A model generated the notes under the pieces. It was not told the origin of the DNA. It worked only from the letters and a program-made list of their open reading frames with translations, and did not search any database. A program made the translations under genes and the position numbers. 64,000 nucleotides of DNA from positions 558,001-622,000 of the forward strand of contig NIVC01000227.1 of NCBI GenBank assembly GCA_002269645.1, read 5' to 3'. Of this stretch, positions 1 through 64,000 are shown one piece after another; position 1 is the stretch's first letter; each line of letters begins with the position of its first letter. This DNA comes from Macrostomum lignano (taxonomy: Eukaryota).

Positions 1-2102
1 GGCCCTATAGCTAGGCCTAGTTAAAGCAAAGCAACCGACTGCTAGAAAGTTCTAGTAATTATACATGTAGCTTCTGGATTCTAGAACGTGCAGATTCAAA
101 ATTACCAAGTTGCAACCAAAATTATTTAAGGCCTTGTAAATTTAAGTTCAATGTAACTTTGATTTTTTGTTTTATTAATTCTACAACTACATGTAATCAG
201 AGATCAGTGAGACAGCTAGACAGACGACGAAAGAACTTCAATCTCCAAGGTCAAAGGTCAGGGCGCGGTTATTTTGAATTTGTCAATTGTGATTTAAGAT
301 TTTAACAACCTCAAATTAAATGCATTTTAAATGCATCCATCATAAGGAGAGGCAATTCTGAGAGGAACTGTGCATGCAATAGAGGGCAGATCGAGTGTGC
401 ACTGCTAGTTGAATGATCCCAATCAATACATGCAAGTGCAGTTTCTTATTTTTACCATTTGCTAAAGAACTATGTACTCGTAGCTATACAATACAATAAA
501 ATATTTTGACTGCTCAATTACCTGCCCAAGTGCTGTCACATGATTAATTTGGGGCTAAATGTGAATCCGGGGTTTGGGTCCATGCATGCTCCAACCAACC
601 AACAGCGTTTTAAGAATGCTCTGTGTGCTAAAATGGCTTATGGAGGTATAAATTTTTGAAATGCTCTGCAACCTCACTCAGCCAGGCGCATCGCTGGGGG
701 GGGACAGGGGGCTATCCTCCCCAGTAAAAGCTATGGGGGACATGTCAATGCTTTGTCCCCTCCCCAAACCTTGTGACTATAGTGAAATTATTTTTTTTTC
801 ACCTCAAGGCGCCAAAATATAGAGAAGGGCGCTAAAATAGGGCGCCAAAATATAAAGAATGCCTGCGGCGCCAAAAAAAAGCCTGCGGCGCCAAAGGAAA
901 TGCCTGCTGTGGCGCCAAAAAAAGCCTGCGCGGCGCCAGAAGCTGTAATCTCACTCCCAGCTCTGCAATCTCAAGTCAGCCCTACAATTGATGAGGACGC
1001 ACTTTTTTTCCAAATCCCGCGCTAGCACATAGGCTCTAAACTTACTAGCCTACTAACAGTGGGCAACAATGGGCATTTTTATCCTTTTTCTGCGAATTGT
1101 CATGGAATCTATACTAGATATAATGTTTGGTCATACTAGTAGTCATAATAACATAGGCGCAGCTTTTTGGGTCATAAATCATCGCTTTCGAAGCTATTCT
1201 GACAGCCACCTGCGCCTCACTCAGTGTTGAGGCGGGCGCCAGATGGTCTGAGGGGATGCGAATGAAAGCTTTTTTCTCATCATTTTGACAGGCCATCAAG
1301 ATTTATGAGGTCAGGGCCTATTGACCGGCCAGGAATTGACCGTCGTTTCTTGATCCACGGATTGCGACCCCCCCCCCATCATCATCAAGGGCGAGTCCCC
1401 CCGGTCATCAGCAGTGAACATCAAAGTGAAGTGCATCACCTGCTAGCTATTAGCGAAGATTACGACATCAGCATCATCCCGGGCCTACAGCTGCGAAGCA
1501 CTAAGCCGATTCGGTCACTGTGGATTACCTGGTCTCCGGCTGTTGAGTTTCTGATTGGTTGGGTGAGAGGCTGCCTAGACTTGCTTGATTGGATGATTCC
1601 TTATCTGTCCCCTGTTTCAGTAGCTGGATTAGGCGCAAAATTTTGCTCATTTTATTCAGTAGTGCTGTTAATCGAGGCAGAAGTCATTCAATAATACTGC
1701 TAGTAGTCTAAACCCCAATTCAATCTGAAGTGTGAATTGTGATCTAAAGAGAAGGTTAAATCTAACAGTTATTTTTATCAATTCTATTTCTTTGTTCGCC
1801 GATGGCTCAGATAAATAGCTAAGCTAGTAGGCGCCGGTCACAGTGGACCAATGGCAAGGCAGTTCTCAGTCGATCAATCTACGAGCTATCAAATCGTTAG
1901 CGAAATTGCCAATAGTGCAGAATCGGCTCCAGAGATGTACTCTGTGCACTCTAGGTTAGCCAAGTGGCTCGGGTGATCAATCATGCGGTCTCTGAAGTTC
2001 GAGTTAGTCTATCATCAGCGCTAGGAGAGGCTAGTTGGCGCGTTGAAGGCCAAAAGTACAATTCTTCGTATTTAGCAATGTAATAGTACATGTATAGCTA
2101 CC

Positions 2103-2221
2103 CCATAGACTCGCCACCGCAAGAATCCCCTGCACAAGTCCCCTCTGTACCTGCATGGCCAATGCGATCGAGTCCCAGCATTGTCAAAAATCAGCCTTTA
2201 GGATAATGCAATCGTCTATGG
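2103..2221. mobile_element. Small element bounded by CCATAGAC...GTCTATGG inverted termini (putative non-autonomous DNA element)
   Basis: CCATAGAC at 2103-2110 and its reverse complement GTCTATGG at 2214-2221. The right end (GGATAAT...GTCTATGGTTAAACC) recurs almost identically at 10327-10351 (GGATAAT...GTCTATGGCTAAACC). Confidence 0.4.
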
Positions 2222-2403
2222 TTAAACCATGAGCACATTTATTTATTTTTTTCACTTAAACTTCAGGATAATGATTTCAAACTCGGGATAATGGACGCCT
2301 ATTTTTAGAACAAAACAGCAAACACCAACAACAAAAGATTAGCGCTATGGAAAGTTAATTGTGCAATATCAATATGGCGCAATTGTCATAGTGCCGAAGA
2401 CCA

Positions 2404-2712
2404 TTACAGATTGCAATTGTTGAAAGTGCAGTTGTTCATAATAAAGATATTCCGATCGTTCATCTGACGACCATCAGACACGCTCACTGCTTCTTGCACG
2501 ATGGAACTTTGGATGCTGATGTCAGCAGGCATTGTTACTTGACCGTGGGTCGCGGCGCTTTGTCCCATGTTCAACGCACGCGACACTGCATCGCTGCATT
2601 GTTGCAGGGACTTGTCCCGTTTAACTGCCAGGTAGCGCCGGACCGTGCTCTCGGACTTTTGACCCGTGATAGCCATGATCTCGCTCATCGAATGCCCAGC
2701 CGATTCCAGGTC
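2404..2712 (-). pseudogene. C-terminal relic of a tyrosine recombinase (Crypton / DUF3504-like)
   Basis: The frame is open from 2712 and reads DLESAGHSMSEIMAITGQKSESTVRRY, matching the YR C-terminal pattern L-x-x-A-G-x5-I-M-x-x-T-G-H-K/R-S-x6-Y, with catalytic His changed to Gln and Tyr retained. It ends in FIMNNCTFNNCNL, a tail typical of DUF3504/Crypton-derived proteins. No intact H-x-L-R upstream (stop at 2713-2715). Confidence 0.55.
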
Positions 2713-3087
2713 TCAAGAAAGTGCAAGAAGTTCAAAAAGTCTTCGTTATCCTTCATGTCCTTCTGAGATGTGGAAAGTCTTGAGATCCAATTGAGTTCGC
2801 TGCTAGATACGTTGGCTAAACTTTCGACAGGCATATTGCCCCAGTTGATCGGATATGACGTCTGGTTCTCCATGGCCAAGCGAATGTAGCTATTTACGTT
2901 TTATTCTCTCTTTCTCTCCACATCTCCTTCCTTTCCACCCTCTTAACCCCCAGCCTGTTTGCAACTTCGTTGTCTATGGCCCAAACTCCAGTAAACCACC
3001 TCAGTCTTTATGTCTCTCTCTCCTCGGTAACCCCTCTCTCCTTTCAATGCCCTTTTTGTCTATGGCCCCACTGAAATTCGACAATGC

Positions 3088-3189
3088 GGTTATTCGTAAG
3101 TGAGACTTTAGGATAATAGTCCGGCTCATGAGTGCGCGCGCACGAGTGAGCATAGGACTATTATCCTAAAGTCTCACTTACGAATAACC
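3088..3189. repeat. Perfect 35-bp inverted repeat forming a ~102-bp hairpin
   Basis: GGTTATTCGTAAGTGAGACTTTAGGATAATAGTCC (3088-3122) is the exact reverse complement of 3155-3189. The spacer contains the palindrome GTGCGCGCGCAC. Confidence 0.9.
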
Positions 3190-4026
3190 AACCAGTGTCC
3201 CTTATCATCGGCTATGACTTCGAGATTGACAGCAAAAAGACACTAGTTGGCAGCAGGTAAGTGCAAAGCCCCTTCTAGTCGGAAGCCCAATTTTGAGAGT
3301 CCCGGTGTGGTGAGCCAGGACGAACGGGCTGGTGGCAGCGAGTTAGCTAATCTGCGGATTAACTAATTTCTACCTTCAAAATTCTCCGTTTGTCTCTCGC
3401 TGTCCCTCTCTTAGCTATAGGACCTAGACTGCTCACCACAGATCACAGCTACCATGGGGCTGACCATCTGACAGGAGTGGGGGCCAGGACTCTAATTGAT
3501 TTATTTCTAAGACCTGAGGCCCGAAGGCTTCCCCACAAGGGGGCCGAAAGGCCGAAACCCATCACAATCTACAGTACGGAAATAGAGTAATAAAAATTCA
3601 AGTGAATCCTTCACACCGAAAAAGTTAGGCGTCTTAAATGACGTTAAGAATATAGACTTAAAGGTCAAGAGAGTCACTTATCAAGTTTTTTTTTCAAAAC
3701 ACTGAGCAATGCAAGATAGTGTAGTGTATGAGGTACACGCGAGGCGAATTAAAGCTTTCTGGCTATAAGTAAACTGCTTGAAAAACATTCGAAATTTTTT
3801 GTTTGAAAAAAACCACATCCGGCCAAATTGAACTATGCGGCCATTTATTTGCAAAATTAATTAGCTATATGAGCTCATTAATTAAAAATAGAAAATTACA
3901 AGGCTCCGTTGCACAGAGGTAGCTAGAGGATACATGCTGAGAATCAAGAGTATAAAATGGCGAAGTTGAGCTGGCCCGTGCAGAATATTATAGAGGCTTT
4001 TAATTATATCCTCTACTTTGTTGGAA

Positions 4027-4953
4027 ATGCTATTAGTCAGCTGGGTTCCATCTGAGTCTGCATCCATTGATGAAGCGCACACAGCTGCTGTCTCCCGACT
4101 CAGGCCGTACCAGGCCGAGTTCTCCATACCGACTGAGCAGCTTCTCGATGCGGCCTTCAGACTCCAAGTCATGTCGCCGAATGCCTCAGCTGGCGCGCCA
4201 GTTCTGATTGGCCTGCAGCACAGAGAGTCTGTCGAATCTTGGATAATTACAGCGCCATTGGCAACCGTTGCTAGGACGCTTTGCCCTCCAATGAGTTTGA
4301 GCAGAGAATTTGAGCTGGCGACAGACTGGGAGCTGCTGACGCTGACCATCGCTACCCAGTCTGCCCGGCCGGTGCTGGTTGAGTTCTCCGGCCAGCTGAT
4401 GTCGGACTTCACCGTGACTCCGGGCTCCAGCGTCAGTTTCACGGTGGAATCGGCGGATTCTCCGCAACTGCTGGCGATTCGCGTGCCGTCAGGTCCAGCG
4501 GCGCTCCAAACAGCGTGGCGGCTGGCCTTCAGAGCGGCGCCGTCGATTCGCTGCGCTCTGGTACAGCTGCATCAGGCTCGATGTCCGCTGAGCGACTCGG
4601 GAAGCAGCGTCATCAGTGCGCAGACCCTGACAGGCAGCGGCTACCTTCTAGTCAGTGCAGCCGCCGCCACAATTCGAAGCGCAAATTCCACGCTATCGAC
4701 ATTTTTCCTGACTGTCCGGACTTTTCCTGACGGGGGCGGCCAGTGCGGCATCTTGGACACCGGAATTAGCGATGTCGGCGGCGGCCAGACGAATTTCAGC
4801 CTGACTGTCCAGTCGCTGCCAGTTCACGCGGCCAGCCTGCCCGTGGCTCTGACAGCCGGCTGCCTCCTCCTGCTGCTCCTGCTGGCGCCCGTGTGCGCGC
4901 GCATCTGCTGGAAGGCGCCAGGCCCTGCGGCGGTTGCTGATCGGAATAAGGCG
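4027..4953 (+). CDS. SIDT: SID-1/SIDT family transmembrane protein, exon 1 (extracellular beta-sandwich domains + TM1)
   Basis: CALVQLHQARCPLSD...AQTLTGSG...FFLTVRTFPDGGGQCG followed by a hydrophobic helix parallels SIDT2 CSVISIQDVLCPVYD...YQTMTKKA...FYVVVVVKTEDQACG + TM1. Phase-0 donor GCG|GTAAAT at 4953/4954. The start at ATG 4027 is tentative (frame open from 3994). Confidence 0.7.
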
Positions 4954-5020
4954 GTAAATTCGCGGCTTCAATACTAAAGTAGATACAGAAAGGACAGTGT
5001 GTCATCTTTTCATGGCCTTC

Positions 5021-6777
5021 ATCTGCAATCTCACTCCCAGCTCTGCAATCTCACTCCCAGATCTGCAATCTCACTCTCAGCTCTGCGATCTCACTCCCAG
5101 CTCTACAATCTCACTCTCAGCTCTGCGATCTCGCTCCCAGCTCTACAATCTCACTCTCAGCTCTGCGATCTCACTCCCAGCTCTACAATCTCACTCTCAG
5201 CTCTGCAATCTCGCTCCCAGCTCTACAATCTCACTCCCAGATCTGCAATCTCACTCTCAGCTCTGCAATCTCGCTCCCAGCTCTACAATCTCACTCCCAG
5301 ATCTGCAATCTCACTCCCAGATCTGCAATCTCACTCCCAGATCTGCAATCTCACTCCCAGATCTGCAATCTCACTCCCAGCTTTGCAATCTCACTCTCAG
5401 ATCTGCAATCTCACTCCCAGATCTGCAATATCACTCCCAGATCTGCAATCTCACTCTTAGATCTGCAATATCACTCCCAGCTCTGCAATCTCACTCCCAG
5501 ATCTGCAATCTCACTCCCAGATCTGCAATCTCACTCCCAGATCTGCAATCTCACTCTTAGATCTGCAATCTCACTCCCAGATCTGCAATCTCACTCCCAG
5601 CTTTGCAATCTCACTCTCAGATCTGCAATCTCACTCCCAGATCTGCAATCTCACTCCCAGATCTGCAATCTCACTCCAGATCTGCAATCTCACTCCCAGA
5701 TCTGCAATCTCACTCCCAGATCTGCAATCTCACTCCCAGATCTGCAATCTCACTCCCAGATCTGCAATCTCACTCTTAGATCTGCAATCTCACTCCCAGA
5801 TCTGCATTATCTCACTCCCAGCTTTGCAATCTCACTCTCAGATCTGCAATCTCACTCTTAGATCTGCAATATCACTCCCAGATCTGCAATCTCACTCTTA
5901 GATCTGCAATATCACTCCCAGCTCTGCAATCTCACTCTCAGATCTGCAATCTCACTCTTAGATCTGCAATATCACTCCCAGATCTGCAATCTCACTCTTA
6001 GATCTGCAATATCACTCCCAGCTCTGCAATCTCACTCCCAGATCTGCAATCTCACTCTCAGCTCTGCGATCTCACTCCCAACTCTACAATCTCACTCTCA
6101 ATCTGCAATCTCGCTCCCAGCTCTACAATCTCACTCTCAGCTCTGCAATCTCGCTCCCAGCTCTACAATCTCACTCTCAGCTCTGCAATCTCACTCTCAG
6201 CTCTGCAATCTCACTCTCAGCTCTGCAATCTCACTCTCATCTCTGCAATCTCACTCAGAGATGCAATCTCACTCTCAGCTCTGCAATCTCACTCCCAGCT
6301 CTGCAATCTCACTCTCATCTCTGCAATCTCACTCTCAGCTCTGCAATCTCACTCTCAGCTCTGCAATCTCACTCTCAGCTCTGCAATCTCACTCTCAGCT
6401 CTACAATCTCACTCTCAGCTCTGCAATCTCACTCTCAGCTCTGCAATCTCACTCTCAGCTCTGCAATCTCACTCTCATCTCTGCAATCTCACTCCCAGCT
6501 CTACAATCTCACTCTCAGCTCTGCAATCTCACTCCCAGCTCTACAATCTCACTCTCAGCTCTGCAATCTCACTCCCAGCTCTACAATCTCACTCTCAGCT
6601 CTGCAATCTCACTCCCAGCTCTACAATCTCACTCTCAGCTCTGCAATCTCACTCCCAGCTCTACAATCTCACTCTCAGCTCTGCAAACTCACTCCCAGCT
6701 CTACAATCTCACTCTCAGCTCTGCAATCTCACTCCCAGCTCTGCAAGCTCACTCTCAGCCCTGAAATCTCACCCCAG
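5021..6777. repeat. 20-bp minisatellite (TCTGCAATCTCACTCCCAGC/A) filling the SIDT intron
   Basis: About 88 tandem units with C/T and A/C variants. It explains the LQSHSQ-type ORFs at 4997-5560 and 6261-6764. Confidence 0.95.
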
Positions 6778-6823
6778 CTTGAATTCAAATGCATGCCTGC
6801 ACTATAAAAATCATACCTTCAAG

Positions 6824-8193
6824 AGAACATCACCAGAAGCCAACTACGAACTCGGATCACCAGTACGCGACACGCCAGTGGACACAGTCGACCAGAGCCA
6901 GCTCTGCACCTGTCGGCCACTGCCGGATGGCGTTGTCAGCCTCGAAGACGTCATCAGCGACGCGGTGGACGCGGCAGACGGCCGTCGGCAGACTCGGTAC
7001 TGCGTCCACGCCGCGGTGGCAGCGGTCTTCTTCTGCCTGCCGGCTCTGCAGCTGGTGATGTCCAGCCAACGGCTGCTGCACGAGTCCGGCGACCAGGACC
7101 TCTGCTACTACAACTTCGCCTGCCTGCTGCCTGTCACGGTGCTGGGCCACGTGATCTACGCCTCCAACAGCGTGTTCTCCAACATTGGCTACGCAATTCT
7201 TGGTGTCACTTTTCTAATTTGCACTCTGGTGCACCGGCGCTCAATGAAGGCGCGCCGGTTAGCGAGACGGCGACAATTAGCGGTTGACAGCGGCGGCAAG
7301 TTCGGCGTACCGCACAGCCACGGCCTGCACTTTGCCTCCGGACTGTGCATGTGCGTTGAGGGCTTGCTGTCGGCTGGCTACCACCTGTGCCCCAGCGCCG
7401 CCAGCTTCCAATTCGACACCGCCTTCATGCTGGTGCTGGCGTCGCTGCTGGCGCTGCTGGTGCTGGCGAAACGGCGTCCCGGACTGCGGCCGCCGGCGCA
7501 CTGGGGCTGCTTGGCCATCGCCGGCCTGCTGCTGCTGAACTCGCTCGGCTCGTCCGTCAATTCTGAGCCGCGATTCGAGCCGCGGTCTTCGCCGCCACCG
7601 GCCTGCTGCTGCTGACGCCGCCAGTTGCCGTTGTGGCCGTCCGGTGCGCCCGGCTGCGCAGCTGCCGCGGCAGCGTCAGCCCAGCTGAAGTCGCCTACGG
7701 CTGCATCTGGCTCTCCGAGTCGGCAGCCGTCTTCGCCGCCGCCTACTTTGCTGGTCGAGGCTCCGCCCCGGTGATGTCGGCCTCCTACAGCCTGCTGCTG
7801 CTGGCCTGCCTGCTCACCAACACCGCCTGCTACTTGGCCTACTACCTGGCTAAGAAGCTGCAGTCCTGGGCTCGAACTCCGCGTTGCGAGGTGCACCGCT
7901 CGGTGGGATCAACCATCGCCGCAGCGTCGGCGTCGACTTTCTGCCTGACGGTGGCGCTGGCGGCCTGGGGCGTGGCGCTGTGGCAGTTCTCGCTGTCGCC
8001 GACAGACTGGAAGCTGTCGCCCGCGCAGTCCCGCTCGGCGCGCAACCGGCCCTGCGCGGCTCTGGGCTTCTTTGACGCGCACGATCTATGGCACTTTGCC
8101 AGCTCCGCGGCCATCTTCTTCAGCTTCCTGTTCCTGCTCACCCTGGACGATGATGTGGCCGATGTGCCGCGCTATAGGCTGGAGGTTTTCTGA
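6824..8193 (+). CDS. SIDT: SID-1/SIDT family transmembrane protein, exon 2 (TM region), with 1-bp frameshift near 7575
   Basis: Hallmark motifs GDQDLCYYNFAC, SNSVFSNIGY, VEGLLSAGYHLCP...FQFDTAFM and FFDAHDLWHF...LLTLDDD, ending RLEVF*. The CREST-superfamily SxxxH and HxxxH metal-site residues are retained. Acceptor CCTTCAAG|AGA at 6823/6824 fits the phase-0 donor (inferred). Adding one base at TTC(C)GA joins ORFs 6779-7615 and 7633-8193 as EPRFRAAVFAATGLLLL. Confidence 0.9.
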
Positions 8194-9285
8194 CTCGCTG
8201 ATAATGTGAAGTGCATATATGGCGTTCTCCCAAGCATGTACTGTCAGTGTCAGTATAAAGCAAGGACCGGTTTTCACTTCCTTGACAATAGCTACTATAT
8301 GTAGCATGCGCAGGCAGGCAGTTCGGGCACCTAGTTTGCACTCCGTGACCCCACCCAGCCTATCCACTTCCCTCTGCTCGAGCACATCCCAACGCGCACT
8401 CAATGAACCGGAAATCTGTGTTCTACCAGACAATAAACATACAGGCACAGCCACATTCTATTTCTTCACCTTTTTGAGTGGCTAACTAACACTCGCAACA
8501 ACCAGCTAGAGTTGCTCGCTACACTATGCTGTACGTAATACGAGGCTTTATTTTTTAGATCTTCCAAGAAGCATGTGGATATCGTAATAAACTCGATTAA
8601 AGATTAGTTTGCCAATTTACTCTAGTCGTACACAATTGTAGCTTTGTGAAGTACAGCAATTATTTTACTTATTTTATATACATTACGTTGTGACGTAGAC
8701 ATCAAGAAAAAATTGGGATTAGGAGCTATTGTATAGTATGTCAGATGTAAAATGTAGTACATGTTTATAGCAGGAAGTTACATGTAGCTCCAGTATAATT
8801 TGTCATTTCAAGGGCTATAAAATAACTATGCAGAACAAATGCTTCGCGGTTCTTCTCAAAATGTATGGTTAAAATTATAGTTTCTAATTGTCAAATGCAA
8901 CGACCATAGGGCCGCGGTATGCGAGCAAAAAGTTTTTTGATCTCAACTTCCAAAAATATTGATCCAGTCGATCACGGAATATGCATGCGTTGTTTACGAT
9001 CGGTCTCGCTGAAATAAAACTTAAATGCATACCAAACTAAGACGCGCGAGCCTAAAACAGCTACATACTTCTGTACATGCGCCCAAATGCAGTTAATACA
9101 TGTAATTGTCTATAGCTACGTAGACTGCTAGCTGGGTTCGCCTTTCTGCATAATAAATCCAAAGTCTGGGCTTGCTTTCCAAAGTGCAGTCCATACTGTA
9201 TACCATAGAAAGTTAGCCAGCTTCTGTATTGTATACGGCCAAATAGAAGACGAAATACATTTTTCACCAATCACCACTAGCTATA

Positions 9286-10240
9286 CGGGTGTCCCAAAAA
9301 AGGGTAACACTTTGTGCGCTCACTGTGAGTGAGCAGCTAGGCCTATAGCACAGTAATTTAACAGGTCCACAGTAAACATTTGTAAGTTTTTCCACAAACA
9401 TTTGGTTGCGAAAAATTGTCCAGAGGCGAGTTATTGAGCACAGAAGTGTACGCTAGCTTTTCTGCCAAGCTTTGCCATACACAGCTGCCATAGACTGCAA
9501 TCTTAACGTTTAAGAAATTTTAACGTTAGATCAGTCTCAGAGTCTATGCATGCTCTGTCATTTTTCTTACGCAAAAGATTGTCCATGGCCTCCGTCTATG
9601 GCAAAGCTTAGCAGAGAAGCTAGCGTACACTTACAAGCTCAAAAAATCAATAACGATTTTTCAAATAAACTGGTATTTGACCACACCGTCTGAGTCTATG
9701 CTCCTTAAGATTTTTTAAAGCAAAATATTGTCTATGGCAGCTGTGTATGGCAAAGCTTGGCAGAAAAGCTAGCGTACACTTACAAGCTCAAAAAATCAAT
9801 AACGATTTTTCAAATAAACTGGTATTTGACCACACCGTCTGAGTCTATGCTCCTTAAGATTTTTTAAAGCAAAATATTGTCTATGGCAGCTGTGTATGGC
9901 AAAGCTTGGCAGAAAAGCTAGCGTACACTTACAAGCTCAAAAAATCAATAACGATTTTTCAAATAAACTGGTATTTGACCACACCGTCTCAGTCTATGCT
10001 CCTTAAGATTTTTTAAAGCAAAAGATTGTCTATGGCAGCTGTGTATGGCAAAGCTTGGCAGAAAAGCTAGCGTACACTTACAAGCTTAATAACTCGCCTC
10101 TGGAGCAATTTTTCGCAACCAAATGTTTGTGGGAAAAACTTACAAATGTTTACTGTGGACCTGTTAAATTACTGTGCTATAGCTGCCTAACGCTCACTCA
10201 CAGTGAGCGCACAAAGTGTTACCCTTTTTTGGGACACCCG
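9286..10240. mobile_element. Non-autonomous Tc1/mariner-like element with ~210-bp TIRs and three internal 149-bp tandem repeats
   Basis: Left end TA|CGGGTGTCCCAAAAAAGGGTAACACTTTG; right end CAAAGTGTTACCCTTTTTTGGGACACCCG|TTATA. Inverted identity extends to about 9495 and 10029. TACAAGCT recurs at 9632, 9781, 9930 and 10079 (149-bp period). Confidence 0.8.
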
Positions 10241-10257
10241 TTATATGGGGCGGTAAT

Positions 10258-10475
10258 ACACCTTTTCACGTTCAATTTTGATCAAAGTCCAGTTCTAAAG
10301 ACTAGCGGAACTTCAATTCAGACTGAGGATAATTTTGTCTATGGCTAAACCTTACTTCGGTTAGAATGTTTTGAACTGGGGTTAGACTGGGCCCCAGTCT
10401 AAATTGTCTGAATTCATGAATTTCCGCTAGTTTTTTAGAACTGGACTTTGATCAAAATTGAAGGTGAAAAGGTGT
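10258..10475. mobile_element. Small fold-back MITE (~65-bp arms) with inner hairpin
   Basis: ACACCTTTTCACGTTCAATTTTGATCAAAGTCCAGTTCTAAA (10258-) pairs with TTTAGAACTGGACTTTGATCAAAATTGAAGGTGAAAAGGTGT (-10475). Inner hairpin TAGACTGGG-C-CCCAGTCTA at 10383-10401. Confidence 0.65.
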
Positions 10476-11929
10476 GGTGGTGAAAAAATGTGGTGCCATA
10501 GACATTTGTGTCCTTGACAAAGTGGGACAGAATAATCGATCGGGCGTTAAATGTAAATTTGCACTAAAGTAAGTTTGACATAGACAATCGGGCGTTAAAA
10601 TGTCATTAACTGCCCGCTAATTTTGATATTTCTTTCCTGCAAGCGGGCTTAATTGTAGTCTATGGCATTAAGGCAAGAATAAGTGCCCAGCGGGTGCCGC
10701 TGGGCACTTACATATGTATGTGTGGGCACTTAGCGTGCCCACTACATTTAAGCCCGCTTGCAGGACTTTAATACTTTAAGCTTCTTTAATAGTACATTAA
10801 CGGCGCCCTCTGATTTTCCCTTTAACGCCCTTAAGGCATGGGTATTACTATATTGTGCCATAGACATTTGTCCTTGACAAAGAGGGACAAAATTAGCGGG
10901 CAGTTAATGCTAATTGTAGCAGCACCAAAGCATTCATTTATTCTAATTCTTTCTTATTCTACATTCCAATCGCTTTAGTTCACCCATAGACATTTCCGTA
11001 CTACCTCGTTTGCCCCAGCGCTAAATAACCCCAACGCGCAATATAACAAATTGCGTTGTCATCTTTTCTTTTCTCTAATGCCGATTCCAATCTCTCATAT
11101 CTATGATCATGATCCCTCCTTTCCACTCTCAGCAGACCTAGCCATTGAGCTGGATTTTTTCTAGCAGTAGAGGCAAAATTGTTTCCAAGCCTCAGCTGGC
11201 GTACACTTCGAGCTACATGTAGAGAGTAAGAGACCATGCAGTCTGTTTCTGAAACTTTGATCTTACACGCACTGTAAAATGTTAATTTTCCAACCTGAAA
11301 TCTGTTGGGTAACTTTTGTCATACTGTAGGAGTGTAGTTCGCACTGTAAATGAGTGTCACCTGTTTCTGACAACCCACATCATAAACACATTTACAACTT
11401 TCCAACTTACTATGCAATAAAAACTGCATAATCGCACATTTAGTGCGTCAAAATTAAGGTTTGCATGTACTGTATAACTTCATGTAGCTTACATATGTGC
11501 ACCTCCAGCAGCACCGTGTTTTGAATTACGTTTCCGAAGCAGACGCGTGAAGGTCAAAGTGTTGCGCGCGCGCGCAAGCAAAGCGTGCAGCAGTGCTAAA
11601 AATATATTTCTGTCCCGCAGGCCTTCGTGCAATTAGAATAAAGTTCGTACCTACTACGTAAATGCCAAAGCCAGCCAGCCAGCCCATGCAGTGAGGCTAA
11701 AGTTCAACCTTGCACTGACACTCGACAGTGCAAGACAAAAATATTTCCGACTGGCTGAGTCACGGCTTGGGCTTTACAGAAAAAGAAATCAGGTATATAA
11801 GTTTCAGAAGTTTCAGGAAAATAACAGAGATAAGGTTGATAAAAGTAAATGAAGGGATGAAAAGGGACATGTATGTGTGAAAACAGAGTAGATGAGAGAA
11901 TATTTAATGCGGGTGGATAGCATAGATGA

Positions 11930-12610
11930 TGAGACCAGTGGAGAGAGCAGAGATGAGATGGGACTGAAGAGAGCATAGATGAGATGGGAGTGGAGAGAGC
12001 AGAGATGAGATGGGAGTGGAGAGAGCAGAGATGAGATGGGAGTGGAGAGAGCAGAGATGAGATGGGAGTGAAGAGAGCTGAGATAAGATAGGATGAGTGG
12101 AGAGAGCAGATCGAGATAATATAAGATGGGAGTGGAGAGAGCAGAGAAGAGATGGGAGTGAAGAGAGCTGAGCAGAGATGAGATGGGAGTGGAGAGAGCA
12201 GAGATAGATGAGATGGAAGTGTTGTTGAAAGAGCTGAGCTGGGATGGGAGTGGAGAGAGCAGAGATGAGATGGGAGTGGAGAGAGCAGAGAAGAGATGGG
12301 AGTGGAGAGAGCTGAGCAGAGATGAGATGGGAGTGGAGAGAGCAGAGAAGAGAGCTGAGAAGAGATGGGAGTGGAGAGAGCAGAGAAGAGAGCTGAGAAG
12401 AGATGGGAGTGGAGAGAGCAGAGAAGAGAGCTGAGAAGAGATGGGAGTGGAGAGAGCAGAGATGAGATGGGAGTGGAGAGAGCAGAGATGAAATGAGATG
12501 GGAGTAGAGAGAGCAGAGATGAAATGAGATGGGAGTGGAGAGAGCAGAGATCACAATGGAAATGGAGAGAGCAGAGATCACATGAGAAGGGAGTGGAGAT
12601 AGAGACTGCA
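11930..12610. repeat. Purine-rich ~26-bp tandem repeat (GAGATGAGATGGGAGTGGAGAGAGCA)
   Basis: Visible tandem units. Source of the L/S/P/H-rich ORFs 11704-12816 and 11904-12635. Confidence 0.9.
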
Positions 12611-13160
12611 ATGAGACAAAATATCTGCCCACCACAATGAGAAATAACAGAGCAGTGCCCAGAGAATGAGTAGAAATTCAAAGAGAAACCAAGCAGTTTC
12701 CGAGATGCAGTGCAGGTGCAGCGCAATCTCAAGTTTTCCCGCACCCAGACAGCAGATGGCGATGCTAAATTAGGATCGCAGTAATAATAATTATTATTGA
12801 TGTGGAATACCGACAAATCAAATTATTCTACTGAAATAAATGGGCATTTCAATAATTGCCAGCAGGCACAAGCTGGAGAACACTTAAACAACCTGTGCAC
12901 TGCGAAATGAAGTGGCCCAGAAAACTGAATTCAACTGAATAAAGAAAATATTTTTTGTAACTTTGGGGGATTAAAATTAAGCAAGTGGTGCTAATCGTGT
13001 TAACAGAAGGGCAGATCAATGCGAAAGCTGCAGGGTTATTGCTAGGAGAAAAAAGAGCAGGCCGACCTGGTGCCATCTTGTCATAGTAAAGCAGTTAAAA
13101 AATATTTCTATTAGCAAATTGCATGGATTATTTTTTTTGTCGATAACGCGATTAAAAAAC

Positions 13161-13810
13161 GACGGTAGTTTCTATGAAAAACCGCTCGATTGTGGTAGTT
13201 TCTAGGAAAAACAAGTTAAATCCTGGTAGTTTTTAGCACAACTAGTTCCCTTCTGGTAGTTTCTAGGAAAACTAGTTTAACTCTAGTTTCTAGGAAAGCT
13301 AATTCATTTCTGGTAGTTTTTAGGAAAACCAGTTTAATTCTGGTAGTTTCTAAGAAAACCAGCTCAATTCTGGTAGTTTCTATGAAAACCAGCTCAATTC
13401 TGGTAGTTTCTAAGAAAACCAGCTCAATTCTGGTAGTTTCTAAGAAAACCAGCTCAATTCTGGTAGTTTCTAAGAAAACCAGCTCAATTCTGGGAGTTTC
13501 TATGAAAACCAGCTCGATTCTGGTAGTTTCTAGGAAAAACAAGTTAAATGCTGGTAGTTTTTAGCAAAACTAGTTCGCTTCTGGTAGTTTCTAGGAAAAA
13601 CAAGTTAAATCTTGGTAGTTTTTAGCAAAACTAGTTCGCTTCTGGTAGTTTCTAGGAAAACCAGTTCACTCTTGGTAGTTTCTAGGAAAACCAGTTTAAT
13701 TTTGGTAGTTTCTAGGAAAACCAGTTTAACTCTGGTAGTTTCTAGGAAACCCAGTTCAATCCTGGGAGTTTCTAGGAAAACCAGTTCGTTTCTGGTAGTT
13801 TCTAAGAAGT
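13161..13810. repeat. 30-bp minisatellite (TCTGGTAGTTTCTAGGAAAACCAGTTTAAT), each unit an imperfect palindrome
   Basis: About 21 units. CTGGTAGTTTCT pairs imperfectly with AGGAAAACCAG. Explains the FLETTRIELV ORFs. Confidence 0.9.
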
Positions 13811-14332
13811 CTATTCGATTCTTATATTTCTAAGAAAAGGTAAGTCACAGTGCAGTCAGAGAATCGGGCAGTAAACAGAAGCAAATCGAACGTTGCTAAG
13901 CGCTTTTACTGTGTGGATCGAACTAAAGACAACGAACAAAGACTTGCACAAAAAAACGAACAGCCAGTTTGTTAAAAAGTGAATACTTTGAAACTACTTA
14001 GCAAACAAACTAGGCTACTCAGATTTAAAGAGACACCTAAGAAGAAACACCTTAATCAACACCAGCTGAATATATATAGTGTAGTCATGTGCTAGTCATG
14101 GCTCAATCAAAAACCGAACCTAAACCTGCTACGTCCATATTGACGAGGGGCAAAAAGCTAAAACTGCACTTCGGAAAATCAAAAAGCATGCAAGGGAAAC
14201 ACGTAACAATCTATTGGGCAACCTGAGACTGGGGCGCAACACCTGCCAGATATAGAGAAGCAAAAATGATCTGCACTGCAAGGTGAGACTTCGACATACT
14301 ACAATCTGACTCTAGGACATGAAAATCTCATT

Positions 14333-14470
14333 GAGATGCTTGAATCTCTCTCTAAGATAATGTAATCTCACCATGAGATACTTAACTCTCCCTCTGAGAT
14401 AATGTAATCTCACCATGAGATATGAAAATCTCCCTCTAAGATAATGTAATCTCACTATGAGATACTAAAC
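14333..14470. repeat. ~40-bp tandem repeat, three copies (AAGATAATGTAATCTCACCATGAGATA...)
   Basis: GATAATGTAATCTCAC recurs three times at ~40-bp spacing. Confidence 0.75.
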
Positions 14471-14625
14471 CCCCCTAAAATACTTAAAGGCTCCCCACGC
14501 AAAGATTGAGATAACATTTTTTCATAATTAATTAACAAGTTATCAATGACAAAGTCCTATTGATTTGAATTGAGTTCCCCAACCATGCTCAAACCAGGCT
14601 CGCACAAACGGCTGACCCCGCCCAA

Positions 14626-15171
14626 TCAGCATTCGCCGTCGGCATAGTCCTGCAGATAGGCATAGGCGGAGGTCAGCTTGCCGTTCTCGGCGATGGTGGC
14701 ATCTTGAAGCACGCGGCTGCAGCCGCCGGGGGCCACGTGCGGCAGCAGCATCTCGGGCACTACCCGGCGCAGGAGGAGCTCGCCGAAGGTGCTGGACGAA
14801 TCGCGCGGCAGTTCGATCGGCAGATTGTCAACCGACATCACGTCGACGTAGGCTTTGTCGATATTTCGATTGTCGGAGGGCACCTCGCAACCGCTGCTGG
14901 GGTCGAAGGTGAAGATGGGGTCGTCCACGGTGGTGGCTCGTAAAGTGGACGGCAGCGAGGCCACCGGGGCGATGTCGCAGGTGATGTCGCCGACAAGTTG
15001 GATGCCGAAGTCGGGCCGGCGCATGTCCTCAAGCATGAGCAGCGGGGCGCAGCGGTGGTCCCAAAAGATGCCGTTGATCAGCACGTTGGCCCTGGTGGCG
15101 AACGGCCAAATGACGCTGTGGTAGCCGGTTGGGTCGGAGAAAAACTCCACGCTCCAGCCGGCCTCGGGGCC
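14626..15171 (-). CDS. Stand-alone LKR/saccharopine dehydrogenase (Lys-forming)-like enzyme, copy A, exon 3
   Basis: GPEAGWSVEFFSDPTGY...LINGIFWD...GDITCDI...VDNLPIELPRDSSSTFG...ENGKLTSAYAYLQDYADGEC*. Acceptor CCGCCAAG|GGC is phase 0 and gives LFRK-GPEAG, collinear with copy B LFRL-GPDNS. Confidence 0.85.
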   Translation of the reverse strand, partial: GPEAGWSVEFFSDPTGYHSVIWPFATRANVLINGIFWDHRCAPLLMLEDMRRPDFGIQLVGDITCDIAPVASLPSTLRATTVDDPIFTFDPSSGCEVPSDNRNIDKAYVDVMSVDNLPIELPRDSSSTFGELLLRRVVPEMLLPHVAPGGCSRVLQDATIAENGKLTSAYAYLQDYADGEC

Positions 15172-15429
15172 CTTGGCGGATGGGTGCAGGGCAGATTCGA
15201 TGTACTGAAATTCGTGCATTTTTACGATTGTTTCCAATTTTCCTCCGCTGTAGCCTGGAGCTGGGGTTGACAGTGATTCAGAGAAATAATATCCAGGACG
15301 ATTTGAGTAGTCACGCAATCAGCCAATTGTGCGCTGGCTAAATGTCCGGATTTACAAGAATATGTTGATTTAATGCGAGGCTTTTGTAGACAGACAGAAT
15401 TATGGATAGATAGAAGATAGAGATAGAGA

Positions 15430-15560
15430 GATATACTTACAGACAGACAGACATAGAAACAGACAGGCAGAGGCAGACAGACATACATTAAGACAGACAG
15501 ACAGACACAGGCATAGAGTAAGACAGAAAGACAGACAGACAGGCACACATACACGAAGGC

Positions 15561-15627
<67 letters not shown>

Positions 15628-15640
15628 AAGACAGACAGGC
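15430..15640. repeat. (GACA)n microsatellite in intron 2 of copy A
   Basis: Long AGAC/GACA run. Confidence 0.9.
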
Positions 15641-15755
15641 AGGGTAGAAATCCCTAAACTGAATCAGTAAGCTAATAAAGGTGAATTAGCAGCAGGCATG
15701 GAATCAGCGCTAGAGACTGGCGGAATCCGCAGCCGCTACCTGTGAGCAAACAGAC

Positions 15756-15925
15756 CTTGCGGAACAGCCAGTCCGCAGGCAGCTGGGTATACGTGCCCGC
15801 GTGCCCCGGCTGCCACTCGCGGGCCAGAAAGTCCTGCGGCGCCAGGCGCTCCAGGCCCAGCAGGTCAAGCAGTTCGCAGGCTCCGTTGCCAACCCGACCG
15901 TCGCCAGTGACAACCACGCGAAGAT
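15756..15925 (-). CDS. LKR/SDH-like copy A, exon 2 (Rossmann glycine motif)
   Basis: Acceptor CGCCAG|AT (phase 1). Reads DLRVVVTGDGRVGNGACELL...DWLFRK. Donor AAG|GTCTGT (phase 0). 170 nt = 2 + 56 codons. Confidence 0.85.
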
Positions 15926-16868
15926 CTGGCGTTACGAGCGAAATTAAATGACTTTTCTATGTACAAGCAGGAGCCATAGCAACTGCTTTAGTTCGTATTT
16001 TTTGTAAACGCGAAAATTTATTATTTTCTTTATTCTGTCTTGTTGAAGTACACGAGGATCCGTCAAGCTGGACTCAAGTAGTTGATGCTTGCTCTCAAGT
16101 GCTCAAAAAGTGACAGAATGAATACTGTCCCGGGAAAGTCCTTTTAGAACTGCTTTCCGAGCTTCGCGCGTTATTCTTATTTTCGATTTTCACTGTGCCA
16201 AGAAGATACCTACGGACAAGTGATTTTTAGTATAGTGGACTAGCAACCTGCGCCCCGCGTTGGGGAGGCAAAAAAGCAGTAGTTTTTTTTACTTAACTAC
16301 ATATATCTGTCGACCTTATACAATCTTGTACAATTTTGTCACTATTGTTTGTTTCTTTAGGAAAACTATGTTCAAAGCCTCCCTTTGAGCCATGGCTTAA
16401 CTTTTAACCTACCTTTGATGCTTCGCCTATCAACAACTTCCAACTGACCCTTGGCATCCCAGCATTGCTGCCAATCTCATGAGTTCTCCCTGCGAGCCTT
16501 GGCGTCTCAACAATTTTTTATGTATTAGGGGCATTTTCAAGTTTTTCCCTAGCTAAATAATCTGTTCAACATAATTGCCCGCGGCAAGTCAGATATTGGA
16601 AGCATTGCTGGTCTTTTGTAAGAATTCAATATTTAACCAAGCGGCTGTTCGTATGCAGAAACATCCCATTACTGACGCTTAAACGTGGAATGTCTTCAAG
16701 ATAAGGAGCAAATAAATCGACATAAAATAAAGGTTCGGCCGGACAAAAACTACTTGGAAACGCAATACCTCGTACCTGGGTGCCAAATAAGAAACCGTTT
16801 GAATTAATATAATCGAAAATCGTCTCATGTGACAACTTTTGGGTTTTCAAGGAACCAAAGACACAAAC

Positions 16869-17454
16869 CTCTCATCATCTCCGGCTTGATCTCATCAGCG
16901 TAGCGCTTTTTGGCCGCCTCCCAGTCCTGCGCCTCCCTCAGCCGGAACAGCTGGCAGCAGCCAGAGCGCCGGCCCCAGGCCATCATGGTGTTGTGCGCGC
17001 CCACAATGCCCGCCCAGCGACCGAATCCCACCAGTCGGATGCCTAGGGCGTCGCGCATGCACTCCCAGTCCATGAGGCGGATGCCTTTGTCCAGGACAGC
17101 TCTCAGCAGATCCCTATTGTGAGGCTGCTTCTTAATAGTGTGCGAGAACAGGGCGTAGGTGGCCCCAGGCTGCAGGGTGTCCACAGCAGGCGGCTTCACT
17201 CCGAGCAGAAAGTCGGCGCCAACCGCTTTCTCAACAATTTTCGCCCCAGCGGCCAAATATTCTTTGTCGCTGTAGCAGCGAAATGGGCAGCTTTCAACAA
17301 GGATAGTGACTCTGGAGCCGTACAGGGAGAGGATCTCCTCGCAGTTGGCCGGAGTCAGCGGAACCCGGGTCTCATCAGGAATCAGAGTCTCGCGGATGAT
17401 GCCAATGGTGACTGGAGCACCAGAATTGTTAGCTTCAGTGTTTGTGCTGGACAT
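16869..17454 (-). CDS. LKR/SDH-like copy A, exon 1 (AlaDh/PNT N-terminal domain)
   Basis: IGIIRET..DETRVPLTP, CYSDKEY, LLGVK, FSHTIKKQPHNR, IRLMDWE, GFGRWAGIVGAHN. Donor AGA G|GTTTGT at 16869/16868 (phase 1). Spliced CDS 586+170+546 = 1302 nt, 433 aa, with no disruption. Confidence 0.9.
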
Positions 17455-20400
17455 TCTGTGTAATTAATTAGTTGCTGTGGGAATAACGATTAGATAAGCA
17501 AGTCAGTCAAGCAATACAAGCAAAGATAATATTTATCTAATATTGTCTATGTTAAAGATGGCTAGGATCAAATTTTTTTTACGATTAAGACAGTTTCGAA
17601 TTTGGATCCCGTGATTTTGGACAATTAGGATGAAAAGTATAAATATTTGCACTCTTTCCACAACTATCCAACAACCAGTCTGCATATTCTTCTGACTCCT
17701 GAGCATATACAAGCACACAGATACTATACATAGATGCACTCATACACATACATAGGGTGTCCAGCAGCCATAACATTCTAATCATCTAGAATCTATAGTC
17801 CAAAGTATCTTGGGAGTTGGCCTGCATGGATGTGAATTGCAGAAGCCCCAAATAGTAGAGTATAGCAACTTCTGCCCTCCTTCAATTCACTTAGCACTCT
17901 TCATTATTTACTCTCTTGTGCAATTCAGTCTAGACTTCCTTACCCTCTATTCACTCTGATTAATCCTCCCTCTTTAGCCTCTTGTTCTCACTCCAACCCT
18001 CCATTCATTTTGCATAGCTAACCTACCCCCCCTCTTTGCATGCCTTAACCCCCCTGCTGCCCCACAATTTTAATATTAAAAAAATGTTATAGGCTTTGCT
18101 TATTGACTATATACTGACCACTTCTGTCTTACTATTAAATGTAACTCAAGTTAGATTAGTTTGTCTTAGTTTTTTTAACATGTCTAATGTGGGGCCATGT
18201 CTAAATTTAGATTAGTTAACTCATTATTTTTTCAACACACATATTAGGACTTTGACACCATATGAATACTGTGGTTAGGATAGTGGGGACTTAAATAAAG
18301 ATGAATGAAGCCAAAAAGGAAAGCTGCCCAGCATTTGCCATTATCAAAGAATGCTAAAGGAAGCATCTTGGAAACCAACTGATAAGTATGCCATTACTCT
18401 TACAGAAGATCTTAGTAAGAATTAGTAATGGACTGAATATGGATTTTTACAAGTTTTCAAAACCAAATACTAATGCACAAAAAAATTTTGAATCCAAATT
18501 TCAATATCCAAATGTGTTTCCAAATGTAAGCAAAAAGTGGTGGGAGTAACTTGACACATTCAAAATAATTGCCTCCTCATCTAATTAGTGATACATATGA
18601 ATTGACTCTCAAGATTATATCTGTCCTAGGCTTATGCCTTATACTATATCTATCTAGTATCTATCAAAACCAAATTTAGTAAAGAGTAAATAAGTTTGAA
18701 TTGAAATTAATTTTTATATATCTTATCTAGGCCTAACTAATTTTAATTTATTACTAATAAATTACTAATAACTGATATTATATTTGTGCAATTCAATAAT
18801 TTTACTTTAAGTCTATATGCATTTGCATTTTGAAAAAAAGTAATAATTATACTTAAATAATGATTACCTAAAGAATGTTTTTATGAATTTAGTTTTAATG
18901 CCTCAATGGTTTCAAGGCCAAATTTTACAAACTTTACTTGATTTTGATATAAACTTTTAAATATGTTTTTGCAAAAACTGACAATTGTAAAAAAAATAGG
19001 TCTATAAAATTTTGTAAGCCTATTCTTATTTTTTTATTTACTTTCTTATTTTAAAAGCATTATTACTTTTACATTTGTAATTGCTTTGGTTTGTTGCTTT
19101 TTTTCATATTTGGAAGCAAATTTAGAAATGTCACCCCTTTGCCCTTAGGTGGAGACCCAAAAAAATCAAAGGAAGACCAAGCAAATTTTTGCCAAAAACA
19201 GAGCCACCCCTCCGCCCCCCCCTCCTGGCCTCCCAAGACTTTACCCTCCAGAATCCGCCCCCTCAAAAAATTTCTGGTTGCGCTACTGAAGTATACCAAT
19301 TTTTCTTTAGGCCTAGCAAAGGCCACCTTTATGACTAAGCCTATGGAATTGTGTTATCCAAAACGTTCTTTCTTAGAAAAAACATCTAAGTTTACTTTCC
19401 TCTGTCTCTGGCATTTTAGTCAAAACGTCCACTTGTTTTTCCCAGTTTCCTTGTTTGCTTCAATAAAATGCATACAAGTAAATAAAAAAGCCCTCTAGAG
19501 TTAGTATTCTCTATATCAAAGAAAGGTTTTTAAGATTGTAATAAAATAATACCACGATTTTAAGGCACAGTTTTCAGAAAGGGCTGACGCAGTGCTAAAA
19601 TCTTACATGCTGAGTTGAGCCAGACAAAGGTGGTAATGATAGTTCGAAGAAAACTAGAGGTTTAACTTTTTATATAATACGTAATTCTACTGTAAAGTAA
19701 AACAAAACAACACTGTCTTTATATTGCTTAAACGATCTGGAATTTTTTCAAAAGTGTGAGCTCTAAAAAATTGTCTGAAAATTGCATTATATAACTAAGG
19801 CATGTGTTAAATCCATTAAATATGGCTTTGGTGTTAATGAGGTTAAAAAGGCATTTTATTCTATATCTAAATATACTAAATCTCTAAGGTTTGTATGCTT
19901 GAATGAATGTCCATAACGCTCTAGAGATTGCAATTCTTCATATATATTCTATATTCTATAGGCTATTTTACTGTTCAAATAGGCTTACATTTTCGAAGAA
20001 TTCAGTTAATCAGTCAAGTTCATTTAATTCGGCCAATGGCCAAAGGCTTTAATATCTGAAGTTCTAGTTGGATTTAAGACAGTTTGTAAAATTATATGTA
20101 CTACTTTACGTTACACTAGGCAGACTGCAGACAACAAAACATGTTTCAGAGACCTGCTACATGAAGGTCAAATATTATACTCAAAAAAAGACGAAGGATA
20201 ATTCTTTAAAATTTTATGCCTGAAGATCCTAAGTAGCTGGAACATCAAGCAGAGGTTTTTTATTCACAAAGCTGTTCAAAACGGCAATGTTAGTTCCGAA
20301 AAAATATTACTTTGGTCATCGCAGAGTGTAAAAAGGATAACAATTAATAAGAACTAGATAAAAGTTTTATCTTTGCCGCGTTTGCAAAAAGATGGAGGAA

Positions 20401-21023
20401 ATAGTTCAACGAGCTTATCAGGTCTCTGATTTAACGGCGCCAGCGCGCAATGAGATATTCTGACTGTAAAGAAGCAAAAGGCCAAGTACTGTAGGTGAAT
20501 CAGCAGATAGAAAAATGGCCACGTTTTGGTAAATATAATAATACGAAAAAGCTGACTACCATAATTACGCAATATGCAGATCGCAAAAAAATATCGTAAA
20601 AATAAAGTGCTTGGGCGGCGGGGTTACAACAAAAAGCGCAAGCGCTGGGAAAAAGACGCTAAGGTTAAATTTTTATGTTACGATTAGAACAACAAAGCTT
20701 TAGCACGGAGTAGCAAAAAACTTAAAAAATTAAAAAAATATGTTTTATTCATCAATATAACAATTCGATTACTATAGAAAATAATAACATAGTACGAAAC
20801 ATCCAATACCGATTTTTTATTACGTCCGTAACCCGGAAAACGCGCGATCCGCATAGCAACAGGAGTTTCTAAGAAACAGGACGAAAAAAATTGAATTTTA
20901 TTAGTTGTTTAGTAAAACTTCTGTTTTATTTTTTTACTCCCATTGCTATGTGGAAATGATAAGGCAAGAGAAATATAATTAATTGTGATAGAAACATGAG
21001 AAAAACACCGTCACCTTTACTAA

Positions 21024-21029
21024 TTTATT
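21024..21029 (-). promoter_or_regulatory. Candidate polyadenylation signal of copy B
   Basis: AATAAA on the minus strand about 50 nt downstream of the stop at 21081, in AT-rich sequence, so it could be chance. Confidence 0.35.
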
Positions 21030-21080
21030 ACTAAAAGTAATTAAAAGTTATTAAAAGTCTTGGTCAGTTCCAGTTGTCAA

Positions 21081-21377
21081 TCAGTCCTCGGCCGCGTTGA
21101 CAAAGTCGCTCAGGTAGGCGAACACGCTTGTCAGCTTGCCGGCTTCCGTGATGGTGGCGCCCTCCAGCACCGGGCTGACCCGCTGATTGCCATCAGCAGC
21201 AGCCGCCTGGAGGAACTCCGGCAGCACCTTGTTGAGAATCATGTCGCCAAAGTCGCGGGAGGCATCCCGAGGCAGCTCGCTAGGCAGGTTGTCCACCGCC
21301 ATGACGTCAACGGCAAGGGCTGAACGCGGCTCGCCTGGCTGCAGCTCGCGACCGAGCTCCGGGTCGAAGGTCAGCAC
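21081..21377 (-). CDS. LKR/SDH-like copy B, exon 4
   Basis: Acceptor CCCAAG|GTG (phase 0). VLTFDP...VMAVDNLPSELPRDASRDFG...EAGKLTSVFAYLSDFVNAAED*. Joins KDP|VLTFDP, collinear with copy A DDPIFTFDP. Confidence 0.85.
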   Translation of the reverse strand: MLTFDPELGRELQPGEPRSALAVDVMAVDNLPSELPRDASRDFGDMILNKVLPEFLQAAAADGNQRVSPVLEGATITEAGKLTSVFAYLSDFVNAAED

Positions 21378-21904
21378 CTTGGGTTTGGGAGAAGTCGGGC
21401 AGCCATTCTTACTCAGGATTCCACATTCAATTTGAGATCCTCAAGCTACGGTATGGATGGGTGCAAAGCGCTGGAAACTGCGCTCATATTCTTAATACCT
21501 CCATCTGGAACGGCTTGAATTAGATCGGGCAGGCAGGTTGACCTCGCTAGCAAGAAAGATGGCGAGCCGAACTCCAAGCACCTGGGCAGTGCAGGCTCGC
21601 AACACGCAGGGCGAGCGTGGACAATAACAAGCAAGGAAAGCACTGCTTGAGTTCACTCAATGTCGCCCCATTTCTAAACTCTAAACAGCCCGCCTTTCTG
21701 CTCAGGACTGCGCAGTTACTCGACAATAAAGGCTATTCACTTGCTCACAGCAGTTTGAGAGGGCGAGTCTTTTGTTTGAGAATTGGGTAGCTCAGACCAT
21801 CTACTGCGGGTTAAATTTCTTGCTGCTACTATGGACAGAAGATGCCGAGGATTCGAAAATATCAAATTTTACAATGGATTTTCTTCGCTACGGTTAAAAT
21901 TGGG

Positions 21905-24900
21905 TAGGGTGATCCTTAACTATGGTATGGTGATCCTTAACCATGGTATGGTGATCCTTAACCATGGTATGGTGATCCTTAACCATGGTATGGTGATCCT
22001 TAACCATGGTATGGTGATCCTTAACCATGGTATGGTGATCCTTAACCATAATATGATGATTCTTAACCATGGTATGGTGATCCTTAACCATGGTATGGTG
22101 ATCCTTAACCATAATATGATGATCCTTAACCATGGTATGGTGATCCTTAACCATAATATGATGATTCTTAACCATGGTATGATGATCCTTAACCATAATA
22201 TGATGATTCTTAACCATGGTATGATGATCCTTAACCATAATATGATGATTCTTAACCATGGTATGATGATCCTTAACCATAATATGATGATTCTTAACCA
22301 TGGTGTGATGATCCTTAACCATAATATGATGATTCTTAACCATGGTATGATGATCCTTAACCATAATATGATGATCCTTAACCATGGTATGATGATCCTT
22401 AACCATAATATGATGATCCGTAACCATGGTATGATGATCCTTAACCATAATATGATGATCCTTAACCATGGTATGATGATCCTTAACCATGGTATGGTGA
22501 TCCTTAACCATGGTATGGTGATCCTTAACCATGGTATGGTGATCCTTAACCATGGTATGATGATCCTTAACCATGGTATGGTGATCCTTAACCATGGTAT
22601 GGTGATCCTTAACCATGGTATGATGATCCTTAACCATGGTATGATGATCCTTAACCATGGTATGATGATCCTTAACCATGGTATGATGATCCTTAACCAT
22701 GGTATGATGATCCTTAACTATGGTATGATGATCCTTAACCATGGTATGGTGATTCTTAACCATGGTATGATGATCCTTAACTATGGTATGGTGATCTTTA
22801 ACCATGGTATGGTGATCCTTAACCATGGTATGGTGATCCTTAACCATGGTATGATGATCTTTAACTATGGTATGGTGATCCTTAACCATGGTTTGGTGAT
22901 CCTTAACTATGGTATGGTGATCCTTAACCATGGTATGATGATCTTTAACCATGGTATGGTGATCCTTAACTATGGTATGATGATCTTTAACCATGGTATG
23001 ATGATCTTTAACCATGGTATGATGATCTTTAACTATGGTATGGTGATCCTTAACCATGGTTTGGTGATCCTTAACTATGGTATGGTGATCCTTAACCATG
23101 GTATGATGATCTTTAACTATGGTATGGTGATCCTTAACCATGGTATGATGATCTTTAACCATGGTATGATGATCTTTAACCATGGTATGGTGATCCTTAA
23201 CCATGGTATGGTGATCCTTAACCATGGTATGGTGATCCTTAACCATGGTATGATGATCTTTAACCATGGTATGGTGATCCTTAACCATGGTATGGTGATT
23301 CTTAACCATGGTATGATGATCCTTAACCATGGTTTGGTGATCCTTAACTATGGTATGGTGATCCTTAACCATGGTATGATGATCTTTAACCATGGTATGG
23401 TGATCCTTAACCATGGTATGATGATCTTTAACCATGGTATGATGATCTTTAACCATGGTATGGTGATCCTTAACCATGGTATGGTGATTCTTAACCATGG
23501 TATGATGATCCTTAACCATGGTTTGGTGATCCTTAACTATGGTATGGTGATCCTTAACCATGGTATGATGATCTTTAACTATGGTATGGTGATCCTTAAC
23601 CATGGTATGATGATCTTTAACCATGGTATGATGATCTTTAACCATGGTATGGTGATCCTTAACCATGGTATGGTGATCCTTAACCATGGTATGATGATCT
23701 TTAACTATGGTATGGTGATCCTTAACCATGGTATGATGATCTTTAACTATGGTATGGTGATCCTTAACCATGGTATGGTGATCCTTAACCATGGTATAAT
23801 GATCTTTAACCATGGTATGATGATCTTTAACTATGGTATGGTGATCCTTAACCATGGTATGGTGATCCTTTACTATGGTATGGTGATCCTTAACCATGGT
23901 ATGATGATCTTTAACCATGGTATGGTGATCCTTAACCATGGTATGGTGATCCTTAACCATGGTATGGTGATCCTTAACCATGGTATGATGATCTTTAACC
24001 ATGGTATGATGATCTTTAACCATGGTATGGTGATCCTTAACTATGGTATGGTGATCCTTAACCATGGTATGATGATCCTTAACCATGGTATGATGATCCT
24101 TAACCATGGTATGATGATTCTTAACCATGGTATGATGATTCTTAACCATGGTATGGTGATCCTTAACCATGGTATGGTGATCCTTAACCATGGTATGATG
24201 ATACTTAACTATGGTATGATGATCCTTAACCATGGTATGATGATCCTTAACTATGGTATGATGATCCTTAACCATGGTATGATGATCCTTAACTATGGTA
24301 TGATGATCTTTAACTATGGTATGGTGATCCTTAACCATGGTATGGTGATCCTTAACTATGGTATGGTGATCCTTAACTATGGTATGGTGATCCTTAACCA
24401 TGGTATGATGATCTTTAACTATGGTATGATGATCTTTAACCATGGTATGATGATCTTTAACCATGGTATGGTGATTCTTAACCATGGTATGATGATCTTT
24501 AACCATGGTATGATGATCCTTAACCATGGTATGATGATCCTTAACCATGGTATGATGATCCTTAACCATGGTATGATGATCCTTAACCATGGTATGATGA
24601 TCCTTAACTATGGTATGATGATCCTTAACCATGGTATGGTGATTCTTAACCATGGTATGATGATCCTTAACTATGGTATGGTGATCTTTAACCATGGTAT
24701 GGTGATCCTTAACCATGGTATGGTGATCCTTAACCATGGTATGATGATCTTTAACTATGGTATGGTGATCCTTAACCATGGTTTGGTGATCCTTAACTAT
24801 GGTATGGTGATCCTTAACCATGGTATGATGATCTTTAACCATGGTATGGTGATCCTTAACTATGGTATGATGATCTTTAACCATGGTATGATGATCTTTA

Positions 24901-27900
24901 ACCATGGTATGATGATCTTTAACTATGGTATGGTGATCCTTAACCATGGTTTGGTGATCCTTAACTATGGTATGGTGATCCTTAACCATGGTATGATGAT
25001 CTTTAACTATGGTATGGTGATCCTTAACCATGGTATGATGATCTTTAACCATGGTATGATGATCTTTAACCATGGTATGGTGATCCTTAACCATGGTATG
25101 GTGATCCTTAACCATGGTATGGTGATCCTTAACCATGGTATGATGATCTTTAACCATGGTATGGTGATCCTTAACCATGGTATGGTGATTCTTAACCATG
25201 GTATGATGATCCTTAACCATGGTTTGGTGATCCTTAACTATGGTATGGTGATCCTTAACCATGGTATGATGATCTTTAACTATGGTATGGTGATCCTTAA
25301 CCATGGTATGATGATCTTTAACCATGGTATGATGATCTTTAACCATGGTATGGTGATCCTTAACCATGGTATGGTGATTCTTAACCATGGTATGATGATC
25401 CTTAACCATGGTTTGGTGATCCTTAACTATGGTATGGTGATCCTTAACCATGGTATGATGATCTTTAACTATGGTATGGTGATCCTTAACCATGGTATGA
25501 TGATCTTTAACCATGGTATGATGATCTTTAACCATGGTATGGTGATCCTTAACCATGGTATGATGATCCTTAACCATGGTTTGGTGATCCTTAACTATGG
25601 TATGGTGATCCTTAACCATGGTATGGTGATTCTTAACCATGGTATGATGATCCTTAACCATGGTTTGGTGATCCTTAACTATGGTATGGTGATCCTTAAC
25701 CATGGTATGATGATCTTTAACCATGGTATGGTGATCCTTAACCATGGTATGATGATCTTTAACCATGGTATGATGATCTTTAACCATGGTATGGTGATCC
25801 TTAACCATGGTATGGTGATTCTTAACCATGGTATGATGATCCTTAACCATGGTTTGGTGATCCTTAACTATGGTATGGTGATCCTTAACCATGGTATGAT
25901 GATCTTTAACTATGGTATGGTGATCCTTAACCATGGTATGATGATCTTTAACCATGGTATGATGATCTTTAACCATGGTATGGTGATCCTTAACCATGGT
26001 ATGGTGATCCTTAACCATGGTATGATGATCTTTAACTATGGTATGGTGATCCTTAACCATGGTATGATGATCTTTAACCATAGTATGATGATCTTTAACC
26101 ATGGTATGGTGATCCTTAACCATGGTATGGTGATCCTTAACCATGGTATGGTGATCCTTAACCATGGTATGATGATCTTTAACCATGGTATGGTGATCCT
26201 TAACCATGGTATGGTGATTCTTAACCATTGTATGGTGATCCTTAACCATGGTATGATGATCTTTAACCATGGTATGATGATCTTTAACCATGGTATGATG
26301 ATCTTTAACTATGGTATGGTGATCCTTAACCATGGTTTGGTGATCCTTAACTATGGTATGGTGATCCTTAACCATGGTATGATGATCTTTAACTATGGTA
26401 TGGTGATCCTTAACCATGGTATGATGATCTTTAACCATGGTATGATGATTTTTAACCATGGTATGGTGATCCTTAACCATGGTATGATGATCTTTAACTA
26501 TGGTATGGTGATCCTTAACCATGGTATGATGATCTTTAACCATGGTATGGTGATCCTTAACCATGGTATGGTGATCCTTAACCATGGTATGGTGATCCTT
26601 AACCATGGTATAATGATCTTTAACCATGGTATGATGATCTTTAACTATGGTATGGTGATCCTTAACCATGGTATGGTGATCCTTTACTATGGTATGGTGA
26701 TCCTTAACCATGGTATGATGATCTTTAACCATGGTATGGTGATCCTTAACCATGGTATGGTGATCCTTAACCATGGTATGGTGATCCTTAACCATGGTAT
26801 GATGATCTTTAACCATGGTATGATGATCTTTAACCATGGTATGGTGATCCTTAACTATGGTATGGTGATCCTTAACCATGGTATGATGATCCTTAACCAT
26901 GGTATGATGATCCTTAACCATGGTATGATGATTCTTAACCATGGTATGATGATTCTTAACCATGGTATGGTGATCCTTAACCATGGTATGGTGATCCTTA
27001 ACCATGGTATGATGATACTTAACTATGGTATGATGATCCTTAACCATGGTATGATGATCCTTAACTATGGTATGATGATCCTTAACCATGGTATGATGAT
27101 CCTTAACTATGGTATGATGATCTTTAACTATGGTATGGTGATCCTTAACCATGGTATGGTGATCCTTAACTATGGTATGGTGATCCTTAACTATGGTATG
27201 GTGATCCTTAACCATGGTATGATGATCTTTAACTATGGTATGATGATCTTTAACCATGGTATGATGATCTTTAACCATGGTATGGTGATTCTTAACCATG
27301 GTATGATGATCTTTAACCATGGTATGATGATCCTTAACCATGGTATGATGATCCTTAACCATGGTATGATGATCCTTAACCATGGTATGATGATCCTTAA
27401 CCATGGTATGATGATCCTTAACTATGGTATGATGATCCTTAACCATGGTATGGTGATTCTTAACCATGGTATGATGATCCTTAACTATGGTATGGTGATC
27501 TTTAACCATGGTATGGTGATCCTTAACCATGGTATGGTGATCCTTAACCATGGTATGATGATCTTTAACTATGGTATGGTGATCCTTAACCATGGTTTGG
27601 TGATCCTTAACTATGGTATGGTGATCCTTAACCATGGTATGATGATCTTTAACCATGGTATGGTGATCCTTAACTATGGTATGATGATCTTTAACCATGG
27701 TATGATGATCTTTAACCATGGTATGATGATCTTTAACTATGGTATGGTGATCCTTAACCATGGTTTGGTGATCCTTAACTATGGTATGGTGATCCTTAAC
27801 CATGGTATGATGATCTTTAACTATGGTATGGTGATCCTTAACCATGGTATGATGATCTTTAACCATGGTATGATGATCTTTAACCATGGTATGGTGATCC

Positions 27901-28312
27901 TTAACCATGGTATGGTGATCCTTAACCATGGTATGGTGATCCTTAACCATGGTATGATGATCTTTAACCATGGTATGGTGATCCTTAACCATGGTATGGT
28001 GATTCTTAACCATGGTATGATGATCTTTAACTATGGTATGGTGATCCTTAACCATGGTATGGTGATCCTTAACTATGGTATGGTGATCCTTAACCATGGT
28101 ATGATGATCTTTAACCATGGTATGGTGATCCTTAACCATGGTATGGTGATCCTTAACCATGGTATGGTGATCCTTAACCATGGTATGATGATCTTTAACC
28201 ATGGTATGATGATCTTTAACCATGGTATGGTGATCCTTAACTATGGTATGGTGATCCTTAACCATGGTATGATGATCCTTAACCATGGTATGATGATCCT
28301 TAACCATGGTAT
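21905..28312. repeat. 21-bp satellite array 1 (CATGGTATGGTGATCCTTAAC), ~305 units
   Basis: Continuous 21-bp period with a small set of variant positions. Lies in intron 3 of copy B. Confidence 0.97.
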
Positions 28313-29831
28313 TGAGGCGGAAGGCCTTTTTGTTTCAATAGATGGAATGGCAGCGAAGAGTTTGTGCTGCTTTGCGCGTGTATTTATATGAGATTTACAA
28401 ACAACGCCAGATTGAGGGCCAAGGGAGGTGCGAAAAGGTGGCATGGCGTGATTGGCTACGCCAACCCCCCCGGCTTAGCGAGCCGGCTAGTTTGGCGCGT
28501 ACCCACCCCACCTCAGCTAGACAGAGGCGGGGGGGTTTCCAGTGCGGCTGCACTGGTGCTGCCGGTCGCGTAGTCTGGCCGCCACACAGCTCCCCCCAGC
28601 ACCGAGCTAGGCCCCGAACGTCGGGTGGTAGCCGAGGCAGCGAGAGCGCCGAGGAGCGGGCGCCGAAGGCGGCGGGGGCGCGAGGCGGGCGCCGAAGGCA
28701 GCAGAGCGCCGATGGCAGCAGGTCGCCGAGCGGGCGCCGATGGCAGCAGGTCGCCGAGCGGGCGCCGATGGCAGCAGGTCGCCGAGCGGGCGCCGATGGC
28801 AGCAGGTCGCCGAGCGGGCGCCGATGGCAGCAGGTCGCCGAGCGGTCGCCGGGCGGGCGCCGAAAGCAGCAGGGCGCCAGGCGGGCGCCGAAGGCAGCAG
28901 GGCGCCAGGCGGGCGCCGAAGGCAGCAGGGCGCCAGGCGGGCGCCGAAGGCAGCAGCAGGGCGCCAGGCGGGCGCCGAAGGCGGCAGGGGCGCGAGGCGG
29001 GCGCCGAAGGCAGCAGGGCGCCAGGCGGGCGCCGAAGGCAGCAGGGCGCCAGGCGGGCGCCGAAGGCAGCAGAACGCCAGGCGGGCGCCGAAGACAGCAG
29101 GGCGCCAGGCGGGCGCCGATAGCAGCAGGGCGCCAGGCGGGCGCCGATGGCAGCAGGGCGCCAGGTGGGCGCCGAAGGCAGCAGGGGCGCGCGGCCGTAC
29201 CACACCAGAGGCAATCGACAGTCAGTTGCCGCCGTGAGCCGGATCGATGCTCCTGCACAGAGGCTGGGGACGTTAGGCTAGCAGCAGCGGTGCTAACCTA
29301 GAAGTAGCTGCAGCGTGTGGCGCTGGTTGGTCCAACGCGGGGGCCGAAAGGCGAGACCCCAGGAGCTACCGGGGGCGGGCTGACTGGGCCGATTCGTGCT
29401 GCTGGGCTGCGGTGCTGCTGGGCTGCGGTGCTGCTGTGCTGCGGTGCTGCGGTGCTGCGGTGCTGCTGTTGCAGTCGGCCAAGGCGGTTGGCTGCCAGGA
29501 CCGCACAGGGCCGACCAGGTAGGCCCAGCGTTCCGCGCTGGGTGTCGGGCTCACCAATGAGGCGGAAGGCCTTTTTGTTTCAATAGATGGAATGGCAGCG
29601 AAGAGTTTGTGCTGCTTTGCGCGTGTATTTATATGAGATTTACAAACAACGCCAGATTGAGGGGCCAAGGGAGGTGCGAAAAGGTGGCATGGCGTGATTG
29701 GCTACGCCAACCCCCCCGGCTTAGCGAGCCGGCTAGTTTGGCGCGTACCCACCCCACCTCAGCTAGACAGAGGCGGGGGGTTTCCAGTGCGGCTGCACTG
29801 GTGCTGCCGGTCGCGTAGTCTGGCCGCCACA
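28313..29831 (-). mobile_element. Non-autonomous LTR retroelement (TRIM-like), copy 1
   Basis: 274-bp direct repeats at 28313-28586 and 29558-29831 with TG...CA ends and inverted termini (TGAGGCGG / CCGCCACA). 4-bp TSD GTAT at 28309-28312 and 29832-29835. On the minus strand: PBS TGGTGAGCCCGAC (29556-29544, 12/13 match to the canonical tRNA-Trp PBS TGGTGACCCCGAC), PPT GGGGGGAG before the 3' LTR, CCAAT and TATAAATA boxes in the LTR. The internal ~970 bp is GC-rich ~27-bp repeats with no gag/pol motif. Confidence 0.88.
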
Positions 29832-31599
29832 GTATGATGATTCTTAACCATGGTATGATGATTCTTAACCATGGTATGGTGATCCTTAACCATGGTATGG
29901 TGATCCTTAACCATGGTATGATGATCCTTAACTATGGTATGATGATCCTTAACCATGGTATGATGATCCTTAACTATGGTATGATGATCCTTAACCATGG
30001 TATGATGATCCTTAACCATGGTATGATGATCCTTAACTATGGTATGATGATCTTTAACTATGGTATGGTGATCCTTAACCATGGTATGATGATCTTTAAC
30101 CATGGTATGATGATCTTTAACCATGGTATGGTGATCCTTAACTATGGTATGGTGATCCTTAACCATGGTATGATGATCCTTAACCATGGTATGATGATCC
30201 TTAACCATGGTATGATGATTCTTAACCATGGTATGATGATTCTTAACCATGGTATGGTGATCCTTAACCATGGTATGGTGATCCTTAACCATGGTATGAT
30301 GATACTTAACTATGGTATGATGATCCTTAACCATGGTATGATGATCCTTAACTATGGTATGATGATCCTTAACCATGGTATGATGATCCTTAACTATGGT
30401 ATGATGATCTTTAACTATGGTATGGTGATCCTTAACCATGGTATGGTGATCCTTAACTATGGTATGGTGATCCTTAACTATGGTATGGTGATCCTTAACC
30501 ATGGTATGATGATCTTTAACTATGGTATGATGATCTTTAACCATGGTATGATGATCTTTAACCATGGTATGGTGATTCTTAACCATGGTATGATGATCTT
30601 TAACCATGGTATGATGATCCTTAACCATGGTATGATGATCCTTAACCATGGTATGATGATCCTTAACCATGGTATGATGATCCTTAACCATGGTATGATG
30701 ATCCTTAACTATGGTATGATGATCCTTAACCATGGTATGGTGATTCTTAACCATGGTATGATGATCCTTAACTATGGTATGGTGATCTTTAACCATGGTA
30801 TGGTGATCCTTAACCATGGTATGGTGATCCTTAACCATGGTATGATGATCTTTAACTATGGTATGGTGATCCTTAACCATGGTTTGGTGATCCTTAACTA
30901 TGGTATGGTGATCCTTAACCATGGTATGATGATCTTTAACCATGGTATGGTGATCCTTAACTATGGTATGATGATCTTTAACCATGGTATGATGATCTTT
31001 AACCATGGTATGATGATCTTTAACTATGGTATGGTGATCCTTAACCATGGTTTGGTGATCCTTAACTATGGTATGGTGATCCTTAACCATGGTATGATGA
31101 TCTTTAACTATGGTATGGTGATCCTTAACCATGGTATGATGATCTTTAACCATGGTATGATGATCTTTAACCATGGTATGGTGATCCTTAACCATGGTAT
31201 GGTGATCCTTAACCATGGTATGGTGATCCTTAACCATGGTATGATGATCTTTAACCATGGTATGGTGATCCTTAACCATGGTATGGTGATTCTTAACCAT
31301 GGTATGATGATCTTTAACTATGGTATGGTGATCCTTAACCATGGTATGGTGATCCTTAACTATGGTATGGTGATCCTTAACCATGGTATGATGATCTTTA
31401 ACCATGGTATGGTGATCCTTAACCATGGTATGGTGATCCTTAACCATGGTATGGTGATCCTTAACCATGGTATGATGATCTTTAACCATGGTATGATGAT
31501 CTTTAACCATGGTATGGTGATCCTTAACTATGGTATGGTGATCCTTAACCATGGTATGATGATCCTTAACCATGGTATGATGATCCTTAACCATGGTAT
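29832..31599. repeat. 21-bp satellite array 2
   Basis: Same unit, about 84 copies, between the two LTR elements. Confidence 0.97.
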
Positions 31600-33117
31600 T
31601 GAGGCGGAAGGCCTTTTTGTTTCAATAGATGGAATGGCAGCGAAGAGTTTGTGCTGCTTTGCGCGTGTATTTATATGAGATTTACAAACAACGCCAGATT
31701 GAGGGGCCAAGGGAGGTGCGAAAAGGTGGCATGGCGTGATTGGCTACGCCAACCCCCCCGGCTTAGCGAGCCGGCTAGTTTGGCGCGTACCCACCCCACC
31801 TCAGCTAGACAGAGGCGGGGGGTTTCCAGTGCGGCTGCACTGGTGCTGCCGGTCGCGTAGTCTGGCCGCCACACAGCTCCCCCAGCACCGAGCTAGGCCC
31901 CGAACGTCGGGTGGTAGCCGAGGCAGCGAGAGCGCCGAGGAGCGGGCGCCGAAGGCGGCGGGGGCGCGAGGCGGGCGCCGAAGGCAGCAGAGCGCCGATG
32001 GCAGCAGGTCGCCGAGCGGGCGCCGATGGCAGCAGGTCGCCGAGCGGGCGCCGATGGCAGCAGGTCGCCGAGCGGGCGCCGATGGCAGCAGGTCGCCGAG
32101 CGGGCGCCGATGGCAGCAGGTCGCCGAGCGGTCGCCGGGCGGGCGCCGAAAGCAGCAGGGCGCCAGGCGGGCGCCGAAGGCAGCAGGGCGCCAGGCGGGC
32201 GCCGAAGGCAGCAGGGCGCCAGGCGGGCGCCGAAGGCAGCAGCAGGGCGCCAGGCGGGCGCCGAAGGCGGCAGGGGCGCGAGGCGGGCGCCGAAGGCAGC
32301 AGGGCGCCAGGCGGGCGCCGAAGGCAGCAGGGCGCCAGGCGGGCGCCGAAGGCAGCAGAACGCCAGGCGGGCGCCGAAGACAGCAGGGCGCCAGGCGGGC
32401 GCCGATAGCAGCAGGGCGCCAGGCGGGCGCCGATGGCAGCAGGGCGCCAGGTGGGCGCCGAAGGCAGCAGGGGCGCGCGGCCGTACCACACCAGAGGCAA
32501 TCGACAGTCAGTTGCCGCCGTGAGCCGGATCGATGCTCCTGCACAGAGGCTGGGGACGTTAGGCTAGCAGCAGCGGTGCTAACCTAGAAGTAGCTGCAGC
32601 GTGTGGCGCTGGTTGGTCCAACGCGGGGGCCGAAAGGCGAGACCCCAGGAGCTACCGGGGGCGGGCTGACTGGGCCGATTCGTGCTGCTGGGCTGCGGTG
32701 CTGCTGGGCTGCGGTGCTGCTGTGCTGCGGTGCTGCGGTGCTGCGGTGCTGCTGTTGCAGTCGGCCAAGGCGGTTGGCTGCCAGGACCGCACAGGGCCGA
32801 CCAGGTAGGCCCAGCGTTCCGCGCTGGGTGTCGGGCTCACCAATGAGGCGGAAGGCCTTTTTGTTTCAATAGATGGAATGGCAGCGAAGAGTTTGTGCTG
32901 CTTTGCGCGTGTATTTATATGAGATTTACAAACAACGCCAGATTGAGGGGCCAAGGGAGGTGCGAAAAGGTGGCATGGCGTGATTGGCTACGCCAACCCC
33001 CCGGCTTAGCGAGCCGGCTAGTTTGGCGCGTACCCACCCCACCTCAGCTAGACAGAGGCGGGGGGGTTTCCAGTGCGGCTGCACTGGTGCTGCCGGTCGC
33101 GTAGTCTGGCCGCCACA
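31600..33117 (-). mobile_element. Non-autonomous LTR retroelement (TRIM-like), copy 2
   Basis: LTRs 31600-31873 and 32844-33117, TSD GTAT at 31596-31599 and 33118-33121. Near-identical to copy 1 apart from homopolymer length differences. Confidence 0.88.
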
Positions 33118-33640
33118 GTATGATGATTCTTAACCATGGTATGATGATTCTTAACCATGGTATGGTGATCCTTAACCATGGTATGGTGATCCTTAACCAT
33201 GGTATGATGATCCTTAACTATGGTATGATGATCCTTAACCATGGTATGATGATCCTTAACTATGGTATGATGATCCTTAACCATGGTATGATGATCCTTA
33301 ACCATGGTATGATGATCCTTAACTATGGTATGATGATCTTTAACTATGGTATGGTGATCCTTAACCATGGTATGATGATCTTTAACCATGGTATGATGAT
33401 CTTTAACCATGGTATGATGATCCTTAACCATGGTATGATGATCCTTAACCATGGTATGGTGATCTTTAACCATGGTATGATGATCCTTAACTATGGTATG
33501 ATGATCCTTAACTATGGTATGGTGATCCTTAACCATGGTATGATGATCCTTAACCATGGTATGATGATCCTTAACTATGGTATGGTGATCCTTAACCATG
33601 GTATGGTGATCCTTAACTATGGTATGGTGATCCTAACTAC
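33118..33640. repeat. 21-bp satellite array 3, degenerating at its right edge
   Basis: Same unit; decays after about 33640. Confidence 0.95.
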
Positions 33641-33748
33641 GGTTGAACGTAGATTGTGAACTACGGTATGGGGATTCTTAATTACGGTATGGGGGTTGTT
33701 AACTTCGGTAGATTTTTAACTATGGTATGGTCTTAACTACCGTATGGT

Positions 33749-33930
33749 AGGGAATTTAGCTACGGTATGGAAGGGAATTTAGCTACGGTATGGAAGGGAA
33801 TTTAGCTACGGTATGGAAGGGAATTTAGCTACGGTATGGAAGGGAATTTAGCTACGGTATGGAAGGGAATTTAGCTACGGTATGGAAGGGAATTTAGCTA
33901 CGGTATGGGAGGGAATTTAGCTACGGTATA
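33749..33930. repeat. 23-bp tandem repeat (AGGGAATTTAGCTACGGTATGGA), eight copies
   Basis: Eight units at 23-bp spacing. Confidence 0.9.
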
Positions 33931-34082
33931 GTGTTCTAAACTAAGGAAAGGGAATTCTAAAACCTCAGAATTGGGATTCTTGAACTTTTAGGTGCGAGGA
34001 TTTGGGACATCCAGACTCATAACTAATGGGCCAAGAGTCCTATAAAATCTCAAACTCGGAGTAACAATCCCACAATCCTCAC

Positions 34083-34509
34083 CGGATCCTTCACAACGGT
34101 GGGCCGCACAGTGCAGGGCAGCGAGGCCACCGGGGCGATGTCGCAGGTGATGTCGCCAATCAGTCGGACGGCCATCTCCGGCCGGCACATCTGCTCGATG
34201 GTGAGCAACGGGCCGCAGCGGTTGTCCCAGTACATGCCGTTGATCAGAATGTTGGCCTTGACCATGTAGGGCCAGGCGATGCTGTGGTAGCCGGTGGGTT
34301 GGCATAGTAGTCGGGACTCCAGCTGTTGTCCGGGCCAAGGCGGAACAGGTGGTCGGCGGGCAGCTGGGCGTACACGGGCGGATGATCGGCCGATGACCAG
34401 TCGCGGGCCAGCAGATCGGCTGGCGAGATCTTTTCGAAGCCGAGCAAATCCAGAATCTCTCTGCAGCCGGTGCCGACCCGACCGCTGCCGGTGAGGACAA
34501 CTCGCATGC
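34083..34509 (-). CDS. LKR/SDH-like copy B, exon 3, with 1-bp deletion at 34296-34298
   Basis: Acceptor TTCCGCAG|GC (phase 1, branch-like CTAAT upstream). GMRVVLTGSGRVGTGCREIL...DYYAN(P)TGYHSIAWPYMVKANILINGMYWD...GDITCDI...VKDP. Donor CCG|GTGAGG. One extra C in AAC CC(C) ACC restores the frame. Confidence 0.85.
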
Positions 34510-34739
34510 CTGCGGAATGGCGAGGTCGAGTATTAGCGATCATATAAAATACACTGGCAGTCTTAGCTCTTCCCCCAGTTGTTGATAAGCGCTAGATAAG
34601 CAAATCATTGTTTGTTTAGTAAAATCACTAAATGAAGATTGCAAATAGAAAACAATAAGAAAATTTTTTATCTAGCACAGATATCCAACTTTCAAGCATG
34701 AGATATCTGCTTTCCCACTTTGAATTGCCCCCCGCATTC

Positions 34740-36320
34740 TCAGCAACTCCCTCTATGACCCTTGGCGTCTCAGCAGTCCCTTTATGACCATTGAATCTTA
34801 GCAATTCCCTCTATGACCGTTAGCATCTCAGCAACTCCCTCTATGACCCTTGGCATCACAGCAATTCCCTCTATGACCCTTGGCATCTCAGCAATTCCTC
34901 TATGACCCTTGGCATCTCAGCAATTCCCCTATGACCCTTGGCGTCTAAGCAATTCCCTTTATGACCCTTGGCATCTCAGCAATTCCCCTATGACCCTTGG
35001 CGTCTAAGCAATTCCCTTTATGACCCTTGGCATCTCAGCAGTCCCTTTATGACCATTGAGATCTCAGCAATTCCCTCTATGACCCTTGGCATCTCAGCAG
35101 TCCCTTTATGACCATTGAGATCTCAGAAATTCCCTCTATGACCCTTGGCATCTCAGCAGTCCCTTTATGACCCTTGGCATCTCAGCAATTCTCTTTATGA
35201 CCCTTGGCATCTCAGCAGTCCCTTTATGACCATTGAGATCTCAGCAATTCCCTCTATGACCCTTGGCATCTCAGCAGTCCCTTTATGACCATTGAGATCT
35301 CAGCAATTCCCTCTATGACCCTTGGCATCTCAGCAGTCCCTCTATGACCCTTGGCATCTCAGCAGTCCCTTTATGACCCTTGGCATCTCAGCAATTCTCT
35401 TTATGACCCTTGGCATCTCAGCAGTCCCTTTATGACCATTGAGATCTCAGCAATTCCCTCTATGACCCTTGGCATCTCAGCAGTCCCTTTATGACCATTG
35501 AGATCTCAGCAATTCCCTCTATGACCCTTGGCATCTCAGCAGTCCCTCTATGACCCTTGGCATCTCAGCAGTCCCTTTATGACCCTTGGCATCTCAGCAA
35601 TTCTCTTTATGACCCTTGGCATCTCAGCAATTCTCTTTAAGACCATTGAGATCTCAGCAATTCCCTCTATGACCCTTGGCATCTCAGCAGTCCCTTTATG
35701 ACCATTGAGATCTCAGCAATTCCCTCTATGACCCTTGGCATCTCAGAAATTCCCTCTATGACCCTTGGCATCTCAGCAGTCCCTTTATGACCCTTGGCAT
35801 CTCAGCAATTCTCTTTATGACCCTTGGCATCTCAGCAGTCCCTTTATGACCATTGAGATCTCAGCAATTCCCTCTATGACCCTTGGCATCTCAGCAGTCC
35901 CTTTATGACCATTGAGATCTCAGCAATTCCCTCTATGACCCTTGGCATCTCAGCAGTCCCTCTATGACCCTTGGCATCTCAGCAGTCCCTTTATGACCAT
36001 TGAGATCTCAGCAATTCCCTCTATGACCCTTGGCATCTCAGCAGTCCCTTTATGACCCTTGGCATCTCAGCAATTCTCTTTATGACCATTGGCATTTCAG
36101 CAGTTACTTCTATGACCCATAATATCTAAAGAATTTCATCTATGACCCTTAAAATCTCAGCAATTCCCTTTATGAAACTTGGCATCTCATTGAATCCTCT
36201 TTATGACCCTTGGCATCTAAGGAACTCCCTATGACCCTTGGAATCTAAGGAATTCCATTTTATTACCTTTGATATCTAAGAAATCCCCTAATGACCCTTG
36301 GCATCTCAGGAATTCCTCAT
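34740..36320. repeat. 29/30-bp minisatellite (CTCAGCAATTCCCTCTATGACCCTTGGCAT) in intron 2 of copy B
   Basis: More than 50 units mixing 29- and 30-bp variants. Confidence 0.93.
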
Positions 36321-36583
36321 AGAGCATAACCTTTGGTGCGTTAAAGCCTAATTTTAGCGCTTAACACTACTCCTCAGTCTAACGTTTGTACACCTTTGTG
36401 TGTGTACCTGCGGACATATCCGTGTGCGTGCCCAGGCGTCAGGTGTCCAGGCTGGCTGCAGGTCGGCTGGCGACTGCCTTGATTTGCATCAAAGCCCCCT
36501 GACTAAGGTGGGGAAGAGACGAGAGAGCGAAAACAGTAATAATTAGACAGCTCTACTCAAATCAGAGGAGCCGCTATACTCAC

Positions 36584-36941
36584 CGCGCAGCAGTTCAATG
36601 GGCAGCTCCTCGCGGTAGCGCCTCTGCGCCGCCTCCCAGTCGGCGATTTTGCACAGGCGGAACAGATCAAAGCGGCCAGTCTTTTTACCCCAAGCCGCTA
36701 TGGTGTTGTGCGCCCCGACTATGCCGGCCCAGCGGCCGAAACCAATTAGGCGAACTTTGTTCTCGTCACGCATAAATTCCCAATCCATTAGGCGAATACC
36801 TTTGGCTAGGATTGCTCTAAGCAGCGTGCGATTTTGCGGCTGCCGCTTGGCTGTGTGCGAGAACATCACGTAGGTTGAGTTGTCCTTCAGCGACTCAATG
36901 GAAGCCGCCTTGACGCCCAGTAGCAAATCTACATTTTCAGC
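36584..36941 (-). CDS. LKR/SDH-like copy B, exon 2
   Basis: Acceptor TCGCAG|GCT (phase 0). AENVDLLLGVK...FSHTAKRQPQNR...GFGRWAGIVGAHN...ELLR. Donor CGC G|GTGAGT (phase 1), the same position and phase as intron 1 of copy A. Confidence 0.9.
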
Positions 36942-37315
36942 CTGCGATTTTTTAATATTTCAATTTTGTAACATTTTTGTTTGAAAGAATAAAATCATAG
37001 AAAAAATGCCTTTAGTTCTACTAACAGTACCTTCAACAAGTAGGTAATAAAAATTGTAGTTCAAACTTTTTTGATGCAAATTGAACATATTCTGCAACAA
37101 AAAAACTTCTGAACTGAACCGAAAAATATAAAATCTGTACAGATTCAAAGCTGAAAAATTAACTGCATACAATTATCCAGTATATAATCACTGCATTAAG
37201 TCCTAATATAATAGCAAGTTCCATCCGTAGCCTGAAATTACTATACAACTATATACTATACAACATTTTAGCAAATAAAGAAAAATATGGTCTCTATATA
37301 CAAGTATATACTTAC

Positions 37316-37525
37316 CTTCTCAACTAGCTTTATTCCAAGATCTTCATATTCCTTGTCACTATAGCAGCGAAATGGATATTTCTCAACCACAATGGCCACT
37401 TTGTCACCATATTGAGCTAGTATCTTGGCACATTGGTTAGGAGTCAATGGAGTCCTAGTTTCATTTGGCACCATAGTCTCACGCAGGACTCCAATGGTGA
37501 ATGGCTTAGGCTTGTTGTTAGTCAT
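37316..37525 (-). CDS. LKR/SDH-like copy B, exon 1
   Basis: MTNNKPKPFTIGVLRETMVPNETRTPLTP...CYSDKEY...LVEK. Donor AAG|GTAAGT (phase 0). 70 codons. Confidence 0.9.
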
Positions 37526-38677
37526 ATTTTTTGCTTGTTAGTTTCAAATGAAAGATAAGCATGCACAAATGATTGAAACAAAATCAATTTTTAGCTTTGG
37601 TTTTATTTAGTTATTTATTAAAATATATTGAAACTTTAAGCATAGGTTATATAGTCATAACCAAAAGTATATAATGCAAAGGCAAAAAATAAAGATCCAG
37701 ATCAGGACAAAAAGGACAAGACAAATATTTATCAAATTATCATTTTAGCAAAGGCAAAATAGAAAAAAAGCAAATAGCCTATTTTAGATCTACACTTAGT
37801 TACGCAACATTTTTTTCAATATTTATAAATGATATACTTAAATTAAGCCTAGCCTAAATAATGATAATGCTTTTTTGTTATAGTTGTTGACTCTGTTCCT
37901 AATTAATTATGTGACTGGCACCCTTGGAATACAAGATTGACTAGTACCAATTGACCTTATTTTAAATTTCTTTATCAAATCAATACTAAATGATATATTG
38001 ATATAAAAGTTAATTTTAAAAACAAGAAAAAGATAGTTTACTAAACATAGTTGGTCAGTAGTCAAGTCATAGGCCTATTATTGTTTATTGTATTGGTAGG
38101 CCTACATTACATTCTTGTTAGTAAATTTGCAGATTTGCTGAATCTTGTAAAATGTAAATGTACGAAATAAAAAGAGAAAAATAAACAATAAATTCTGACA
38201 TGCTTTGCCAAATTAAATGGCATGAGTGTGATTCAGAATTTGGAAAATTAGATTCATAGGCCTATTTCAATTCATTTGGTAGAACATTTTTCTTATCATC
38301 AGTCTATCTAGTAAACCTCAGAGTCAGACTTAAACTCAGAGTCTGAGTCTGGTCTTAGTTGACTCCATAAACGTATTAAAAAAATTTAAATAAAATGAAA
38401 GGAAACTAGACTTCGTTTTTGCCCTTTTAGTCAAGTGTCTTTGAGTTGCGTTTTAATTAACCTAAATAGTTATGGTTAGACTTAGTTAAGAGCCGATAAG
38501 GATAAGTCTAATCTGTTAAACAGCTTGTGAAAGCATTTTTTAGTACTTGCTTCGCTAAAAGCCTCAGTATGTGGCAGAGTACTGAGGACGAACCTGCGTT
38601 AAATACTATTGGAAGAATTAGCAAAAGTGCAACTCGAGCACGTATCATACGCGTGAAGCGTGACTGACCGCGACGTA

Positions 38678-38936
38678 GGGCCTTTTCATATTGCTTGCTC
38701 TGGTTCCAGAACCAGAACCAATTTGTGAAGTATAACTTTTTGTCTCCATAACTAGAAGGAGATACGTGCTATAAATTTTTATTATTGAATGACAATCGCC
38801 AAGAAGAAAGTGAAAAATTGTGCTAAGTTAGGTTGTTAAGGCAGTCAAATATTAACAGAGTTTAATAGTTATACTGCTGTTTTTCTTGGAATTCCGAACC
38901 GATTCTGGTTCTGGAATTGGTAATATGAAAAGGCCC
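38678..38936. mobile_element. PIF/Harbinger-like MITE
   Basis: TIRs GGGCCTTTTCATATT / AATATGAAAAGGCCC, 3-bp TSD GTA on both sides. A second copy lies in the opposite orientation at 62387-62651. Confidence 0.75.
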
Positions 38937-41900
38937 GTAGTTTAAAATGACCCAAAATACCGAATTCAAAAGTTTAGTGCACGCACACTAAAACGATAAA
39001 ACAACATTATTTCCATAATTTTAACTTTGGAGTCGATCACATAGACACAGCAAGAATATTTTTAGTATTTAGACTATATTTTAAAATGACGTTTCTACAT
39101 GCGTTATAGAATAATATTAATGTTTTAATGGCTGCAAATTTATTCTTTTTTTCTAGAATAGTGCTAGCCAGCCGTGTCACAATCACGTAGCTTAATAAGA
39201 CACGTTTTTCTCGGCTTCAGAAGCGGTCAATACATGTTTCGTGTACGCTAATGAATGGGAAATATTACATTAAAATTGTTTCACTTTGAAAATATATAAC
39301 ATGCATTGTAGAAGTTTAAAATAACTACGTATTCGTCATGCACCTTTAAGTTTATTGTGCATATGGTGAATGAAAATTTTTTTTTATAAATTTGTGGTTT
39401 AAATGTTTATACGGACATGCATATTTTTAAATAGCCTAGGCCTAATCGTGAACGTCGGTACGCAATTAGGTACGATTGTACGAACTTGGACTTCTTTCTC
39501 AATTAAGGCGTTAAAGAAACCACAATATTAATATGTTTACTGAATCAATTATAATGTGGCCCATTACTGGTTAAATTAATCAGCTTATTGTAGTAGGCAA
39601 TGTAATATACAATAATTTCGAGTAGGCGTACTGGTGTCTGGTGTCAATGACTTGTTTGACCTAAATTATACATTAGGCAAATACACTGTCTCTAGACTCT
39701 AGCCAGACGAGTAGAAGCAAAATATTGACTCATTACTTATTAGCTAGGCCTAATATCAATACCATATCTTTGTTAATGATTGGGAATATAAAGTAAAGTG
39801 TACATCAATGATCAGTATCTTGTTTATTTCTGTCTGCTTTTTTATCCCTTTAGGCCTATCTCTTTATCTTTTTATTTTCAAAATAGAAATCTCAATAAAG
39901 GGATAGTAGGTTTATATGAAAAAATAAAATAAATAGATAAAGAATAGTCATGGACTCATTGGGGTTGGGGTCTTATCAAAAGTGTTTAGGAAGTTATATT
40001 GGTAGGCCCCCTTATTACTTTTTGAAAAATTTAATTTCAATATTCTTCTTTTTCATAGTTTTCAATCACTACTTTCTACTTATTACAAATTCTCAAAAGC
40101 TGATATATTCTCACTACAATTTTTGTTGAAAACTCTAACATTTTCATTTTGTATGATCAAAACAAATCATTCCTTATATTCTCTTTTTGACTTCCTCCCA
40201 AACCACTTCTAATAAAGTCTACCTATAAACAAATAAAAAATTCTTTGCAACCTTACATCAAATTCAGCTCTTGGCCTTGACAATATTTCCAGTATTGTTT
40301 TAAAAACATATAAGTTATTTCCTAGAGGCCTATCTTATGAAAATTTTAATATATAAGCCTTATTTCATTCTAAAAGTATGGAAATTATACAAAGTTATTC
40401 CTATTTATAAAAAAGATGATAAAAACAGTGGCACAACTAAAGGGTAGATGTTCAGTTGCCCAATGCCCCTCCTCTTTATGCATTTAGATTAGACTAAAAA
40501 AAATCTAGAAACTTTTAGAGACTAGAAAAAAATCAAAAGGGACCAAGCAATTTTTTCCAAAAAAAATAAATCCACCTTTCTGCCCTCTCCTTCCTAGGGT
40601 TTTTATCCTATAGAATATATTTTCTCTAAAAATTATAATTGCACTATTGTATAAAAATGGCATAAATAGATATTGCCCAATATCTTTAATAATTATAATA
40701 AGGAAATATATAGATAGTTATTAATAGCTTATGAAATTAAGTAATAGTCAAATACTTTTTTAAATAGAGCCATTAGCTAATGCTAGCTTAGCCATTTAAT
40801 ATATCTAAAACATTCAAAACTGGGGTTTTGACTGGAATATCAAGTTTAATCCAAATAAGTATAAGCAAATAATTACTAATAGCAAGAAGAATTGCCATGA
40901 TTTTCTACCTGTTTATTTTGATAATGTAGATTGGCTTACTATTTAAAAGTTAAATTGCTTTGCATCATTATTGATAATGAACTAACATGGTCTAAGCAAG
41001 CACCTTAGAACCCAAAGTAAAAAGTAGCTTCTATAGCTTCCATTAGATTCCTATAGGGTTGTAGCTCTAGTAAACTTTAGTAGCTCCTCCCTCCTTTTGC
41101 TTCATAGTCATATTATGGTCTTTGTTTAAATAACAAGTAGCATAGTTTCTCTTTTAAGCTTCCTTTCTCAAAAAACAAAGTAACAAAAGCAGTGCCTTTC
41201 CCACTTACTGCAAAGTATAAAATGCTCTATATGTAGCATTTGCAGGACCTGGTATCAAGCCATCAATATTCAAGAGCCAGGTATCTCAGATACTATCTTG
41301 ATCATTTTTGCACTTCTCTTGTTCTTTTGTTTCCTTCCCATTTTTTATAGCAATGAAGCACTATTAGTGTTATTGGTTCTTGACTACTCTCCATATAATA
41401 TTAAGGAATAATAATAATAATGAAATAATAGCTATTAAAAAATAAAATTTATCACTCACTCTAAAATAATAGAAGTGCATAGTGGCAATAGGCTCAAGTC
41501 CTATTTCTAGAAAATTGCTTTAGTAAGACTGCTCATTCAAACTTTTGTTTCCTAGATAAGCTTGGCCTATTATTTGTCTAAGTAAGACAGCTATAGTACT
41601 AGTTGCAGATAGTGTCTCATTTGGGCTTTGTCTTTGTGATCTATTTAGCTAGTTATAAACTTATTATAGACTATAAACTATTAGTTTATTCATGCTAATC
41701 CATTTGTAGCAAACCCATAGTTTGTGATTTTTTGCAATTGAAATATTAATAGCAATGATTTATAAAAAATAATAATACTATCTAGTAGTAACCAAAAATG
41801 AAAATAAAATCTAACTTAATTGAAAAACCTATTGTCATTGATCAAACTAGTTTGTAAAAAATGCTATATTCTGTACTTCAAATTCCTCACAAGTCCTTGT

Positions 41901-43099
41901 CTATTTAATTATCTTTATATCTAAAGCTGAGTAGACTAGTCGACTGGCCAGGTTTAATGCGTATCTCCTCTTAGATGGCTGGCAACTCAAATGTGAGACT
42001 TATATCTATCAATGCAGAATTTTCCTATGCAACAAATAGGCAATTTTAATTTTATATTTTAAAAGTAAAATCCGTTAAAAAAGCAAAATACTATTTTATT
42101 AACCTTCTTTGGCCACTTTGCCTCTTCAGTGAAGGGGTAGTGGCATAATTGTGAAAACAACCTCCCCAACCTCTTCTCGCAGGTTGCTGTGTATTGGAAA
42201 GGTAGGTGACGCGTGTTCTGGGTTCGATGCTAAATTAAAACCTTGCATGTTCAAGGTGCAGTAAAATTTAATGATTCCTCTAGAATCAGGGGGAGGTTGG
42301 TTTGGACTGAGTGTACATAGCAATGTACTGTGTAAATAGATAGATAAGGACTATGTCAAGATTCAGTTGGTTTTCTTATTGGCATCTCTCAAAAGGCTGT
42401 GTATTAGCTGGGCAGTGAAATTTAATGAATAAACTTGCAAGCCTTTTACTAGCTAGCAGGCAGGTGAATATACATGCAATATTTCAATGCTTTAAATCAA
42501 GAAGTTCAAATGTTAACTGTTCTTCGAGTTTTAAACTTTGAGAGGAGAGACTTATATTGCTGGAAAGATCTTGCAATGTTGAATTCAGGGATATAAGTTG
42601 TTTTCTTTAAATATGAAATTGAAAAGCTTCAAAAAACAATTTTTATACTTTTGACTTTCTGCAAAGATTGTTATCATTTATGCAATAGGTCAAAGATATA
42701 AGTTGCAGGGTTGTGTTCTTACATTCAAGCCAGCTATTATTTGAGTATATTGGAGGGGTGCGTGACTAAATGCAAATAAAAGCCCCATGTTGAGGGGCTG
42801 TGATAGGGATTGGTGTACACAAAAGTGATGTATAGTGTTTTGGAATTACTTTATTTGTGGCCTTCTCTAAGTGCCAATGGAGACTAAAAGGCTATAGATA
42901 GCAATAAAATGAGGGTTACTAATTTAACCCTAACCACTGATGCCTTTACCTTGAATATTTTAATCATAGACAAGTAGAAAATGTATTTTTATAGACTTCA
43001 ATTTAACCAAGTTTTGAATCTTGATTGACTGCAATTTGATAGATATTAAATTGATAGATTGCAGCTTGAAGATGATATACTATATATTTGAAAGGGTGA

Positions 43100-43570
43100 A
43101 CTGAAAGGGAATATAGAAAAGAGAAAGGAAAGAGAAGAGAAGATTTGATGACAGACAGAACACAAGAAGAGAGAATTAAAGGGAGAGAGTAGAGAAACAA
43201 AATAGAGAGAATATAAGCAAAATAAGAGATTAGGAGTTGAAAGGAGAAAGGAGAGAAAAAAGAGGAGAGAGGAGAGAGAAAGAGATGAGATAAGAAAAGA
43301 GAGGGTAAAGACAATATTGAAGATATGAGAATTAAGAGCAGAAAGAAAAAAAAGGAATGAGAGAGAACAGGGCAGAGAAAAACAATAGATAAGAGAGCTT
43401 AGAGATAAGAGGAGAGATAAAGAGACTAAAGAGACTCTGAAGAGGAGAGAAAGAGACAAGAGAGAAGAGAGAAGCAAGAGGAAAAGGGAGAGAGAAGAGA
43501 AAAGCGAGATGGAAAGAAGGAGAGGAGGGACGAGATGAGAGATTAGAGATGATAGAGAAGAGATGAATGG
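43100..43570. repeat. GA-rich low-complexity tract
   Basis: Almost only A/G on +. Gives spurious L/S/F-rich minus-strand ORFs. Confidence 0.85.
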
Positions 43571-43945
43571 CATTTATATGGCAGAGCCCCCAGATAGCAA
43601 ATGTTTGATATGCTAAAATATATACATAGGAATATTTTTAAGAACCAATTCCATCTTCAGTTTTATACATCACCTTTGAGTAAAATTTTAATGAATGTTT
43701 GCTATGAATCTCTTTTTTATGAAAGTAGCAGAAATACACAACAAAAGATTCCCCCTCAGTCGAAAGCACTACCCAGATGGCAAGTATCCCCCAAAGAAAA
43801 ATTAATAAGTAAAATTGTAGTTTAAAAGTATTGGTTATGCTACAAGTTTGATTATTTATTGCATAGTTTGTGACATTAAATTTGTAGGTCCTTATCCTTA
43901 GCTTCTAAGTTCTTACTGCTTCCTAATTGTTCATTACCTTTTCAG

Positions 43946-46900
43946 ATGGCACCTGTTCAGCGTGTTAGCGGGTGGAGCATCTTTGTAAAAGAGAAAACTC
44001 ATGAGATGCAAGGTAATTATATAAAACTGTGTTGCATGGTTGAATGGCCAAAAACTTTTTGCAATTCATAGTTATGTGCATTTTTACTATGAATTTGACC
44101 TGTATTTTTTATTTTGGCCTGAAGGATATTTGCTTATTTTTAGGTTTATAGCCCTACCTACATCTAGTCCAACTTACTTTAGTAGTCTAATTCTATTTTT
44201 AAGAGTTTGGTTTCAACTATGCTTTACTTACAATTTCCATGTAAACATTCTTTCGCTTCAAGTCAGAATACTGCAATTTTTGTTGTCATTTTAGTGGCTC
44301 TTGCACACTACATTATAATGTATTGTGTTTTGTGCATGCACATATTGTATTGTTATAATCTTGCTCTTGCAGCTTATTCAGATTTTTGAGTGTCTAACAA
44401 ATACTGTTGTATTTAACTGTTGATGCTCTTAATAAGAAATTCAGTGAGTATTAGTCTGCTTGCTATTGGTTTGTTTTACTTTAGAGATATCCACTTCAAT
44501 TTTAGAAAAAATATTTTACTTTCTTGGCTCGGTTTGAAGTCTCATCTGCCCAACTAAAGAATCAGAAATGAGTATAATTACCACTGTTTAAATAAAAAGG
44601 GTGTAAAACAGCAAAGTTATGCAAATTCAGTTTGTCTTGCCATAAAAATTAGATATATACAGAAACACAGCTTCCCATAAAAGTAGTCACTGTAAGTCCA
44701 GATAATCGAATGTAACCAACAAAATTTTCTCTTTTTTTCTGAAAAGTTCTAGATTTAACTACAGGATACCACAAAATCGGGTTCTTTTAGTTTTTTGTAT
44801 TTTATTGCGTACAAATTGACCTATTTAGCACAAATTGGCTGTTTTTCTGGGAGCACGAGAATTGCCCGCATACAAATTGCCCTCCGAGGTTTGCACGCGC
44901 AGTGAATTTTGCCCGTGAGCAAATTGCCCGCGAGTTCAAAACTGCACGTGAACGAGTTGTCCGAGTTTTTCCCGCCGAGGTTTGCCCGAAATACTTTTTT
45001 TCCTGCAGTGCATTCAGCCACGAAGCAGATTTTGTCTGCATTGGCCCCCATGGGGCAAATGCTTAGTAACTCTTAATAATAATATTTACCCGATCAAAAC
45101 ATTTCGATAGTAACTGCGTATCGATTGAATATTTTTCTTGTAGATATTCAGTTCTATATACATGCAGGGGTACATCAGTGAGCTATAATTCATACATATG
45201 CAATGTCGCTCTGCCTCGTGGCTGAATGCGCTGCCGGAAAAAAGCACTGCAGGGCAATTTGTCTGGGCAATTCTCATGGACCCTGCTTCTCTTGGTTTTA
45301 AACTCACGACCTTGTACCCAAAATGTGTCTTGTTTATTTCCTAAACTTTACCCACTGGTAGCTGCTTATCAAGTTATCACTATTATACATATCAGCTTTC
45401 TGTACTTAGCCCATATGTCTAAGATACCTTTACCCCTGCTTCTCTTTCTAGCTCGGCATATGGCAAAGACTGGGCAAAAGTCTGGAACTTTCAACTTCAA
45501 AGGTATATGGAATTAAACTTTTTTTCATAGGTTTTTTCAAAAGCTTCAAAAAGGAAGCAAAATATTTGAATTCATTTCAGTCTTTTCATGTCTTTTATTC
45601 AGTTTCTGTCAATAATTTTGAAATTTTTGAGACCTGTGAATAATTTCTTGAACCTGTTCTTTTTCTGCATTAACTTACTGAAGATACTGAAGTCCTTCCA
45701 TTTCAGGACTTTATGACATTTTTATCCTTAAGTCATATGGGATTCCGATTTACAATGCTAGTGCGATTTTCCAGGGCTATGCAGACTTTGCAGCTAGCTA
45801 CTCATCGCCTTGAGTGCATCAACCAGAGTAGTTTTAATATGTATAGCTTAAGATAGCTTCTTTAAATACAAGTGGAAGATGCTTTTATAGAATTATGTCC
45901 GTCATTTTAAATTAGCAAGATATCTTTAAAGCAAGGCATTAAAAAATACCCTTTACCTTCCTTTTTCAACCAAATCGGCCTACAAGCATTGATGCCACGG
46001 CTGCATAAAGCGTATGCCAAATTAGATAAATATGCAAAAGATGTCTATGTAGAAAAGGCCGCTGAGGAGAATATGAGGCGAGCTCAATGCCTCTCGGAAA
46101 GCAAGTGCCTGCGAATGGCTCGCAGAAATGTGTGTCTTTGTTTTGTTTTTTTCTATTCTGTGTTGTACGTTTTGCTTTATGTTCTGGCGTATGCTTTGCC
46201 TTTAAGTTGTGCGTAGAAACTTACTCCAAGTGGTACGTGCTGCCATGAAATACTTTTTTTGCAGAGCCGTATGGTAAGAAAGTACAGTCAGTTGTAGCTT
46301 TGATACTAGTTAAAATTGTATAATTCTTTTGTTTTTGATTTGTTCTAAAGTATTTTGATTTCTGTCTGCGTTTTAAGAAACAACGATATATTTTATTTAA
46401 TACTATTTTTTAGTATGGTCCTAAAGTAAGTTTTTGCTTCTTTCAATTATGATATTTTGAACAAATTGTTGCTTACAATTTAGGAAAAATCACAATACGC
46501 GTAATACGTCTACTTGATGCGCAAGTGTCGTATTAAAACCAATATTTGTAAAGCAGAGTTTAGAAAAAAACTAAAAAGTTTAAAATGAAGTTGCATAGCT
46601 GAACACGTTAGCTACGTAAATTATTTTTGTAACTTACAAACTGGTGACATTTACATATCAAAATACTAAAATAAAAGGGTCTTACAGAAGTTAAACCAGG
46701 AGACAAGCAAAATATAAATAAACATGAGTTATTACATCCATTTGTAGTAATATATTGATGGCTAACGAAAGAAGTAAAGGGTAAAACGGGGGCGGATTTA
46801 CCAAAAAATAGCTTGACCGAACACATTGCGCCCCCTAAACGTGATTTTTCTCCCCCCCCCTACGCGCATTTTTTGCGCCCCCTAGCTTAAAAATTGGCGC

Positions 46901-47379
46901 CCCAAACATGGACCCCCCCCCCAAATGAAACTAGATCCGCCACTTGGTTAAAAAAATTGGTGCAAAGAAAAACTCAATGGTGCTACAAATGCTGAGGTAT
47001 CAATCATAAAATACCGTACTAAATAACGGGATTAAAAAATGAAATAAAGTCTTGCTACGTCCAGCTTTTATTTTTTGTCATCATAAGCTTAATATGTTTT
47101 ACATTACCAAGTTTTTTCATTCGGCAGAAATATGCAAAACGGTGCTTCGAATTATACTTTTGTTTATAAAGAGTCTACAACATCAGCTTCTATGGCTGCT
47201 TTTGCATTTATGCCTGTTCTAAGGGTACTTACCATTCATAAAAAGCATTGCCATTTCAGATTGCAGAAATGGAACGCGTAGGTATTTCCGCTGCAATATT
47301 GTTTGTCGGCCACGACTGCGAGCGTGCTCTGGAAACATCTGGCCTCCGTGGTTTCGCACAAAAGCACGACCTGTTTTCG
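43946..47379 (+). CDS. Tentative spliced HMG-box-like protein (exons 43946-44012, 45987 or 45936-46104, 46217-46273, 47260-47379; 3' end not found)
   Basis: VSGWSIFVKEK resembles HMG helix 1 and LHKAYAKLDKYAKDVYVEKAAEENMRR resembles helices 2-3. GT/AG junctions are phase-compatible except the third, which needs one extra T in the T7 run at 46254-46260. Confidence 0.4.
44849..45283. mobile_element. MULE-like MITE with AAATTGCCC subterminal repeats
   Basis: Imperfect ~35-bp TIRs (GGGAGCACGAGAATTGCCC.../...GGGCAATTCTCATGGACCC). Flanks TGTTTTTCT and TGCTTCTCT are a 7/9 match to a 9-bp TSD. Confidence 0.55.
46788..46943. mobile_element. Short GGCGGAT-terminated MITE-like element
   Basis: GGGGCGGATTTA at the left end, TAGATCCGCCAC at the right end, internal GCGCCCC repeats. 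Confidence 0.4.
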
Positions 47380-49162
47380 GTAAATATGCGTTGGTGCTAT
47401 GTAATTTTCGGAACAGCTTTGTACCAATAATGTATAGATTTAATCACGACTGTCAGTGTAAATTTAACCGTAGTCACGACAAATCCGTGACGGCTTTAAT
47501 TGCTGCGATCTGTTTGAGATTGCTTACAATCTATTTAAAATTAGAACAATATTGCAAGTGCTAATCCGTTTTGGTGTTGAGTCTTAAACAAAGCATCCAT
47601 TTTTGTTTACTTCCCCTGATCCTTTCAGCTTTATTATAAGGTTTTTTAGTATTTCTATGTAAAAATAATGCTAAAATTTATAGCTACACTGTTTCCTAGT
47701 AAACATACATCCATAGTTAAGACGTTTAAAACGGAGATAAGCACCTGCTGCGAAATATTAAAGCCCTGAATACTTTAACCGTAGTTCTTGGTTGCCCTGT
47801 AAAAAATTCGGCTGCTTCTTCGGCGGATTTTTTTGTGCAAAATAGGAGTGGACTCTACCGAAATCCCCCCTATCTCGCAAGAGTTAAAGAAACCACCCAG
47901 GAAGCAGCCGATGTGATCGTAAATTGTGCGGAAACCGCCGAAAAATCACCCGAACCAGTGGCCCATGGGACAACCAGAGAATTATTTACGATCGATTCCT
48001 CGGCGGTTTCTGCGCACGGAATCTTCCGAACTGGAGGATTCTTTGGCTGACTACTCGGTGGTTTCTAAGCATGGAATCTCCCTGAGGATTCCCTCCAGTT
48101 TGGGTCTCACGTCACAATTATGACATTGATCATAGCATCTGGCCCAGACCGAAAGAAATCAATCAACAAATATTTTAAAGAAGACTAGCAGAATTCACAG
48201 ACAGGTACGCAAAATCTACCTGTTACGCAAAAAGAGTCTTTATAGAGATTGTATTTTTATTATATTTCGTTATATTTGCAACTGCATGTACTTTTAATAT
48301 AGTTGAAAAAATGGCTGCATAAACTGTAAGTAGTAAAATATGTGAGTAAACGGTTGGCGACAGAAAAGCGGGTATTTACTGCACACGATAATCTACGTGC
48401 AAATAAACAAGCAAAAGCAATAATTTACAGACTTGTCGCACACAAAAACATAAGCTTAGTCCAGTCAAGTAATATGAACGTAATATAAAACTGCCTTAAA
48501 TATTAGGCTGCTTCCTGGGTTGATTCCACTCTGTTCAGGTGATTCTTCGGTTGATTCCATTTCGCCACCAAGAAGCACCGAGAAACCGCCCAGTTAGGTA
48601 GATTCCAAGCATGGAATCATCCGATTGGTCTGTTTCCAGCGTTCGGCTGTTTCTTTTTCTGGAAACACCGCAGATTCCAACTGGAATCACCCAAAGAAAC
48701 ATCCCAATTTTTTAGCGGGTGGTCCCACTATTTCCATTATAATTTGGCGAATCTATTTTAGACCCCTTATAAACAAAGCGCCCTTAACCGGTCCTAGTCC
48801 TAATATGAAGCTGCATCCCTATCCACTGGTTCTGTGTAAAATATATTGGTAATACGGGTCGTTGGACTGTTCTCAGTAAATTACATTCTAAGTAGTTAAT
48901 TTAGTCTTCTAAGCCTTCTAATAAGCCTTCTAAGTAGTTCTATGACAAAAGACAAAACATTTTGTCTGTTTTATTTTAGAAAGTTGCGGACTTCAGAGGA
49001 GGGCGTCTAGGGCCAAAACGTGCACCGGAGCTGCGCAGCGAGGTCGCAGCAATGTTACAAGAAAAATTTAGTGAGTTTATTACAGCGCAAACTGTGAAAA
49101 CATTACACACATTTTTTCCTCCGAACTTTTTACTTTAACTCTGTTTTAAGTATTTCTGACTA

Positions 49163-50303
49163 CGAGGGCCATGCTGAAAGTCTTTAGTCACTCAAAAACG
49201 GTAATGGCTGAAGCAGTCAAAATTTACACATTTTCTAAGTATTCTCCTGCGACCCGAATGCAAGAGGGAATTCACTCGAACCAATTCACGAAGCAATGTT
49301 GGAAGCTCTATTTTTCGAGACCCCGAACGCCATCCCCAGAGCCACCAAAGCATCCGAATCGGATTCGAACCTCCGCCCCCTGAACTGCTCTTTGACTTTT
49401 GGGAAGAGCCAGAAGTCACAGGGAGCAAGGTCTGCCAAATAGGATGAGTGCGTGACAAGATGGACCTTTTTGAGCGGCGAGAAAGTCCAGAGTTGCCGCT
49501 GCAGTGTTGACGGGGGTGCAGCAGAATCCCGCGGTTTCCGGTCCTGAGGCGCTGATTGTGGAGCTCCTGGAACACTTTAGGCAAGCAAACGGTGGTGCCC
49601 CAATCCGAGTTGACGGTCCGCCTCTCCATCAGTTGAACGACTGCAACAAGTCCACATTTTTTTCAAGAAAACAGCCACCATCCGTTTACCAGAGCTGCTG
49701 GGCCTCTGCACTTTGGCCGGAGGTTCTTCATCGGGAAGCTGTCCATAAACCGACTGCTGTTTGGTTTATGCGCCATAGTTAAGATTAAGATGTTCGCGGA
49801 CAAGCTTTTGCACCACTTCTTATCCAATGGCCAGGTGCTGCTCGACATCCCTCATGGTGATTCGAGTGTCCTCCTTGACCAGCTGTCGCAGGCGCTCCGC
49901 ATTCTTGAAAGTGGCTGCCTCCGCTGGACGTCCGGAGAGGGGTTCGTCTTCGAAGTCCTTCCTACCCCTCCTAAACTCACGAAACCAAAAACTAACTGCA
50001 GCTTCTGATGAACCATATATTGCCAAAGCACTTCCTGGGTGATTCGTGGCATTGCTTGTATGATGGATCCTTTTTTTAAATCGTAGAAAGTCATGGGCCG
50101 AAATGCTGACTTGGAGAAGCTCACTGGATCGATGAAAACAGGGGGTATCATAAATTGAGGGCTGCTAGCCATAAGAGTGTTTGACTATATACCATGCTAA
50201 CTGCTGTATAATTATGATAGATGTACTACTACGGACATGTGAAGTTTCAAGCTCAGAGCTCACGCGGTTCGGTCCTGACTAAAAACTTTCAGCACGCCCC
50301 TCG
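49163..50303 (-). mobile_element. Degenerate mariner element (1141 bp, internally deleted and frameshifted)
   Basis: TA TSDs. TIRs CGAGGGCCATGCTGAAAGTCTTTAGTCA and CGAGGGGCGTGCTGAAAGTTTTTAGTCA. Transposase fragments WFREFRRGRKDFEDEPLSGRP (HTH), GILLH and C-terminal LRKCVNFD. Confidence 0.88.
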
Positions 50304-50464
50304 TATTGTTACTCTACTTTTTCTTTGTGTCCTAGCTAGTGTATTATGCTGGTGTTGCTACTTTTTGTTTCAAACTGTAGATGTAGAAATATGATCATTT
50401 TTTGAGAATTGTCGCGCTCAATGTGCTTTAAGTACATTAAGAACATGTTCGTAACATTTTAGCT

Positions 50465-50940
50465 TGACTTGACTTAGCTGCAGGGGGCTCCGTGCATCCG
50501 GAAACAGCGAGGAGGCGTTGCCGCCCATATCGCTAACCCCTGGCGACCACGGGCAGCTAGTGCTGCGGTGTCGCGCAGGGAGTTCCGGTGGCGCCGGTGT
50601 CCGCAGCGCGGTCCCCCTCCGTAGAGTCCAGGAGGTGGATTGTCGCTCGCCCGGTAGCCCTTAGGTAGTAGACGAGCCGGCAGAGATTCTCGGGCCTGAA
50701 AACGTCGGAGAGGTCCGGGTTTGGGCCGAGGTAGGTGAGCCTGTCCTGAGTAAAGGCGGGGCATTCACAGATGAAGTGCTCCGCATTCTCGACACCGGAG
50801 ATGCAGAATGGGCATTCCTCACTGCGGATTTTTACCTGGAGGTGACGATGCCTGGCAAAGCAGCCATGACCCGAGAGGGCCATGGTCACCGCCCTGATGT
50901 CCCTGCGGTTGAGTCCTGATGTCCCTGAGGAAGGACAGGG
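50465..50940 (-). mobile_element. 5'-truncated non-LTR retrotransposon (LOA/R1/I-group-like) 3' end
   Basis: LSGHGCFARHRHL...CPFC...ENAEHFICECPAF...R...LG is the C-terminal CCHC knuckle of LINE ORF2. A short (AAGTC)n-like tail follows on the minus strand. Confidence 0.75.
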
Positions 50941-51676
50941 GACAGCCGCGCGGGATTTTAGCTTAATCAGTCGCTTAAAAATATGGCTATGAGCTCTTAT
51001 GAAGGCTTACGGCTGAGTACTCTTTAATTCACTTTATTTTTTGGCGACCTTTTAATCTTCGTTACTGGGAGCTCTCAAAAATTGCGAATGTTCTTCATGT
51101 GGGTCTTTGAAATACATTAAAACTGTTTACATTTGTGACGGAAGTGTTAAATATTATAAGTGTTATAAGGGTCTAATTTCCTATTTGCATCGTTGACCCT
51201 AGTGCATCTAGCTCGTAAATGGAAAGAACTTGCACGTGTATTTATTACTTTCTGTTTCTGAGCCAAATGCAACACCTTTAGGCAAACTAGTGAGATGATA
51301 TATTAAAAAATATCGGGATTCATCGTAACATCCCTTCTGTGACTCGTGCTGATGGTGCGTGCATATATTATCATTTTTTATTGTATCAAAATAAAAATTC
51401 CTTAAAAACCTTTTAACTTCTAGGGATCGCCGTTCCTAACCGCCGCGAACTTAATTACGCTTCTGCATCCGAGTTTGGCCACTGGATCGGTTGGCCGGAT
51501 GATGTTCCAGACGACTGCCCGCCTAATAGACTCACGGTTGCTCAACTGAAATGCCTTCAAAGTTCGATGGGTAATATCGCTTTTATCCCAAACAAAAAAG
51601 CACCGAGCAGGAAGCGCCATCGACCACCAACCAAAAACATTCCAACTGCTATTCGGTCTCCAAAAGACCACGACGC

Positions 51677-52571
51677 CACCGTTGGCCAGAGTTCATCCGC
51701 CGCGAGCGCCGTAGGCCACCGCATCACCGTTGGCCAGAGTTCATCCGCCGCGAGCGCCGTAGGCCACCGCATCATCGTTGGCCAGAGTTCATACGCCGCG
51801 AGCGCCGTAGGCCACCGCATCACCGTTGGCCAGAGTTCATCCGCCGTGGGCGCCGTAGGCCACCGCATCACCGTTGGCCAGAGTTCATCCGCCGCGAGCG
51901 CCGTAGGCCACCGCATCACCGTTGGCCAGAGTTCATCCGCCGCGAGCGCCGTAGGCCACCGCATCACCGTTGGCCAGAGTTCATCCGCCGTGGGCGCCGT
52001 AGGCCACCGCATCACCGTTGGCCAGAGTTCATCCGCCGCGAGCGCCGTAGGCCACCGCATCACCGTTGGCCAGAGTTCATCCGCCGCGAGCGCCGTAGGC
52101 CACCGCATCACCGTTGGCCAGAGTTCATCCGCCGCGAGCGCCGTAGGCCACCGCATCACCGTTGGCCAGAGTTCATCCGCCGCGAGCGCCGTAGGCCACC
52201 GCATCACCGTTGGCCAGAGTTCATCCGCCGCGAGCGCCGTAGGCCACCGCATCATCGTTGGCCAGAGTTCATCCGCCGCGAGCGCCGTAGGCCACCGCAT
52301 CACCGTTGGCCAGAGTTCATCCGCCGTGGGCGCCGTAGGCCACCGCATCACCGTTGGCCAGAGTTCATCCGCCGTGGGCGCCGTAGGCCACCGCATCACC
52401 GTTGGCCAGAGTTCATCCGCCGTGGGCGCCGTAGGCCACCGCATCACCGTTGGCCAGAGTTCATCCGCCGCGAGCGCCGTAGGCCACCGCATCACCGTTG
52501 GCCAGAGTTCATCCGCCGTGGGCGCCGTAGGCCACCGCATCACCGTTGGCCAGAGTTCATCCGCCGTGGGC
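51677..52571. repeat. 48-bp GC-rich minisatellite, ~18-19 copies
   Basis: Unit CACCGTTGGCCAGAGTTCATCCGCCGCGAGCGCCGTAGGCCACCGCAT with two alternating variants. Confidence 0.95.
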
Positions 52572-52725
52572 AGATTATAAAATAATAAAAAATGTTCTTA
52601 AGTGCTAGGGAACATTTAATCAAGACGCTGATAATATTTTATGCCATTCTTTGTTGTGGCTTTTTAACTTAGTATTAACCAGTCCAAAAAGACATTTGCA
52701 AAGCAGTAGCAATTTGACTCTTTTA

Positions 52726-53692
52726 CTTCGGGTGTGTCATAAGTAATGTCACTGATGTGAAAACAAACGAACTTGCAATCGCAGATGAACAAAACTGTAT
52801 TACTCAAAAACATAGAGTCCCCCAATATCAATCACCTTCTGGCAGTGCTCATACAGCTTGTCCACCTCAGCCTGCAGGTGTTTTTCCTCCAACTGCCATA
52901 ACCAGTGCAACGCGGCCTGTTTTACCTCTTCATGGTTTGCGAAACTCTTCTTGGAAAAGTCAGCCTTCAGCCATTTGAACAGGAATCTCTTGCAAAAGTT
53001 GAAGTCTGGGCTGTAGGGACTGTCAGCATATTCACTCGCCGTGCAGGCAGAAAATTCGAAACAGCCTTCAGGTGTGCAGCCGTGCGGTGTCCATCTGCCA
53101 CAGAACCTCGTCCAGGTGACATGGATTTGACCGGAGAGTGCACCAGAGGTCCCCAGTGTGCCGGAAAAAGTCGATAAAGTACTGGCCATTGACCTTGGTG
53201 TTCGGTGGAGTTGTGCAGATGGAGACTCGTTTGTTTGGCGTGAAGGCTACCAGCAGCATGGTCTTCTTGTCCAAGATGGACTTCCTAGTCACCATCGGCC
53301 TGGAGTCCCCAGCTCCCAGCCAGCAGCGATTATCTGCCTTGCTGCCCTTGCCATCCAGGTGGAGCCAGCTTTCATCCTCAGCAACCAGGCAGTTTAGGAT
53401 GTCATTCAAGCCCCGGCTGCTGAACACCTTGCGAATCTGCTTGGTGCAGGCGTCTTGTCGAGATTCATGGTGATTTTTGTTCGCTGCATGGACGATTTTT
53501 CATCGCGTTGCACTTGTTAAATCTGCTTGGCGTATTCTTGCGATAGCTTGGGCCATAAACAACCTATGCACGTCTCAAATGCACTGCTATTGCTTCACTA
53601 AGTATACTTTGCAGCTACACTACCCACAAGTCCATGTGCCTACATATTTTAGACAGAGGCCTGCAGTGACATTACTTATGACACACCCGAAG
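52726..53692 (-). mobile_element. Tc1/mariner relic nested in the left arm
   Basis: 29-bp TIR CTTCGGGTGTGTCATAAGTAATGTCACTG, TA TSDs. Transposase remnants VAEDESWLH, WQMDTARLH* and SPYSPDFNFCKRFLF; an internal stop is present and the third catalytic acid is replaced by K. Confidence 0.85.
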
Positions 53693-54852
53693 TACTCAAT
53701 TATAAGTTTTCGTACAGTGCAATTTTAACCAAAATATGTAAAAACATGTATTCTTTGTTCATACTTTCTTATATGTACGAGTTGTTGTATACGTAAAAGT
53801 TGTTTTTTCTGTAACAAAAAATGCTATATTATATTATTGAAGCTAACCAATCCGCCATAGTCCAGAAAGTGAAACTGGGTAAAAATTACGCCAACTGTCT
53901 TTTTTACAGGGCATTTATTTAGAACTAGTAGTGAATATGCTGCTGCAGACAATACTCATTTTTAGCTTTTGCTTTACAGCATGAGTACTTTCAAGCAAAC
54001 TGTTACAACTTTGTGAACGTTTGAATGCATTTTTATAACTGCTTTAGCACCTGGATAGCTTCCATTGTGAATATTTTCATTAGCGACGTGATTTTCTACT
54101 GCATTACAATCCAATTTTGTGGTAATGCTTATTGACCCCAGTTAAATATTCATAGAAGGCCATGTAATTAGGTAAACAAGCAGTCCCTCTCTATATATAA
54201 CGCGATTATGTTTACAAAGCTAACGTTTAACTGTCCTATCCACCTTACATTATACTACATTTTAATAACGCAGGAGTCTTTTACATATCTCTTCGTATAC
54301 GATAAAAAGATACAGATTGCTATTTATTAAAGAGAATTCTACTTTGAACACAAAGGAAATGTGTTTTCTGATCAGATCTCTGTTTGAGGTCCTAGGCTGG
54401 TCTTTAAGGACTAATACCGCACTGTCTGCGGTTACAGGAAAAATTTCTACTATATTAAAGAGTTTGTCTCCAAAAACTTACCTAAGCTGCTAATACGGTC
54501 TTTGTAAGTCAACTTGCATTCTCCCAGGTAACAATCGTAACAATATGTAACATTACGTAACAATAACGATAACTCTGTATCGTAACAATATGTAGCATCC
54601 ATTAGTCTTCAATATAAATATATAATATAATATCAATATCAATATAAAATAAACTTATTGTGCTCCGAAGTAGGCATTCAATCAGAGTGCCGCAACTGTG
54701 CAGAAAACTAATGCATTTTAATAACTGCAGTGACGCTCTTTAACATTTTGGATTATTTTTCTTATTATGGTATAGGGAAAAAAGCGGAAAGTGAATTTTC
54801 ACCAAATTTCATGACCGGGGAAGAAGATAATTCGCTAGTCTTCACGTGGGAG

Positions 54853-55540
54853 ATTTGCCAACTGTTACACGGGGGGCATGGGGAGAGATGAATATTCGCC
54901 AACTGTTACACGGGGGGCATGGGGAGAGATGAATATTCGCCAACTGTTACACGGGGGCATGGGGAGAGATGAATATTCGCCAACTGTTACACGGGGGCAT
55001 GGGGAGAGATGAATATTCGCCAACTGTTACACGGGGGCATGGGGAGAGATGAATATTCGCCAACTGTTACACGGGGGCATGGGGAGAGATGAATATTCGC
55101 CAACTGTTACACGGGGGCATGGGGAGAGATGAATATTCGCCAACTGTTACACGGGGCATGGGGAGAGATGAATATTCGCCAACTGTTACACGGGGGCATG
55201 GGGAGAGATGAATATTCGCCAACTGTTACACGGGGGCATGGGGAGAGATGAATATTCGCCAACTGTTACACGGGGGGCATGGGGAGAGATGAATATTCGC
55301 CAACTGTTACACGGGGGCATGGGGAGAGATGAATATTCGCTAACTGTTACACGGGGGCATACGGAGAGATGAATATTCGCCAACTGTTACACGGGGGCAT
55401 GGGGAGAGATGAATATTCGCCAACTGTTACACGGGGGGCATGGGGAGAGATGAATATTCGCCAACTGTTACACGGGGGCATGGGGAGAGATGAATATTCG
55501 CCAACTGTTACACGGGAAGAGATGAATATTCGCCAACTGT
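54853..55540. repeat. 40-bp minisatellite (CATGGGGAGAGATGAATATTCGCCAACTGTTACACGGGGG), inner end of the left arm, ~17 copies
   Basis: 40-bp period, G-run length variants. Confidence 0.93.
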
Positions 55541-56721
55541 TATGGCGGACAGATGGCGTTGTTAATATTCGTTGTTGTGCTTGTTACGCTCTTGCTGCTT
55601 TTGCTGTACTTCGGCTTTTTTGGTGTTGGCTGAGTCAACTAGGTTCAGAGTCAACATAGACAGGTCAGCTTGCCGGTTTCCCTTTGGCCCCTTCGTGCTC
55701 TTTCGCAGCCTTTCCCTGTTTTTTTCTGGTGGGGTGATTGGTTTGTGCTACGGCGCTAACCAGCGTTTGTGAACGCTGCCCACCCCCCTTGCATACCAGT
55801 ATGTTTGCATCTCCCCCCGCCGGCACTCACCCCTCCTCCTTGTGGGGTTGGGGGGCCGGGGGGGGGGGTTATGTCGTGTTTCGGGGCAGTTATCTCACTG
55901 CCCTGGTTGAAATTTTTCTCTCGTTCGTGTTGCTTTTATTTACCTTTTTTTTAAATTTACTACGAGCTATTAAGATTCGTAGAATATTGCCTGACGAATA
56001 AACAGGTCAGCTTGCTGGTTTCCCTCTGGCCCCTTCGTGCTCATTCGCAGCCTAACTTCGCTTGTTTGTTTATTTCTGGTGGGGTGGGCAGTGTGCACCA
56101 ATGCTATACTATGCTAATGCTACAATTGCTATACACTCAGGGACCTACCATACTTAACAATAACACCAGGCCTCCATGTACAGCAGCTTATAGGACGCAC
56201 ACGTCGGTATAGTTCAATCCGTCTAGACAAATTAATGTCCTAATTAATATTCGTCACACCCTCTTCCCAGTGTTAATTTCTTATTTTTAATTGGATGCGT
56301 ACATGTATATTGGAAAGAGCCCTAAAAGTAATATGTTTTATAAATTCGTATGTAGGTAGGTACATTCCACACGGTAAGCTCAAACATGTATATGTAATTA
56401 CTTGTAGTGTAACATGCACGTAAATTCTACCTTCGGATGTCTTGCATGCTGTCCGCCCAGATAGTATAAGTAATTTCTGATCTCCCCCCCCCCCGGATAT
56501 TGCAAGCATCCGGTCCGGATATCAAGCTGCTTTACGTTCTCCGGGGTACTTCCAGTATCCCCCTGGAAGTCAGAAGCAGGTTGAAGTTGCTTGCAAAGTT
56601 TGCCTTGTGATATCCGGATTGTGATGTCCGGGTCAAGAAACGACAATGTACGAGTATAAAAAATGACATTTGGCGAATTTCATCTCTCGGCCCCATCCCC
56701 CTTTGTAAAAACATTAGGCGA

Positions 56722-56965
56722 TTATTCATCCCTCCCCATGCCCCCCGTGTAACAGTTGGCGATTATTCATCTCTCCCCATGCCCCCGTGTAACAGTTGGC
56801 GAATATTCATCTCTCCCCATGCCCCCCGTGTAACAGTTGGCGAATATTCATCTCTCCCCATGCCCCCCGTGTAACAGTTGGCGAATATTCATCTCTCCCC
56901 ATGCCCCCCGTGTAACAGTTGGCGAATATTCATCTCTCCCCATGCCCCCCGTGTAACAGTTGGCA
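56722..56965. repeat. Same 40-bp minisatellite, inverted, ~6 copies, inner end of the right arm
   Basis: Reverse complement of the 54853-55540 unit. Confidence 0.93.
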
Positions 56966-58128
56966 AATCTCCCACGTGAAGACTAGCGAATTATCTTCTT
57001 CCCCGGTCATGAAATTTGGTGAAAATTCACTTTCCGCTTTTTTCCCTATACCATAATAAGAAAAATAATCCAAAATGTTAAAGAGCGTCACTGCAGTTAT
57101 TAAAATGCATTAGTTTTCTGCACAGTTGCGGCACTCTGATTGAATGCCTACTTCGGAGCACAATAAGTTTATTTTATATTGATATTGATATTATATTATA
57201 TATTTATATTGAAGACTAATGGATGCTACATATTGTTACGATACAGAGTTATCGTTATTGTTACGTAATGTTACATATTGTTACGATTGTTACCTGGGAG
57301 AATGCAAGTTGACTTACAAAGACCGTATTAGCAGCTTAGGTAAGTTTTTGGAGACAAACTCTTTAATATAGTAGAAATTTTTCCTGTAACCGCAGACAGT
57401 GCGGTATTAGTCCTTAAAGACCAGCCTAGGACCTCAAACAGAGATCTGATCAGAAAACACATTTCCTTTGTGTTCAAAGTAGAATTCTCTTTAATAAATA
57501 GCAATCTGTATCTTTTTATCGTATACGAAGAGATATGTAAAAGACTCCTGCGTTATTAAAATGTAGTATAATGTAAGGTGGATAGGACAGTTAAACGTTA
57601 GCTTTGTAAACATAATCGCGTTATATATAGAGAGGGACTGCTTGTTTACCTAATTACATGGCCTTCTATGAATATTTAACTGGGGTCAATAAGCATTACC
57701 ACAAAATTGGATTGTAATGCAGTAGAAAATCACGTCGCTAATGAAAATATTCACAATGGAAGCTATCCAGGTGCTAAAGCAGTTATAAAAATGCATTCAA
57801 ACGTTCACAAAGTTGTAACAGTTTGCTTGAAAGTACTCATGCTGTAAAGCAAAAGCTAAAAATGAGTATTGTCTGCAGCAGCATATTCACTACTAGTTCT
57901 AAATAAATGCCCTGTAAAAAAGACAGTTGGCGTAATTTTTACCCAGTTTCACTTTCTGGACTATGGCGGATTGGTTAGCTTCAATAATATAATATAGCAT
58001 TTTTTGTTACAGAAAAAACAACTTTTACGTATACAACAACTCGTACATATAAGAAAGTATGAACAAAGAATACATGTTTTTACATATTTTGGTTAAAATT
58101 GCACTGTACGAAAACTTATAATTGAGTA

Positions 58129-59097
58129 CTTCGGGTGTGTCATAAGTAATGTCACTGCAGGCCTCTGTCTAAAATATGTAGGCACATGGACTTGTGGGTA
58201 GTGTAGCTGCAAAGTATACTTAGTGAAGCAATAGCAGTGCATTTGAGACGTGCATAGGTTGTTTATGGCCCAAGCTATCGCAAGAATACGCCAAGCAGAT
58301 TTAACAAGTGCAACGCGATGAAAAATCGTCCATGCAGCGAACAAAAATCACCATGAATCTCGACAAGACGCCTGCACCAAGCAGATTCGCAAGGTGTTCA
58401 GCAGCCGGGGCTTGAATGACATCCTAAACTGCCTGGTTGCTGAGGATGAAAGCTGGCTCCACCTGGATGGCAAGGGCAGCAAGGCAGATAATCGCTGCTG
58501 GCTGGGAGCTGGGGACTCCAGGCCGATGGTGACTAGGAAGTCCATCTTGGACAAGAAGACCATGCTGCTGGTAGCCTTCACGCCAAACAAACGAGTCTCC
58601 ATCTGCACAACTCCACCGAACACCAAGGTCAATGGCCAGTACTTTATCGACTTTTTCCGGCACACTGGGGACCTCTGGTGCACTCTCCGGTCAAATCCAT
58701 GTCACCTGGACGAGGTTCTGTGGCAGATGGACACCGCACGGCTGCACACCTGAAGGCTGTTTCGAATTTTCTGCCTGCACGGCGAGTGAATATGCTCTGA
58801 CAGTACCTAGAGCCCAGACTTCAACTTTTGCAAGAGATTCCTGTTCAAATGGCTGAAGGCTGACTTTTCCAAGAAGAGTTTCGCAAACCATGAAGAGGTA
58901 AAACAGGCCGCGTTGCACTGGTTATGGCAGTTGGAGGAAAAACACCTGCAGGCTGAGGTGGACAAGCTGTATGAGCACTGCCAGAAGGTGATTGATATTG
59001 GGGGACTCTATGTTTTTGAGTAATACAGTTTTGTTCATCTGCGATTGCAAGTTCGTTTGTTTTCACATCAGTGACATTACTTATGACACACCCGAAG
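58129..59097 (+). mobile_element. Mirror copy of the nested Tc1/mariner relic in the right arm
   Basis: Same TIRs, TA TSDs and the same lesions at the mirror position. Confidence 0.85.
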
Positions 59098-59429
59098 TAA
59101 AAGAGTCAAATTGCTACTGCTTTGCAAATGTCTTTTTGGACTGGTTAATACTAAGTTAAAAAGCCACAACAAAGAATGGCATAAAATATTATCAGCGTCT
59201 TGATTAAATGTTCCCTAGCACTTAACAATGCTGCATGGGTACATATCCTTGTAAATTTCAATCTATTGGACAATTTATTTTACACTTAATTTATTTCTTG
59301 CCAGTAAAGTTGGTAATAAATTCAAATAATAAAGTCGTCTTTTTAATTCGAAATTTAAGATACGGAACTCTAAACTAAACGACATTAAATTAAAAAGTAG
59401 AGTGGCGACTCTGGCTAGTTATAATTGCT

Positions 59430-60058
59430 TTAATCCGAATTCGTGCTTTCGGTCTCCGATTTGTCATGATCAGAATTCATGCTAGGGAAATCGGCAAGAA
59501 TCCGATCGATTACGGGCGCTTCTGACGGAAACAAGCATCCATGCTGCTTTAAAAGTTGCCTTAAAGTATGTCGCCGAGCTTCGTCTACAGATCGTAGGCA
59601 GCTTTCGAAATTGTCGAACCTCTCGAAATTAAGCCACCACTCCATCCACTTCGTCACTCGTCGAACTTCTTCGGAGCAAAGATCTTCTTCCTCTTGAAGC
59701 CTCTGTTGGAGATTACGGTGTTTAATGGCCTGGATCGCGTGGCATACATCCGAAGGCAGCTCGTTAAAAGCAGACGAACTCGGGTACCTAACGCTTTCAA
59801 AGTCGAGTGGTGCTTCGAGATGGTCCTGGTTGTAGTTTTTTACATGTGTCTTGCTGCTGGCCAAGCTTTTGTTAATTACATTTCTCAGATGAGCTGCCAT
59901 TTTTTGTCCCCTCGAGGTTAGCAGATAGCGCGAGAGAAACTCTCGATCGCAAGCTTGCACGTGCAAAAATTTTATCGTCGCCTCCTTATCGCGTGTTCGT
60001 TGCCGGGATGCAGCTTGGTTTGCTTCGTATATTTCGAGAATACGCTCGGCTTCGTCAT
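59430..60058 (-). CDS. KDZ/Zisupton-family transposase, last exon (helical C-terminal region)
   Basis: Acceptor TTCTATGTAG|AT (phase 1). 629 nt = 2 + 209 codons, continuous with ORF 59430-59966. ...RGQKMAAHL...RLQEEEDLCSEEVRRVTKW resembles the KDZ C-terminal pattern. Confidence 0.65.
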
Positions 60059-60333
60059 CTACATAGAAAATGCAAGGGTTTCATCAGTCACTTAAATGCA
60101 CATAGCTGACAATAAAAAACTAACCAAAAAAGGCGAGACGAATCGCTGCTTCTTAAAAAGGGGAGCAGCAAAAGGAAAAATAGGAAGCAAAAGAAAAAAT
60201 GAAAATACCTATTTTGGTCGCATCGCCAGACGCGCCTTCTAGGTAGCGCAGAGTCTTCGCTTGGAGCCGTTGACGCTCTATCAGCCAGAGTCCTAGAACG
60301 AAATAATTTTTTTTCAATAAAATACTAAATTAC

Positions 60334-60734
60334 CGACATAGAAATGCAGAGATTGCAGGGAAGTTGCGACTTGCTTACCAATTTTGAATACAAGAGCTAA
60401 GTTACGGCTACTGCAGACAAAGTTCAGGAAGTCCTGGCGATTTCTCTTCGTCATCTCTTTAGTTTGCTTCGTTATCGGGCGCAACTCTGACCAGAATCGT
60501 TCAACAGCCTCGCCATCAGTTAACCCGGCACCTTCGGTGGCGCGGATCCCGGACTTCAATTGGCAGGCAGCTGTGTGACCGTAGGCGTGAAATGCAGGCA
60601 CAGCAAACCGAAGTCGCTCGTCTTGGTGAAAGTGGCTCGATAGCTTACAAGCCACATCGTAGCTGATGATGGCTTTGCAGCTCGATGGAAGCCCACTTAA
60701 GAAGTTATGGACCATCGACTTCGCATAATTAAGT
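60334..60734 (-). CDS. KDZ/Zisupton-family transposase, catalytic exon
   Basis: IISYDVACKL...FAVPAFHAYGHTAACQ...GAGLTDGEAVERFWSEL...TKEM...R are diagnostic KDZ motifs. Acceptor CCTTTTAG|A (phase 2), donor GTC G|GTAATT (phase 1). Confidence 0.85.
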
Positions 60735-61819
60735 CTAAAAGGGAAAGACGTTGTAAATAGAGCTAGTGTCAGAAAGCAACTTAATAACCAATAAAGGGGA
60801 GAGAGAGAGAAATGCATCCAAGTTTACGAAGACTAATGATTGCATGGTATGCTTTACATTTACCCCGTTCATATCTCATCTTCACATCTACAAATTAAAT
60901 AGTCTGGATAAGTCATGCATCATTCAACAGCAAATATTACTCCTGCTTTTTATTTAGACAAAAACTTTCTGCATGCATAGCACTGTCATGCGAAGCATGT
61001 ATAATGTAAGGATTAATCATTTCGTCTGACAATTTACCCCGACTGGATTCCATATGATTCAGATATGCTGCGACTAGATAGAAGAAATGGTTCTGCTTTT
61101 AGGAAATTTATTTAATTTACGATTATTTTTGGCAGTTGCAACCAACGCCAAGTCACGTGCAAGATGAATATCTTGAATTTAGTCTTATTAAGGAAATAAA
61201 GAGACCCACTATTTTGAAACGAGTAATTTTGAGACGAGTCTCCAAGCCCTTTGACTTAAGTGATGAAATTAATTTTAGAAGGCTGAATTTTAGGGATATA
61301 ACAAGAAGCATTATTATTGAATACTAAGGACGCATACAAGGGACAAAAGGTTAAGTGTTAATTAATTTAACACATACTATATTGAAAACAACGCCCTGTA
61401 AAGAGCAGCAGGGTCATCAAAATGTCTGTTGTCATGAAAATGAGCTTTAGAGCGCATAATTCGGTTAAGCAAAAATTATGATGTACTATAGCCAGCTGTA
61501 CCGGTGCAGTACAGGAGTAAATTTCTGCAACGGAGGATGAAACATATTATACCTTATTTTTTAACGTTGGCTGCTAGGTTATGCCTATAATATGCAGCAG
61601 TTAAGTGCTGTTATCATTAACTTTAAGCTGCCGGATGGTCAGCAGAGCCAAGGAGCTCTATAAGAAGCAACCTGGAGTGGAAGCGAGTTACGTCTCATGA
61701 GGCCAGACTAGCATAGACAGAATCAGACAGAGCCATAGACATTCAGTGCTGGCTGCTTGTCTTTACAATTGGCGTGGCCTCATGTGGTAAAACTCGCTTC
61801 CACTCCAGGCTGCTAAGTA

Positions 61820-62072
61820 TAGAACTCCTTGGCAGAGCTGACGATGGACCAACAGCATTTACTGCTGCTGTAATTTTTGAGTCTATGGTAAAAAAAAGTT
61901 TTGTGCCGTTCCCACAGAACGCCGTTCCTGCCGACATGGTCAGCAACGCTGATAATACGAAAAATGGGTGAAAGAAGTCCTACTTATCTGCAATGAAATG
62001 CAGCGACTCGGTTTCAGCATTCTCTGTGATGACATCATCAGTTTCAGAATCCGATGTATGCAAAATGTCCAT
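61820..62072 (-). pseudogene. Possible MADF/Myb-SANT-like fragment inside the KDZ intron
   Basis: VADHVGRNGVLWERHKTFFYHRLKNYSSSKCCWSIVS has the L-W...Y...K...W-x-x-I spacing of MADF domains. Ends in a premature stop; may join an acidic N-terminal piece via a 35-nt GT-AG intron. Confidence 0.3.
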
Positions 62073-62386
62073 GGTTGTAGCTGATTTACTTTTCAATAAA
62101 ATGATGCACTACTCGTATTAAGGAGGTGCAGTGCTTTCTCTTTCAAAAAGGCCTGTTTGCAGATTTTAAAGTGAACTGTAGAGTCTATAGCTACATATCG
62201 AGTGTACACACTGCATAATCTATTTAGAGAGCATTAAGTGAAATGCACTTTGAAACTGTTTTTCGACCTTAGATTTGCCCAAGCCAAGTATAAAATGCTC
62301 CCTTCTCGGCTAGAAAGGCTTTGCACAGGGGCGCATTAAGATTCTAGCTATAGTCTATGGCCAGCCCAACTGACCATGTCGGCAGG

Positions 62387-62651
62387 GAGGCTTTTCATAT
62401 TACCAATTCCAGAATCAGAATCGGTTCGGATGTTCTTAGAAAAACAGCATGCAGTATATAACTATTCAATTGTTGAATGTTTGACTGCCTTAACAACCTC
62501 ACTTAGCACAATTTTTCACTTTCTTCTTGGCGATTGTCATTCAATAATAAAAACTTTATAGCACGTATCTCCCTCTAGGTATGGAGACAAAAAGTTATAC
62601 TTCACAAATTGGTTCTGGTTCTGGAACCAGAACAGGCAATATGAAAGGCCC
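62387..62651. mobile_element. Second copy of the Harbinger-like MITE (opposite orientation)
   Basis: Internal sequence is the reverse complement of 38678-38936. Flanked by AGG/AGG. Confidence 0.7.
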
Positions 62652-62903
62652 AGGAACGGAGCTTTTGTATTTCTAGCTCCGGCGTGCAAAGGTTAAAATG
62701 CTAATTCACCTCAATTTTATAGTTACCAACTGCAAAAAGTTGTAAAGTTTGAGCAAGACCGCAATCGCATTAAACTAAAACTTGCTGGATTACATAGCGT
62801 GTATGTGTCTAAATACCGATTGAGAAAGGTTTAAATACACTAGAAAGTACAAAAAATCACAGACGATCAAAATTCACGAAAAATTGATAGATATTAGACT
62901 CAC

Positions 62904-63202
62904 TTTTCACCGGGGGTCACTAGATCTTCCAACATAACAACGGAGCCATGTCTGCAGATGCCGGAAAACAGACCGAATACGTCGTACAGCCGATGCTGAG
63001 ATGCTGAGAGCAAGCTTTCGCCCCGACCAGCCCTCCAATTAGCGCAGGAGTCGTCCGCCGCTGTGACATTGGACTCGATATCGGGGGTGATAAAGTACCC
63101 AGCTTCTGCTTGAACTGAGTGGCCCGAATTCGCCGTCACTTTGTGCTTCATGCCGAAGCACGCGTCCAAGAGCAGAAAGAGTGGCTTTGAGGACACGCCA
63201 CC
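62904..63202 (-). CDS. KDZ/Zisupton-family transposase, exon with first catalytic Asp (upstream exons not resolved)
   Basis: LLLDACFGMKHK...CANWRAG...DVFGLFSGICRHG...PGEK. Acceptor TACTACAG|GGT, donor AA|GTGAGT (phase 2), matching the next exon. Confidence 0.8.
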
Positions 63203-63242
63203 CTGTAGTACAAAGAGGAACGAAGAGATACAACGTATGCAT

Positions 63243-63607
63243 TTATTATTTTTTTTTATTAAAGGCAGGGGGTTGTGTGCACCCAGGCGCACTTTAAGCG
63301 TCATTGGCACATAACCGGCGAGAGGCATTACTGCCCATTCCGCCGACTCCCCTGAGCAGGCAGACAAGCGCGCGGATACGTACGCAGGCACACACTCACA
63401 CAGGAGTGTACAGCGGCCCTAACTTTATTTTATCGTTAGGCATGTACACTTCACTGCGCCTTGGGATGTTGGCTCTCAAGGCCGTTAATTGCACGAGCAG
63501 AGCCAAGCCGAGATTCCAATTCAGCCCCAAATTAATGGCTGCACTTGGAATCGAGCCTGGGTCGCTGGCACACCAGAGCAGCTGCGCTACCGCTGGGCTA
63601 CGGCCCC
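63243..63607 (-). mobile_element. tRNA-derived SINE
   Basis: Head GGGGCCG-TAGCCCAGCGG (A box) and GGCTCGATTCC (B box, one mismatch); the acceptor stem does not pair, so it is not a tRNA. About 280-bp body and A-rich tail. Related fragments at about 543-590 and 36385-36435. Confidence 0.65.
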
Positions 63608-64000
63608 CTAACGTATGCATATAAGGTTGCAAAAAGTTGCAAAGCAACCAAAAAACAGAATGATAAGTATAAATGCTAATTAACAGTAGAAACCCCAAAG
63701 AGGGGGAACGCACTTCTGACGATTTTTTTGCTGCGCCCGAACGGAGCAACTCAGGCGCACGAAATTCAAGAACAAGGTTTAACTTTTTGTTGCGCACTTT
63801 ATGAAAAATAAATCAAGTCACCACCCTTTCGGGCTGTCGAGATAATCAACGATTTTTCCAGGTAGGATTTTCCCATTCGTGCTAATGTATTCAGAACACC
63901 CCACACTCGAGTCAACCCTGTCTCAGCGCTGCCTTGCTGAGCCTTCATACGTCATCAGTGTCTTGAAAACATGTGCCTGCATCGCCTCTAGAAGCAGCGA

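What the first reader, a model, noticed from the sequence alone, without database searches (positions are those of the whole stretch)
14626..37525. Tandem pair of intron-bearing, bacterial-type stand-alone LKR/saccharopine dehydrogenase genes in an animal-type genome (HGT candidate)
Seen: two spliced ~430-aa genes that stop right after YAYLQDYADG / FAYLSDFVN, so there is no fused C-terminal SDH domain. Established: animal AASS is a bifunctional ~900-aa mitochondrial protein. From memory, its LKR domain reads SHTIKAQEANM, GVAGMIN, TGTGNVSKGA, DISAD and DNLPAQLP. Both copies here instead read SHTIKKQPHNR/SHTAKRQPQNR, GIVGAHN, TGxGRVGxG, DITCDI and DNLPxELPRDxS..FG, which is the pattern I recall for the ~400-aa single-domain Bacteroidota SDH-like proteins (SHTIKKQPYNR, GIVGAYN, TGNGRVGNGA, DITCDI, DNLPCELPRDAS). 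Inference: a bacterial gene was acquired, intronised and duplicated. GT-AG introns and eukaryotic transposons in and around the genes argue against contamination.
Basis: partly seen in the sequence, partly recalled or inferred. Interest (0 to 1): 0.85.

Follow-up and report, generated by a model that had tools for sequence, protein, structure and literature searches.

The report
Bacterial lysine-reductase-like gene pair in flatworm
The flatworm Macrostomum lignano carries two neighbouring, intron-containing genes for a stand-alone lysine-ketoglutarate-reductase-like enzyme whose nearest relatives are bacterial (Bacteroidota), so this looks like an apparently unreported but otherwise ordinary case of a bacterial gene taken up, given introns and duplicated in an animal.

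Summary
Observation confirmed, interpretation supported. The window is Macrostomum lignano Mlig_3_7 contig NIVC01000227.1 (100% identical over 23.3 kb).

- **The genes.** Two minus-strand genes with GT-AG introns encode single-domain LKR/saccharopine-dehydrogenase-like proteins: A (14626-17454, 433 aa, intact) and B (21081-37525, 430 aa). No SDH domain lies anywhere in the window.
- **Correction.** Gene B here lacks one C in a C4 run (34296-34298), so GenBank annotates it as a truncated 280-aa protein. It is intact at a second locus of the same assembly.
- **Nearest relatives.** The closest non-self relatives in 5.8 billion protein clusters are bacterial ~400-aa proteins, mainly Saprospiraceae, Lewinellaceae and Chitinophagales (42-48% identity, 354-389 bits). 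Eukaryotic bifunctional AASS-type proteins score at most 175 bits.
- **Tree.** In a 142-sequence NJ tree, A+B (bootstrap 100) nest in the bacterial clade. Their sister lies among Bacteroidota/cyanobacterial sequences in 185 of 200 replicates. The backbone is weak and no ML tree was run.
- **History.** A shared phase-1 intron shows that intron gain preceded the tandem duplication. dN/dS is about 0.32.
- **Function.** The catalytic Lys/His/Arg residues are conserved. The AlphaFold model (pLDDT 93) best matches the human AASS LKR domain.
- **Status.** The genes are already annotated as hypothetical proteins; I found no report of HGT. Biochemical function and the presence of a canonical AASS are untested.

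The parts
16869..17454 (-). Gene A exon 1 (ATG at 17454; codons 1-195 plus 1 nt)
   Evidence: The ORF and the splice donor GAG|GTTTGT. The resulting protein matches UniRef A0A1I8I4M3 at 99%.
15926..16868 (-). Gene A intron 1. GT-AG, 943 nt, phase 1. It sits at the same codon as gene B intron 2.
   Evidence: An alternative upstream acceptor is used in GenBank model PAA87531.1.
15756..15925 (-). Gene A exon 2, carrying the Rossmann motif VVVTGDGRVGNG
15172..15755 (-). Gene A intron 2. GT-AG, 584 nt, phase 0. It contains an (ACAG)n microsatellite and is absent from gene B.
14626..15171 (-). Gene A exon 3, including the stop codon
   Evidence: tblastn gives 100% identity.
37316..37525 (-). Gene B exon 1 (ATG at 37525)
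36584..36941 (-). Gene B exon 2
34083..34509 (-). Gene B exon 3. It carries a 1-nt deletion in a C-homopolymer at 34296-34298, which shifts the frame in this copy.
   Evidence: The same truncated reading appears in PAA87532.1.
21378..34082 (-). Gene B intron 3. GT-AG, 12,705 nt, phase 0. It is filled with 21-bp satellite arrays and GC-rich 28-bp minisatellite blocks.
   Evidence: The corresponding intron is about 1.75 kb at the sister locus L002.
21081..21377 (-). Gene B exon 4, including the stop codon
34510..36583 (-). Gene B intron 2. GT-AG, 2,074 nt, phase 1. It is homologous in position to gene A intron 1 and contains a 59-bp satellite.
36942..37315 (-). Gene B intron 1. GT-AG, 374 nt, phase 0, 26.5% GC. 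It is absent from gene A.

Best explanation
A single gene for a ~400-aa stand-alone LKR/saccharopine-dehydrogenase-like oxidoreductase (AlaDh_PNT superfamily) was transferred from a bacterium into an ancestor of Macrostomum lignano. The donor was most likely a marine or aquatic Bacteroidota of the Saprospirales/Chitinophagales kind.

Proposed history in the animal genome:
1. The gene acquired a spliceosomal intron, phase 1, just before the Rossmann GxGxxG motif.
2. It was duplicated in tandem into paralogs A and B, now 57% identical.
3. Each copy gained further introns.
4. The whole pair was later multiplied by the recent genome duplication or redundancy of M. lignano. The pair is now on three contigs.

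Both paralogs are transcribed and spliced, and they have evolved under purifying selection.

By inference they encode NAD(P)-dependent enzymes that catalyse the LKR/Lys1-type reaction: L-lysine + 2-oxoglutarate + NAD(P)H <-> saccharopine + NAD(P)+. They are probably cytosolic, having no presequence. Unlike animal AASS, they are not fused to an SDH domain.

The origin by transfer is shown by sequence evidence. The reaction, the cofactor and the physiological role are inferred, not shown.

The copy of gene B in this window carries a one-base frameshift. This is either a PacBio homopolymer error or a decaying redundant copy.
For: **Identity of the locus**
- The window is 100% identical over 23,291 nt to NIVC01000227.1.
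- A second locus, NIVC01002490.1, carries the same B->A tandem at 94-98% identity.
- A third contig also carries the pair.

**Gene models**
- They have GT-AG introns.
- They reproduce the transcript-derived GenBank and UniProt proteins: 433 aa with 3-4 differences, and 430 aa with 1 difference.
- The Mlig_3_7 annotation was built from RNA-seq (PMC5730564).

**Bacterial affinity**
- The top 118 non-self hits are at 42-48% identity. Every named one is bacterial, and none comes from the EukProt or MMETSP sources.
- Genome contexts are bacterial.
- The GTDB scan is dominated by Saprospiraceae, Lewinellaceae and Chitinophagales.
- Representative search: bacteria reach 354 bits, against at most 175 bits for bifunctional eukaryotic AASS-type proteins. 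This gives an alien-index-type difference of at least about 125 natural-log units.
- NJ tree: A+B has bootstrap 100, and is sister to P0003 at 71-85%.
- In 185 of 200 replicates the sister lies within the Bacteroidota/cyanobacterial group. It includes AASS-type sequences in 7 of 200.
- Profile scores are 428 and 431 bits (bacterial type) against 328 and 333 bits (AASS type).

**One acquisition, then duplication**
- The two copies share a phase-1 intron at aligned codons 196 (A) and 190 (B).

**Constraint and function**
- dN/dS between A and B is about 0.32.
- All 46 family-invariant columns are kept. So are 99 (A) and 96 (B) of the 120 columns that are at least 90% conserved.
- The residues aligned with yeast Lys1 R18, K77, H96, K99, E122, R131 and D319 are conserved: R30, K87, H105, K108, E131, R140 and D367 in A. 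The residue roles are from my own knowledge of the Lys1 literature.
- The AlphaFold model has pLDDT 92.9. Its best PDB matches are the human AASS LKR/LOR domain (TM 0.80), then yeast Lys1.
Against: **Phylogeny**
- The phylogeny is NJ only. Backbone nodes have near-zero bootstrap.
- With only the 118 closest hits plus two outgroups, the flatworm pair came out as sister to all bacteria rather than nested.
- The nearest bacterial sequence is only 48-50% identical, so no close donor has been sampled.

**Distribution**
- Other Macrostomum or flatworm genomes and transcriptomes do not appear to be in the databases used. P0001 and P0002 have no Logan source. The age and taxonomic spread of the gene in animals are therefore unknown.
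- One eukaryote-labelled sequence of this type exists (Rhizamoeba saxonica transcriptome). It is in another subclade, and all its relatives are bacterial.

**Function**
- The function of the bacterial family itself is not established here. There is no conserved operon partner in 80 loci.
- Both flatworm copies have replaced several residues that are nearly invariant in bacteria: K24L/M, E88P/A, K98A/S, P294A/G and G340T. Specificity may have shifted.

**This locus**
- Gene B in this window is frameshifted.
Confidence: 0.8

Rival explanations
1. The gene is an ancient eukaryotic or metazoan paralogue of the LKR domain. It was inherited vertically and lost in almost all other lineages. Its similarity to the bacterial proteins would reflect slow evolution or an old eukaryote-to-bacteria transfer.
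For: With the closest hits only, the flatworm pair is sister to all 118 bacterial sequences. Deep nodes of the broader tree are unsupported. One amoebozoan transcriptome sequence belongs to the same family.
Against: - No other eukaryote sequence appears among the top hits of a database that does contain UniRef, NCBI nr, EukProt and MMETSP.
- With broad sampling the pair nests about ten nodes deep in bacterial diversity. It is sister to a Bacteroidota-type sequence in 83-92% of replicates.
- The amoeba sequence sits in a different subclade, and all its nearest relatives are Cytophagales/Flavobacteriales.
- The family is found in more than 590 bacterial species genomes.
Confidence: 0.07
2. The sequences are bacterial contamination or an assembly chimera, not part of the flatworm genome.
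For: Their best hits are bacterial. Exon GC (59-62%) is well above the window average of 43%.
Against: - Five GT-AG spliceosomal introns interrupt the reading frames exactly where homology breaks.
- One intron holds 12.7 kb of satellite DNA.
- The pair is present on three contigs of 103-702 kb.
- The nearest bacterial protein is only about 48% identical.
- The gene models come from poly(A)/RNA-seq-based annotation.
- A eukaryotic KDZ transposase lies on the same contig.
Confidence: 0.01
3. The gene reached the flatworm indirectly, from another eukaryote (prey alga, amoeba or symbiont) that had itself acquired it from bacteria.
For: M. lignano feeds on diatoms (my own knowledge). A bacterial-type homologue occurs in an amoebozoan transcriptome.
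Against: No MMETSP or EukProt sequence is among the 120 best hits to gene A. The amoeba sequence is only 40% identical and is not sister to the flatworm pair.
Confidence: 0.04
4. The genes are transferred relics without function, and the frameshift in gene B of this window is real decay rather than an assembly error.
For: One C is missing in exon 3 of gene B at this locus. The annotated models at this locus are truncated: 280 aa for B, and 225 aa for A through an alternative acceptor. The assembly holds redundant copies on which selection may be relaxed.
Against: - Gene A here is intact, and gene B is intact at two other loci.
- A and B have diverged to 57% identity without any stop codon. dN/dS is about 0.32 and all invariant catalytic columns are kept.
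- The lesion lies in a C4 homopolymer of a PacBio-era assembly, which is a typical error site.
Confidence: 0.08

Closest known systems
Bacterial ~400-aa single-domain AlaDh_PNT_N proteins of Bacteroidota and Cyanobacteria. They are annotated 'NAD(P)-dependent oxidoreductase', 'alanine dehydrogenase' or 'saccharopine dehydrogenase (NAD+, L-lysine-forming)'.
   Same: - The architecture is collinear over the full length, at 42-48% identity.
- All 46 invariant columns are shared.
- The motifs match: SHTIKKQP.NR, GIVGAHN, TGxGRV, DITCDIAP and DNLPxELPRDAS.
- The family profile scores the flatworm proteins at 428-431 bits.
   Different: - The flatworm genes have introns, eukaryotic flanks and 9-15 extra N-terminal residues, plus a few short loop insertions.
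- They replace several residues that are nearly invariant in bacteria.
- The biochemical function of the bacterial family is itself only an annotation. No conserved gene neighbour was found.
LKR (LOR) domain of human AASS (PDB 8DDA, 8E8T/U/V)
   Same: It is the best solved-structure match by sequence (E 6e-37 over the full length) and by fold (TM 0.80). The SHT.K, R..GFG and DNLP..LP active-site motifs are shared.
   Different: - Identity is only 25-30%.
- AASS is bifunctional, with a fused C-terminal SDH domain, and is mitochondrial. The flatworm proteins end after the LKR-like domain, and no SDH exon lies in the window.
- The 7-aa and 17-aa AASS insertions are absent.
- The AASS-type profile scores about 100 bits lower than the bacterial-type profile.
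Saccharomyces cerevisiae Lys1, saccharopine dehydrogenase (NAD+, L-lysine-forming), PDB 2Q99/2QRJ/3UH1
   Same: It is also a stand-alone single-domain enzyme of the same fold (TM 0.64-0.67 normalised to the model, 0.74-0.78 normalised to Lys1). The positions aligned with R18, K77, H96, K99, E122, R131 and D319 are conserved.
   Different: Similarity is weak (E about 1e-12 to 1e-14, 22-23% identity). Lys1 works in fungal lysine biosynthesis. E78 of Lys1 is Pro in gene A and Ala in gene B.
Documented bacteria- or fungus-to-invertebrate transfers of metabolic genes that later gained introns and were duplicated. Examples are bdelloid rotifers and the springtail beta-lactam genes (PMC5200902 appeared).
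   Same: The pattern is the same: donor-like sequence, host-like gene structure, expression, and duplication after transfer.
   Different: The recipient here is a free-living flatworm, and the gene is a paralogue-by-transfer of an enzyme domain that animals normally already have within AASS. I found no earlier report of it.

Membership tests
Bacterial-type stand-alone LKR/SDH-like family (AlaDh_PNT_N, ~400 aa) | Single-domain architecture with only an AlaDh_PNT_N Pfam match, collinear with family members over the full length | tested here: met
   Pfam gives E 6e-20 and 1e-18. Query coverage by the bacterial hits is 95-98%.
Bacterial-type stand-alone LKR/SDH-like family (AlaDh_PNT_N, ~400 aa) | Closer to this family than to any other, by best hits, profile score and tree | tested here: met
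   Bacterial hits score 354-389 bits against at most 175 bits for eukaryotic AASS-type proteins. Profile scores are 428-431 against 328-333 bits. The pair nests in the clade in 193 of 200 NJ bootstraps. The trees are NJ only.
Bacterial-type stand-alone LKR/SDH-like family (AlaDh_PNT_N, ~400 aa) | Conservation of the family's invariant residues | tested here: met
   46 invariant columns include both flatworm proteins. 99 (A) and 96 (B) of the 120 columns at least 90% conserved are kept.
Bacterial-type stand-alone LKR/SDH-like family (AlaDh_PNT_N, ~400 aa) | Enzymatic activity (lysine/2-oxoglutarate reductase or saccharopine dehydrogenase) | not testable with these tools
   This needs recombinant protein and an assay. 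The bacterial names are automated annotations.
Animal AASS (bifunctional LKR/SDH) | LKR domain fused to a C-terminal saccharopine dehydrogenase (Sacchrp_dh) domain | tested here: not met
   A stop codon follows directly after the LKR-like domain in both genes. tblastn finds no SDH-domain similarity in the 64 kb.
Animal AASS (bifunctional LKR/SDH) | Groups with metazoan/eukaryotic LKR domains | tested here: not met
   A separate 49-sequence clade holds human AASS, Pigoraptor and the other bifunctional representatives. The flatworm pair joined it in 7 of 200 replicates.
Animal AASS (bifunctional LKR/SDH) | N-terminal mitochondrial presequence | tested here: inconclusive
   There are only 9-15 residues before the first beta-strand. 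In A they are acidic and polar (MSSTNTEANNSGAP). No targeting predictor was available.
Lys1-type saccharopine dehydrogenase (catalytic mechanism) | Acid-base pair Lys77/His96 and the carboxylate-binding Arg18/Arg131 (numbering and roles from my own knowledge of the yeast enzyme) | tested here: met
   The aligned residues in A are K87, H105, R30 and R140. They are invariant across the family.
Horizontally acquired gene resident in a metazoan genome | Physical integration: spliceosomal introns, host repeats, long host contigs | tested here: met
   There are five GT-AG introns, satellite arrays inside introns, a 702-kb contig, and three loci.
Horizontally acquired gene resident in a metazoan genome | Absence from other metazoans | tested here: inconclusive
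   No metazoan hit other than M. lignano appears among the best 120 of 5.8 billion clusters. Other Macrostomum and flatworm data appear not to be in the collection.
Horizontally acquired gene resident in a metazoan genome | Transcription and correct splicing | tested here: inconclusive
   The evidence is indirect. The GenBank models derived from RNA-seq equal my homology-based models. No reads were examined here.

The most novel reading that the evidence does not exclude
The bacterial-type enzyme has taken over, or added to, the first step of lysine catabolism in Macrostomum. It would act as a cytosolic, unfused LKR. Possible effects are replacement of a lost AASS LKR domain, or a new route that feeds saccharopine or pipecolate production for osmotic or dietary adaptation in an intertidal, diatom-eating worm. 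The two diverged paralogues and the shared replacement of residues nearly invariant in bacteria (E88, K24, K98) may reflect new substrate specificities.
Probability: 0.15. Interest if true: 0.7.

Novelty: new member of a known kind. Interest (0 to 1): 0.5.

Why it matters
Clear bacteria-to-animal transfers that are intronised, duplicated, expressed and under selection are still few. In the papers searched here I found none reported for free-living flatworms.

M. lignano is a transgenic, RNAi-amenable regeneration model. The role of an acquired lysine-pathway enzyme could therefore be tested directly in the animal.

The shared intron against the copy-specific introns gives a small, datable record of intron gain after transfer.

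The case also flags a very large bacterial enzyme family that is uncharacterised as far as I could find. All 8,000 candidates scored were below 1e-20, and the 'saccharopine dehydrogenase' label rests on annotation only.

Tried and rejected
1. **Tree with the 118 closest hits plus human AASS and yeast Lys1.** The flatworm pair came out sister to all bacteria. I judged this uninformative, because the ingroup was narrow and the outgroup branches long. I replaced it with 50%-identity representatives.
2. **Bacterial gene neighbourhoods as a clue to function.** Six contigs (five proteins) were inspected individually, and 80 GTDB loci were clustered. No conserved partner emerged. The most frequent neighbour is a convergent purC-like (SAICAR-synthase-like) gene in 11 of 80 loci.
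3. **Indel signatures as independent evidence.** The two large AASS insertions are absent. However, the flatworm proteins have their own short insertions in loops where AASS-type proteins also vary: 10-13 of 34 columns are occupied. I did not use this as strong evidence.
4. **Independent confirmation of the gene B frameshift.** The 'second' occurrence (PAA87532.1) is this very contig, so it is not independent.
5. **Literature.** I searched for a prior report of this transfer, for the Mlig gene identifiers, and for the Lys1/AASS active-site papers. Nothing was retrievable. Neshich et al. 2013 (PMC3834855) is not held.
6. **The 119-aa ORFs at 53.07 and 58.39 kb.** They look mariner-like by eye, and the ORF at 50.56 kb looks like a reverse-transcriptase zinc-finger tail. 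Pfam gave no significant match for any of them.
7. **Exact look-up of P0001.** It is not on record.
8. **The remaining protein search.** I ran no further search on a canonical AASS in M. lignano. Only the best 120 hits are listed, and a flatworm AASS would be unlikely to rank among them.

Full report
**What is in the sequence.**
- On the minus strand of 14626-37525 lie two genes in tandem, B upstream of A.
- Gene A has three exons: 17454-16869, 15925-15756 and 15171-14626. Both introns are GT-AG. It translates to an uninterrupted 433-aa protein ending YAYLQDYADGEC.
- Gene B has four exons: 37525-37316, 36941-36584, 34509-34083 and 21377-21081. Its three introns are GT-AG.
- The last intron of B is 12.7 kb. 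It consists almost entirely of 21-bp satellite arrays interleaved with GC-rich 28-bp minisatellites.
- Exons are 59-62% GC (GC3 72-78%). Introns and the intergenic spacer are 27-46% GC.
- The two proteins are 57% identical.
- Pfam sees only the AlaDh_PNT_N domain.
- No saccharopine-dehydrogenase (glutamate-forming) domain is detectable anywhere in the 64 kb. The 'stand-alone' observation therefore holds.

**Source and existing annotation.**
- The window is 100% identical, without a gap, to Macrostomum lignano contig NIVC01000227.1 of assembly Mlig_3_7, GCA_002269645.1.
- The same B->A pair lies on NIVC01002490.1 at 94-98% identity, with a much shorter satellite intron, and on a third contig. 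This fits the known redundancy of that assembly (PMC5730564).
- The full-length proteins already exist in GenBank and UniProt as 'hypothetical protein' or 'AlaDh_PNT_N domain-containing protein'. They are PAA57440.1 and A0A1I8I4M3 (433 aa), and PAA57439.1 (430 aa). They equal my homology-guided models apart from 1-4 residues.
- That annotation was built from RNA-seq assemblies. The match is therefore indirect evidence of transcription and of the splice sites.

**A correction to the observation.**
- In this window, exon 3 of gene B reads AACCCACC. The sister locus reads AACCCCACC.
- The missing C shifts the frame. GenBank accordingly lists this copy as a 280-aa partial protein, PAA87532.1.
- The 'second sighting' is the same contig. 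I therefore cannot tell a homopolymer error from real decay of a redundant copy.
- At this locus GenBank's gene A model (PAA87531.1, 225 aa) uses an alternative upstream acceptor in intron 1. The canonical acceptor gives the intact protein.

**Relatives.**
- Against 5.8 billion protein clusters, the only hits above 50% identity are M. lignano's own copies.
- The next 118 hits are 399-433-aa proteins at 42-48% identity and 354-389 bits. Every named one is bacterial: Bacteroidota, Saprospiraceae, Lewinellaceae, Chitinophagales and several Cyanobacteria. None comes from the EukProt or MMETSP sources.
- All six contigs I inspected (five proteins) are compact bacterial gene arrays.
- A scan of one genome per GTDB species returned 591 confirmed loci. 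The best 80 are overwhelmingly Saprospiraceae, Lewinellaceae, Chitinophagales and Cytophagales, with Crocosphaera and Mastigocoleus among the few others.
- In the exhaustive HMMER search of 1.84 billion representatives, bacterial-type proteins score up to 354 bits. Bifunctional 880-1115-aa AASS-type representatives score 157-175 bits. These were identified as MMETSP, Pigoraptor and Choanoeca sequences.
- On that common E-value scale the difference is at least about 125 natural-log units. That is far beyond the value of 45 conventionally used as an alien-index threshold (threshold from my own knowledge).

**Phylogeny.**
- A first NJ tree used only the 118 closest hits plus human AASS-LKR and yeast Lys1. 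It put the flatworm pair as sister to all bacteria. I regard that as uninformative.
- I then used 138 diverse representatives and top hits plus the flatworm pair, human AASS-LKR and yeast Lys1 (142 sequences, 398 columns), under three distance corrections. A+B are monophyletic (bootstrap 100).
- They are sister to P0003 (71-85%). P0003 is a metagenomic protein on a 467-kb bacterial contig.
- They sit about ten nodes deep inside a 91-sequence clade of ~400-aa proteins. A separate 49-sequence clade contains human AASS and the bifunctional proteins.
- Over 200 bootstrap replicates, the sister group lay within the 17-sequence Bacteroidota/cyanobacterial set 185 times. It lay elsewhere in the bacterial-type clade 8 times. 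It included AASS-type sequences 7 times.
- Backbone nodes are essentially unsupported. No ML method was available, so the precise donor is not resolved.
- Profile HMMs give the same answer. The bacterial-type profile scores 428 and 431 bits, and the AASS-type profile 328 and 333 bits. Human AASS behaves in the opposite way.

**History after transfer.**
- Gene A intron 1 and gene B intron 2 interrupt the aligned codons 196 and 190 in phase 1, just before the VVxTGxGRVG Rossmann motif.
- The other three introns are private to one copy.
- The simplest reading is: one acquisition, gain of one intron, tandem duplication, then further intron gains or losses. The recent multiplication of the locus, whose copies are 92-99% identical, came last.
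- A against B gives dN 0.35, dS about 1.1 and omega about 0.32. Between the two loci, exons of gene A differ by 0.7% and its introns by 3.5%.

**What the proteins probably do.**
- Both align over their full length with the LKR domain of human AASS (E 6e-37 and 2e-33). They align more weakly with yeast Lys1.
- An AlphaFold model of A (pLDDT 92.9, pTM 0.91) has the human AASS LKR/LOR domain as its best PDB match (TM 0.80). Yeast Lys1 comes next, then alanine dehydrogenases and transhydrogenase dI.
- The residues aligned with Lys1 R18, K77, H96, K99, E122, R131 and D319 are R30, K87, H105, K108, E131, R140 and D367 in A. They are invariant across the 120-sequence alignment. The catalytic roles of those Lys1 residues are from my own knowledge, as I could not retrieve the papers.
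- I therefore infer an active NAD(P)-dependent enzyme of the lysine/2-oxoglutarate <-> saccharopine type. It has no evident mitochondrial presequence and no fused SDH partner.
- This is inference only. The bacterial family has no conserved gene neighbour and only automated names.
- Both flatworm copies share replacements of residues nearly invariant in bacteria: K24L/M, E88P/A, K98A/S, Y130W, P294A/G and G340T. These could mean altered specificity.

**Other eukaryotes.**
- One representative, P0159 (327 bits, 40% identity), comes from the EukProt transcriptome of the amoeba Rhizamoeba saxonica.
- It lies in a different subclade.
- Its own best hits are all bacterial (Algivirga, Limibacter, Sediminitomix, Tenacibaculum; at most 55% identity), with no further eukaryotic source.
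- It is either prey contamination or an independent transfer. It does not indicate a eukaryotic lineage of this enzyme.

**Novelty and verdict.**
- The genes are known as unnamed models.
- I found no paper that mentions them, or any horizontal transfer into Macrostomum. The genome paper contains no occurrence of the word 'horizontal'.
- This is a well-supported new example of a known phenomenon, not a new kind of system.
- Open points: an ML phylogeny, the distribution of the gene in other flatworms, whether M. lignano retains a canonical AASS, whether the frameshift is real, and the enzymology.

Noticed in passing
window 21903-28312, 29832-31599, 33118-33634 (21-bp unit GTATGATGATCCTTAACCATG); 28706-29186 and 31992-32472 (28-bp GC-rich unit): About 11 kb of satellite DNA sits inside the last intron of gene B. 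It is arranged as a higher-order repeat: the 28-bp GC-rich array at 28706-29186 recurs with the same periods, scores and consensus units at 31992-32472, and the same ORF translations recur at a 3,286-nt offset across about 28.6-29.8 kb and 31.9-33.1 kb. The same intron is only about 1.75 kb at the sister locus NIVC01002490.1. The array is therefore expanded here or collapsed there.
   Followed up: partly
window 52595-54957 and 56864-59228: A 2.37-kb inverted repeat, 99-100% complementary, with a 1.9-kb spacer. The arms carry identical 119-aa and 111-aa ORFs and inverted 40/41-bp satellites. It could be a real palindrome or a long-read assembly artefact. Pfam gave no match for the ORFs.
   Followed up: partly
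window 60314-60817 and 62900-63391 (minus strand): Two ORFs match the Kyakuja-Dileera-Zisupton (KDZ) transposase, at E 1e-26 and 3e-8. This is a fragmented or intron-containing eukaryotic DNA transposon.
   Followed up: partly
window 5022-6779, 9571-10086, 11937-12599, 13164-13808, 34738-36317, 51677-52566, 54853-55516: There are many further tandem arrays, with periods of 20, 149, 26-52, 30, 59, 48 and 40 bp. A large share of the window is satellite DNA, and long 'ORFs' run through the arrays on both strands.
   Followed up: no
window 15926-16868 (gene A intron 1): GenBank model PAA87531.1 for this locus uses an alternative acceptor about 30 nt upstream of the canonical one. This gives a frameshifted 225-aa product. 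It may be a minor isoform or an artefact of transcript assembly.
   Followed up: partly
protein P0159 (EukProt, Rhizamoeba saxonica transcriptome): A bacterial-type single-domain LKR-like ORF occurs in an amoebozoan transcriptome, with its first 83 residues duplicated in tandem. Its nearest relatives are Cytophagales, at 55% identity at most. It is either contamination or an independent transfer.
   Followed up: yes
protein P0218 (1052 aa, marine metagenomes; cluster members named M3 family metallopeptidase, Schleiferiaceae): This is a bacterial fusion of the LKR-like domain (residues 2-397) with a C-terminal M3 metallopeptidase / peptidyl-dipeptidase Dcp-like region. The 90%-identity cluster has 106 members, about half of those listed being full length (1052 aa). 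It hints at a link between this enzyme family and peptide or amino-acid catabolism.
   Followed up: no
loci L003/L004 and L001 (bacterial contigs carrying P0003/P0127): In the bacterial lineage closest to the flatworm genes, the LKR-like gene overlaps an upstream sulfotransferase gene by 4 nt and is followed by a universal stress protein gene. This arrangement was not seen in the other bacterial loci inspected.
   Followed up: no
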